DNA of 38,399 bases from IMG/VR virus record IMGVR_UViG_3300027412_000057, positions 1 through 38,399 of that record; one strand, written 5' to 3'. Positions 1 through 38,399 of this stretch are shown one piece after another. The position numbers and the translations under genes were made by a program. How positions within the stretch are numbered: position 1 is the first letter of the stretch; each line of letters opens with the position of its first letter. The stretch is from a virus (Duplodnaviria > Caudoviricetes). The notes below the pieces were generated by a model. It saw only the letters and a program-made list of their open reading frames with translations, was not told the origin of the DNA and searched no databases.

Positions 1-546
1 TTAAAGTTTTCCGGGGATGGAGCACGCAATCCACGGATTTGCGCTTATCACCAGCGAGCGGGTTTGTCCTGGTTGCAGGTCGCCCCAGAGTTTCCAGCCC
101 AGATTCACGCGCAGACACTTAACATCCGTCCAGCCGTGGACGAAGTAGAGCTGCCAGTATGTAGAGCTGCCAATCACCAACGTGCGAAACACCCACCCGT
201 TGTGTAGCGGTGTATTACTCACCAGCTCGTCGCCGCGTGATGAGTACACGAAGCCATCCAGCACTTGAGCGCCCAGCACGGAAGCATCAAAACCATACGC
301 TGGATTGCGCCACTGCCAGAACACCGTCCACAGGTATTTGCTCATAGTCCACGCCATTTGATTGGTGTGGAACGCCTCATCACCGCAGCACGGTGTATCG
401 GGCTGCTGAAACCAGCTCAGCCATGTAGGTAGCCGGTCGTCCGCCTGCCGGAATAAAGCCAGCGCAGGTGCTAGGATCATCGCCAGAATTGTGATGACAA
501 TCCCAGCGACGGAAAGTAACGCCCACTTGACCACGGATGCGGTCAT
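1..546 (-). CDS. Hypothetical phage protein with N-terminal hydrophobic segment, Trp-rich
   Basis: ATG at 546 overlaps stop of upstream gene (ATGA); hydrophobic N-terminus. Confidence 0.7.
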   Translation of the reverse strand: MTASVVKWALLSVAGIVITILAMILAPALALFRQADDRLPTWLSWFQQPDTPCCGDEAFHTNQMAWTMSKYLWTVFWQWRNPAYGFDASVLGAQVLDGFVYSSRGDELVSNTPLHNGWVFRTLVIGSSTYWQLYFVHGWTDVKCLRVNLGWKLWGDLQPGQTRSLVISANPWIACSIPGKL

Positions 547-857
547 GGCGCGACTGGCCAATCAATCACGTCAGGAAAGCCTGCCTGTTTCGTCATATCC
601 CGCAATGCCTGACGATACGGCTGCCATGTTGCTGCAATAGCATCAGGTATGTCGCGTGCTTGCGTCCAATCACAAGCCGTGAGAAGTGCGTCACGTTGGA
701 TGCGAATGTCATCCACTGATGGTGGCAAAGCAGCTGCCAGATTGATTGCTTCCGCTTCAGCCTCTGTAATGGCTACACAACCCGCAGGTAGTAGATGTTC
801 GAAATATTCGGAGTCAATAAAGTGGACTCGGTTGTTGCTGTCTTTATAGTTTGGCAT
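543..857 (-). CDS. Tail fibre assembly chaperone
   Basis: R..RD.LL..CDWTQ..D...W..YRQALRD...Q.GFP..I.WP..P motif; AAGGA RBS; follows fibre gene. Confidence 0.85.
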   Translation of the reverse strand: MPNYKDSNNRVHFIDSEYFEHLLPAGCVAITEAEAEAINLAAALPPSVDDIRIQRDALLTACDWTQARDIPDAIAATWQPYRQALRDMTKQAGFPDVIDWPVAP

Positions 858-866
858 GATTTTTCC

Positions 867-2051
867 TTATCTCAACTCATAACAGCCGGTCATCGATGTG
901 CCGCCTGTGAATATATAGCTTGCACTGACTGGGATGATGAAAGTGTCAGATGATGTTGTCCCAGCCCCTGCTCCCACACCTAAAATAGCCAGACCATTAA
1001 TGGTGCAACCGACATTGTAGGCTGCGGCATTATGCATCCAAGGTTTTGCTGTTATCGGTTTTCCTGTTGTATTGTAATAAGTTGTACCTATTGCACGGGA
1101 TACAATTTGCCAAGTTTGACCATATCCAAGCGAACTAAGAGCTGCCAACGCCTGACCACCCATCCCCTGGATCGTGCTAGGCACCGTAGCCCAAGTGCCC
1201 GCAGCGGCTTCCGTTATGTCAATAAATCCGACAACTCGGAACGGGACATTCGCCCTGGCGGTCGTCGAGTAGATGACGTTATTCGCGTCCGCCGCTGCGC
1301 TGATTGCGGTTGTTGATATCAACGTCGTTTCGTCGAGATTATTGCCGCCCGCAAGATTGACCACGGCCAGTTCTACGGTGCCGGCGTTGTCGATGGCCAG
1401 TAGCGCCAGGCGCGCGGCTATAGCGGCAACCGTGCCGAGAGTGGCACCGGAAGGCGCGACCAGCGAAAGCGCCGAACCGACAGTTCTGGTATTTACCGTG
1501 CCGCTGTTAAGCGCGCTGCTGCGGAAATCCAGAGAGGTCGGGGCAAGCCCCAGAGTCAGGTTGTTGGCAGCAGCGGTGGCGGCGATCTCCTGTATTTTGC
1601 CGCCGCCGCTTGGCGGAAGCGGATCGAGAATCACCATATCGACTCCGTCGTATTCCACGTCAACGCGCTGGCCTGCAGCCACAACGCCCGCCACTTTCGT
1701 GCCGGCAGCATCGTACTGTTTGAGGTTTTTAACACCCAACCCCGAGATATTGAGCGTGTTGCTACCTGTTGTTCCCGCTGCACTGAACGCCACGTGGAAT
1801 CGCTGGCCGGTTGTGTAAGCGTCAATCGCAGGTAAGGGGGTAAGCGTGAAGGCTGGCGCCGCGCCGGTCGATGCGAATGCCGTGTAGGCCTGCCCCTGGA
1901 TTCCTGCCGACGTGGCCTGCGGCGACCCGCCCGCCGTTACGCCGTCATGGACAACCAGCGCATCCTTGTCGGTGTCGACCGTCACCTCGCCGATTGCGCC
2001 GACGTAGGCGGCGTGCTGTGCCGTGGTACCTCGTTTAAATTGTATGCTCAT
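867..2051 (-). CDS. Receptor-binding/tail fibre protein with Mtd_N-type N-terminus
   Basis: N-terminus IQFKRGTTAQH..Y.GA.GEVTVDTDK..LVVHDG.TAGG resembles the N-terminal domain of Bordetella phage Mtd; Ala/Gly/Thr-rich body; C-terminal GYGQTWQ..SRA.GTTYYNTTGKPI fibre-tip motif. Confidence 0.85.
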   Translation of the reverse strand: MSIQFKRGTTAQHAAYVGAIGEVTVDTDKDALVVHDGVTAGGSPQATSAGIQGQAYTAFASTGAAPAFTLTPLPAIDAYTTGQRFHVAFSAAGTTGSNTLNISGLGVKNLKQYDAAGTKVAGVVAAGQRVDVEYDGVDMVILDPLPPSGGGKIQEIAATAAANNLTLGLAPTSLDFRSSALNSGTVNTRTVGSALSLVAPSGATLGTVAAIAARLALLAIDNAGTVELAVVNLAGGNNLDETTLISTTAISAAADANNVIYSTTARANVPFRVVGFIDITEAAAGTWATVPSTIQGMGGQALAALSSLGYGQTWQIVSRAIGTTYYNTTGKPITAKPWMHNAAAYNVGCTINGLAILGVGAGAGTTSSDTFIIPVSASYIFTGGTSMTGCYELR

Positions 2052-2326
2052 AGTGTTCCTCCAAAATCCAGCCCTACGGATGCAGGGCTACTAAATGAAA
2101 TGACGGGGGTGCTGGGACTGCCCAGCGACCCAAAATCGATGTTGAGATTGCTGCCGACACTGGCCCAATCGGTCGGATAGGACGGAACTTGCACAACCGT
2201 ACCGTCGCTACGCTCAAAGAACATCAGACCATCAGCCACGTTTAACGCCAGTTCTCCTGATATCAACTGTGCGGCAGTCGGCACGACGCCAGCTGTGGCA
2301 CTGCGCCGCATCTGGATCACGTTCAT
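2048..2326 (-). CDS. Small tail fibre adaptor-like protein
   Basis: N-terminal IQMRRSATAG.VP...L..GELALN.ADG; two D-F-G motifs near C-terminus; stop overlaps next start. Confidence 0.75.
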   Translation of the reverse strand: MNVIQMRRSATAGVVPTAAQLISGELALNVADGLMFFERSDGTVVQVPSYPTDWASVGSNLNIDFGSLGSPSTPVISFSSPASVGLDFGGTL

Positions 2327-2328
2327 GA

Positions 2329-3522
2329 CTAGAACGTCCCGCCGTCAATAGCCGCACTCGACGACAAGGCATCGGTGATGCCGTAGCCCGCCAATGTCGT
2401 GGGTTTGCCGGTGATGTTCGCCCAGGCGGGCGTGACGGCAACCGAACCCGCAGCAGTCAGCCGGCCTTTAGCATCCACGGTAAACGTCGGTATTGCCGTG
2501 CCTGATCCATACGCCCCTGCCACCACGGCGGTGTTGGCCAGCGTCATGATAATAGAGATATTCGCGGAGCCGTCGAATGTTGCGGAACCGGTTATATCTC
2601 CGCTATGACCGATACTGCGTGCTGTTTGCAGCACGGTTGCTGAGCCCGCATTGCCGGTAATGGTGTTGATGGTCACCGCGCCGGTTGATCCATTAACGCT
2701 AGACACGGCCTCGGTATTGTCGACTTTGTCCCATACAGCGCCGTTGCTGACAATCCAGTCGCCGATCATCCAGTCGCTGATGGTATCCACCACGGTGGCA
2801 CCTGCCACGCTGACCTTGTAGTAATAGCCTTTGTTTCCGGATGCGGCGAGCGGTATCGTGGGCGTATTGGTGCTGGCGTTCCATACACCCTGGTAATTTA
2901 ACCCGCCCACCGTGGCTGCGGGCAGCTGCGCAGACGGCACTTTGCCGTCAGCCCCCAGAGATGCCACGCCGCTGGCTGCGCCAACTTGACTGGTGGATAC
3001 TGCGCCCACTTGCGCTGCCGTCGGGTACGCATGGACGTGGTCTGATCTTGCAGCTGTGGTTGCTACACCGGCAGAGCCTGATGCAGCCAACGCGGCACCG
3101 GCAGTTGCGCCCAGTTGCAGATAATCGGTGATGCCGTAACCTGCCATCGTGACAGGTTTTCCGGTCGTCAACTTGCTCCAGTCGAGCGCAGGAATGTCGG
3201 AAGCGGCCAGCGACCCGCCAACTGTCACGCGCCCCTTGGCATCCACCGTAACTTTTGCATAAGTGCCTGCGGTAACGCCCGACGCAGCAAGCGTCAGTGC
3301 AATCCCTGCGGCCAGCGTGCCTGTCCCCGTTGCATCTCCTGTCATTGTGATGGAGTCGGCTTTGCGGGCAAAGGTGCCTGGTCCGGCGATGGCCTTAACT
3401 ACCGCGCCGGTTTCTCCGATAAACAGGTTCTGCGACGACTCTGACCATGCGAGTTCACCCACGGCCAGCGCGGGCGGTGTGGCCGTTGTCGCGCTGCGTT
3501 TTATTTGTATTATGTTTGGCAT
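2329..3522 (-). CDS. Tail fibre protein
   Basis: N-terminal IQIKRS...P.L..GELA; repeated TVDAKGR(V/L)T and KP.T.AGYGITD fibre motifs; ends IDGGTF; AGGAG RBS. Confidence 0.85.
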   Translation of the reverse strand: MPNIIQIKRSATTATPPALAVGELAWSESSQNLFIGETGAVVKAIAGPGTFARKADSITMTGDATGTGTLAAGIALTLAASGVTAGTYAKVTVDAKGRVTVGGSLAASDIPALDWSKLTTGKPVTMAGYGITDYLQLGATAGAALAASGSAGVATTAARSDHVHAYPTAAQVGAVSTSQVGAASGVASLGADGKVPSAQLPAATVGGLNYQGVWNASTNTPTIPLAASGNKGYYYKVSVAGATVVDTISDWMIGDWIVSNGAVWDKVDNTEAVSSVNGSTGAVTINTITGNAGSATVLQTARSIGHSGDITGSATFDGSANISIIMTLANTAVVAGAYGSGTAIPTFTVDAKGRLTAAGSVAVTPAWANITGKPTTLAGYGITDALSSSAAIDGGTF

Positions 3523-3535
3523 TCAAATCTCCTAA

Positions 3536-3766
3536 TCAAAAATAACCACCATCGAACGTGAGCGAACTTGTATCCACAGGAGGGCCCTGAATTCCTTGCG
3601 CTCCGGCTCCGCCAGGCAATCCGCGCGGCCCAATAGGCGCGATCGCCACTTCAATTAACACCGGGGCGGGCGCGCTGATGCTCACGCTGGGGGCCGGCAT
3701 TGCAGCGACATCAACTGAAAACTGAGGTCGTGATACGATCTCAATGCTCGGGCCTGGCGTGATCAT
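3536..3766 (-). CDS. Small tail-associated protein with short collagen-like G-X-Y stretch
   Basis: GPRGLPGGAGAQGIQGPP; ends FDGGYF; start overlaps upstream stop. Confidence 0.75.
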   Translation of the reverse strand: MITPGPSIEIVSRPQFSVDVAAMPAPSVSISAPAPVLIEVAIAPIGPRGLPGGAGAQGIQGPPVDTSSLTFDGGYF

Positions 3767-4083
3767 CTGGTTACACCTTCAGTTACCGGAACCAGGAACG
3801 ATTCGGACGAACGGATGACTTCATCCTGAGCAACTTCTATATCGCAGACCAACGCGCCAACGGGCCACAAGCTGGTACTGTCGGCAACCAGCACGAAGGC
3901 GCCCGGAGTGACAACCTGATCACCGACTATTACAGTCAGTGACGCAACCAGCGTGAGCGTGCCATTCGTGCGAAGCTGCGATGTAATCGTCAGCCCCGCC
4001 ACAGAGGTTGGCACGCCCTCATCCTTCCAGGTACAAGCCAGGCTAAACGTATCGCCACGCTTGAATTGAGCAATCGATTTCAT
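3763..4083 (-). CDS. Tail/baseplate-associated beta-sandwich protein (BppU N-terminal-like)
   Basis: KRGDTF.....W.D...P....G.TI.SQLR pattern typical of this family; ATGA coupling to upstream gene. Confidence 0.6.
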   Translation of the reverse strand: MKSIAQFKRGDTFSLACTWKDEGVPTSVAGLTITSQLRTNGTLTLVASLTVIVGDQVVTPGAFVLVADSTSLWPVGALVCDIEVAQDEVIRSSESFLVPVTEGVTR

Positions 4084-4337
4084 GGCAGGTTGCCAAAATC
4101 CATGTTTTTAGGTGCGAACAGGACATTCAATGCCTGCAAAAGTTGGCTGTTATTACCAGGGTCCAATGGCAACCCGGCCGCCTCTGGAATACTGGACAAC
4201 TCCTCCTGGATTGTGTTTTGGAAGGCCGCATTAAACTCTGTCGAATTAACACCGGCGGCCTTATCTCCATCGCGCCAGCCGTGCTTCCCGGCGCCGAACA
4301 GATCTGGTGCTTTATTGGGCGTATTTATTCGATGCAT
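4080..4337 (-). CDS. Mu gp49/S-like fibre N-terminal (baseplate-anchor) domain only, 85 aa
   Basis: MHRINTP....DLFGAGKHG..DGD...G...T..NA...N.IQEEL....EAAGL.LDP motif; AGGAG RBS before ATG 4337; follows gp48. Confidence 0.8.
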   Translation of the reverse strand: MHRINTPNKAPDLFGAGKHGWRDGDKAAGVNSTEFNAAFQNTIQEELSSIPEAAGLPLDPGNNSQLLQALNVLFAPKNMDFGNLP

Positions 4338-4351
4338 ATTGTTATCTCCTG

Positions 4352-4930
4352 TTAAACGTATGCGAATACGGGTGTGGTATTGGCCGGGCAAAATTTACGG
4401 ATAGCACATTCAACCTGTGCATTGCCCCACGATGCCAGAGACGAAGTGCAGTCACTATTGCAATTGGCGGTGAAGACACCACCCGAACTGGGGAGATTGA
4501 TTTGCCAGACAAATCGGTCATCCTCGCTCGATAACGCATCGTTGCAAGTGTCATTACAAGTCATCGGGTGGAATTCGGTGATGGTTGCACCAGGGAATCC
4601 GAGCTTCTCTGCCATCGCAATGAAATAAGCGCGACTTTGTCCGTTTTTCATGGTGAGTTTTGCAGTCAAAGCCGCTTGTCTTTGCTCGATGCTTAATACA
4701 AGGTTGGCGCTACAGCTATCCGCTAGCATTGAGACACGCTCCCAGTCGGAAAGCATCTGCATCGTCGTGCGAGGATCCGACTCGACAAGAATCTGATCAG
4801 CAGTTGATTGAGCGGCATCCAGCGCCGCTCCATCCGCCGACAATTCGACAGACACTATGAGTGCATTAGGGTCGTAGGCGCCTGGCGGCAACAGCCGCTT
4901 GAGCAGATCGGCTGAGATCATTGCGCTCAT
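4352..4930 (-). CDS. Baseplate protein, Mu gp48/YmfQ family
   Basis: LLPPGAY, E.DPRTT..ML.DWER, S.AYFIA.A..LG, EC.I....PA.T motifs; synteny. Confidence 0.9.
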   Translation of the reverse strand: MSAMISADLLKRLLPPGAYDPNALIVSVELSADGAALDAAQSTADQILVESDPRTTMQMLSDWERVSMLADSCSANLVLSIEQRQAALTAKLTMKNGQSRAYFIAMAEKLGFPGATITEFHPMTCNDTCNDALSSEDDRFVWQINLPSSGGVFTANCNSDCTSSLASWGNAQVECAIRKFCPANTTPVFAYV

Positions 4931-5982
4931 GTCAGTGTCACCGTTCCGAGCACGGCCAGCTCGCTATGCGTTGCATCGGCCAGTATCACCACGTTGGCCG
5001 CAGGCGTGGTCAGCGCCACATCCGCCACGCCGCCGATACTCATCATTAAGCTCACAAGTCGAGCAGCGTGAACCGGATTGCCGACATGCAATGTAGCGAA
5101 ATACGATTGCAACAGGCTGTTGATACGTGTCGTAGCATCAACCAGCGTGATGCCGGAGAGCGTTAAAACTGCCACAACATTCACGGCGATTAAACTGGGC
5201 GACATCACCAACAGATCTACACAGGGCGGACGCTGCGCATCAATATAAGTAGTGACATCCGCGAGCAACTGCGCTGAAGGTAAGCCGCCCGCAGCCTCGA
5301 TCACCACATCCACCGCATTTAGCGCACGGCGCTGCGCAAATACATAGGCATCCGTCACGCCCGGCACAGCCATCGCCCATGCGTAATAATCATGTTTTGC
5401 GCCGCCCATCGGTGGCAGGCGCATGTCGTACAGCACGCGCGCCAGCAGATCAGAATCGCTCTCCGCATCTGCGCCGCCCGTCATCGTCACAATACTCGCC
5501 GCAGACTGCACGCCCGCCGGTGCAGCACTCAGCGTTAATGCAGTATCCGCAGCCTGATTTCCTATCAATCCAGCCACCGATGCCTGGGCGGCAATATCTA
5601 CCGTGCCGCCCACACCGATCACACCCGCCGCACTGGTGAGATACGCCACACCGCTGGTCGTCTTAGCTTCAGTTCCGATTGCGATCGCACTACTGGCCAC
5701 GCCGGAAAACCGAATCGTGCCCGTGGCCACAGCAGCCGATTTACGAGCGATGTTTCGCAGGCTGGCATGGCGTTCGAGGTAATCGCTATCCGCCGTATCC
5801 GGAAAGAGCTGACGGACGACCCATTGCTGATGCTGATACAAGCCTTCGACGGCTGAGGCGGTGGCGTTTGCGCGCATGGCAAAATCTGAATCATCGCCCA
5901 CACAGGCATCAGGCCGCTGGTTAGCGATGTCGCGCAAAATATTGGTGCGAATCTGGCGGTAATCTGGTGTGGTAAAAGGCAC
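4927..5982 (-). CDS. Baseplate wedge J-like protein (Mu gp47)
   Basis: QLFPDTAD..YLERHA, GGADAESD..L..R, PP.GG...DY..WA..VPGV. Confidence 0.93.
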   Translation of the reverse strand: MPFTTPDYRQIRTNILRDIANQRPDACVGDDSDFAMRANATASAVEGLYQHQQWVVRQLFPDTADSDYLERHASLRNIARKSAAVATGTIRFSGVASSAIAIGTEAKTTSGVAYLTSAAGVIGVGGTVDIAAQASVAGLIGNQAADTALTLSAAPAGVQSAASIVTMTGGADAESDSDLLARVLYDMRLPPMGGAKHDYYAWAMAVPGVTDAYVFAQRRALNAVDVVIEAAGGLPSAQLLADVTTYIDAQRPPCVDLLVMSPSLIAVNVVAVLTLSGITLVDATTRINSLLQSYFATLHVGNPVHAARLVSLMMSIGGVADVALTTPAANVVILADATHSELAVLGTVTLT

Positions 5983-5983
5983 G

Positions 5984-6352
5984 TTAAATCACTCCGACAG
6001 GGTGTTGAAAAGTTAACGTCTGGCCATTCGCCGCCAGCGCCTTGATCAACAGATTAAGACGGCCTGCAGCACGCTCGGTGGATACGGTGATACTGGTAGC
6101 GCGACCATCAGCGACACAGGGCGCCAGCGCAGCTTCAGCATATTGTTTGGCGAGGATAGCGACCCGCGCGACATCCTTCTCGCGCTTCAACTCATAAAGG
6201 CGACTGCCGATGGTTTTTTCCGCCCAGTAACTACCCAGCGGAATAGACAGACGCAGGTAGCACGCATTGGCCAGGCCGCCTGCCGGATCACGCTCGGCAG
6301 CGCCTTGCAACAGCACATAGTCTTTACTTGTCGGGTCTATCAAGGTATCCAT
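5984..6352 (-). CDS. Baseplate protein Mu gp46
   Basis: GSYWA...IGSRLYEL.REK, YAE.AL.P...DGRA; synteny. Confidence 0.9.
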   Translation of the reverse strand: MDTLIDPTSKDYVLLQGAAERDPAGGLANACYLRLSIPLGSYWAEKTIGSRLYELKREKDVARVAILAKQYAEAALAPCVADGRATSITVSTERAAGRLNLLIKALAANGQTLTFQHPVGVI

Positions 6353-6403
6353 GCCGCGAGGTTACGCGCGCGCGGATGGTCAGTTAAGACGGAACAGGTT
6401 CCG
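6353..6403 (-). promoter_or_regulatory. Putative Mor/C-activated late promoter upstream of gp46
   Basis: Dyad CGGAAC-CT-GTTCCG (6390-6403), 25 nt, -10 TAACCT (6359-6364), 6 nt, ATG; same geometry at three other sites. Confidence 0.8.
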
Positions 6404-6431
6404 CCATTCAAACATTGCGGGTTTTGATGGA

Positions 6432-6989
6432 TTACATCTGCTGAGTCGGCGGGCTGACGCTGCCGCCTTGAGGGTCGTTTTGCGTATGGCCGTTGTAGGT
6501 GGTGCGCATCCCGGCCATGCTCTTGTTGCCGTGGTCGCTAATATCAGCCTGAGCAACAATGCTGCCCGCCACGTTAAGATCGCCGCTCATGTTAACAGTC
6601 GGCGTGGTGATATCCACAGCCAGCGCCGATACCACCTTCATGCGCCGATCTTTCGACAGGATAACGTGATCACCCCATTGGTTATAGATCGCCGCCTCGC
6701 CACTGGCCAACCCCTTGAGGCGTAGCGTGCCGTGCTCGGTAGCGATGACGATGCCGTGTGCAGTCTGACCACCGACCGGCAAGATGATCGCCATCGTGCC
6801 GGCAGGCGGGTTGCTGGTAAAACCAAACTGCTGAAATAACTCGGCATCCTGCAACTGCTCGCCACTCATACCATCCAGCTGTACCAACTGCACCGCGCTG
6901 GCAGATTTCACCAGTGTCAGCACCCCCCTAAAGGTGAGGCGGATGCCGCTTAAGGCGCGGCGAATACGGGCATCTATCGTCTTGATCAT
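6432..6989 (-). CDS. Baseplate spike/assembly protein V (Mu gp45)
   Basis: E.FQQFGFTS.PP.G...I.L.VGG...HG, L..GE.AIY, C-terminal R..YNGH. Confidence 0.92.
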   Translation of the reverse strand: MIKTIDARIRRALSGIRLTFRGVLTLVKSASAVQLVQLDGMSGEQLQDAELFQQFGFTSNPPAGTMAIILPVGGQTAHGIVIATEHGTLRLKGLASGEAAIYNQWGDHVILSKDRRMKVVSALAVDITTPTVNMSGDLNVAGSIVAQADISDHGNKSMAGMRTTYNGHTQNDPQGGSVSPPTQQM

Positions 6990-8104
6990 GTTGCGCTTGG
7001 AAAAACTTGGATTTGCGCAGGCGCACTGTTTTTACCGCGCCGGTGCTTACGTTTGTGCGGATGCGCATCCAGCGCCCAGACGCCATCTTCCTTGAGCGTC
7101 AGCGTGGTACGCGTGCCGTCGCTACGTGAGCGGGTGAACTTACGCGCCATCAGGAAATAAATATCAGCTACTCCGTGCGGTTCTGAAACGACATAGATGC
7201 GCTGGCCGGGGGTCCACAACAGGCCAACTCCTACGCCATCGGTGCTACCGATGCGATGGCCCTGAACCGTAGCCGTCAGCGTCAGCCCCTTCAGACGACT
7301 ATCCGAGATCAGCTTGCGTGCGCGCTTGCGGCAGATGTCGGTATTATCAGCTTCGTGGTCGCTGACAATCTTCGGACGATACCAGCTGATGCCGATATCT
7401 TTTTCAGAGGCGCGCAGCGCGTGTTTTCCCGGCTCAGTTTCCGTACCGTGTGCCTGGCCAAGCACCGTCACCTGCGAATAACGCTCGGCAACCGAATCAG
7501 TCTTGTCCAGGCTGATTACGTTGTTGCCTTGGCCATCCCGGCGTAGCACCAGCGTGGCCACCACAGGCAGGCTGTAGTCAGGCCCTCCGACCACCAGCGT
7601 GCCGTCAGGCTCGAACCACGGCCACAGGCCATTGGCTTCGGCAGCATGCGAAAGCACATCCCATGCGCTGTCGCCAGGCTCGATGTTGATTTTTTCGCGC
7701 GTACTGGTCGCTTCAGCATCGATGCGGATTTTAGTGATGCCCATCGGGCGAACCACCTTGGCGATGATCTCATCCAGGCTGGCCATGCGCGCGGTAAAGA
7801 TCGGCGCGGAACAGTCCAGCAGCACGGCAGCACCATCGCGACCTGACAGCGTCAGGGTATGCGACGCTTTACTAACCTGATGGCTGACCTCATCGATGCG
7901 CCCGGTCATCACCGTATCGCCGCCGACCTTGACTACCACCGGCGCACCGGCAACCACGTCGTGCGGCATCTGCCCGCCAGACATCCCGAGCGTGACATGC
8001 CATGCGTCGGCGGGGGTGAGCAGATCAGAATCGACTTCATAGCTGGACCAGTCGCCGTGCGCTTTTCCGCCGATCAACAGTTCGACATTATCAATCGCAG
8101 GCAT
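6986..8104 (-). CDS. Baseplate hub protein (Mu P/gp44)
   Basis: W.SY..DSDLL.PAD.W, L.GRD....L.DCSAP, LW.PGQR; start placed at ATG 8104 (uncertain). Confidence 0.9.
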   Translation of the reverse strand: MPAIDNVELLIGGKAHGDWSSYEVDSDLLTPADAWHVTLGMSGGQMPHDVVAGAPVVVKVGGDTVMTGRIDEVSHQVSKASHTLTLSGRDGAAVLLDCSAPIFTARMASLDEIIAKVVRPMGITKIRIDAEATSTREKINIEPGDSAWDVLSHAAEANGLWPWFEPDGTLVVGGPDYSLPVVATLVLRRDGQGNNVISLDKTDSVAERYSQVTVLGQAHGTETEPGKHALRASEKDIGISWYRPKIVSDHEADNTDICRKRARKLISDSRLKGLTLTATVQGHRIGSTDGVGVGLLWTPGQRIYVVSEPHGVADIYFLMARKFTRSRSDGTRTTLTLKEDGVWALDAHPHKRKHRRGKNSAPAQIQVFPSAT

Positions 8105-8252
8105 GGTCAATGACTTTAATGATGACGGGTTGATTCGGGATAAGCCACTCAACAGCCTTCATTCCAACCATAACCAGCGCACCGATCAGGATGATAGACG
8201 CCAGTCTTAATGTCAGATTCAGAACAGGATGTGCCTTGATTTTATTTAGCAT
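8091..8252 (-). CDS. Small hypothetical membrane protein
   Basis: 53 aa with one hydrophobic helix; AT-richer than flanks. Confidence 0.5.
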   Translation of the reverse strand: MLNKIKAHPVLNLTLRLASIILIGALVMVGMKAVEWLIPNQPVIIKVIDHACD

Positions 8253-8253
8253 A

Positions 8254-8463
8254 TTACTCTGCATCTCTAGCAGAACTGTCACTCTTGCGTTCATTGAGCC
8301 AGGTGCGGTACTCCATAAAAACCTTCCACCCGCCAAACGAATTCAATAAAGCATGCTGCGCCCGATTACTCAAAAGAGAAACCCAAATTGCGGTCGCAGC
8401 TATAGCGCCGCCCGCAGCCAAACACATAATGATGTAACCAATACACATTGCCACTATATTCAT
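8254..8463 (-). CDS. Small hypothetical membrane protein
   Basis: 69 aa, hydrophobic N-terminal half; fills gap after gp43. Confidence 0.55.
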   Translation of the reverse strand: MNIVAMCIGYIIMCLAAGGAIAATAIWVSLLSNRAQHALLNSFGGWKVFMEYRTWLNERKSDSSARDAE

Positions 8464-8467
8464 TGAA

Positions 8468-9715
8468 TTACCTGGCATAGCCACTCACCACCTCTCCTTG
8501 ACGCACGAACGGGCTGCGTGCGCCATTCAGACGATACAGCTCAGTCGCCCGCGTGTGATCGCCGTACCACAGATGCGCCAGCAGGCGGAAATTGCCATCT
8601 GCCTCTGCTGTGCGCTGTATAAGTGGCGGACGCGTGACAATGATCGCCCGCGCCGCCTCCTGAACCGCCAACCCTTGGTCTTTCAGCGGTTCTGTTATCG
8701 TGCGCCCCTGCTCAACGCCATAGATCGCCCGTACCTGCACGATGGCAGCCTCGATCGCAGTGCGTGCCGTATTGGCGATCGCTTCGATCTGCACTGGTGA
8801 GAGGGTGGGCGTGGCTGCCTCGACCGCCAACAACACGCCAGCTGCATCGGCCAACCCTGATGCGGTATTGACCTGCATCGTCGCGGCCGCAGCGGCGATG
8901 CCTTGCGCCTCGCTCGGTGTGTTGCTGTAGGAAATAGGGGCAGGCACAACTGAAGAGGGAGTGCTGAAGATAGAAAAGGCGTTCAGATCGCTTTGAATGC
9001 TCGCCCAGTCGGCCACCAGCTGATCACCAAACTGTCGCACATCGAGGATGCCGCCAACCAGTGCGGAAATATCATTTCCCCAGGCGCGAGGGTAAGCCAG
9101 CACATCCAGACCAGAGAGCACCACACCCGCCTGCTTACTGATCGCCAGCAACGGCCCGGTCAGTGCGGTGCGCAAGGCATCCAGTGCAGCCAATGGATTG
9201 CGCATCCGATCCACCACAGCCCCCATGTTTTCGGTGGCGGCCGCTGTGGCAGCCGTGCCGTGCTGAGCAATAGCCTCAGCCTTTTGCACAGCCAGCTCGC
9301 GAATAAAGAAAGGGGCAGCAGGGGTGGATTCAACAAACTCGATCTCGACCTGAGCCTCGTCAACGGCCTCAGCATCATGTGCGATGCGATAGGTCGCCAC
9401 CTGGCAGAACATCATCCCGAAAACAGGATGCTGCAACCAGCCGCCGAGGGGCGAGGTCTCATCCGGTATCGCATCAATCTTTACACCGTCCAGTGCGGCG
9501 ATAAAGGTTTGCAATCGGCTTTCATAATCGATGCCGTAGAACACGGCGCGAATAGACACATGCCGCGCCTGTGTGCCCATATCCTCGACATCGGCACCGG
9601 CGACATAAGGGTAATCGTGTTCGACCAGTGCGTGCTGAACCGCATCGCTAGTGCTGACGCAATCAAACGTCACACCGCGAAAGGTCGCATCAAGTAGGGT
9701 ATCGTTCCAGGCCAT
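8468..9715 (-). CDS. DNA circularization protein (Mu N/gp43)
   Basis: W...LLDA.FRGV.F, EH.YPY..GA.VED.G, HPVFG, L.AH..YGD..RA.EL.RLN. Confidence 0.93.
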   Translation of the reverse strand: MAWNDTLLDATFRGVTFDCVSTSDAVQHALVEHDYPYVAGADVEDMGTQARHVSIRAVFYGIDYESRLQTFIAALDGVKIDAIPDETSPLGGWLQHPVFGMMFCQVATYRIAHDAEAVDEAQVEIEFVESTPAAPFFIRELAVQKAEAIAQHGTAATAAATENMGAVVDRMRNPLAALDALRTALTGPLLAISKQAGVVLSGLDVLAYPRAWGNDISALVGGILDVRQFGDQLVADWASIQSDLNAFSIFSTPSSVVPAPISYSNTPSEAQGIAAAAATMQVNTASGLADAAGVLLAVEAATPTLSPVQIEAIANTARTAIEAAIVQVRAIYGVEQGRTITEPLKDQGLAVQEAARAIIVTRPPLIQRTAEADGNFRLLAHLWYGDHTRATELYRLNGARSPFVRQGEVVSGYAR

Positions 9716-9766
9716 GCGCGCAGCTTACGCGCAAGGGGAAAGCGCTTCCGCTAGGAAGATGTTCCG
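9716..9766 (-). promoter_or_regulatory. Putative Mor/C-activated late promoter upstream of gp43
   Basis: CGGAACATCTTCCT (9753-9766), 25 nt, -10 TAAGCT (9722-9727), 6 nt, ATG. Confidence 0.7.
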
Positions 9767-9772
9767 TAGCTG

Positions 9773-11695
9773 CTAACTACGGCGTGCAGTCCGATCAATC
9801 TTGCCGGTGACAACCTGGGTGATCTTTTCACCATCCAGATGCAGATTGATTTCAAGCGCCTGTTGCGCTTCTTGGCTTCCAAAAAGATCCATCATTCTGG
9901 CAATTCCTTCGCCAAGCTTATCATTGGCCGCCGTGCCTTCCAGTACGTATTTGCTGAGCAGCGATCCCACGCCATAACCAGCAGCCCCGGCAGCGGAAAT
10001 CCCCATCCCGGCGGTACTGAACAGCGCACCACTGGCTGCCATCGCGCCACGCCCAAGCCCGCCCGCTCCTTTCTTCATGGCACCACCCAACACACCGCCC
10101 GCAGCGCCTTTTTCACCACCCATCAGGGCGGACAAGCCTGCCATGCCGAGCGCAGTAACGGCAAGCGCCGTCAGGGCGGTCGTCGCGGCAATCGTGGCCG
10201 CAGTCAGATTCGGATACTCGCGCGCAAGATCGCTGAATCCGCTGGCCAACGACCCTAGCAGCGGGGTCAGGTTCTCAAATGCAGTCTGTGTAGCGAAGGT
10301 TTTTTCATTCATCGCCTGCTGGGTTTTAAAACCAGCCTCTCTGGAGATCATTGCAAAGTTGCTATCTGTTGCACCCGCACCGTTGAGGGTCTTTTGCTGT
10401 ACAGCGGTCATGTAATCACGGTTACCCATGATACCGACCAGCGCCATCAGTGCCTGTCTATCTTGTACGATCTGCCCGATGGCTGAACCTTGCAAAATAT
10501 CGGCCTGCGAGGATAGCGTCGCTTGGCGATCAGCACCACTGGCTGTTTTCAGCTTAGCCTGGAGCGCCTGAAATTCACTGTTCTTGGCCACCACGCTATC
10601 TACGACGCCGACGAATGCGTCCAGTGAATCCACCCCTTTGCCACGCGCAGCAGCCAGCGTGCCGGACAAATCGATGCCCAGACTCTTTGCATCTTTGGCC
10701 GTATCACGACTATTGATTTTGGTCAGCAGATTGACCAGATTATTACCTGCTTCATCACTTGATCCAGCAGTAATTTTAGCTGCCTGATTGGCCGCCAGCA
10801 GTTTGGCTACACCCGATATACCAGAGATGCCAGAGGTCTTAGCTGCCGCCATTTGAGCAGGCAACCACTTGGCCATATCCTTCAGCTCGAAGCCACCCGC
10901 CTGCCCGGCAGTGATCGCCATATCGATGATCTTACCCATTTCGCCGGGCTTAATACCCATTGATTGCATACCGCGTATGCCGATCTGAGCCAGTTCTGAG
11001 GAGTCTGCACCGGAGGCCGTTGCCGCTTTGGTCAGCGTCGGTAGCATGCCCATCGCATCTTTGCCCGACATTGCACCCGAGGCGATCAGACCATCCAGCG
11101 TGTCAGCCGCACTCTCCCGCGTGCCGCCGCCGATGCGCACCGCATTGACGATCGCCGAATTCAGCTCACGCTTACCTGCGATGCGTCCGGTGGTGTTGCG
11201 GTCGGTGAAAGCGGTATTGGACATCTGCGCCAGGCGCATGCCGTAATCCATTGTCTGGCCAATAGGTTTGCCCAGCACATAAGCGCCTGCCGTGAGGCCA
11301 CCTGCGACAGCCGCACCGTTTTGCAATCCGCGCATAGCCTTCTGGCCAAGCGTGAACTTTCCCATTTCGTTATTCAGTTCATGCACACGGCGGCGCGTAG
11401 CATCAGCAGCACGCGCCTGTTCACGCATCGACATCGTTCCGGATCTGGACAGTCGGTTATAGGCAGCCTCGGTACGCTGTATTTCGCGTTGTATTTCGCG
11501 CTCCGACCGCATCCCCAACACTGCTGCACCGGCGCGGGTCTTTTTATATTGAGCAACGCTGCGGGTCAGTCCGTCATTCGCCTTTTGCGTCTTGGCAATG
11601 CCTGACTGGATGTCGCGCTGCGCACGCGTGAACTCACCAGAAGCGAGGTCGCGCAAGCGCATAATCAGGGAGAGTTCGAGATTCTTGCCACTCAT
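9773..11695 (-). CDS. Tail tape measure protein
   Basis: 640 aa Ala/Gly-rich helical; AGQ.G.FELKDMA.W motif; position after chaperone. Confidence 0.93.
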   Translation of the reverse strand: MSGKNLELSLIMRLRDLASGEFTRAQRDIQSGIAKTQKANDGLTRSVAQYKKTRAGAAVLGMRSEREIQREIQRTEAAYNRLSRSGTMSMREQARAADATRRRVHELNNEMGKFTLGQKAMRGLQNGAAVAGGLTAGAYVLGKPIGQTMDYGMRLAQMSNTAFTDRNTTGRIAGKRELNSAIVNAVRIGGGTRESAADTLDGLIASGAMSGKDAMGMLPTLTKAATASGADSSELAQIGIRGMQSMGIKPGEMGKIIDMAITAGQAGGFELKDMAKWLPAQMAAAKTSGISGISGVAKLLAANQAAKITAGSSDEAGNNLVNLLTKINSRDTAKDAKSLGIDLSGTLAAARGKGVDSLDAFVGVVDSVVAKNSEFQALQAKLKTASGADRQATLSSQADILQGSAIGQIVQDRQALMALVGIMGNRDYMTAVQQKTLNGAGATDSNFAMISREAGFKTQQAMNEKTFATQTAFENLTPLLGSLASGFSDLAREYPNLTAATIAATTALTALAVTALGMAGLSALMGGEKGAAGGVLGGAMKKGAGGLGRGAMAASGALFSTAGMGISAAGAAGYGVGSLLSKYVLEGTAANDKLGEGIARMMDLFGSQEAQQALEINLHLDGEKITQVVTGKIDRTARRS

Positions 11696-11901
11696 GACTT
11701 AGCCTTTCGATGGCCCTTGAAACGGTTGGTGTTAGTGTTACCTTTCAAGTTACCGGAAAGCCGATTAATGACGGACAGGTGAGACTCGATTTCCGCCTCA
11801 GACATATCCAGCACTTGGTGTGGGTGAAATCCGGCGCGGGCGAGCAGCGCCTGCGCTAGGCGAACGCTGTTTAGCTGCTGCTCAGCGCGTCGAGCTTTTT
11901 T
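11692..11901 (-). CDS. -1 frameshift extension of tail assembly chaperone (GT-like product)
   Basis: A AAA AAG at 11895-11901; -1 frame open (KARRAEQQLNSVRLAQALLARAGFHPHQVLDMSEAEIESHL...KAKS) to a TGA overlapping the TMP ATG. Confidence 0.85.
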   Translation of the reverse strand, partial: KKARRAEQQLNSVRLAQALLARAGFHPHQVLDMSEAEIESHLSVINRLSGNLKGNTNTNRFKGHRKAKS

Positions 11902-12179
11902 TCAACTTCATCCGATGCCATTTCAAGTGCGACGGCATTGCGGTCATATAGATCCATCAGTAGCTCGACGGTGACCTTTTCCTGTGGCAAACCCTCAAAG
12001 CTGACCCGTTGTGCCATCACGGCATAGCGCAAGGTATTGGAATCTGCATCACCGCCAACCGTTTCGACTGCTGCACATGAGTCGCGCAGCCTAGCCGGGC
12101 GAATAGAGAATGACTTGAATGTCTCACCCTCTACCGTGATACCGATCGGCAGTGTGCTTTTAACGATAAGTTCACTCAT
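11871..12179 (-). CDS. Tail assembly chaperone (Mu gp41-like)
   Basis: Between tube and TMP; ends EKKLDALSSS over a slippery site. Confidence 0.85.
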   Translation of the reverse strand: MSELIVKSTLPIGITVEGETFKSFSIRPARLRDSCAAVETVGGDADSNTLRYAVMAQRVSFEGLPQEKVTVELLMDLYDRNAVALEMASDEVEKKLDALSSS

Positions 12180-12182
12180 CGC

Positions 12183-12548
12183 TTAGACTTTCCGCAGGCA
12201 ATACAGGCTGATGTCACGCACCATTTCACCTTCTAACTGGTAACGCGATCCGACGCTAATCACGTTGGAATCATTAAAACTGGTGCGCTTCGATGGATTG
12301 CCGACCGGGTAGATCACGATCAGTGCGTCTTTCATAGTACGCCAGTCGAATTCACCCAGAGATGGAGATGGAGCGGTGATCTTCATCTCGACAGATTCCG
12401 CACCGCTCACGCTGCCTTTCGGGCGGCCGGTACGGTTCATGGTTTTAACGGGTTTGCGGCCGGTTGTAACGGTGTCATCGAATGACACAACATCAACCTC
12501 CTGCCCGTTGATCTCAACAACTATCTCGCCATCATATTCAAGTGCCAT
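12183..12548 (-). CDS. Tail tube protein
   Basis: EY.G.IV.E..G.EVDV, TGRK.VKTMN.TGR.KG; directly after sheath; AGGAG RBS. Confidence 0.85.
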   Translation of the reverse strand: MALEYDGEIVVEINGQEVDVVSFDDTVTTGRKPVKTMNRTGRPKGSVSGAESVEMKITAPSPSLGEFDWRTMKDALIVIYPVGNPSKRTSFNDSNVISVGSRYQLEGEMVRDISLYCLRKV

Positions 12549-12561
12549 GTTAAAACTCCTT

Positions 12562-12617
12562 CATTCAGTAACAGCAGCCTTGGCTGCGTCGTTGCGTGGG
12601 ACTGCCCTTGCGGCAGT
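12562..12617. repeat. 56-nt structured element, copy A
   Basis: CATTCAGTAACA-GCAGCCTTGGCTGC-GTCGTTGCGTGGG-ACTGCC-CTTGC-GGCAGT. Confidence 0.9.
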
Positions 12618-12631
12618 AGTTATAACGGGTT

Positions 12632-14053
12632 TTACAGATACAGATCGATGCGACCGGCAAACACATGCAGGCCATTGACCACATTGGTCGGGATCTTCGC
12701 ATCCAGACGGTTCGGGTCTTGCAGGTCACGTTCAACGATCAGCTGACCCTTCCACAGATCCACGTTCTGCACGATCTCCAGCTCCTCCAGCTTGTACAGC
12801 ACGTCCAGCAGCTCGGAACGCACCTTGTCGGGTGTACGCGCCGAGAGCTTTTCACGCGGGAAGCGCAGCGCGATACGCTCGCGGCAGGCTTTACGCACAT
12901 AGTCCAGGGTGCGGATGGTCGTCAGGTCCAGCATCGAGATGTCCGGCACACCCTGCGCATCAAGCATATAAGTGGTGATGGCGCGCACGATCTGCACCTT
13001 CTCGCCCGGGCCTACCTCAGATGGGGTAATGCCGTTGTACAGCGCGTTCTCCTGCTCGACACGCCCCAGACGGTTCGCCAGCGGGTTCGCCAAAATGCCG
13101 ATCAGCGGCAAGGTATTGAGCGGCCGCGCCGGATCCTCTTCACTGGCCACTACCGCACCATAAGCCGCCGCCACTTCAAAGCTAGCCTCAAAGCCGTTCG
13201 GTACCAACAAACCACTGATGCGTCCGCTGTTGATATTGGCAGCCAGCGTGGTGCTCGCGGCCAGCGTGCCGATATGCGCAAAGATACCCACCGCACCGCG
13301 CTGCTCTAGTGGACCGGAGACCGCATCCAGATGGGTACGCAAAGCAGTCAGACTGGTCTGATCGTTCCAGGCACTGATGATGATGTTGTGGCCTGCGGCG
13401 AACACCGTGGCCAGCACAGTAGCGATATCAGGATCTGTAGCACCGGCAGCCATCGCCACCACCACAACCGTCACACCCGCAGCCGCAGCGACGGCGCTAA
13501 CCTTAAGGCCATTGCCCAGCGTGCCCTTGTTCTTGGCGGTCAGCGTAATCACACCCGCTACAGCAACAGCGGTCACCGGCAGATCAGGCTGCTTGGCGAT
13601 CTGCGCTACCAGCGCGGCGGCGATGATGGTCGGCGTATCGGCTGCCGTGACGGCCACGACGATCGACTGATCGCCTACGTTTAGCGTAACTACGCCACCG
13701 GCAGAGGCATTGCCGCTTATTGTCACCGTACCCGTTGCGGCTACGGAGGCAGCAGCGTCATCCAGCGCGATCATGGTCAGTGCCAGATAGTTGTTGGCCT
13801 GCAACGCCGAACGCGCCATCAGGTGAGCTACTGAGCCACGCCCGAAGAACGTCGCGGCATCGGCATCTGAGAATACATCCACAGCAACATTGGCCAGCAC
13901 CGTACCCGCTGCCAGACGCTGACCGACGATCAGAGTCTTCTGCAGATTGCCTGGCAAGGTGCGCACGGCCAGCTTGGTGTTGAATTCAAAATACTTGCCC
14001 GGCTTGCGGATACTGGCCGGAATGTTGTCAAAAGCGATATTTGCGCTAGGCAT
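12632..14053 (-). CDS. Tail sheath protein (Mu L/gp39)
   Basis: FD.IP.SIRKPG.YFEFN, FG.GS.AH.M, EEDPARPLNTL, LDLTTIRTLDYVRK. Confidence 0.96.
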   Translation of the reverse strand: MPSANIAFDNIPASIRKPGKYFEFNTKLAVRTLPGNLQKTLIVGQRLAAGTVLANVAVDVFSDADAATFFGRGSVAHLMARSALQANNYLALTMIALDDAAASVAATGTVTISGNASAGGVVTLNVGDQSIVVAVTAADTPTIIAAALVAQIAKQPDLPVTAVAVAGVITLTAKNKGTLGNGLKVSAVAAAAGVTVVVVAMAAGATDPDIATVLATVFAAGHNIIISAWNDQTSLTALRTHLDAVSGPLEQRGAVGIFAHIGTLAASTTLAANINSGRISGLLVPNGFEASFEVAAAYGAVVASEEDPARPLNTLPLIGILANPLANRLGRVEQENALYNGITPSEVGPGEKVQIVRAITTYMLDAQGVPDISMLDLTTIRTLDYVRKACRERIALRFPREKLSARTPDKVRSELLDVLYKLEELEIVQNVDLWKGQLIVERDLQDPNRLDAKIPTNVVNGLHVFAGRIDLYL

Positions 14054-14232
14054 TATGCGGCTCCCTTGGTGGTAGTTTTAACGGTTGCTTTGACCTCGAT
14101 CAGATCGCCATCGGTGATGCGTCGCTGGTAATAAGCGCTATCAGGTACGACCACCGCCTTTGCATCGGTGATGTAATCGTGCGGCTTGCCTTCCATCGGC
14201 ACTTTTAATCCTATTGCGGCTATGAGGTTCAT
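14053..14232 (-). CDS. Mu gp38-like small protein (DUF2635), 59 aa, absent from ORF track
   Basis: MNLIAAIGLKVPMEGKPHDYITD....VPDSAYYQRRITDGDLIEV; stop overlaps sheath ATG. Confidence 0.85.
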   Translation of the reverse strand: MNLIAAIGLKVPMEGKPHDYITDAKAVVVPDSAYYQRRITDGDLIEVKATVKTTTKGAA

Positions 14233-14241
14233 GGCGGATCC

Positions 14242-14847
14242 TTATCGTAAAGTTGTCAAATCTGCAGCATCTGCGACATCGTCGCCCGGCTTCAGGTAGT
14301 AATTGATACCCAGCTTGAGCCACATCGGATCGGTCGGGTCGATCGGCACACGCGGTTCGGTCTCGACAAACTCGGTGTGCCACTCCCGGGCGAATACGGC
14401 TACCGCCTGATTGTTGAGTTTGGTGTTATATAAAGTACGTGTCGCTCCCGGCTTAAAGTGTCCTACGCCCGCCAACCCCAGATCGTTATTGATCAACAGC
14501 AGACCGATATCCTCCAGCATCTGATATGCGCCCACCTCTTTGACCACGCCGCCTACCGTCAGGCCATGCCGCGTCGAACGCTCGCCGCGCACATTACGCG
14601 CACCGACCATCACCACAAAAGTGGCAGGCGTCAGCCACTTGCTGCGCGATGTACCGACCGGCTTGGGCTTGCCCGTGCCGCCGAACGTCACCCAGACAGC
14701 GGGAAACTTGCGCACCACCTTGCCCAGCTCATCATCCAGCTCACCACCGTAACTGGCGACTTCTGCCAACCTGTAACCCAAGCCCGGTGTGGCGACGTTG
14801 GCGGCCTGAATACGGGCAATGATGGCGTCTTCGATAGTGGAAATCAT
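14242..14847 (-). CDS. Mu gp37-like tail completion protein (DUF1834)
   Basis: IEDAIIARI, V.SYGGELD, FPAVWVTF.G; synteny. Confidence 0.85.
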   Translation of the reverse strand: MISTIEDAIIARIQAANVATPGLGYRLAEVASYGGELDDELGKVVRKFPAVWVTFGGTGKPKPVGTSRSKWLTPATFVVMVGARNVRGERSTRHGLTVGGVVKEVGAYQMLEDIGLLLINNDLGLAGVGHFKPGATRTLYNTKLNNQAVAVFAREWHTEFVETEPRVPIDPTDPMWLKLGINYYLKPGDDVADAADLTTLR

Positions 14848-14848
14848 G

Positions 14849-15274
14849 TCAATATCCGCTCAGGCTATTCGCATCGAACACACGTGCATTGCTCGCTACC
14901 TGGATCGATGCGCTCTGTGGTGCGGCCTGTCCTGCCACTGACAGCCCAATATCCAGCTTGCCGTCGCGCACCTGCTCCAAGGTCCTGAGCGCATCCTTGT
15001 AACGATTACGGGCGGCATCAGTCTCAGTCGCATCTGCACCGAGCAGCTTGTAACGTGCGATGTCACAGCAAACATCTACCAGCATCTGCGGCACGATCGG
15101 CAGTGGCAGCGTATAACGTGCCGCCAGATAGCTATCAATCATGTCGCTGGCACGCTGTAACCCACCCTCAACCACGATCGTATCCGCCACGCCAGTAAGA
15201 TAGCGATCGGAAATGGCGACCACCTCGGCTTCGCCGAACTGGTTGATCAAATCGGATTGAGTGGCGTAGGACAT
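14849..15274 (-). CDS. Head-tail joining protein Mu gp36 (DUF1320)
   Basis: MSYAT..DL...FG..E, ID.YL..RY.LPL, CCDIARY.L, RY.DA...L. Confidence 0.92.
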   Translation of the reverse strand: MSYATQSDLINQFGEAEVVAISDRYLTGVADTIVVEGGLQRASDMIDSYLAARYTLPLPIVPQMLVDVCCDIARYKLLGADATETDAARNRYKDALRTLEQVRDGKLDIGLSVAGQAAPQSASIQVASNARVFDANSLSGY

Positions 15275-15603
15275 TATTTACCTTGCATCCAGACTGCATC
15301 ACGCTCGGCAGCCGAGACTTTCCAGCCAGTGATAGCCGCAATCGCTTCTGCCTTTGGTGCACCGCTAGCCAGCCACAATGTCGTATCGGCTTGATCCAGC
15401 GTACTGATCGCCTCAACGATAGCAGCCAGACGTTCTTCATCCGTCAGCGTCAGGGTTTTATGTGCGCCCTCAACTGGACCGCTCACCGCGCCGATCTCCA
15501 GCAAATCTTTCGCATCTTTTTCGTTCAGCTCGATTGTGTCGCCTTCTGCATATTCCTTGCCGTCATGCTTGATCGGGCTTTCGACTGTATAAGTATTCAT
15601 CAT
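15274..15603 (-). CDS. Small head-associated hypothetical protein (Mu gp35 position)
   Basis: Y.V..PI.HDG..Y..GD.IEL N-terminal motif; GAGGTG RBS. Confidence 0.7.
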   Translation of the reverse strand: MMNTYTVESPIKHDGKEYAEGDTIELNEKDAKDLLEIGAVSGPVEGAHKTLTLTDEERLAAIVEAISTLDQADTTLWLASGAPKAEAIAAITGWKVSAAERDAVWMQGK

Positions 15604-15621
15604 CACCTCATCTGTTGGTCA

Positions 15622-15645
15622 GATGCCCCGCCGCAGCGGGGCATC
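15622..15645. terminator. GC-rich hairpin after capsid gene (stabiliser or weak terminator)
   Basis: GATGCCCCGC-CGCA-GCGGGGCATC; no clear U-tract. Confidence 0.45.
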
Positions 15646-15658
15646 ATCAGGTTACGTT

Positions 15659-16726
15659 TTAGTTGACAGCGGTCTGGATCAGGTAACCGCCGGCGGCCGC
15701 CGAGATGATAGGCGCACGCTCATCTGTCACCGGATACATCCAGCTGTTCTTACCGCGATCCTGGAACGCCATCTCGACCATCGGATGACCGCGCAACTGA
15801 TAGGTATAGCCAAAGCTTGGTACACCACCGTCATCTGCTGTAGCGATCTCGGTGTAAGCCACAATCACGTCCTTGCCCCACACGTCAGTCATCGTGCCGG
15901 CTGCGTTGTATATCGCATCGCCACTGACCACGCGCTCGACATCGAACAGCTGAGCCAGCATCTCCAGCGTCACGCTGTCACGGCCGGTGTACTTGATGCG
16001 GTCGATGATCTTCGGATGGCGCTTCGCTGCCTTGAATGCCTTAGGAGACAACACAACGGTATTGGCGCGCACACCGATCTGCGCACGAATCGCTTCGATA
16101 CCTGCATCGATATCTGCGCTTGGGTCAGATATGCCAGATGCGTAATCGTCCCAGCGTGAAGTACCTGCCAGTGCGGTTTTATTGGCTGCGGCGTAGTTGG
16201 CGGCATTACGGGCGATACCCGCTGCCTCAAATTCTGCTGACAGCAAGATGATGTTCTGCGTCTTGCGCACAGCGTTGGTACCGAGATTGATGCCGGGCAC
16301 CTGGTTGGCTTCCTGCAGATGCTCGAACGGTACTTTGCCGATCAGGCGATTCTGTTTGAGCGCGAACGGTAGACCCAGATGGCCGAACTGCACTTCTTTG
16401 GTATCCGCACCTGGCGCACGTGCCGTGTTGTACAGCTCAAAATCTTCCTTGCCGAATTCCAGAATCTGACCGCCACGCTGATCGACTGGCACGAGAGGAA
16501 ACAGATAGTCTGCCACCATGCGGCCGTTCTTGTAGCCCTTAGCGACCGTAGTCAGGATAGGGTCGATGACACGCGCTTGCGCATTGGTCATGTTGCCGAT
16601 CACGCCGAAGGCAAGTGCCGCATTCGGGTCGATCCATGACGGGTCAACGATACCGGCATGCGCCAGTGCCGTATATGCCAGCACACCGGCCAGTACAGCA
16701 AAGAGTTTGAAGAGTTTGGTTTTCAT
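15659..16726 (-). CDS. Major capsid protein with 45-aa N-terminal extension
   Basis: AR.IDP.LT..A.GY.N, .FGKE.F....T.RAPGA, W.DY....SDP, HPKI..RIKYT, PS(F)GYTY; ACAGGAG RBS before ATG 16726. Confidence 0.9.
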   Translation of the reverse strand: MKTKLFKLFAVLAGVLAYTALAHAGIVDPSWIDPNAALAFGVIGNMTNAQARVIDPILTTVAKGYKNGRMVADYLFPLVPVDQRGGQILEFGKEDFELYNTARAPGADTKEVQFGHLGLPFALKQNRLIGKVPFEHLQEANQVPGINLGTNAVRKTQNIILLSAEFEAAGIARNAANYAAANKTALAGTSRWDDYASGISDPSADIDAGIEAIRAQIGVRANTVVLSPKAFKAAKRHPKIIDRIKYTGRDSVTLEMLAQLFDVERVVSGDAIYNAAGTMTDVWGKDVIVAYTEIATADDGGVPSFGYTYQLRGHPMVEMAFQDRGKNSWMYPVTDERAPIISAAAGGYLIQTAVN

Positions 16727-16807
16727 GTTGTAGCTCCTGTAAAGGTAAAGTTCCAAAGTAAATGGTGCGCTGCTAGTTAAGCAGCTAAATAATTTTGAGA
16801 GGCGCTG

Positions 16808-17149
16808 TTAGTTTGGCAGCAGGATGACTTCGACGAACTGCCCGGCAGCCGTCGCTACTTCGCCTGGGGCGAGGCGCGCAACGGAGACACCGGCAGCCTT
16901 GGTGATGGCGCGTCCGGTTGCATCCGTCTCGATCAGTGCACCGGCAGCGATGGCAGCGCCAGCCTCAACGATCTCGGTACCGAGCACCGTTGCTGTAAAA
17001 CGTGCACCGATGGCAGCTGCACTATCGGCAACGCCTTGCGCATTCACGCCAGCGCCAGCTACTGCACCGGCAGGTGTGACGAAACGATTGCTGACGATCA
17101 CGCCGCTGGCAACCATCGTCAGGGCGAGTAAAGGGGTAGATTGCTTCAT
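16808..17149 (-). CDS. Capsid decoration/cement protein (DUF2190-like)
   Basis: Ala/Gly-rich, VEAGAAIAAGA...DA.GRAI, A.AAGQ..EV; between protease and capsid. Confidence 0.85.
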   Translation of the reverse strand: MKQSTPLLALTMVASGVIVSNRFVTPAGAVAGAGVNAQGVADSAAAIGARFTATVLGTEIVEAGAAIAAGALIETDATGRAITKAAGVSVARLAPGEVATAAGQFVEVILLPN

Positions 17150-17177
17150 GGTTATATCTCCTGAGTTCAGTGGATGG

Positions 17178-17660
17178 TTAAACGCTTACTGCAGCCAGCG
17201 CGGCTTCGTAAGTAGTTTTGTTTGCAGATTGGTGAGCCAGTGCCTTTTGATGCAGTGCCAGACGGTCGGCATCTACGCTCATACCGTTCGGTGCGGCGAA
17301 GTTCACGACACCAGCGGCAGAAGCCTCAGCACCGGAAACCTCGGCAAATTCGACTTGTTTAGGCATCGCGGTGACGAACGCCTTAAACGCATCTACCAGC
17401 GATTGCTTGGCCTCGCCCTCACCAAACTCCACCACCTGAGCGGGGGACGCCATTTGATCCAGCGTAGCAACGACGAGCGCTTTCCCAGATGGCAGCAGCT
17501 TGCCTGCCTGTACCTGAACCTCGGCAAACGCGACATGCTCGGCATGGCGCGCAGCAGCAGCGCGGGTGGTTTCGGCTTCAGCAAATGCGACCTGCTCAGC
17601 CTTCAATCGGATGTTTTCAGCTTCCAGCTCGGCAAAGCGGGCTTTATCTTCAGCGGACAT
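17178..17660 (-). CDS. Nested in-frame scaffold protein (Z-like)
   Basis: Internal GAAGGAGACGAA-ATG at 17660 opening a coiled-coil region. Confidence 0.65.
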   Translation of the reverse strand: MSAEDKARFAELEAENIRLKAEQVAFAEAETTRAAAARHAEHVAFAEVQVQAGKLLPSGKALVVATLDQMASPAQVVEFGEGEAKQSLVDAFKAFVTAMPKQVEFAEVSGAEASAAGVVNFAAPNGMSVDADRLALHQKALAHQSANKTTYEAALAAVSV

Positions 17661-18311
17661 TTCGTCTCCTTCAGGTGGGGTTTTTGGATCGGCGAATGCC
17701 GGAGAAACTTGATTTTCACTACGAGACTCACGCAACTCATCCTGCGCGCCTAGTTCCAGGCTTTGCACGGTATAGCCGGGCAGTACTTTGTTGGCTTCAT
17801 CCTGGCCGAACTTGCCGATGATCCATTCGCGCAGATTGCGCCACAGACTGGCGTTATCTACATCGTCATAGTCAGCAAACTCGACGATGCCTTGTTCGGC
17901 ATCTCCGAACTCAGGATTACGCAAGCCTTTTACGGCAGGTGGCTGCGCACCCAGAAAACCCACATGACGCAGGTAATACACACCCGGCACAGGGTTGCTG
18001 GGGGAATCGGGAGAGTAGAACGAGGCGCTGATCTTCTTGAACGCGCCACCCGCTACCATCTCGGCAAAGGCGACATCGACCTGATTGGTATCAGCCTCCA
18101 GTGCGCCTTCAGCAAAACTCAGGCCGCCGACCCAGCCATAAGCAGGCGCATCGTGCCGAGGATGGCCGCAGACTAGCGGGGCCTCATGTTTGGCTGGATC
18201 ATAGGCTGCAGCGGTCGCAGCAAGATCGGTTTCAGAAAACGACAACGCATCGCCGCTCATTGCGACATGCTTGCCGGGCTTGAAAATCTGGATTGGTTTA
18301 GGCGTTTTCAT
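17178..18311 (-). CDS. Prohead protease/scaffold (Mu I/Z-like)
   Basis: IFKPG.H, HEAPLV.GHP, PAYGWV, KKISASFY.P..P.NP.PG.YYLRHVGFLGAQPPAVKGL; start moved to ATG 18311 from promoter geometry. Confidence 0.9.
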   Translation of the reverse strand: MKTPKPIQIFKPGKHVAMSGDALSFSETDLAATAAAYDPAKHEAPLVCGHPRHDAPAYGWVGGLSFAEGALEADTNQVDVAFAEMVAGGAFKKISASFYSPDSPSNPVPGVYYLRHVGFLGAQPPAVKGLRNPEFGDAEQGIVEFADYDDVDNASLWRNLREWIIGKFGQDEANKVLPGYTVQSLELGAQDELRESRSENQVSPAFADPKTPPEGDEMSAEDKARFAELEAENIRLKAEQVAFAEAETTRAAAARHAEHVAFAEVQVQAGKLLPSGKALVVATLDQMASPAQVVEFGEGEAKQSLVDAFKAFVTAMPKQVEFAEVSGAEASAAGVVNFAAPNGMSVDADRLALHQKALAHQSANKTTYEAALAAVSV

Positions 18312-18363
18312 GGTTGCCATTGTGGCAACCGGGGGAAGGGGCGTTAAGGCGGAACAGGTTCCG
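18312..18363 (-). promoter_or_regulatory. Putative Mor/C-activated late promoter upstream of protease (PI-like)
   Basis: CGGAACCTGTTCCG (18350-18363), 25 nt, -10 CACAAT (18319-18324), 7 nt, ATG. Confidence 0.8.
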
Positions 18364-18364
18364 T

Positions 18365-18420
18365 CACTCAGTAACAGGAACTTCAGTTCCGTTTTTGCGT
18401 GGGACTGCCCTTGCGGCAGG
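18365..18420. repeat. 56-nt structured element, copy B
   Basis: CACTCAGTAACA-GGAACTTCAGTTCC-GTTTTTGCGTGGG-ACTGCC-CTTGC-GGCAGG. Confidence 0.9.
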
Positions 18421-18485
18421 TGAGGATGCAGCTATCTGGAACTTTTTTAGGCTACCATAAAATTTATAAATATAGGAAATGTGAA

Positions 18486-19187
18486 TTATGTAGTGGTTGG
18501 TTTTTTGGCCGCCTGTTTTTCAAGCCGCACCTTGAACTCATCATAACGATCAGCGAGGTCATAGATATATTCAATAATCGCATGTACAAATATCTGAAGA
18601 TCGCGAGCATCCTCGCGCGAGATACTGATGTCTTCAGGATGCGCTGCCAGATCTCGGAATGCTTTCAGCTGCTGACTCCAGTCGTAAAGTCGCTGATCGA
18701 TGACCTGCATGTCTTTCAGTTTTTTGATACCCGCCCCAAGCATGATCTTCTTGGGTGCTTTCATGAAATCTGGAGGCGTGGCGACATTAATCACATCCCG
18801 ACAAAGTGCTTCCAACGCTCGGCCTAGCATAACGCAAGCCGCAATATTTGCCCCTGCTTGTAATGATCGCTCGGCTTCGCTTAATGAGTCTCTAACGACC
18901 TTGGGTATTCTCGCGCTATAGAATGTTTTAGCTGGCAGGGGATAGACCCGTATAACATCGCCCCACTGATCTTCGTAAGCAGTTACTCCCTCGAAACCAA
19001 TCTGCTCAGTCGATCCGACAAGAATGGCTTTGCAGACTGGACAGTTTCCGACCAATACCCTAAGCACTTCAGGAAGCTCGCCGGCATCTTCATAGTCGGC
19101 TTGTTCTGCTCGCCCCGTTTCAGCTGCAGCCACTTTTACTTTGCAGTAAGGGCAATCGATAATGAATGAGGGCTGTGGATTAGTCAT
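18486..19187 (-). CDS. DUF4145/HEPN-like protein with N-terminal CxxC pairs (moron)
   Basis: CPYC/CPVC; EA..S...GA..AA.VM.GRALE.LC; RDLAAH (Rx4H); lower GC; inserted between G and I. Confidence 0.8.
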   Translation of the reverse strand: MTNPQPSFIIDCPYCKVKVAAAETGRAEQADYEDAGELPEVLRVLVGNCPVCKAILVGSTEQIGFEGVTAYEDQWGDVIRVYPLPAKTFYSARIPKVVRDSLSEAERSLQAGANIAACVMLGRALEALCRDVINVATPPDFMKAPKKIMLGAGIKKLKDMQVIDQRLYDWSQQLKAFRDLAAHPEDISISREDARDLQIFVHAIIEYIYDLADRYDEFKVRLEKQAAKKPTTT

Positions 19188-19433
19188 TTTTATTCCCTAT
19201 CGCCAGAAGTTCAGCAAGTTTTTAACTCAATGGTGAGATTGTACTCCGTGAATACATTAGAAACCGCCTAACAAGGCCGTTAACCCACCGTTAAAAATCA
19301 TCCGTGATTATTTTTCATACCATCGCCGCACTGGAATGCGCTAGGCCGCTTAAAACGGCTCTGAGCGGGTTTCGCTCAAAACAACGAGCGCGTAGCGCGA
19401 CTATGTTTTTAGGCTAAGACCCTTGCGATCTTG

Positions 19434-19910
19434 TTATCCAGCGACACGACGCAGGTAGTCGCCGACCAGGCCGAGGATGTTTTCCGACGCCTCGGCTTGC
19501 AGGTTGCCCTGCGCATCGATCGGCAGGAAGGGACGGGCGGCGATAACTTTATTGGGAATCATGCTGCGCGGACTGGTTACCCCACCTAGCTGCTGCATAG
19601 CCGCATATTTTTTATTACTGCCGACCGTAGCGCTCATCGCATCATGACTGGAGCCGATAGAGGATGCCAACCCACCGGCGCTGACTTGCAACATCATGCC
19701 AGGCCATGTGCCGCGCTTGGTACGCATCGCAATCGTAGAGGGCTTTAACCCTAGCCACTTCGGACGACCCTGTGCGGCAAAATTCTTCTCAGTCTGCCGC
19801 TCCAGCTCCTGCGCGATCATGCTCATCACCGGCGACATGTTGTGCGCGGTAGCGGCCATCCGGTCAAGCATGGACATCACCGCTTTATCGTCTATCTTGA
19901 TTTCAAACAC
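19434..19910 (-). CDS. Virion morphogenesis protein (Mu G/gp31)
   Basis: F..QGRP.W..LKPST, VGSN.KYAA..Q.GG, I.ARPFL. Confidence 0.92.
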   Translation of the reverse strand: MFEIKIDDKAVMSMLDRMAATAHNMSPVMSMIAQELERQTEKNFAAQGRPKWLGLKPSTIAMRTKRGTWPGMMLQVSAGGLASSIGSSHDAMSATVGSNKKYAAMQQLGGVTSPRSMIPNKVIAARPFLPIDAQGNLQAEASENILGLVGDYLRRVAG

Positions 19911-19926
19911 CGCAACCCCCTATAAT
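19897..19926 (+). promoter_or_regulatory. Sigma70-like promoter antisense to late operon
   Basis: TTGATT (19897-19902), 18 nt, TATAAT (19921-19926). Confidence 0.65.
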
Positions 19927-19932
19927 GCTTGC

Positions 19933-20028
19933 ACGCCCATGATGAAAGCTGGAAATTAGACGGCGAGCCAGCGGAAGAGTACCTGCCCAGCAGGTGATGG
20001 TGAACAGCCGGTCACCCATCATGGAGCG
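19933..20028 (+). ncRNA. Putative cloverleaf (tRNA-like) small RNA
   Basis: Closing stem CCATGATG/CATCATGG with three internal hairpins (GCTGG/CCAGC, ACCTGC/GCAGGT, GGTGA/TCACC) directly after the promoter. Confidence 0.6.
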
Positions 20029-21329
20029 CCCATCTTGATGTAGCGATCTGAATTAAAGCGCTTCGCTTCTACCTTGTAGGCATTCACCAGAACATCCATT
20101 TTTCCGAGTTTCTTTACGCTGAAATCAAGCCTGGCGGGAACATAAATAACCCGGCCATCCTCCGCAGGATAGGTGTAAACAATATCTCGCTCTTTTGTGT
20201 CCCAATAAACAGCATTCGGCTTGGCGACGATGGCAGGAAGCGACTGATACTCAGTTGGTGTGAGCGCAATATTCCCGCCCTTATGTTTGAAGCTATCTGC
20301 ATGCAATAATCTTTTCTCCGGAAGCGCCAGTACACGCGCCGCATCCACGCCGCCATTATGACCCTTCGCAAAGTCGGCAATTTCCTCAGATACAAAACCT
20401 ACCACCTGCGCTTCATGACCTGGTGCGCGTTTGGTCAATGCCGTGCTGACCCAGCTGGCAAACACCTGGTGACGTAATTCTGAATTATTGATTGCCTGCA
20501 CGGCCTGCACGCGGACAGCACGATCTTTCACCGCACTGATCTTGCGCATCACCTCGATATCGGTGCCGAATGCGGCACGACCCGGGTTATAACTCCACCC
20601 CGCATCCGGCGCGAACAACTTATCTTGCCCATCCACCTTGATGCGCAACGCCTTACCCGGCACCGTGCTGCCATCCTTCAGGGTGATATTGTGATCTATC
20701 AGTCGCTCATCAGACGATTCAGCGTGGATACCATCGCGCTGCGCCTCGAATTCGCTGATCGCACTCACACGGCAGCGGCAGTTAAATCCGTTGGGCGGAT
20801 AGAGTGCGCCCCACGCAGGGTCATCATAGCGAAACACCCGGCCATTCATCGCGCGGTGCGTCGGGCGGGTGCGTCCATCCATCACTGCGACGTACTGCCA
20901 GTAGGGATGCGTGCCGACATTTTCCATCATGCGTTTATAGCGCCCGGCCATGTAGGCGGTTTGCAGGTTGGTCTGGTAGATGGTCTTGAGACGGCGCGGG
21001 CTGCCCAGCTGTACGGTGCTGATTTCACCAGTCAGCGTATTGACGTGTTCGGTCTTACCCCACCAACCTTTGGCTTGCAGGACAGGCGTTAAACTTTTCT
21101 GGAAATCACGCAGGGTGGTGCCATTGTTTAACGCGTCATCCAGCGCACCGCGAATATCGTTGAGGATGTCGGTATTCATCACCTTGGCCACTGTGAAGGC
21201 ATTGGCGTGTGCCTCTTGCCACAGCTCGCGCCAATCCCAGGTGATGGCATAGCCCTTGGCCTTGAAATATTCGATGGCTTGCTCGGGTGGCAGGCCAAAG
21301 ACGGCTGACAGATTGACAGGATCAGGCAT
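20019..21329 (-). CDS. MuF (gpF) head morphogenesis protein with C-terminal extension, possibly PBECR-type nuclease fold
   Basis: AFTVAK, RRL.TIY.TN..TAY.AGR, V.D.RTRP.H, YPPNGFNCRCRV, PD.GWSYNPG, then ~180 extra aa of lower GC. Confidence 0.9.
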   Translation of the reverse strand: MPDPVNLSAVFGLPPEQAIEYFKAKGYAITWDWRELWQEAHANAFTVAKVMNTDILNDIRGALDDALNNGTTLRDFQKSLTPVLQAKGWWGKTEHVNTLTGEISTVQLGSPRRLKTIYQTNLQTAYMAGRYKRMMENVGTHPYWQYVAVMDGRTRPTHRAMNGRVFRYDDPAWGALYPPNGFNCRCRVSAISEFEAQRDGIHAESSDERLIDHNITLKDGSTVPGKALRIKVDGQDKLFAPDAGWSYNPGRAAFGTDIEVMRKISAVKDRAVRVQAVQAINNSELRHQVFASWVSTALTKRAPGHEAQVVGFVSEEIADFAKGHNGGVDAARVLALPEKRLLHADSFKHKGGNIALTPTEYQSLPAIVAKPNAVYWDTKERDIVYTYPAEDGRVIYVPARLDFSVKKLGKMDVLVNAYKVEAKRFNSDRYIKMGAP

Positions 21330-22815
21330 TGTTTTCCACGCTCAAGCGACCCCAAACATCTGCCACGAACATCGCCCGTGCCAGCGCCTGTTCGAGTTGC
21401 GCGGTATCCATCGCCGGGAAGGTCTCGGCCAGTGCATTGAATACCTCGGCATAGTCGGCAGAGGCCGCGATTAGTTCAAGCACCGGCTTGAGCGAGGCGC
21501 GGGCTTGCGCGTCCAGCTGCTCGGGTGCTATGCCTTCGATGGCAGCATCCAGTGCGGTTTGGTCGGGGAACAGGTCTCTCTCGGCAAACTGTGCTGTAGT
21601 ACCCACCACGGCAGTATCAATCACAGGCGGTGTGACGGCTTGTGTCTCGACCCACTCGCCGCCATAGGTGTCATGGATATAGGCCAGCGTCGGCTTAAAG
21701 CCCATCTTGCTGATGCGTTCATCACGCTCCGAAGTCGTGTTGCTATCCTCTTCGTCCTCACACTTTCGCCAGACTTGCGGGATTGTCGCCCCTGGGAAAT
21801 TCCACTCGACCAGCCACTTGATCACAGTTGCATTCAGCGACATGCAGACCAGATCGGCATCGGCCTTAACGATATCGGTGCGTACCTCGCCTTGCAGATC
21901 ATCATTACCCAGCTTGCCGGGCGTGCCCTGCGTGCTGGCCGTCTGGCCCAGCGTGACGCGTGCGATCGCAGCGTCCATACGGTCATACAGCGATGTGTAA
22001 TCGGCTGTGCCGCCGCGCTTGGCCTCCAGAAGCTCGGCGGTCATACCCTCAGGGAAGATGATCGCGCTATCGGTCTGGATAGCTTGTAATGCTGAAAGCA
22101 GCTTGTCCTGATCTGCTTTGACAGTGCCAGCCTGATATTTACCCACGGCGGTCGGGCTGCCGAACTTCTCCAGGAAGATCAGCCAGAATTTAACGCCGCT
22201 ACGCTTAAAAAATACCGGCCAGTACAACCAGTGAGCAAGGCCGAGGCCATATGGCTCATCGCAATGGTCACTGCCGGTGGCAAAGTGCCAGAATTTCTTT
22301 TCGGGTAACTCTTCGCCCATCGGGTTCGAGCTGGTGCGCAGGCGTAGCGACATATCCGGCGCATAGCCGAAGCGGCGACGATCACGTACCTTGATGCCCC
22401 CACGACTAGTGTCCAGTACGATCTTGCCATCTTCCACCGTGTACATCGGCTCAGCCACTGCGTAGCCATAAAACACGCCATAGAGCATCTTTTCTGTGAT
22501 GTCATCGAAGGCGATGGCTTTGAGCTGCTGCTCGATGAATTCGGCGGCCTGCTTGTCGATGCGCTTAGTACCACCCGGCATCACTTCCCAGGGGCGCGCA
22601 GTGACGGCGCGGGCACGCTGACCGAAACAGGCTTTTACCTGATCATCGCGCAACACTTCCTGATAGATGGCCAGATCGCCATTGCCCTTGAGCGCCAGCA
22701 GCTTATCGGTAGAGGGCAGCAGCGGCAGGCTGTCAACATAACCGCGCGTGATATCGCGCCCGTCACGCGTGGTAGCGATCTCGTCTTTTTGTTCCGGCTT
22801 GAGCGTCTCGGTCAT
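21322..22815 (-). CDS. Portal protein (Mu gp29, DUF935)
   Basis: PYGLGL...LYWP..FK....KFW..FLEKFG.P...GKY, LGQT.ST; GAGGTG RBS before ATG 22815. Confidence 0.93.
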   Translation of the reverse strand: MTETLKPEQKDEIATTRDGRDITRGYVDSLPLLPSTDKLLALKGNGDLAIYQEVLRDDQVKACFGQRARAVTARPWEVMPGGTKRIDKQAAEFIEQQLKAIAFDDITEKMLYGVFYGYAVAEPMYTVEDGKIVLDTSRGGIKVRDRRRFGYAPDMSLRLRTSSNPMGEELPEKKFWHFATGSDHCDEPYGLGLAHWLYWPVFFKRSGVKFWLIFLEKFGSPTAVGKYQAGTVKADQDKLLSALQAIQTDSAIIFPEGMTAELLEAKRGGTADYTSLYDRMDAAIARVTLGQTASTQGTPGKLGNDDLQGEVRTDIVKADADLVCMSLNATVIKWLVEWNFPGATIPQVWRKCEDEEDSNTTSERDERISKMGFKPTLAYIHDTYGGEWVETQAVTPPVIDTAVVGTTAQFAERDLFPDQTALDAAIEGIAPEQLDAQARASLKPVLELIAASADYAEVFNALAETFPAMDTAQLEQALARAMFVADVWGRLSVENNA

Positions 22816-22823
22816 AGTCACCT

Positions 22824-24416
22824 CTACATAAATCCGGCCATGCCGCCAGATGCGGCGACACGTCGGCCTACTGATTGGAATTCGATATCAACCACTTCAC
22901 GCTTCATTGCGTAATGGCCAAGGAACAGGCTGATCGCCGAGTCGCCGTGGCGTTGCAGCTTTTCACCTTCGCCGCTCTGTGTCTTTGATTTGCCCAGTTT
23001 CGGGATACCGTCGATGAGCTGCAACGCGCGCAGATCATCACGCACCTGGCTGTCTTTCGGGATGTCGTCCAGCGTGCCGTCTTGCAGCGCCGCCTTGAAG
23101 CGCGGCATGTTTTCAAGATAGAAAGAATTACTCAACATCACCTGCTCGATACGGGTCTGGCCATACTTCTGTGCGGCGCGCTCTGCCAGATACTGACCGT
23201 TGCCGCGCGCATCGAATGCTGCCGAGCGGAAGCGTGGCAAACGGTCCAGGATGTAGAACACGATCTGTTCCTGTTGGGTGAACGGGCAGTTGGACAGTTC
23301 GACCTGGCCACGCACGCGGGTGATCAGGTCGCGCCCCTCTTCCATGATATCCAGTACGGTCAAGTCGCCCAGGCGCGCGAAGTCTTCACCGAGGCCATGC
23401 GCCATATCTTTATTCAGGCCATCCAGTATCGGCTTCAGATGCTCTTCGCACCATTCGGCCACTTCTGCTTGACGCTCCCAGTCCGGCAGATAGGCAAACT
23501 CTGATTTCCATTTACCGCGCACCAGTGGCGTGTCCGGATTCATCCTCGCCTCGATCAGCCCCATCGTCAGATACGCGCCACCCGATTGCGATGGCACGAC
23601 ATCCAGCTCTTCGGCTGCATCATCACCATAGAAGGCATAGGCATCAGCTACCCATGCAGCCTCACCATCAGCAGTCCATGCAATGCCACGGCGCAGACAA
23701 ACCCTCAGATATAGCCCTTGCTCGACGGCCTTGCGGAAGGTAATGCGATGTACCACCCCTTTACGCTTGCCAGCGCGCACCTCCTGGATAAGCTCATTGA
23801 AGGCGTTGTCTTGACCGTCGTGCGTAGAGATGATGCGTACCTTGTCACCCCATAGCAGCATCGCCATCGCGGCCTTGAGTAGCGCATCCAGATCATTGTG
23901 GAAGGCCGCCTCATCGATGACGATGACACCCTGCTTGCCGCGCAGATTGGTCGGGCGCGAGCTGAGCGCGACGATGCGCCGGCCAGTAGCGGGGAAGTCG
24001 ATTTTGTAAGTCTTGATCTCCTTATCGCCATCGACAAAGATACCCTCTTCGATTTCAGAGGCAGCATAGTCATAGGCACGCGCCCACATCGCACATGCCT
24101 CAATGAACTCCAGCGCCATGTCCTGCGTAGGGCCGATGTAAAACACGTTCGAGTTGTATTCCTCGCGCGCTGCAATCAGTACATCATCAGCAGCCTCACC
24201 CCATGTCCAACCGACACGCCGTGATTTTTCCGCAATTTTTAAAGGGCTGTCATCCTCGATCCAGCGGATCTGATAGGGCAATAACACAGCCGGTGGCGCA
24301 TCTTTGCGCGCGGCATCGCCCGGTAGACTGACCGGAATGGATTTCACCCGCAAGGGGTAGGCCGGTGGGTTCCCGGCGGCTACGCCGCCACCCTTACGCT
24401 CAGTTTTGGATGCCAA
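22824..24416 (-). CDS. Terminase large subunit (Mu gp28-like)
   Basis: LLPYQ..W, EKSRRVG.TW, LRG.QG...IDEAAFH, GEDFAR.GDL, RHGDSA; TTG start at 24416 after AGGAG (start uncertain). Confidence 0.93.
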   Translation of the reverse strand: MASKTERKGGGVAAGNPPAYPLRVKSIPVSLPGDAARKDAPPAVLLPYQIRWIEDDSPLKIAEKSRRVGWTWGEAADDVLIAAREEYNSNVFYIGPTQDMALEFIEACAMWARAYDYAASEIEEGIFVDGDKEIKTYKIDFPATGRRIVALSSRPTNLRGKQGVIVIDEAAFHNDLDALLKAAMAMLLWGDKVRIISTHDGQDNAFNELIQEVRAGKRKGVVHRITFRKAVEQGLYLRVCLRRGIAWTADGEAAWVADAYAFYGDDAAEELDVVPSQSGGAYLTMGLIEARMNPDTPLVRGKWKSEFAYLPDWERQAEVAEWCEEHLKPILDGLNKDMAHGLGEDFARLGDLTVLDIMEEGRDLITRVRGQVELSNCPFTQQEQIVFYILDRLPRFRSAAFDARGNGQYLAERAAQKYGQTRIEQVMLSNSFYLENMPRFKAALQDGTLDDIPKDSQVRDDLRALQLIDGIPKLGKSKTQSGEGEKLQRHGDSAISLFLGHYAMKREVVDIEFQSVGRRVAASGGMAGFM

Positions 24417-24912
24417 GGATTCTGCTCCTGATCTCATTTACAGCAGCAGGCGACAAGCCGCCTTTCTTGGCGATCTTTTCAACCTCTTCAGCAGCTGAGC
24501 TTGCTTTTTCGCGTACCTCGGCTTGCCATTGTTTCTGCTTGACCGTAGCATTGCTTAACCGCGCCACCATCAGGCTGACTTCCTTCATGGACGCGCCTTC
24601 TTCCATCTTGAGCAGCATGTCAAAAGCCTTCTGCTGCACCAGCCGGATCAGCGCATCGTTCATCGCGCCTTCATCGTCAGGTACCGAGTCTGAGATTGCT
24701 TTGGCCTGCTGTGTTGCCATTTTAAGCGCGGACAGCCGCGCCTCGAATTCCTGACCGTAGCGATGGATGGCGCTCTTGGAGAGATCAAAGCCGCGCGCCT
24801 TCAGGTCTTCAGATAAAAGCTCATAGCCGGAAAAGTCACCCTCAACCAGCGCTTTATCCAGCCATGCTTTGACCTCTTTTGGCAGGCGAACAATCTTGCT
24901 GCGCGGTGCCAT
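24400..24912 (-). CDS. Terminase small subunit (Mu gp27, DUF3486)
   Basis: M..RSKI..LP..VK.WLD..L....FSGY, SKSAIHRYG, IR..ILGI. Confidence 0.88.
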   Translation of the reverse strand: MAPRSKIVRLPKEVKAWLDKALVEGDFSGYELLSEDLKARGFDLSKSAIHRYGQEFEARLSALKMATQQAKAISDSVPDDEGAMNDALIRLVQQKAFDMLLKMEEGASMKEVSLMVARLSNATVKQKQWQAEVREKASSAAEEVEKIAKKGGLSPAAVNEIRSRILGIQN

Positions 24913-24913
24913 C

Positions 24914-25225
24914 TCAGCCCACCCAGTATTTGGTTGGGCGCGCGATACCCGGGTCCACATCTATCGTGTACTCGACCACGTCTATACCGTGGCGGGTCAG
25001 ATCGGCAAACCAACGACCGCTAGGCTCTTTCACCAGCTTGACCAGTTCGCGGTCGGCCAGATAGTCCAGCGTGCGGCGAACTTCCAGCGCCGTAGCATCC
25101 TGGAATACCCCCTGAATCGTGGTCAACACCAGCTCTTCATAAGCTCCGATAGGTCGGGCATAATCCAGCGTCACCAGCATGTCCCAGCGTATTTTCTCGC
25201 GGCGAATCTTTTCATGATCAATCAC
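24914..25225 (-). CDS. Mu gp26-like conserved protein
   Basis: RRE..RW..L..L..ARP.G, VRR.LDYL..R.LV, G.DV.EY......PGIARP; GTG start. Confidence 0.8.
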   Translation of the reverse strand: MIDHEKIRREKIRWDMLVTLDYARPIGAYEELVLTTIQGVFQDATALEVRRTLDYLADRELVKLVKEPSGRWFADLTRHGIDVVEYTIDVDPGIARPTKYWVG

Positions 25226-25574
25226 GTTTTGCCCCCTGTATTTGCACCAGCTCCAACTTGCTATAGACCGCATCCAGCTTGGATTCGATCACCGTCTGAC
25301 CGCGTATGTAATCTTCGCGCCGTACGTACTGGATCGGCATGTCGCGTTGAAATATCAAAAACTCCTTTTCAAATTCACGCAGTTGTTCTGCCATCTTCGC
25401 TTCATCTCTGGCACGCGCAGTATTGTCACTTTGTATAGCTTCAAAACGTTGATCCAGTTGCGTTTTGAATTGCTTAACCAAAATCGTCCCGAATGCCCAT
25501 ACAACTAGTGCATAAGCCGCCACCACCGATATCAATCCGGTAATTAGCTGCCACATTTCTATCTGGAGCTGCAT
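25218..25574 (-). CDS. Membrane-anchored coiled-coil protein (Mu gp25 position)
   Basis: N-terminal TM; P..YVRREDYIR.Q..IE.KLD. Confidence 0.75.
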   Translation of the reverse strand: MQLQIEMWQLITGLISVVAAYALVVWAFGTILVKQFKTQLDQRFEAIQSDNTARARDEAKMAEQLREFEKEFLIFQRDMPIQYVRREDYIRGQTVIESKLDAVYSKLELVQIQGAKRD

Positions 25575-25762
25575 AATTGCCTTTCGCGTTTTTCGTAATC
25601 ATCCCGGCAATCGGTATCGCAAAAGCACCCCTCGAACACCACCTCGTCGCAGTTGTAGCAAAAGCCCAGCGCAGGCATGGCAGGTTTGAGCGCCTGATCG
25701 CGCAGCGCATCGGCACGGCGGAGTTCTTCAAAGGCTTGCGCCTGGTCAAGTTGATCGGTCAT
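25559..25762 (-). CDS. TraR/DksA-like C4 zinc-finger protein
   Basis: D..D.AQ..EE..R..AL; CYNC...FCD..C. Confidence 0.7.
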   Translation of the reverse strand: MTDQLDQAQAFEELRRADALRDQALKPAMPALGFCYNCDEVVFEGCFCDTDCRDDYEKRERQLCSSR

Positions 25763-26010
25763 TTATTTACGCACCCCGCCAACTTGGCCTGCTTGTCCCG
25801 GCACTGGCTGTACCATTCCATCGCCTCGATGTGGTTCTGCAACAAGTCTGTCAGCTTCCCCGACTTGGCCGGTGGCGGTGTGATACAGGGTGAACTCAGG
25901 CTCGCCGGGCACGGGCGCGGCGCTACCGCTATTGGCGGCGTTCCAGAGGCGCAACCCGTCAGCATCAAGGCCGCAATACTTAAACTCAGGATTGTTTTTA
26001 ACGATTTCAT
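25759..26010 (-). CDS. Rz1-like outer-membrane lipoprotein spanin, embedded in Rz
   Basis: MKSLKTILSLSIAALMLTGC lipobox; Pro-rich; alternate frame within Rz-like gene. Confidence 0.8.
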   Translation of the reverse strand: MKSLKTILSLSIAALMLTGCASGTPPIAVAPRPCPASLSSPCITPPPAKSGKLTDLLQNHIEAMEWYSQCRDKQAKLAGCVNK

Positions 26011-26260
26011 CAGCCTGCTCCTTGATGTTTTTGTAAACGATGCGGATACGCTCGCCGCTGGTTTCGCGCTGCGTGCCGATGGTTTCACGGCGCGTATCTT
26101 CCTTTGCCGTTGCAATAATTGCTGCGCCTTGCGCCGCCACCTGTCCCGCCACACATTTCGCTTTTGCATAATCGTTCCCCAACCACAACCCAGTCGAAAA
26201 TACGGACAGTAGCAACACCAGTCCGCCCAATAAACGCCACGGCAAGGGGATTAAACCCAT
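25763..26260 (-). CDS. Rz-like inner-membrane spanin
   Basis: N-terminal TM, helical region, C.LDADGLRLWNAAN; in lysis cassette. Confidence 0.75.
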   Translation of the reverse strand: MGLIPLPWRLLGGLVLLLSVFSTGLWLGNDYAKAKCVAGQVAAQGAAIIATAKEDTRRETIGTQRETSGERIRIVYKNIKEQADEIVKNNPEFKYCGLDADGLRLWNAANSGSAAPVPGEPEFTLYHTATGQVGEADRLVAEPHRGDGMVQPVPGQAGQVGGVRK

Positions 26261-26337
26261 TTCATCACCCCGGACGTCCAGCATATCAAGCCCGCACCAG
26301 CAGACACGCGGCCAGATAGAGCAGCGCGGCGCGCAGA

Positions 26338-26562
26338 TTACGGTTCATTTTTAACTCCATATTTGAGTGACAGTAGCTTTGAAAGGGTGGCCGACGCGCC
26401 GATGCTGGCCAGATAGATCAGCCAGATTTCGGCGCTGGCCGTGCCTGCGTAGGCCATGTAACAAAAAGCCACGGTGGCGGCGGCATAGGCGATGTTTGCC
26501 CACAGCTTGGTGTGCGACACCATGCCGGTGCCGGCATCGGTAATCAGATCGGATAGCTTCAT
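26338..26562 (-). CDS. Putative holin (DUF2644-like)
   Basis: DLIT...TG..SHTKLWANIA; two TM segments; follows endolysin. Confidence 0.75.
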   Translation of the reverse strand: MKLSDLITDAGTGMVSHTKLWANIAYAAATVAFCYMAYAGTASAEIWLIYLASIGASATLSKLLSLKYGVKNEP

Positions 26563-26948
26563 GACTTTCTCCAGTTTGCATTTTGGAAGTGCGCCGTCTC
26601 TTTAAAGTTTTTCCACCGTCCTGCCCACACTAGCCCCAACTTTTCGCCAATCGCTCCGGCGCGCAGGTAATCAGGGTCGTTGCCTTTGCCGACATACTTG
26701 CCATTGCGGATAACACCGACATCAAATGCCTCGGCAGCTGGCCTGCCATTAGCGTCATGACAGTTATGTGCGCTCTCTCCCGGCCTGCATTTGGAAGCGC
26801 CGCTATCAAAGGCTTTTTGTTGCTCTGCATCCGGTCGGTGAGTACAGATAATCACCACATCCAATTTTTGAGCGAGACATTCCGCCATGAATTGCTGCGC
26901 GATAACCTGCATCACAGTGGATAGATCACTTATCTTTCGACTCACCAT
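26559..26948 (-). CDS. Endolysin, M15 family peptidase
   Basis: T.R...EQ, S.HN, AFD, G..LGL.W.GRW..F.E..HFQ; start MVSRK at 26948. Confidence 0.88.
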   Translation of the reverse strand: MVSRKISDLSTVMQVIAQQFMAECLAQKLDVVIICTHRPDAEQQKAFDSGASKCRPGESAHNCHDANGRPAAEAFDVGVIRNGKYVGKGNDPDYLRAGAIGEKLGLVWAGRWKNFKETAHFQNANWRKS

Positions 26949-26949
26949 T

Positions 26950-27135
26950 TCAGCCCGCCTTTCGTGGTTTTGATTGAAAACGCACCGGACTGGTGATGCA
27001 TACCTGTAGTCCGTGCGTGTAATGCCCAGCGGGGCGATGCGCGCAGCCGCCATGATCGGGCAGGCGCGCGTCATCGAGCCGCGCCCAGTGGGCGCAGCGA
27101 CCGCAGATGTTTTTGAGTTGTGTTGGGGAAGTCAT
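26950..27135 (-). CDS. Small Cys/His-rich hypothetical protein, first gene of lysis operon
   Basis: C..C.HW...GGC...C; ATG 6 nt after late-promoter -10; stop abuts endolysin start. Confidence 0.65.
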   Translation of the reverse strand: MTSPTQLKNICGRCAHWARLDDARLPDHGGCAHRPAGHYTHGLQVCITSPVRFQSKPRKAG

Positions 27136-27186
27136 GCGCACAGGTTACGCGCGCGCGCGAAGGCGGTTAAGGCGGAACGGGTTCCG
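27136..27186 (-). promoter_or_regulatory. Putative Mor/C-activated late promoter (Plys-like)
   Basis: CGGAACCCGTTCCG (27173-27186), 25 nt, -10 TAACCT (27142-27147), 6 nt, ATG. Confidence 0.82.
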
Positions 27187-27187
27187 T

Positions 27188-27243
27188 CACTCAGCAACAG
27201 CAGGTTTACCTGCGTCGTTGCGTGGGACTGCCCTTGCGGCAGT
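27188..27243. repeat. 56-nt structured element, copy C
   Basis: CACTCAGCAACA-GCAGGTTTACCTGC-GTCGTTGCGTGGG-ACTGCC-CTTGC-GGCAGT. Confidence 0.9.
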
Positions 27244-27247
27244 AGTG

Positions 27248-27309
27248 GTAGGGTGGGCATTTGCCCACGCGGAAGAATCAGGTGGGCAAATGAAACCTGC
27301 CCACCCTAC
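27248..27309. repeat. GTAG-type REP doublet (REPIN-like)
   Basis: GTAGGGTGGGCA-TT-TGCCCAC ... GTGGGCA-N9-TGCCCACCCTAC, two inverted REP-like units. Confidence 0.75.
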
Positions 27310-27344
27310 GCGATTACGCGATGCGCGCTAGGCGTGCATCACCG

Positions 27345-27845
27345 TTAATTAAGGCTCTTGTCTCCGCGCACAAATGACCCGGAATAGGGAGTTCTTGCTA
27401 TTTTTACAAATAACCTTCCATCTGAGCGGATTGCTCCTGACAATGCAGTACCTTTGACACGGATACCGTAGAACCTATCTCCGCTATCTGAATATTTGTC
27501 CGTAAATACTTCGTAATGCTGTATTTCCTTTGCTCCCCATTGGTTATCACGGGGCGAAGCTGTCTGTTCAATCAGTACGCCATCAGGCTTAATTTCCCAG
27601 CGCATCCACTCCAATAGGCTATCGTCAGTAATTGGCTGTGAATATACCCAAGTCCCCACGATAAACCGCTGGGCATCAGCAATATTTTTAATATCCTTGG
27701 CTTTAATTACTTCTTCAGGTGTGACTAGCTGATTTTCTTGAGATTTACTATCAAATCCACCGCTTGCCATAAACCAAACAAACAAAGCCATTCCAGCCAA
27801 TGAAAAGAAAACCTCTTTACCGCTCAGTATCCGCTTCATGCTCAT
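27345..27845 (-). CDS. Hypothetical membrane-anchored protein (low-GC moron)
   Basis: N-terminal TM then soluble beta-rich domain; AT-rich; GGGAG RBS. Confidence 0.75.
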   Translation of the reverse strand: MSMKRILSGKEVFFSLAGMALFVWFMASGGFDSKSQENQLVTPEEVIKAKDIKNIADAQRFIVGTWVYSQPITDDSLLEWMRWEIKPDGVLIEQTASPRDNQWGAKEIQHYEVFTDKYSDSGDRFYGIRVKGTALSGAIRSDGRLFVKIARTPYSGSFVRGDKSLN

Positions 27846-27875
27846 GATCTTCTCCCTTTGTTAAAATTCTGCACC

Positions 27876-28253
27876 TTAAAACAATCCCACCTGCCTGTCA
27901 TCCACCTCCGCGCCCAATACCTTACGCACCGTCCTGTCGGTGGTGCGCAGTTCGCGGGCGATCTGTTTCTGGCTCAAACCTTGCGCGGCCAGTTCGCGGA
28001 TCCGCGCGCGACGCTGGGCGGCGTGAGTGGCGTGGTCACCTGTGGTATTCAGCGCGATACTGATCACTTCACCCGGATAAGCCTGCGCCAGCTTGCGTGC
28101 GGCTTCAACACCGATCAGTGTGGCAAGCGGGTGTTGTTCGGTCATCTTTGCCGGGACATACAGCGGCGTGCCACCGTGCTCTTCAACCAGCAGCAGAGTG
28201 GCTTTCAATCCGATGATCTCGGTCAGGCCGTAGAGAAAGGGCGATAGGTTCAT
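27876..28253 (-). CDS. Mor/C family late transcription activator
   Basis: L.EIIG..A.L.LV...GGT.LYVP, HPLA.LIG.EAA..L, C-terminal HTH; upstream of lysis genes. Confidence 0.85.
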   Translation of the reverse strand: MNLSPFLYGLTEIIGLKATLLLVEEHGGTPLYVPAKMTEQHPLATLIGVEAARKLAQAYPGEVISIALNTTGDHATHAAQRRARIRELAAQGLSQKQIARELRTTDRTVRKVLGAEVDDRQVGLF

Positions 28254-28705
28254 GGTTTGTTCTCCATTACGGAGCGTTGCTGCTGATAGGACAGCGCGGC
28301 GATGATCTTGCCGAGCTGCTGCGGGGTGCACCACTCGAAACGATCTACCTTGAACATGTGGCGGCTCATGCCGTCGGCATAGGCATCCGGCTTGTTGTCC
28401 AGGGCGATCAGTAGTGCGCGTATCTTGGCCACCAGAGCGGCCTTATCGGCGGCGGGGCGGGGGCGGGCGCTCGTGCCGGCACGCTTGGCCACTACCTTGA
28501 AGCCGCTGGCCTTCATGTGGTCGAGCACATTCTTACGCCCGGCAAAATCCAGCTCAGTCGAACTCTTCACCCGCGCCACCGCCCACAGCATGGCGCGATA
28601 AGTGTCGTCATCCATGCCGAGCTTCTGCCTGGCGACATGGATCAGTGTGATCTCACGCCGCACGATGTCGGCTTGCTTGAATTTGGCTGGGTATTGGTTG
28701 CTCAT
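28250..28705 (-). CDS. gemA: GemA/gp16 family protein (DUF1018)
   Basis: IHVA...LGMDDDTYR..L, V.SS..L, KIRAL. Confidence 0.88.
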   Translation of the reverse strand: MSNQYPAKFKQADIVRREITLIHVARQKLGMDDDTYRAMLWAVARVKSSTELDFAGRKNVLDHMKASGFKVVAKRAGTSARPRPAADKAALVAKIRALLIALDNKPDAYADGMSRHMFKVDRFEWCTPQQLGKIIAALSYQQQRSVMENKP

Positions 28706-29109
28706 GACTTTTCAATCAACTCAACTGATTCACATACCCGGCACAGGTGATTGATGGCGGCTTTTCCGCTTGCCCAGTCAGGCATGTAACAGGTATAGAT
28801 TTTGCTGTAATACGGATCGGCAGCAAAACGACGCTTGCCCATGATCTTTTCAATCTTTTTCTTCTGGATGGGGGAGCAAACAGGTTTATTCACTTTGCGC
28901 AGGAATTTTGATTCGGGAGATTGGCTATCAACCATGCACCACACCCCCTTGAATACCCCATCGACATAAGTCATGACGCGGTAAGCCATTGCACTGGTGC
29001 GTTCTACAGCCAATGTGATGCGCGAACCATCGCACATCAGTTCTACTAACCCATAGGGATTCGATATCTTTTGAATCGCCAGCTCTTTTTGCTCTTTGCT
29101 CAATTTCAT
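28702..29109 (-). CDS. Hypothetical phage protein
   Basis: GGAG RBS; stop overlaps gemA start. Confidence 0.7.
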   Translation of the reverse strand: MKLSKEQKELAIQKISNPYGLVELMCDGSRITLAVERTSAMAYRVMTYVDGVFKGVWCMVDSQSPESKFLRKVNKPVCSPIQKKKIEKIMGKRRFAADPYYSKIYTCYMPDWASGKAAINHLCRVCESVELIEKS

Positions 29110-29149
29110 GATCATCTCCAACGTTCATTCAGCGTTAAACTATCTCTCG

Positions 29150-29173
29150 CAGCCCGCTATTTTTAACGGGCTG
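29150..29173. terminator. Hairpin after HU gene
   Basis: CAGCCCG...CGGGCTG inverted repeat. Confidence 0.35.
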
Positions 29174-29184
29174 GAAGCGAATGT

Positions 29185-29472
29185 TTAGTTGCTGTTCGCC
29201 GCATCCTTCAGCGCTTTGGCTGCACCGAAATGTGGTTTGTTTTTGGCTGGGATTTGCATCTCCACACCCGTTGCCGGATTGCGGCCAATGCGTGCCGGAC
29301 TCTGCTTGACGCTCAGCTTGCCGATGCCGGGCAGTATGACTTCACCGCCTTGCTGCATTTCTGCCTGTGCAATATCACCTACAGCCTCCAGCACGAATTT
29401 GATGGCCGTTTTGGAAACGCCCGTATTCGCGTGATGTGCTGCGATTGCGTCGATCAGTTCTTTTTGGTTCAT
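29185..29472 (-). CDS. HU-family DNA-binding protein
   Basis: MNQKELIDAIA, V.LPG.GK, AR.GRNPATG....IPAK..P.F...KALKDA. Confidence 0.93.
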   Translation of the reverse strand: MNQKELIDAIAAHHANTGVSKTAIKFVLEAVGDIAQAEMQQGGEVILPGIGKLSVKQSPARIGRNPATGVEMQIPAKNKPHFGAAKALKDAANSN

Positions 29473-29514
29473 GTTGTTTCTCCTATGGTTTTGCCCAGTT
29501 GGGCGGTTAAAAAA

Positions 29515-29769
29515 TTACGACATCTGTACCTGATCAAGGCCTACCCAGCCGGGACCTGCGTTATCAGCCACCTGCACCTCCTCAATCGAGATATTCAAGA
29601 AAAATCCATTCTCCAAGTTCAGGCGAACCGGGGATTGAAGTGAAGTAAACCCTATTTTTCTCATGGCAATCTCCAATATGTGATCAATATCAGATACAAA
29701 TAAATCACCATTAAATTGATCATCGTGCAGCACTGAATACCTGAGCTCTTCCAAAGTGACGTCAATCAT
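29515..29769 (-). CDS. Hypothetical acidic protein, low GC
   Basis: ATG overlaps gam stop; fills intergenic space. Confidence 0.55.
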   Translation of the reverse strand: MIDVTLEELRYSVLHDDQFNGDLFVSDIDHILEIAMRKIGFTSLQSPVRLNLENGFFLNISIEEVQVADNAGPGWVGLDQVQMS

Positions 29770-30293
29770 TACGCGGCCTCCTGCTCGAACGGGGTAATCA
29801 CAAAGTCTTCCACACCGGTGACAACACTGATTCCCGCCACGCCTTTGACGGCATCAGGTTCATTGAGGATGGCGTCTTTGTTGACTTCTTCCTTGGTGCG
29901 CACGAAGCGATCCAGGCCAAAGCCCTTCAATGCCTCGATCACGCTGTCTGCCCCTCTCACCGACACGCTGGGCGGACGCTGACGCCACTGCACTTCGCCG
30001 GTGACCAGATTGGCGGTCTTGACGCGACCGTTGTTGGTCAAATCAGCGCGGTTGGCTTCGCACCAGGCTTGCAGCCCTTCCTGACGCGTGCCTATGTCGC
30101 CCTTGAGCAGTTCCAGACGCGGCTGGTAGGTCTCGGTGAGGTGGGCGATGGCATCGTTCATCTCGGCCTGTTCACGCAGCATCTTGCGTTGCAGGTCGCC
30201 GATCTGACGGATGTACTGCGCAGCTTCGTCTCTGGATTGCGGCACGTCCAGTTGCGCTTTGGCTTTGATGCGGTTTTTTATTGCAGCCATCAT
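29769..30293 (-). CDS. gam: Host-nuclease inhibitor Gam (Mu gam family)
   Basis: WCEANR..LT..G.VKTANL.TGEV.WR.RPPSV, F.RTKEEVNK.AIL, EDFVI.PFE. Confidence 0.95.
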   Translation of the reverse strand: MMAAIKNRIKAKAQLDVPQSRDEAAQYIRQIGDLQRKMLREQAEMNDAIAHLTETYQPRLELLKGDIGTRQEGLQAWCEANRADLTNNGRVKTANLVTGEVQWRQRPPSVSVRGADSVIEALKGFGLDRFVRTKEEVNKDAILNEPDAVKGVAGISVVTGVEDFVITPFEQEAA

Positions 30294-30313
30294 GTTTCCT
30301 TTCGGGTGTAGCG

Positions 30314-30637
30314 TTAGGTTGGTAGATGTAGCTGCCCGATCAGATCGGCCAGCGGGATACGTTTCAGCTTGGCTTCCAGCGTCAGGCTATGCATCGCCCG
30401 GTTGTGCAGGAAGTCGCAGGTGGTTTGCAGCTCATCCGCCGTGGCGGCGATGTAATAGCCGTCTCTGGGCGTGCCACAGATGGCGTGGCCGTCTTCGCGC
30501 AGATCGCTGATATACGTGCGGATGATGCGCGGGAATAGGTCGAGCTGACGGGCAAGCTCTTTCATGCCGATCCCATTGCCACAACCGACATGGCGGGACA
30601 GAACGGTGAGCACCAGAGCACAGCTTTTATTCGACAT
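30314..30637 (-). CDS. Winged-helix DNA-binding protein
   Basis: H.G..NGI....LA, R.IR..I..LR..G..IC..P..GYYIA....EL. Confidence 0.8.
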   Translation of the reverse strand: MSNKSCALVLTVLSRHVGCGNGIGMKELARQLDLFPRIIRTYISDLREDGHAICGTPRDGYYIAATADELQTTCDFLHNRAMHSLTLEAKLKRIPLADLIGQLHLPT

Positions 30638-30639
30638 GA

Positions 30640-31191
30640 CTAACCCCCCCTCGTTGATTTAAGTATTTCCTTGACCGATTGAGGCATCACCGAACGAGGC
30701 TGGCTCACCTCGATCAGGACTGGTTTTACGTCGGGCGATGGCGTGTGATGCGACACGCCGCCCACCGGTGTGCGGCCTGCCAGCTTGTCTTCGTGCTGCT
30801 GCTCGCGGCGCTGGTCAGCCTTGAGGCCGTAGCCTTCGATGATGGTTAGCAGATAGCCGTGGCTTTTCAGCGGCAGGGTGAGTGTGTCGCGCTTAGCCAG
30901 CATGTCGTCCATCGCCATACGCCAGTAATCCTGCGGTGCAGAACAGGTACGGCCATTGCGCTCAATCCTGGCTGATGTAATCATCGGCAACAGTTCGTTG
31001 ATCAGGTTGGCCACACGATCCAGCGACAGTTGCCGCTGTGCCGGACGGAACAGCGCGATGTAGCGGATCATGTGCCAGCCCAGCGGGGCAGGTAGCTGCA
31101 TCGCCGCCATTACCGCTTCGCGCGCACCTTCATTGCCGAGCAGCGCATCGAGGCTGAACAACGCACCACATGCTGGGCAGGCGAGTTTCAT
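30640..31191 (-). CDS. Conserved Mu-like hypothetical protein
   Basis: CPACGA..SLD.L, Y..LFRP....L...R, L.LPLK.HGYL. Confidence 0.8.
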   Translation of the reverse strand: MKLACPACGALFSLDALLGNEGAREAVMAAMQLPAPLGWHMIRYIALFRPAQRQLSLDRVANLINELLPMITSARIERNGRTCSAPQDYWRMAMDDMLAKRDTLTLPLKSHGYLLTIIEGYGLKADQRREQQHEDKLAGRTPVGGVSHHTPSPDVKPVLIEVSQPRSVMPQSVKEILKSTRGG

Positions 31192-31247
31192 TCAGCAATC
31201 GGAGCATTAGCTCCGCCCCTGCGTGGGAAGACCCTTGCGGTTTTCAT
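31188..31247 (-). CDS. Possible 19-aa coupling peptide MKTARVFPRRGGANAPIAE
   Basis: ATGA overlaps at both ends; encoded by element copy D. Confidence 0.4.
   Translation of the reverse strand: MKTARVFPRRGGANAPIAE
31189..31244. repeat. 56-nt structured element, copy D (divergent)
   Basis: CATTCAGCAATC-GGAGCATTAGCTCC-GCCCCTGCGTGGG-AAGACC-CTTGC-GGTTTT. Confidence 0.85.
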
Positions 31248-32059
31248 GCAAGTGTCCCCTCAGGCATTCTCACCCCATCCGGCATAACGCGCGCCATGAA
31301 GCGATCTAGCCGCGCCACCTGCGCCGGATCGAGGCGGAATACCTCGTCGCCCAAGTTGATGAACAGGCTGTAATCGTCAGACAGCATCAAGCTGAATTCG
31401 CCCGCGTCTATGGCATCTGCCCGCACGTTAATCGGCTTGGCTGGGGTGGCGGGCTTAACGGTGGGCAATGAGCCCACCCTACCGTGCTTGTCCAGATATG
31501 CCTGTGCTTCCCCGGTGGGGAAATACACCCGCTTGGCCAGCACACCCTGCTGGGTGATGGTCTTACTGGTATTGAGTAAATCCCAGATGCATTTGGTCAG
31601 TTTGTTATATGACACATCAGGATGGCTGGCCTGTGCGTCTTCCAGCAGCGCCTCACGGCTGATGCCGGGCTGCTCGACGATCTGGCGCAAGATTCCTAGG
31701 CTGATTACGCCATTGGCGTATTTACGGGGCTTGATGGTTGCGGTGGCAGCGGGTGAGGTGATGCGTGTCATGGTGTCTTCCTTTTTCTCTGATGGTTTAA
31801 CTGGGGTGATATCCTTAGGTGGAGCGATCTTGAAATTGCGCATATTGAATTTCTCAACCCCGCCAGTCAGCCAGTACAAATCACTCCAGACACCACCGCG
31901 CATCACCCGCGCAGTATTGATAGAGGGTGGACGACCCGCGAGCAGACTGGTTATTGCATCATTTACTTCGGCGTCTTTCCCCAAATACTCCAGTTGATCC
32001 CGGTGAAATGGGCGCTGTCCCGAGGTGCCTTTGAGCGCGTTGAGGATGGCAGCTTTCAT
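31244..32059 (-). CDS. Hypothetical protein
   Basis: GAGGAGG RBS; ATGA-type coupling. Confidence 0.75.
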   Translation of the reverse strand: MKAAILNALKGTSGQRPFHRDQLEYLGKDAEVNDAITSLLAGRPPSINTARVMRGGVWSDLYWLTGGVEKFNMRNFKIAPPKDITPVKPSEKKEDTMTRITSPAATATIKPRKYANGVISLGILRQIVEQPGISREALLEDAQASHPDVSYNKLTKCIWDLLNTSKTITQQGVLAKRVYFPTGEAQAYLDKHGRVGSLPTVKPATPAKPINVRADAIDAGEFSLMLSDDYSLFINLGDEVFRLDPAQVARLDRFMARVMPDGVRMPEGTLA

Positions 32060-32355
32060 CTCACCTCCTCATCGTTCCAGCGCACTTCGCAGCCGAAGCG
32101 AATCGCAAACCAGTAGCGCCGCTCGACATTGCCTAGACGCTCGAAGCGATGCACGGCGCCATCCAGCTTTTCGCACAACGGGCTATTCTTGATAAAAACG
32201 CGCGGGTGGCTCTGACCCTTTTGCACACCGGTCACATCGAACCCCTGCGACCGGCACCAATCCACACAGGGTTTGGTGATCTGCGCAACTACTGCGCGTT
32301 CGGTAACAGTCGGAGGGCTACAGGGGCGACGCACTGCATTACTTTGCGGATTCAT
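32056..32355 (-). CDS. Hypothetical protein
   Basis: AAGGA RBS; ATGA overlap. Confidence 0.7.
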   Translation of the reverse strand: MNPQSNAVRRPCSPPTVTERAVVAQITKPCVDWCRSQGFDVTGVQKGQSHPRVFIKNSPLCEKLDGAVHRFERLGNVERRYWFAIRFGCEVRWNDEEVR

Positions 32356-32681
32356 GATGGTTCCTTTGCAGTTTGATTGTTGTATTGGCAGCTCTGGCAG
32401 GTCAGCCAATAGGCTTCCTTGGCGCGACCACCAAACGGGCGCGGTGCGGTTGCACGGCGCTGGCAGTCCGTGCCGCTGATCTCGATGCCGGTATGGCAGC
32501 AGTCGTAGCGGTCGTACTGCGCGCGGATCGCGGCTTCCAGCTTCTCCACGCCTGCGCCGTATTTACCCGACAGATACAGCGACACAGCGGTGCGTGAATA
32601 ACCGACCGCCAGCGCCACAACGGTAATACTGCTGGTATCGCAGGCTTGCTGGCACAGGCCGAAGGTATGCGCGTCATTCAT
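32352..32681 (-). CDS. HTH protein with C-terminal Cys cluster
   Basis: VA..VGYSRTAVSLYLSGKY HTH; C..C..CQSC; GGAGG RBS. Confidence 0.75.
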   Translation of the reverse strand: MNDAHTFGLCQQACDTSSITVVALAVGYSRTAVSLYLSGKYGAGVEKLEAAIRAQYDRYDCCHTGIEISGTDCQRRATAPRPFGGRAKEAYWLTCQSCQYNNQTAKEPS

Positions 32682-33063
32682 CGCATCCTCCGATCGGATA
32701 CAGCGTGCCACTGTTCGGGTCATACACGCTACGCGTCTGTGCCCGCCAAACTGGCGCTTTACGTCCGGCATTGATGATGAGCTGGTAGCGAAACATGCCG
32801 GGGCTGGTGAGTGCGGGTCCCATCACTCGATCAGCGTCGCGCTTGACGATGCCGACCTTTTCCAGCGCGCGTACATACTTTCCGATGTTGCCAAGCGCAT
32901 CGCGCTCAGTGCCATCAGCCAGCGTGGCCAGCAACTCTGGGATGGTGAAGCTGATGCGCTTACGCATCACCCACCAGGCACGCTGACGCAGGCCGATGGT
33001 GACGGTGCGCGGGGATATCCGAGATCCTTGTGGGCGGGCACCCGTTTGGCCTTGATGGCTCAT
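32674..33063 (-). CDS. Putative winged-helix protein
   Basis: RQRAW.VMR....FT..EL, Y.RAL...G, VYDPN.G. Confidence 0.75.
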   Translation of the reverse strand: MSHQGQTGARPQGSRISPRTVTIGLRQRAWWVMRKRISFTIPELLATLADGTERDALGNIGKYVRALEKVGIVKRDADRVMGPALTSPGMFRYQLIINAGRKAPVWRAQTRSVYDPNSGTLYPIGGCDE

Positions 33064-33791
33064 TTTTCACCCCGTTTCAGGCTCTTCATCGCGTCTTCGC
33101 ACAGGCGAATACCCTTAATGTCGGTGGCGGTAACCTGTTGCAGTGCTTTCTTTCCGGCAATCGCTTCCAGTGTGCGCCCGGCGTTGCTCATCAGGCGGTA
33201 GCGCCCGCTCGATTGCGCGTGTACCAGTTGCGCCACGCTGTGATCTACGCCCACCTCGCACAGTGCGTTCAAGTAGGCCAGGCAGTCGTCCACGCTGGCA
33301 ACCTTCAACTCTGGTGCGGCGGATACGCGGGTGGCGACGTGTGCCAGGCGATGCTCGCTGAAACGATGCTTCTCGGAGGTGTGGCAGATCAGCACCAGCA
33401 GGGTGTTGGCCGTCTCGGCGATGCGGCGCAGGTATTCGATGCACTCGGCTTTATTGGGCAGGCCGTGCTGCGCCTCATCCAGGATGATCGGTTGACGGTT
33501 GGCGCGGAAAAACTCCACCGTGCCCTTGTATTGGTCAAACTTTTTACGACCGATCACGCCAGTCTGGTCGGCCAGATAATCACGCAAAAATGACAGGCTC
33601 ATGCCCGGCACGCCTTCCAGATAAATCGCATCTACCGATGCGCCCCAGTTGTCCACCGTGCAGCTTTTACCCGTGCCCGGTTCACCCGTCAGCAGCAGGA
33701 TGCATGCCTCCGGGCTGCCGCGATTTTCTACCGCCGCCACGGCGGCCATGAACTGGCGGTGATTGCTTGTTTCCACAAAATGCTGTTTCAC
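33060..33791 (-). CDS. Transposition protein B-like AAA+ ATPase
   Basis: Walker A GEPGTGKS, Walker B IILDE; follows transposase. Confidence 0.9.
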   Translation of the reverse strand: MKQHFVETSNHRQFMAAVAAVENRGSPEACILLLTGEPGTGKSCTVDNWGASVDAIYLEGVPGMSLSFLRDYLADQTGVIGRKKFDQYKGTVEFFRANRQPIILDEAQHGLPNKAECIEYLRRIAETANTLLVLICHTSEKHRFSEHRLAHVATRVSAAPELKVASVDDCLAYLNALCEVGVDHSVAQLVHAQSSGRYRLMSNAGRTLEAIAGKKALQQVTATDIKGIRLCEDAMKSLKRGEK

Positions 33792-33855
33792 TGTTAAACT
33801 CCTCTTTAGTGACTTCCGTTGCTACTGCTTCAAAAAGGCCGTTGGTTAATTCGAG

Positions 33856-35907
33856 TTAACCGGCGGCCACATTCTTATTTTCTCTTGGGTCTGGCCCTTC
33901 TCCGCTCAACCACATCACGGTGTCCTGATAGCTGGCTTCGGGCTGTTTTTCAGCGGGCGCATCTATAAAGTCGGCGGCGGTTAGTTCGCGCACCGGCATT
34001 TTTGGCGTCAAATCAATATAGTCGGTGATGTCTTCGAGGTATTTTTCACCCTCGATGGTGTTGCCCAGCTCTGCCTTCGCCTCGTTGATAATGCGTTCGC
34101 CGCGCTTGATCTTGCCGTCCGCACGACCTTCGCGCAGTTGCTCGACACGCGGCACAGGGAAGGCGGCGCGCTTGTGGGCGTTCCATTCGGCTTCGCACAA
34201 ATAGCGACCATCCATGCGCAGCAGCCAAACCTTGTCGGCGTTGTGCAGGTCATAGCGCACGCGCACCTCTTCGCCTTCGGCCAGCAAGTCCACCAGCGCG
34301 GTGTTGCTGTATTCGTTGCCGAACAGCCGCACCAGGCCGCGATCCGGTACGCGCCGCACTTCCGGCATCCACAACACGTCCAGCTCTGCATCTGTCGGGC
34401 CACAATCGGCGGCGTTTTCATCCAGACGACGTTCGTATTCCTGTGCCGGGGTGCGCTTGTCCAGCGAGCGGTGCGCGTGTTCACGGTTATATTCGCCATC
34501 CCAACCCAGCACCCGCTCGCAGTCGTCAATAAATTGCTGCCAGGAAGGCAGGGCGGCTTTGCCCAGCCCGTCTTTCTTGTTCATCTCCACCAGCATCTTG
34601 CGCACCGCTTCCTTGTCCGCGCCCTTCCAGGTGCAGGTCGGATAGGTGCGTGCCAGCGCGATGATGGTCACATCCCACAGCCGCTCGATCACGCCGCGTC
34701 CCTGCGGGTTGCCGGGGATGCCGGTTTCATGCGCAATGCCCTGCCGTGCCAGCGTGCCGTGCACCGGGCAATCAATCATCTTGCTGGTGTGGCCTGAGCC
34801 GTTGTCCGAGTAGTAGATCAGCGGGCGGCAGCGCGTCTGCTGCTGAGCATGGCGGAAGGCCGCCGATACCGCGATGGTCGATTCCGCCAGATCAACGCTC
34901 CAGCCCACTACGCGACGTGACACCCAGTCGATCACCACGGTGACCTCGGGCGTAAACGGCTGGCCGTGGATCGGGTGCTGCACCTTGGCCTTGAAGCTGT
35001 GGCCGTCTGCCACCCATAAGTCGTTGCTGAAAAACATGCTCACATCACGCGAGATATAGGGCAGCAGGCTGCGCCATGCTGCGCCGGTCATGCGGCCACG
35101 ATATTTGAGCGTGACGGGCAGCGATTTTTCAATACGATAAAACGTGTCCACCGCCGGGCAAGGCAGGCTTTGTGTTTCAAACCAGCCTTGTGCGGCGCGC
35201 CAGGCTTCACTGACGGGGGGGCGATTCGGACGGCAATAAAAGATCAAAAAGACATGAACATGGATCGGATTCTGCCCGTGTTTTTCGGCTTTCCCCGGCA
35301 CCATATAGCGCGCCATATCGCCCTCGCTGCGCCCTTGGCCATAGGCGGCATACATCTTTTGCAGGCGAGACACCAGCGAGGAAACCGTCTGGCCGGTCTT
35401 GCGCGGCTTGATATAGGTAGTGGCCACCGCCTCAATCAGCTCGGGGCGGGCTATCCCGTCCAGCACCCGCTCCGCCAGCTCCTGCATAGCATGGCGCGCC
35501 GAACAGGCCGACAGCGCCATCGCCGATTCAATCGCCTGGCAGATCACCAGCGATGCATCGCGCCGTGCGCGGTCCACATCGTTAAGTTGCGCCTCGGTTT
35601 TAACGCGGCGGATCAGCCCGCGCTTGACCATCGCGCCATCGGCGCGGATCACCTCATGTTTTTTGACAGCAGGGCAGGGCAGCGTTACGGAGGATGCGCT
35701 GATACTCATCACCTGATGCAGACGCTTGCCGAGCACCGCCTCGCGCACGAGCTTGGGCAGACTGGTCAGCGGGTAGAGGCGCTTATTTCCGCCTGCGAAT
35801 GGCACTTCATCAAACGCCCATGCCTCTTTGGTGGCGCGTTTCTGGCAGCCCTGTTTGCTGATACCCAGCGCCTCCGCGATGGTCTTGATATCTACCTGGT
35901 CAGTCAT
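33856..35907 (-). CDS. Mu-type DDE transposase A
   Basis: N-terminal Mu DNA-binding motif (RA.KE.W...GG..R.YP), WVADGH, YSDNGSG, NPQGRG.IER, V.VRYD.H. Confidence 0.96.
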   Translation of the reverse strand: MTDQVDIKTIAEALGISKQGCQKRATKEAWAFDEVPFAGGNKRLYPLTSLPKLVREAVLGKRLHQVMSISASSVTLPCPAVKKHEVIRADGAMVKRGLIRRVKTEAQLNDVDRARRDASLVICQAIESAMALSACSARHAMQELAERVLDGIARPELIEAVATTYIKPRKTGQTVSSLVSRLQKMYAAYGQGRSEGDMARYMVPGKAEKHGQNPIHVHVFLIFYCRPNRPPVSEAWRAAQGWFETQSLPCPAVDTFYRIEKSLPVTLKYRGRMTGAAWRSLLPYISRDVSMFFSNDLWVADGHSFKAKVQHPIHGQPFTPEVTVVIDWVSRRVVGWSVDLAESTIAVSAAFRHAQQQTRCRPLIYYSDNGSGHTSKMIDCPVHGTLARQGIAHETGIPGNPQGRGVIERLWDVTIIALARTYPTCTWKGADKEAVRKMLVEMNKKDGLGKAALPSWQQFIDDCERVLGWDGEYNREHAHRSLDKRTPAQEYERRLDENAADCGPTDAELDVLWMPEVRRVPDRGLVRLFGNEYSNTALVDLLAEGEEVRVRYDLHNADKVWLLRMDGRYLCEAEWNAHKRAAFPVPRVEQLREGRADGKIKRGERIINEAKAELGNTIEGEKYLEDITDYIDLTPKMPVRELTAADFIDAPAEKQPEASYQDTVMWLSGEGPDPRENKNVAAG

Positions 35908-36344
35908 TTTTCTTCCCCAAGCACTTTTTTGATCGCACGTTCCTGACGGGCGATATCGCCTTTCAACATTTCCAGTCTGCCCAGCTCGGCGGCCAGAGAT
36001 TCCTTGCCCGGCAACACCCGACAGCCCAGCTTGCGAGCGAAGAAATCAGCCAGCACCAGCTGCTCGGTCGCAGCATCAAAGGCGATGGCAGTCTCCAGAT
36101 TCGGGATATGCTCTTCGCTGGCCTCGCTGGTATATTTGTCCAGCGTGTTGACGCTCACCTCGCGTCCCAGCAAACGGCTCATGTCGGCGGCGATCTGGTA
36201 ACGGTCTTTGCTGCAAGACTTCACCGCCTCGCCCATCACGTGCGCGATTTCGCTGCGAAAGCGCCAGCCGCCCGCCGTCTTCGGGTGCATGGTCGGGATG
36301 CTGGCAAACAGGTCGCCGGTTAGCGTGTCCACGATGCGTTTCAT
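35904..36344 (-). CDS. Hypothetical regulatory protein
   Basis: R..IA..MS.LLG..VS...LD.YTSE...H pattern seen between ner and A in Mu-like phages. Confidence 0.75.
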   Translation of the reverse strand: MKRIVDTLTGDLFASIPTMHPKTAGGWRFRSEIAHVMGEAVKSCSKDRYQIAADMSRLLGREVSVNTLDKYTSEASEEHIPNLETAIAFDAATEQLVLADFFARKLGCRVLPGKESLAAELGRLEMLKGDIARQERAIKKVLGEEK

Positions 36345-36464
36345 GATTTTGCCTTTGGCTTGACCCGCAACCAGCCGCCCACCATCGCTACCGGTGAGGC
36401 CACCACGGCGCACTTATGCTGCAAGGCCAGCTTCAAATATCGAGTGCTGATGTAGGTTTTCATG

Positions 36465-36809
36465 TCAGGCTACCTTCAAAGACCTGCTGTCGGCGGCAAG
36501 CTGCTTGCTATTGCGCGCTCGTGCAGTTGCGTTAAACTGTACTACCTGAAACCCCTGCGGCTTACGTGACCCGTCTGGGTTATAACGGCTAGGCCAGATC
36601 ACCTTGGGGTGCACGCCGACCGCGTCGGCGATGCGCTGTTCGTTAAGCGGATAGCTACGGGTAAAGGTGGATGAGAGCGTGCTTGAGCTGGTTAAACCAT
36701 AGACCTCTGCCAGCGCGCGCAGCGTGATGCCTTTTTTATGCAGGGCGGCTTTAATGTCCGCTGGATGCCAGTCGTGATCGTCTGGTTTTTTTGCCGGTGT
36801 GGTTGCCAT
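36465..36809 (-). CDS. ner: Ner-like transcriptional regulator
   Basis: DWHPADIKAAL.KKG.TL..LA, YP..E..IA.A.GV.P..IWPSRY. Confidence 0.95.
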   Translation of the reverse strand: MATTPAKKPDDHDWHPADIKAALHKKGITLRALAEVYGLTSSSTLSSTFTRSYPLNEQRIADAVGVHPKVIWPSRYNPDGSRKPQGFQVVQFNATARARNSKQLAADSRSLKVA

Positions 36810-36844
36810 GTTGTTCGCCTTTAACGGGTTGCTTGATGGTTCGC

Positions 36845-36873
36845 ATTAAATATGCAATTGCATAGCTTGTCAA
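36845..36873 (-). promoter_or_regulatory. Early promoter (Pe-like) with palindromic spacer
   Basis: TTGACA (36868-36873), 17 nt containing TATGCAATTGCATA, TTTAAT (36845-36850). Confidence 0.75.
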
Positions 36874-36884
36874 GCGTCTTGACA

Positions 36885-37022
36885 TGGTTGTCACTATGCA
36901 TTTGCATTGTTTTTTGGAGAATAGAGTGTTTTGTATTTATAAACAGATAGTTATAGATAGCGACAACCACGTTTTTGGTTGTCGCTATCTGGTTGTCGCT
37001 AGATGATTCCTAGCGACAACCA
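36885..37022. promoter_or_regulatory. Operator array, 12-bp TAGCGACAACCA
   Basis: Perfect copies at 36958(+), 36976(-), 36990(-), 37011(+); one-mismatch copy at 36885(-). Confidence 0.8.
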
Positions 37023-37668
37023 GAAACAGGCGATTGGGTTGCGCATGAAAGAGGCGCGATCGGCACTTGGTTGGACACAAAAACAGCTTTGTGAACACGC
37101 AGGAATGAAGTTACCGTCGCTGCGCGACTATGAGCTAGGCAATCGCATACCTGGTGGCGAGGCTATAACAGCCCTGATGACTGCGGGGATCAATGCCAAC
37201 TGGCTGCTGACGGGTGAAGGGCCGATGCTGATTGATGATATGTGCCCACCCACCCCGCTGCTGGCAGGCAAAGGTGAGATGCTGCTGGCTGATTGCCGTG
37301 CAAGGACTGAGGTAGAGCGCAAGGAGTCCTTTGGCGATGCATTCGTACAGATGGCTATAGTAACAACACCCGATGGCGCTAACAGCACAGGCCAGGAGAT
37401 CAACGAACCCCTGCTGAACGCCTGCTACAGGGCGTGTCGTGACTTATATAAGGAAGGGTTTGACGCATTACCTCCTCAGGTGCAGATGGGCTATGCCTCC
37501 GATCTGTACACACTGCTGGCTCGGCTCTGTATATCAAATGGCAAAGACCTGGCGGAGGTGATGGTGCTGGAAGGCCCTAAGCTGGTTGATTTACTGTCTA
37601 TTTACAATAAGCTGGGATGGTCGCGTAAATTTCCGCCTCCACCAATGGCTGATGGCTGTTTTTTTTAA
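37003..37668 (+). CDS. Phage repressor (XRE HTH)
   Basis: IG.RMKEAR..LGWTQ..L......SL.DYE.G.R.P, IN.NWLLTGEG.M; divergent from ner. Confidence 0.88.
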   Translation: MIPSDNQKQAIGLRMKEARSALGWTQKQLCEHAGMKLPSLRDYELGNRIPGGEAITALMTAGINANWLLTGEGPMLIDDMCPPTPLLAGKGEMLLADCRARTEVERKESFGDAFVQMAIVTTPDGANSTGQEINEPLLNACYRACRDLYKEGFDALPPQVQMGYASDLYTLLARLCISNGKDLAEVMVLEGPKLVDLLSIYNKLGWSRKFPPPPMADGCFF

Positions 37669-37714
37669 CTGCAGAATGTCTTCCGCTTTGTTTTTACTGA
37701 TAAAAGGATACACA

Positions 37715-37882
37715 ATGAATGACGATAAGAAGCAGCAACAAAACAACGATCAAAAGAAGTTGAACGAAAACCTTGAATATGCGGAGCTGAGGAAAAGACA
37801 GAACGACAATGCAACGGTATCTATGCGCGTACCAATCACGCCCTCACCAATCAGGCCACCTGACAGGGATAACGATGAGTGA
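37715..37882 (+). CDS. Small hydrophilic protein, 55 aa
   Basis: AAGGA RBS; overlaps next gene start. Confidence 0.55.
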   Translation: MNDDKKQQQNNDQKKLNENLEYAELRKRQNDNATVSMRVPITPSPIRPPDRDNDE

Positions 37883-38399
37883 CAAAGAATATCTGTGGGA
37901 TAAGCGTCACGCCGTCCTATATCGCACCGAGGTTTCAACGCTTTACCATCAGAAGCGCGAACGGTTCTTTGCGGTGTGCGACAAACTGGGCAATGCTGTG
38001 GGTGTCATTGGCGGCTCAGCCGCCTTGGCAAGCCTGACTAACCCAGGGTTACTGGCTTTTATCGCACTGGCGATTACCATTGTATCTTCCATCGCGCTGG
38101 TGTTTGGTTTCTCTGATCGTGCGCGCCGTCATGCTGACCTGGCAAAAGACCTCCGCCAGCTTGAGGCTTGTATTGTCAGGTGCGGTGAACGTGATTTTTT
38201 AGAAAAAGATATTCTGTCATGGGAGGCAGATGCCAGAATGCTTGAAAGCAGGGAGCCGCCAGCGCTCGGCGCGCTTGTAGTGTTATGCCAAAATGAGCTG
38301 GCGCGTGCTCAAGGGCATATTGATCATGTCGTCCGTTTGAATTGGATGCAGCGATCACTTGCACACTTTTTTGATTTCAATGTTTCTGCGGTAGATTAA
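37875..38399 (+). CDS. Two-TM protein, SLATT-like
   Basis: YH...ERF, two hydrophobic helices, A..H..LA.....L helix. Confidence 0.65.
   Translation: MSDKEYLWDKRHAVLYRTEVSTLYHQKRERFFAVCDKLGNAVGVIGGSAALASLTNPGLLAFIALAITIVSSIALVFGFSDRARRHADLAKDLRQLEACIVRCGERDFLEKDILSWEADARMLESREPPALGALVVLCQNELARAQGHIDHVVRLNWMQRSLAHFFDFNVSAVD

Follow-up and report, generated by a model that had tools for sequence, protein, structure and literature searches.

A 54–60-nucleotide two-hairpin repeat in a Mu-like phage is probably a mobile passenger from Gallionella chromosomes

The window analysed here, the whole 38,399-nucleotide stretch of DNA, is a Mu-like phage, and four repeats within it are probably mobile host passengers: copies of a two-hairpin DNA element of 54–60 bases that would move as an enzyme-assisted, single-stranded dumbbell. 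We favour this reading because the element is multicopy in chromosomes of the iron-oxidising Gallionella and its position differs between near-identical phages. The element itself is best read as a non-autonomous mini-element.

Repeat copies in the phage window

An earlier, sequence-only reading of the window had described four 56-nt copies with covarying stems, and this description was borne out: all four copies are present with their fixed blocks and quoted stem variants, a 17-base fixed pattern matched four times in the window compared with none in 200 dinucleotide shuffles, and model R1 (built from the element family, window copies included) scored the four copies at 68–82 bits, with the next match at 15 bits. 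The length of exactly 56 nt applies to these four copies but not to the family, which ranges from 54 to 60 nt (59 of 106 unique copies are 56 nt long). The ends also needed correction, as the true unit lies one base lower than first given, based on an exact indel together with covariation between bases 1 and 15 and between base 16 and the last base. The corrected units are listed below with adjoining features and with two sister-subfamily members that the earlier count of four had missed.

12561..12616, minus strand: copy A (F1, C-start), in the spacer separating tail sheath from tail tube, its end just 5' of the tube ribosome-binding site
14060..14075, minus strand: element-free site before the sheath gene, filled by a 57-nt F1 copy in prophage G001:C6 and in L028
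18350..18363, unstranded: dyad CGGAA-N4-TTCCG before the protease gene, outside the element and kept in element-free relatives
18364..18419, minus strand: copy B (F1, C-start), upstream of the dyad preceding the head protease gene
19372..19431, minus strand: 60-nt fifth member, from sister subfamily F5, close behind a Mu gpG-like gene
24345..24401, plus strand: sixth member (sister subfamily F9, 57 nt), at the terS/terL junction in opposite orientation
25758..25767, minus strand: empty site at the ATGA start of a DksA-like gene, filled by an exact 56-nt F1 copy in G001:C6
27173..27186, unstranded: dyad CGGAA-N4-TTCCG before the lysis genes, outside the element
27187..27242, minus strand: copy C (F1, C-start), flanked by a GTAG-REP dimer on one side and by the lysis-gene dyad on the other
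27248..27309, unstranded: two GTAG-type REPs in inverted arrangement next to copy C, a second host-type repeat in the same spacer
31188..31243, minus strand: copy D (F1), at an ATGA stop/start overlap

Although the copies had been called intergenic, copy D is not wholly so: its final bases contain the ATG of ORF 30640-31191, with the copy's own terminal ATGA as the source of the start codon. Likewise, the end of the F9 copy likely supplies the GTG start for terL. Copies B and C, previously placed 1 nt from the dyads, abut them directly on the upstream side. We take these dyads to be likely late-activator sites of the Mu C/Mor type, and a late activator gene lies at 27876-28334. The GTAG-REP label follows the family descriptions of Di Nocera 2013 and Quentin 2018.

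Structure, covariation, and subfamilies

On the minus strand of the window, the element comprises a 5-bp hairpin (NNN-CC/GCARG/GG-NNN) followed by a long imperfect hairpin, the base of which (16-last, 17-last-1) closes on the final two bases. The first hairpin had been interpreted as a boxB-like GNRA tetraloop. It has instead a 5-nt GCARG loop, given that pairs 1-15, 2-14, and 3-13 covary and that position 9 is sometimes G (22 of 105 aligned rows, counted by eye). Computed folding of the element joined end to start gives a single rod without branches, in which a 7-bp helix encloses the junction and bulged bases lie beyond it. Across 59 unique 56-nt copies, 93% of cells were paired and 8 of 18 pairs had two-sided changes; the covariation score was 0.26 (0.076 shuffled and ≤0.055 slid), which is not a p-value, the copies being related.

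At least six subfamilies keep this one dumbbell geometry while swapping sequence. F1, F2, F3, F5, F7, and F8 each form a two-hairpin rod when circularised, and the bulge pattern is nearly equal in F2, F3, F7, and F8. The terminal pair 16/last is T-A in F1, F2, F5, and F7 and G-C in F9, and the pair 17/last-1 is C-G in F1, F2, and most F5 and G-C in F7. In family alignments, the ends (NNN-CC and RTGA) do not form terminal inverted repeats, and no GT(A/G)G tetranucleotide marks the foot of the hairpin. As the sequence-only reading noted, wobble pairs leave the strand unsettled: G-U and A-C mismatches are balanced, and which strand folding prefers varies with the parameters. Rfam searches returned no match in the window at gathering score and none on the element at relaxed E-values, ribozyme families included.

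Distribution in Gallionella chromosomes

Element loci in GTDB genomes numbered 121 (2 were dropped as chance), and the titles of these genomes were Gallionella, Gallionellaceae, Nitrosomonadales, or unnamed proteobacteria. Strict copies occurred 2–13 times per genome on both strands. The family pattern was found in 45 of 121 genus genomes, with at least four matches in 23 and a maximum of 44, compared with 3 matches in total for a reversed-pattern control over the genus genomes. Neighbouring host genes were mostly ordinary chromosomal genes in both orientations, and the element was sense to the upstream gene at 37 of 52 sites (p=0.003, although sites are not independent). The F9 subfamily also has host copies (L141, L176, L364, L366), and F5 is multicopy in groundwater contigs. 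The sequence-only reading had named many copies in both orientations across the host chromosome, as for an ordinary REP or MITE, as a result that would refute it. Such copies are indeed what Gallionella chromosomes hold, but the lack of a GTAG foot, terminal inverted repeats, and target duplication argues against an ordinary REP or MITE.

Element positions differ between closely related phages

Prophage G001:C6 is ~95% identical to the window, but the two have none of six F1 sites in common: the prophage has the element at none of the window's four F1 sites and at two others instead. One of these, the DksA-like start site, contains an exact 56-nt F1 insertion without target duplication, and its filled form was also present in contigs of runs X1, X2, and X14; it is the only clean empty/filled pair available. 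The site at 14060..14075 gave an unclean indel against G001:C6 and L028 (net 54 nt, with 3 bases differing). The copy A site is empty in L032 (89% sheath identity) and holds other palindromes in L028, L029, L033, L036, and L038, while among 80 sheath loci the element occupied the sheath-tube spacer in one distinct contig pair (L035, identical to the window). The copy B site is empty in G001:C6 and L028, and the same spacer in L030 carries a different F1 copy. Neither G001:C6 nor any other aligned relative has copy C at its site, and at the copy D site L030, L032, L234, and G001:C6 run ATGA directly into the gene. The F5 copy at 19372..19431 is also present in L028 and G001:C6, and one RNA-library contig is 57 nt shorter at the F9 site, but diverged.

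These differences bear on the leading idea of the sequence-only reading, namely that the repeats are a phage cis-acting RNA (a put/nut-type antiterminator, processing, or insulator signal). All four F1 copies in the window are sense, as are 12 of 16 phage sites overall, covariation is strong, and six members in 38 kb far exceed the density of the richest host (44 matches in 3.5 Mb), all of which would suit such a signal. However, we consider it very improbable given the absence of F1 sites common to the window and its near-identical prophage, the rarity of the element in the sheath-tube spacer, the antisense copies at the remaining 4 of 16 phage sites (L033, L231, L234, and window 24345), the abundance of the element in host chromosomes, and the absence both of an Rfam match and of an antiterminator among 56 ORFs scanned. 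Moreover, with the dyads downstream of them, copies B and C fall outside transcripts from those promoters, if the dyads mark promoter position. The second idea of that reading, a small host-derived mobile palindrome, is supported by the host copies and the positional differences between phages.

Mobile origin could also be followed by co-option at some phage sites (start-codon donor at D, mRNA-stabilising or processing hairpin at A, late-promoter insulation at B and C), which is compatible with our preferred reading, though we judge it unlikely. Copy D and the G001:C6 copy both sit at ATGA gene starts with a weakened lower stem in common, and C-start elements are enriched in phages (at 7 of 12 sites there versus 5 of 112 host sites, p=7e-6, although sites are not independent). 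However, gene order is unchanged in element-free relatives, and site A holds several unrelated palindromes or none, as expected of a tolerant site. The enriched C-start hairpin (CUGCC/GGCAG) resembles the Cas6f substrate, and we considered whether it mimics a type I-F CRISPR repeat as an RNA anti-CRISPR. To this we assign almost no probability: Cas6f (PF09618) was found in 0 of 121 genus genomes searched, no repeat-like handle follows the stem, and copy D is without the stem. The candidate was rejected, unless the true host carries type I-F.

Target sites and insertion pattern

Insertions follow a loose target, YV|AR, with A at +1 in 113, Y at -2 in 109, and R at +2 in 113 of 124 sites. A stem of at least 4 bp closes around the junction in 45 of 123 rejoined sites (17±3 and 18±4 in two controls). 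The 123 targets fall roughly into the family's own loops (48), GTAG-REPs (14), heptamer-like repeats (24), and others (37). Insertion into the element's own loop generates nested stacks, and in one IS605 element (L275) both terminal hairpins are filled, with IS605-palindrome insertions also at L109 and L140. No target duplication was detected at the exact 56-nt indel, and rejoined REP and own-loop targets read intact; that one clean indel could not reveal a 1-nt duplication, but G|A and C|A sites are incompatible with one. No clear replication-strand bias of the lagging-strand-template kind expected of PATEs emerged, with 31 of 69 by GC skew and 14 of 20 by replichore (p=0.12). Circles or excised forms were absent from contigs of 6 runs, in which assembly drops rare forms.

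Candidate mobilisers and routes of movement

We compared 23 element-rich genomes with 98 others for genes that might mobilise the element, and no mobiliser emerged. Y1 genes were as common in both groups (19/23 versus 76/98, p=0.78), and G004, with 38 element matches, had no Y1 match, bearing in mind that the assemblies are incomplete. In an F1 profile scan of 28 Y1 loci from 10 genomes, the element was found only in the IS605 element L275 and the fragment L292, in both cases as insertions into IS-end hairpins, and no scanned locus had it flanking a RAYT gene. Neither a fixed target tetranucleotide nor a guide of IS608/REP type was found, and GxxExY genes did not co-occur with the element.

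PATEs and REPINs suggest by analogy that an HUH (Y1-type) nuclease, or another host single-stranded DNA strand-transferase, is the likeliest enzyme; if the element is mobile, we put HUH itself at slightly below an even chance. The element may be excised or copied as a closed single strand, be recognised by shape rather than sequence, and enter a single-stranded or hairpin target by one-step strand transfer. In a compact phage, it would be tolerated only in spacers, at moron sites, and at ATGA overlaps, and the sense orientation may pass because the sense strand lacks a U-tail and its RTGA end is able to restore a start codon. A more speculative version, which we think improbable, is a mobile DNA defined by its shape: a closed dumbbell of 56 nt that would rank among the smallest elements to target themselves, with an enzyme outside the known Y1/IntI/IS110/RT classes (perhaps tied to a four-helix-bundle/heptamer-repeat system or to nucleic-acid catalysis) and with Mu-like phages as nursery and vehicle for their own subfamily.

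Movement at the RNA level appears rather doubtful. Here, a sense-strand RNA rod would enter transcript loops or be reverse-transcribed at a nicked target, possibly by its own catalysis or with help from an Avd-like four-helix-bundle protein. The sense bias at host and phage sites, purine-rich loops on the sense strand, and a head-to-tail, 5'-truncated tandem array at L255 (period 55 nt, not 56 nt) are consistent with this route, as is the weak co-occurrence of four-helix-bundle genes (20/23 versus 55/98, p=0.008, uncorrected for six tests and kinship), which often lie next to the element. However, that link may reflect only the heptamer repeats on either side of those genes, which the element uses as targets. 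In addition, RT genes did not co-occur (14/23 versus 40/98, p=0.10; the two richest genomes had no RT match), no ribozyme family matched, and RNA-library contigs retain the element, although these may be DNA.

We also weighed a cassette that carries no gene and depends on a tyrosine or DEDD recombinase (integron-like or IS110-like), with its circle junction in a short helix like a folded attC. The junction within a 7-bp helix with bulged bases beyond fits this model, and wherever C occupies +1 (three sites), the inserted element has G at position 15, but nine other G15 elements precede A. The attC core is RYYYAAC...G|TTRRRY, while the core here is GA|A, not G|TT. With IntI in 10/23 versus 54/98 genomes, IS110 in 13/23 versus 53/98, and no gene-carrying loop among 175 right halves, the cassette model is highly unlikely.

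Implications and comparison with known systems

For the question of how very small repeats without transposase or target duplication (SDR, SMR, and REPIN-like) move, the Gallionella family offers a defined substrate, with ends set by an indel and terminal covariation, a known target consensus, and at least six subfamilies acting as natural compensatory mutants of one rod. The family also shows that when repeated, co-oriented phage hairpins covary strongly, the cause can be selection on their mobility instead of a regulatory role as RNA, a pitfall for screens that look for structured RNAs. Were the enzyme identified, a 56-nt insert that seeks loops and leaves no scar would make a useful tool.

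HK022 put and lambda nut/boxB RNAs have two adjacent hairpins and a purine-rich 5-nt loop, as does the Gallionella element; however, the element is not 3' of a promoter, has no fixed position, occurs in both orientations, and is host-chromosomal. The SDRs of Nostocaceae are reportedly 21–28 nt long and move by an unknown mechanism. As described in passages citing Elhai 2008, they are reported only in Nostocaceae, and SDR5 inserts precisely into HIP1. Both they and our element are very small mobile repeats that insert precisely into other repeats, but ours is a larger two-hairpin rod, in Gallionella and Mu-like phages. REP/REPIN-RAYT systems (PMC6006769, PMC8266576, PMC3116915) are similarly intergenic, multicopy, hairpin-forming, of similar size, and probably processed as single-stranded DNA, whereas our element has no GT(A/G)G foot, inverted dimers, or RAYT flanking, and GTAG-REPs are its targets.

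Precedents are the PATEs of IS200/IS605, including 52-bp terminal-only forms, and SMR-A (PMC3119063), and TnpA forms single-stranded DNA circles and recognises hairpins (PMC6006769, sections 3 and 12). PATEs are likewise ~50–60 nt, have two palindromes without terminal inverted repeats or duplication, and are polymorphic between close relatives (PMC3119063); our element also has palindromes near both ends, without such repeats or duplication. Unlike PATEs, it shows no evident resemblance to the IS200/IS605 ends of the same genomes (the IS ends at L245, L275, and L280 are different hairpins), has no fixed 4–6-nt target, begins its hairpins at the very ends, and does not co-occur with Y1. SMR-A, small mobile repeats from Haloquadratum walsbyi whose mobilisation was called enigmatic (Dyall-Smith 2011, PMC3119063), are also transposase-free, leave no target duplication, and enter near-terminal IS605 palindromes, as our element does at both ends of L275 and at L109 and L140. 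SMR-A are ~110 bp, archaeal, and bounded by terminal inverted repeats, whereas the Gallionella element is 54–60 nt, lacks such repeats, and inserts into its own copies, REPs, and heptamer repeats as well.

Two-hairpin elements in a Mu-like phage

The four two-hairpin copies recognised from sequence alone are real: a 17-base fixed pattern occurred 4 times in the window and 0 times in 200 shuffles. All four sites stood, with the true unit lying one base lower than first numbered. Units are read on the window's minus strand (S), and two members of other subfamilies were found in addition to copies A-D.

Members of the two-hairpin family in the window
12561-12616, minus strand (S): copy A, F1 element
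18364-18419, minus strand (S): copy B, F1 element
27187-27242, minus strand (S): copy C, F1 element
31188-31243, minus strand (S): copy D, F1 element
19372-19431, minus strand: F5 family member
24345-24401, plus strand, reversed relative to A-D: F9 family member at the terS/terL junction

The window is a transposable, Mu-like phage; its tail is contractile, and almost every gene lies on the minus strand. A prophage ~95% identical to it over most genes sits in a Gallionella sp. genome (G001, contig C6), and the window's host is therefore likely Gallionella. Three 2.4-kb loci (L369, L371, L374) on a 69-kb metagenome contig matched the window at 100%, which makes an integrated prophage the likely state of the window. 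Other repeats and accessory genes lie close by: a GTAG-type REP dimer (27248-27309) adjoins copy C, a single GTAG-type REP (31460-31482) falls within a 271-aa orphan ORF (31244-32059), and moron-like genes upstream of copies B (18486-19187, DUF4145/HEPN-like) and C (27345-27845, orphan) are replaced in relatives. The ORFs of no assigned function beside copies C and D matched no Pfam or PHROG family.

Structure and subfamilies

RNAalifold recovered hairpin 1 alone from a mixed-length alignment, and the 56-nt class was therefore realigned. Across 59 unique 56-nt copies, hairpin 1 comprises pairs 1-5/11-15 around a GCARG loop, and hairpin 2 comprises 22-26/45-49, a 3x1 loop, then 30-34/39-43. Paired cells amounted to 93%, with two-sided changes at 8 of 18 pairs; the covariation score was 0.26, versus 0.076 for shuffled and at most 0.055 for slid alignments, although the copies are related and the score is hence not a probability. 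The proposed GNRA, boxB-like loop did not survive, as the outer pairs set the loop at 5 nt and G occupies position 9 in 22 of 105 rows (by eye).

Hairpin 1 is common to the sister subfamilies and the remainder differs. When circularised, F1, F2, F3, F5, F7 and F8 fold as a two-hairpin rod, with a near-identical bulge pattern in F2, F3, F7 and F8, and in F7 the two strands of hairpin 2 are largely swapped. The terminal pair (16/last) is T-A in 144/144 units of F1, F2, F5 and F7 and G-C in 4/4 of F9, and the adjacent pair (17/last-1) is G-C in 3/3 of F7; search patterns fix some terminal letters, hence the evidence for terminal covariation is the contrast between subfamilies. Given that the terminal pairs covary, the last base is part of the element, and both ends meet within one 7-bp helix. 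No autonomous copy with a gene in its loop was found among 175 right halves.

A multicopy repeat of host chromosomes

When the host chromosome was checked for copies in both orientations, the element proved to be multicopy and present on both strands. The strict pattern returned 121 loci in GTDB genomes (~150 estimated), assigned to Gallionella, Gallionellales, Gallionellaceae, Sideroxydans, Nitrosomonadales or proteobacteria; two loci lacking hairpin 2 (L195, L214) were dropped from the set. Strict copies numbered 2-13 per genome, on both strands, in five genomes. The broader family pattern matched 45 of 121 genus genomes (at least 4 matches in 23, maximum 44), against a total of 3 control matches; some single matches reflect chance. 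A model search of family genomes under strict filters matched 15 of 151. Class-wide, a loose pattern matched 79 of 401 genomes (a tally including one match in G193, on which no conclusion depends); more than 4 matches occurred in the centre genome only, and the matches elsewhere were chance-like by eye, with no multicopy sign in the 400 other class genomes.

Flanking ORFs at 80 loci had a Pfam family in 110 of 148 cases, mostly with ordinary chromosomal functions; the gene 5' of S was co-oriented in 37/52 cases and the gene 3' of S in 22/48. Copy A, compared by BLAST with 50,697 phage records, gave 18 matches, none reaching 80% coverage, and two further searches for the element gave 4 true loci among 25 and 0, respectively. 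The element is a host repeat.

Mobility and target sites

The window has four F1 copies and the G001 prophage two, all at different sites; both carry the F5 and F9 copies. At the start of a DksA-like gene, the prophage is longer by exactly 56 nt, inserted without duplication, and before the sheath gene the difference between window and prophage is not clean (net 54 nt). Host multicopy, unshared sites and the exact 56-nt indel support one of the two original proposals, a small host-derived mobile palindrome, and we consider it very likely that the element is mobile and host-derived. The element is missing from site A in one locus (L032), and other palindromes occupy this site in L028, L029, L033, L036 and L038. 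The sheath-tube spacer of related Mu-like phages contains five different palindromic repeats (in these same five loci) and is a landing site for host repeats.

The target consensus was YV|AR (124 unique sites), and a stem of at least 4 bp closes around 45 of 123 rejoined junctions, versus 17-18 in controls. By rough patterns (n = 123), targets comprised the family's own loops (48), GTAG-REPs (14), heptamer-like repeats (24) and others (37), and self-insertion gave rise to nested stacks. The window's four F1 sites lie mostly outside strong hairpins.

Several individual loci showed further arrangements. An IS605 element with TnpA and a TnpB-like frame holds a family copy in each terminal hairpin loop (L275, G124:C23:152759-156121). 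A head-to-tail array of the C-start subfamily (the F1 variant including copies A-C) repeats every 55 nt, begins with a 5'-truncated copy and lies before a terminator (L255, G145:C3:112500-113600). Copies also occur in heptamer arrays adjoining four-helix-bundle (23S rRNA IVP, PF05635) genes (L164, L166, L262, L266, L388); heptamers beside the IVS gene are described in PMC4990558. Stacked 8-nt left halves exceed right halves at L381, L382 and L209, as though slippage or deletion had come after nesting. The family is itself a target, in either orientation, of a second, longer structured element, which exists in two versions (about 50-60 nt) and has precise ends of its own (L147, L153, L189, L198, L200, L217, L259, L317).

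Copies in phages

All 16 viral loci look Mu-like: 11 have protein matches, and for the other 5, which represent one site, the late-promoter motif is the sole basis. Distinct phage sites were sense in 12 of 16 cases and antisense in 4. Copies B and C abut, from the upstream side, CGGAA-N4-TTCCG dyads that are likely late-activator sites and are kept in element-free relatives. Copy D and the prophage copy at the DksA site each occupy an ATGA junction, and the terminal bases of the element re-create the start there. In a terminator scan, the plus strand was flagged at B and D and the S strand at none of the four copies, which would fit a tolerance filter for sense copies.

The sequence-only reading had also offered a cis-acting structured RNA, nut- or put-like. 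That reading was rejected: sites are unshared with a near-identical prophage, B and C lie upstream of the dyads, some copies are antisense, and the element is a host repeat. In the window phage the element is instead probably a passenger. The C-start subfamily was phage-enriched (7/12 phage versus 5/112 host sites), and of 14 loci from a metagenome search for it, 6 were true, all Mu-like, 3 of them the window's own sequence. The phage lineage seems to propagate its own element variant.

Mechanism and search for a mobiliser

The element is multicopy, polymorphic and loop-preferring, lacks inverted ends and duplication at the clean indel, and keeps a conserved rod. Mobilisation could involve a closed single-stranded intermediate, recognition of the element by shape, and an enzyme acting in trans to transfer the strand. 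If the element is mobile, a single-stranded DNA route appears reasonably likely; an HUH enzyme as mobiliser is a tentative choice, at slightly less than an even chance. HUH enzymes perform such chemistry on hairpin-bearing single-stranded DNA circles (PMC6006769), and RAYT cleavage sites are given as CT or CA in PMC8266576. On the strand opposite S, the target is mostly CT| or TT|, compatible with RAYT-type cleavage and not diagnostic of it.

Enzyme content was compared between 23 element-rich genomes (at least 4 family-pattern matches) and 98 others, with counts made by eye on incomplete assemblies and uncorrected for kinship. No significant association was found for Y1 (19/23 versus 76/98), IntI (10/23 versus 54/98), IS110 (13/23 versus 53/98), GxxExY nuclease (8/23 versus 25/98) or RT (14/23 versus 40/98); four-helix-bundle genes were more frequent in rich genomes (20/23 versus 55/98, p = 0.008 uncorrected). 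The richest genomes had no IntI or RT match, G004 had no Y1 match, and Cas6f occurred in 0 of 121 genus genomes. A near-universal host enzyme would also be compatible with the lack of association.

Evidence on the mobile strand was divided: C-A at 21/53 or 19/53 together with pyrimidine mismatches favours the strand opposite S, whereas purine loops and the sense bias favour S, and energies split. No replication-strand bias was shown. Contigs from six runs (two RNA libraries) contained filled sites and neither a precise skip joint nor a circle, in assemblies that drop rare forms; runs contributing small shares were left out of any reading of habitat.

Comparison with known systems

The mobile-element reading is supported, and the exact boundary, the sequence-swapped subfamilies on one rod and the six members in one 38-kb phage with a phage-enriched variant set these repeats above an ordinary repeat; their weight is limited by the missing enzyme and existing precedents. 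An Rfam check matched no described family. The element fails a defining test of each of MITE, REP/REPIN, PATE, SMR-A, attC and put/nut, and core motifs of hammerhead, twister, twister-sister, hatchet, group II D5/D6, Helitron and IS91 ends are absent. No description of the family was found in the open full-text literature; PMC3733652 mentions neither Gallionella nor Sideroxydans, and term searches of PMC2884548, PMC3184786 and PMC10969869 returned nothing relevant. The kind of element is already known, yet unexplained: its behaviour is like that of SMR-A and of the 52-bp PATEs in Haloquadratum (PMC3119063), and like that of the SDRs of Nostocaceae (PMC4390886, PMC5861425 and PMC3116915).

Follow-up and report, generated by a model that had tools for sequence, protein, structure and literature searches.

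The gap between the MuF and gpG genes of a Mu-like provirus contains a conserved, covarying gene for a cloverleaf-shaped RNA, which forms part of an unannotated RNA–protein module. The protein component is the C-terminal tail of MuF, predicted to be a BECR-type RNase from sequence profiles and a structural model. Sequence comparison suggests, with an estimated probability of about 0.6, that the RNA binds and neutralises this RNase, so that its gene would confer immunity to a polymorphic toxin of the phage. The window, i.e., the whole analysed stretch of 38,399 nucleotides (IMG/VR record IMGVR_UViG_3300027412_000057), represents a complete Mu-like provirus, with the transposase, Gam, GemA, portal, MuF and gpG genes all on the minus strand. 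The features of the locus, in window coordinates, are as follows.

19434..19910, minus strand: gpG (Phage_tail_S/neck protein), the downstream gene, assigned by profile matches
19897..19902, plus strand: −35-like hexamer TTGATT, within the 5′ end of gpG on the opposite strand, from a promoter scan
19921..19926, plus strand: −10 hexamer TATAAT, from a promoter scan
19934..20028, plus strand: class-2 cloverleaf RNA gene, ~91–95 nt, 5′ end probably near 19933, from the fold and relatives
19937..19944, plus strand: 5′ strand of the closing stem, pairing with 20017–20024, from covariation
19948..19972, plus strand: arm 1, whose 15-nt loop hardly varies, from an alignment of 11 sequences
19981..19995, plus strand: middle arm with a 3-nt loop, not an anticodon loop, from comparison of relatives
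19999..20016, plus strand: 5-bp arm with an 8-nt loop, stacked on the closing stem in the T-arm position, from covariation
20019..21329, minus strand: MuF minor head protein, 436 aa (Phage_Mu_F at residues 57–188, E = 5.7e-29; phrog_220)
20022..20576, minus strand: C-terminal MuF-C/PBECR-type predicted RNase tail, aa 252–436, from profiles and a model
20022..20219, minus strand: MuF tip, aa 371–436, delimited by an identity shift relative to class-1 relatives
20301..20303, minus strand: His343, located in helix 1 of the core and predicted to be catalytic from the alignment and model

The MuF domain (PF04233) is N-terminal, and the position of the gene between the portal and gpG genes corresponds to the phage head module. 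A MuF 98% identical to that of the window is found in a Gallionella metagenome bin. The MuF–gpG gap reported in the initial annotation is indeed 108 bp (19911–20018) according to the gene coordinates. The accompanying claim that it holds no immunity ORF stands in so far as no conserved one exists, but a 39-codon ORF (19903–20022, minus strand) overlaps the MuF stop codon. Its start falls in the closing stem and is present in only two of 11 relatives; hence, the ORF is not conserved as an immunity gene, and its product was rejected as an immunity protein. The 108-bp gap thus lacks the downstream protein immunity ORF of MuF polymorphic toxins. Elsewhere in the vicinity, a DUF4145 gene (18486–19187, minus strand) lies between gpG and a protease gene; the region 18363–19307 is replaced by 1017 different bases in a related contig and looks like a variable cargo slot. 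A short stretch downstream of gpG (19371–19427) is matched by several unrelated contigs and is possibly a repeat element.

The ~95-nt plus-strand cloverleaf proposed from the sequence was recovered by folding, with all of its stems in place and z-scores of about −3.1 to −3.4. The segment 19930–20030 (plus strand) folds at −38 kcal/mol (z = −3.36, equalled by none of 200 shuffles), and 19933–20027 gives z = −3.11 (equalled by one of 200 shuffles) with the cloverleaf as the centroid; the opposite strand gives z = −1.87. The gene is antisense to the late operon, and its closing stem overlaps the MuF stop by 6 nt, in agreement with the overlap proposed in the initial annotation. The arm described as T-arm-like does stack on the closing stem, but its 8-nt loop is not a canonical T-loop. 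The window RNA is not a canonical cloverleaf with an anticodon loop and is recognised neither by ARAGORN nor by Rfam; canonical tRNA features are found in a sister class, referred to below as class 1. The promoter TTGATT-18-TATAAT (19897–19926, plus strand) was verified as a 10/12 match and is the best of four promoter-like sites in 2.5 kb. Taken alone, this match is weak since shuffled sequences average 2.0 such sites. No terminator-like site for the RNA was found in a scan of the locus. RNA-run contigs matching the window derive from relatives at 90–99% identity, and no piece extends across the RNA.

Covariation in homologues, which the initial annotation had named as a check, was found in both RNA classes. 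Class 2, to which the window belongs, comprises 11 sequences collected by pattern scans. In this set, 98% of the cells pair and 10 of 23 pairs change on both sides, including seven of the eight pairs of the closing stem and three of the five in the T-position arm. Arm 1, including its loop, shows almost no variation, and the middle arm varies in length and sequence. A 4-bp loop–loop pairing (19961–19964/20007–20010) is possible in all 11 sequences; it is a prediction only, since no double change occurs. For class 1, 28 sequences were aligned with plain MAFFT, and double-sided changes occur in 17 of the 19 pairs. The covariation score was reached by none of 500 shuffles, a control that ignores relatedness, and a slid-pair control also favours the class-2 structure (≤52% paired). 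Judged from these alignments, the compensatory changes show selection on the RNA fold.

Most RNA-bearing relatives among the loci sampled carry class 1, which features a ~9-bp closing stem, a D-like arm with GG, a variable middle arm and a 5-bp T-arm. The T-loop is of the TTCRANY type in 42 of 43 sequences; middle-arm loops are mostly 3–5 nt long, with a 7-nt anticodon loop in one of 42. A −10-like hexamer (at least 5/6) lies just upstream of 34 of 43 class-1 RNAs vs. 20% in shuffles. Homologues are common, one class-1 RNA being matched in 172 of 5426 complete E. coli genomes. When 151 genomes of the host class were scanned with the class-2 model, only the source genome matched, and a 16-mer viral scan gave 44 matches; among the matches listed, five adjoin a MuF tail and the rest were taken as chance. 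A third recurrent antisense RNA class was observed behind PBECR3-like tails (loci L020, L053, L130, L138, L148, L156, L162 and L167).

The resemblance of class 1 to tRNA raises the question of whether these RNAs are tRNA decoys against host defences (anticodon nucleases, tRNA sensors), or decayed tRNAs, merely linked to MuF. The tRNA model of Rfam picks up class-1 RNAs, with 36 bits in loci L093 and L066, ARAGORN calls a tRNA in two of 60 relative loci, RefSeq labels many of them ‘tRNA-OTHER’, and orphan copies occur near defence genes. Nevertheless, this origin is very improbable: an anticodon loop is absent, the compensatory changes indicate a fold under selection, unrelated RNA sequences occupy the same slot behind MuF in different loci, and the RNA was lost together with one protein residue on eight independent occasions, as described below.

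The expression of a homologue can be traced in E. coli Sakai, whose prophage Sp18 carries a class-1 RNA detected as a covariance-model match. The available start-site data of Sy 2020 (PMC7547250) contain a TEX-enriched site at 5058595 of NC_002695.1 (minus strand; enrichment 14.58), which is the first base of the Sp18 model match, the latter belonging to class 1 and not to the window's class. According to the same part of that source, the culture was uninduced with a lytic subpopulation, and the site is one of seven antisense starts listed for ECs496x–498x. The supplements of Tree 2014 (PMC4104026) and PMC7618764 contain no entry at the Sp18 RNA.

An own promoter, and the location on the opposite strand in every Mu-like locus studied here, would also suit a cis-antisense regulator. 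The RNA is fully complementary to the intercistronic F–G late mRNA, and by pairing with it and causing its decay it could silence leaky toxin expression in the lysogen, a type I-like convergent arrangement. We regard both this function and the type I-like assignment as improbable. Pairing does not require the conserved GG of the D-loop or the identity of the T-loop. The relation of the RNA to the MuF coding sequence varies from −29 to +20 nt and is not conserved, so that the overlap ranges from none to 20 nt; orphan RNAs have no cis target, and a similar RNA, of the skipping-rope type, shares the strand of the PBECR2 gene that it accompanies.

The initial annotation had suggested that the ~180-aa MuF extension is RNase-like, and its assignment to a BECR-type family is supported by profiles, Atlas neighbours and PMC5512222, activity being a prediction. 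Among 50%-cluster representatives, 86 sequences are related to the tail at E ≤ 0.001. The BECR core of the tail spans approximately residues 331–430. The position of His343 is occupied by His in 52 of 82 homologues, and His349 is conserved in 62 of 83. The window tail matches Pfam MuF_C at E = 0.011, below the Pfam cut-off; 16 of 33 alignment members match this profile at E ≤ 0.01, with a best value of 1.5e-9. The Atlas neighbours of the tail are MuF_C, PBECR2 and PBECR3 clusters at 0.92–0.95.

The AF2 model of the tail (pLDDT 94.6) features a helix followed by a 4–5-stranded sheet, as in BECR RNases, and His343 lies within helix 87–93 of the model. The best structural rows (BrnT, CdiA-CT, colicin D and RelE-type toxins) are weak, with Z of 3.4–4.5, as are the five best VIA rows, all BECR toxins or TA toxins (Z 4.0–4.5). 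Foldseek with the tail model against the PDB returned nothing at E ≤ 0.001, and a sequence search of solved structures with the tail gave no match. A single-sequence fold of the core (pLDDT 35) was discarded. The second PBECR site is Asn416 in the window and its near kin, and Thr/Ser in distant kin. In view of the weak structural matches, and since the window combines the His with an Asn in the second position of the site, RNase activity is only predicted.

The available text of Iyer 2017 (PMC5512222) takes a first-helix His together with a Thr/Ser near the C-terminus as the hallmark of PBECRs, and describes the BECR RNase fused to MuF. It calls the domain copy in Mu gp30 inactive and its orthologues probable RNases, and proposes CRISPR or other RNAs as PBECR targets.

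The association between the RNA and the predicted catalytic histidine was studied in loci retrieved with a MuF alignment (the best 80 of 526 viral and the best 80 of 260 genome loci), plus six annotated phage regions, with the class-1 and class-2 covariance models run over 173 sources. In these loci, His-bearing tails are followed by a gap of 90–170 nt that contains an antisense cloverleaf. The comparison comprised 114 tail-bearing loci with a closed frame, after removal of three window copies and one partial locus (L146); two Gly-x5-His variants were counted as His-positive. Among these best-matching loci, the RNA accompanies only His-bearing tails: 85 of 91 carry it, six showing no model match, vs. 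none of 23 loci without His, phage Mu among the latter. Dereplication at 90% left 46 loci with both His and RNA, six with His only, none with RNA only and 14 with neither (14/6/0/14 without training sequences). On a quick tree, His was lost on eight separate branches; well-supported branches gave eight independent pairs, none reversed (sign test, p = 0.008–0.016).

The model-free gap length behaves similarly. The gap measures 88–352 nt in the 47 of 52 His-positive representatives in which gpG was identified, and at most 18 nt in 13 of 14 His-negative ones, the exception being L039 (302 nt, no model match). In phage Mu, F and G overlap and the RNA is absent. Short MuFs without a tail have a gap of at most 20 nt in 18 of 21 cases and an RNA match in none of the 21. 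The initial annotation had proposed to compare the presence of the RNA with that of the extension, and had named the same structure beside extension-less MuF genes, a lack of covariation and a domain unlike nucleases as arguments against its proposal; no outcome of this kind was obtained where computation could address it.

The six His-positive loci without a model match are structured, as judged by eye only, and in one locus (L099) the RNA is degenerate although His is present. The z-scores from fixed-window folding overlap between His-positive (−4.1 to +1.4) and His-negative loci (−1.4 to +0.9). By eye, a structured antisense stretch is also seen behind 12 MuFs with other tails, of which three match PBECR2 above the cut-off and four match PBECR3 weakly. 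No such stretch was seen behind two PBECR2-tailed MuFs (gaps of 14 and −1) or behind peptidase-like MuF tails. At L131 (2392–2901), the MuF tail is of the zinc-peptidase type (Pfam ATLF, E = 1e-9) and no cloverleaf lies downstream.

Besides the single copies, tandem and orphan RNAs were found. The F–G gap of L066 contains three different class-1 RNAs in tandem (2858–3165), one of them 72/77 identical to the RNA of the sister phage L111. Orphan class-2 RNAs adjoin a 14-repeat CRISPR-like array (L213, 1135–1239), lie between PemK/MazF and Gp49-HTH genes (L219, 613–718) or have no adjoining PBECR gene (L217, 1139–1239). Loci L218 and L219 share one contig. A tandem class-1 pair annotated as tRNA-OTHER and tRNA-Tyr (L225, 2381–2579) is located in a 5-kb stretch with RepA helicase, SSB, PerC and Mor genes and no MuF, a satellite-like element with close matches (≥95%) in nine E. 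coli records. The orphan and tandem copies are hints of action in trans.

Compared with six class-1 relatives, the window MuF shows 66–87% identity as far as residue 370 and 39–53% beyond, and the identity of the tip to that of L222, which has a class-2 RNA, is 73–78%. Since tip identity drops relative to class-1 kin and holds relative to class-2 L222, the tip (approximately the last 65 residues) and the RNA seem, on sequence grounds, to be exchanged as one cassette; such co-exchange may also result from linkage alone. Class-2 tails do not form one clade, with three changes on the core tree.

As the gene is kept with His and lost when His is lost, the RNA is likely an RNA-type antidote. The co-loss fits any RNA–enzyme partnership, and together with the covariation it would agree equally well with a cofactor, guide or dedicated substrate, which the PBECR would process or carry; the complex, perhaps packaged in the virion, would act on a target in the host, e.g., a defence RNA. 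Information could be held in the variable middle arm, the available text of PMC5512222 proposes CRISPR or other RNA targeting by PBECRs, and one of the orphans neighbours a CRISPR-like array. Nevertheless, this alternative is rather unlikely, although it is the strongest of those considered: middle-arm loops of mostly 3–5 nt are poor guides, an active RNase would be left unguarded with no protein immunity gene, and the enzyme-less orphans and arrays of tandem variants resemble collected immunity genes.

Neutralisation by an immunity RNA is the simplest reading because a gene for a protein inhibitor is absent, the RNA persists exactly as long as His does and spare copies accumulate in the manner of immunity genes. 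Under this reading, the RNase, produced in quantity as part of a head protein, would need an inhibitor. Colicin D and CdiA BECR domains cut tRNA or other structured RNA, and the MuF RNase would have targets of the same kind. The solved members of the fold include tRNases, and by analogy a tRNA-shaped decoy suits such a fold. The RNA would be produced from its own sigma-70-type promoter and adopt an L-shape, through a D/T-loop elbow in class 1 and the predicted loop–loop pairing in the window's class. It would then occupy the enzyme and present no anticodon loop. MuF is presumably packaged and its RNase delivered with the DNA, as the annotation, PMC5576092 and PMC5512222 suggest. Both the lysogen and the lytic cell would be guarded against their own MuF and against incoming kin. 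Loss of His would make the RNA dispensable and lead to its deletion, as in phage Mu.

To our knowledge, polymorphic toxin immunity has so far been described as protein. A tRNA-mimicking RNA that blocks a virion-linked RNase would join the fields of polymorphic toxins and RNA antitoxins. We give even odds to a broader proposal, in which PBECR RNases as a clan use tRNA-shaped RNA immunity genes, with swappable cassettes of tip and RNA and with orphan arrays in hosts, satellites and rival phages. If true, it would explain what the skipping-rope motif and many prophage ‘tRNA-OTHER’ calls do. With a dead domain and no RNA, phage Mu would explain why the model phage never revealed the system. In the available text of the sources, the questions touched are the role of the MuF-C/PBECR domain (PMC5576092, PMC5512222) and that of skipping-rope-type RNAs (PMC5737381).

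Several known systems can be compared with the module. No described PBECR/MuF–RNA pair was found in the literature searched, with subscription journals and the Weinberg supplement outside the coverage. Class-1 RNAs share with tRNA an acceptor-like stem, the GG of the D-loop, a 5-bp T-arm and the TTCRANY loop; they differ from it in the ~9-bp closing stem, the missing 7-nt anticodon loop and, as a rule, the absence of a free CCA end, and the window's class is devoid of the canonical loops as well.

The skipping-rope, drum and DUF3800 RNAs are tied to nearby proteins, skipping-rope in either orientation, with no function given in the available text of Weinberg 2017 (PMC5737381). The skipping-rope fold (RF02924) is a cloverleaf in which, as in the window RNA, a 5-bp arm stacks on the closing stem. 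Matches were obtained in two of 151 Bacillota genomes and five of 40 viral loci scanned; the drum motif was found in none of 151 genomes. At L226 (1117–1205), a skipping-rope RNA directly follows a MuF–PBECR2 gene, and at L228 (765–955) a tandem pair follows a stand-alone PBECR2 gene, on the same strand in both cases. The histidines of the latter PBECR2 align, weakly, with His343 and His349. The other loci of the seven are L245, a near copy of L228, two that follow ParE (L242 tested) and two orphans. RF02924 gave no match at E ≤ 10 in the window or at E ≤ 5 in 17 loci of our RNAs. Skipping-rope resembles the window RNA in adjoining a PBECR-clan gene, and differs in having terminators and, in the cases seen, lying on the same strand as the gene. 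Because of the like fold and the site behind PBECR2 genes, skipping-rope is probably a Bacillota counterpart of the MuF-tail RNAs.

In type III TA systems (ToxIN, CptIN, TenpIN), upstream RNA repeat arrays on the toxin transcript provide the RNA antitoxin that holds the RNase; there and in AbiF–RNA pairs, the repeats are cut by a MazF-like or HEPN toxin. The module shares with them the predicted restraint of an RNase by a structured RNA antitoxin, and differs in its single downstream cloverleaf on the opposite strand, its own promoter and a BECR toxin on a virion protein. By inference, it would work like a type III antitoxin, but it does not belong to any known type III family.

As in the PBECR/MuF-C proteins of Iyer 2017 (PMC5512222), the window has a predicted BECR RNase on MuF with a first-helix His; it departs from the definition given there in having Asn, not Thr/Ser, at the second site, and the available text makes no mention of an RNA partner. 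In the available text of Jamet 2017 (PMC5576092), 89.4% of 191 MuF polymorphic toxins are followed by a small downstream protein ORF, and the toxicity of the proteobacterial MuF extension Ct_MAD, which is probably the tail domain of the window, is left open. The module agrees with these toxins, as far as that text describes them, in the combination of MuF with a variable C-terminal effector, in its location in the head module of a temperate phage, in the indications that tips have been replaced and in the occurrence of additional or orphan partner genes, whereas the slot behind MuF holds an RNA gene instead of a protein ORF. Hence, the module is best filed as a MuF polymorphic toxin system with an RNA replacing the immunity protein.
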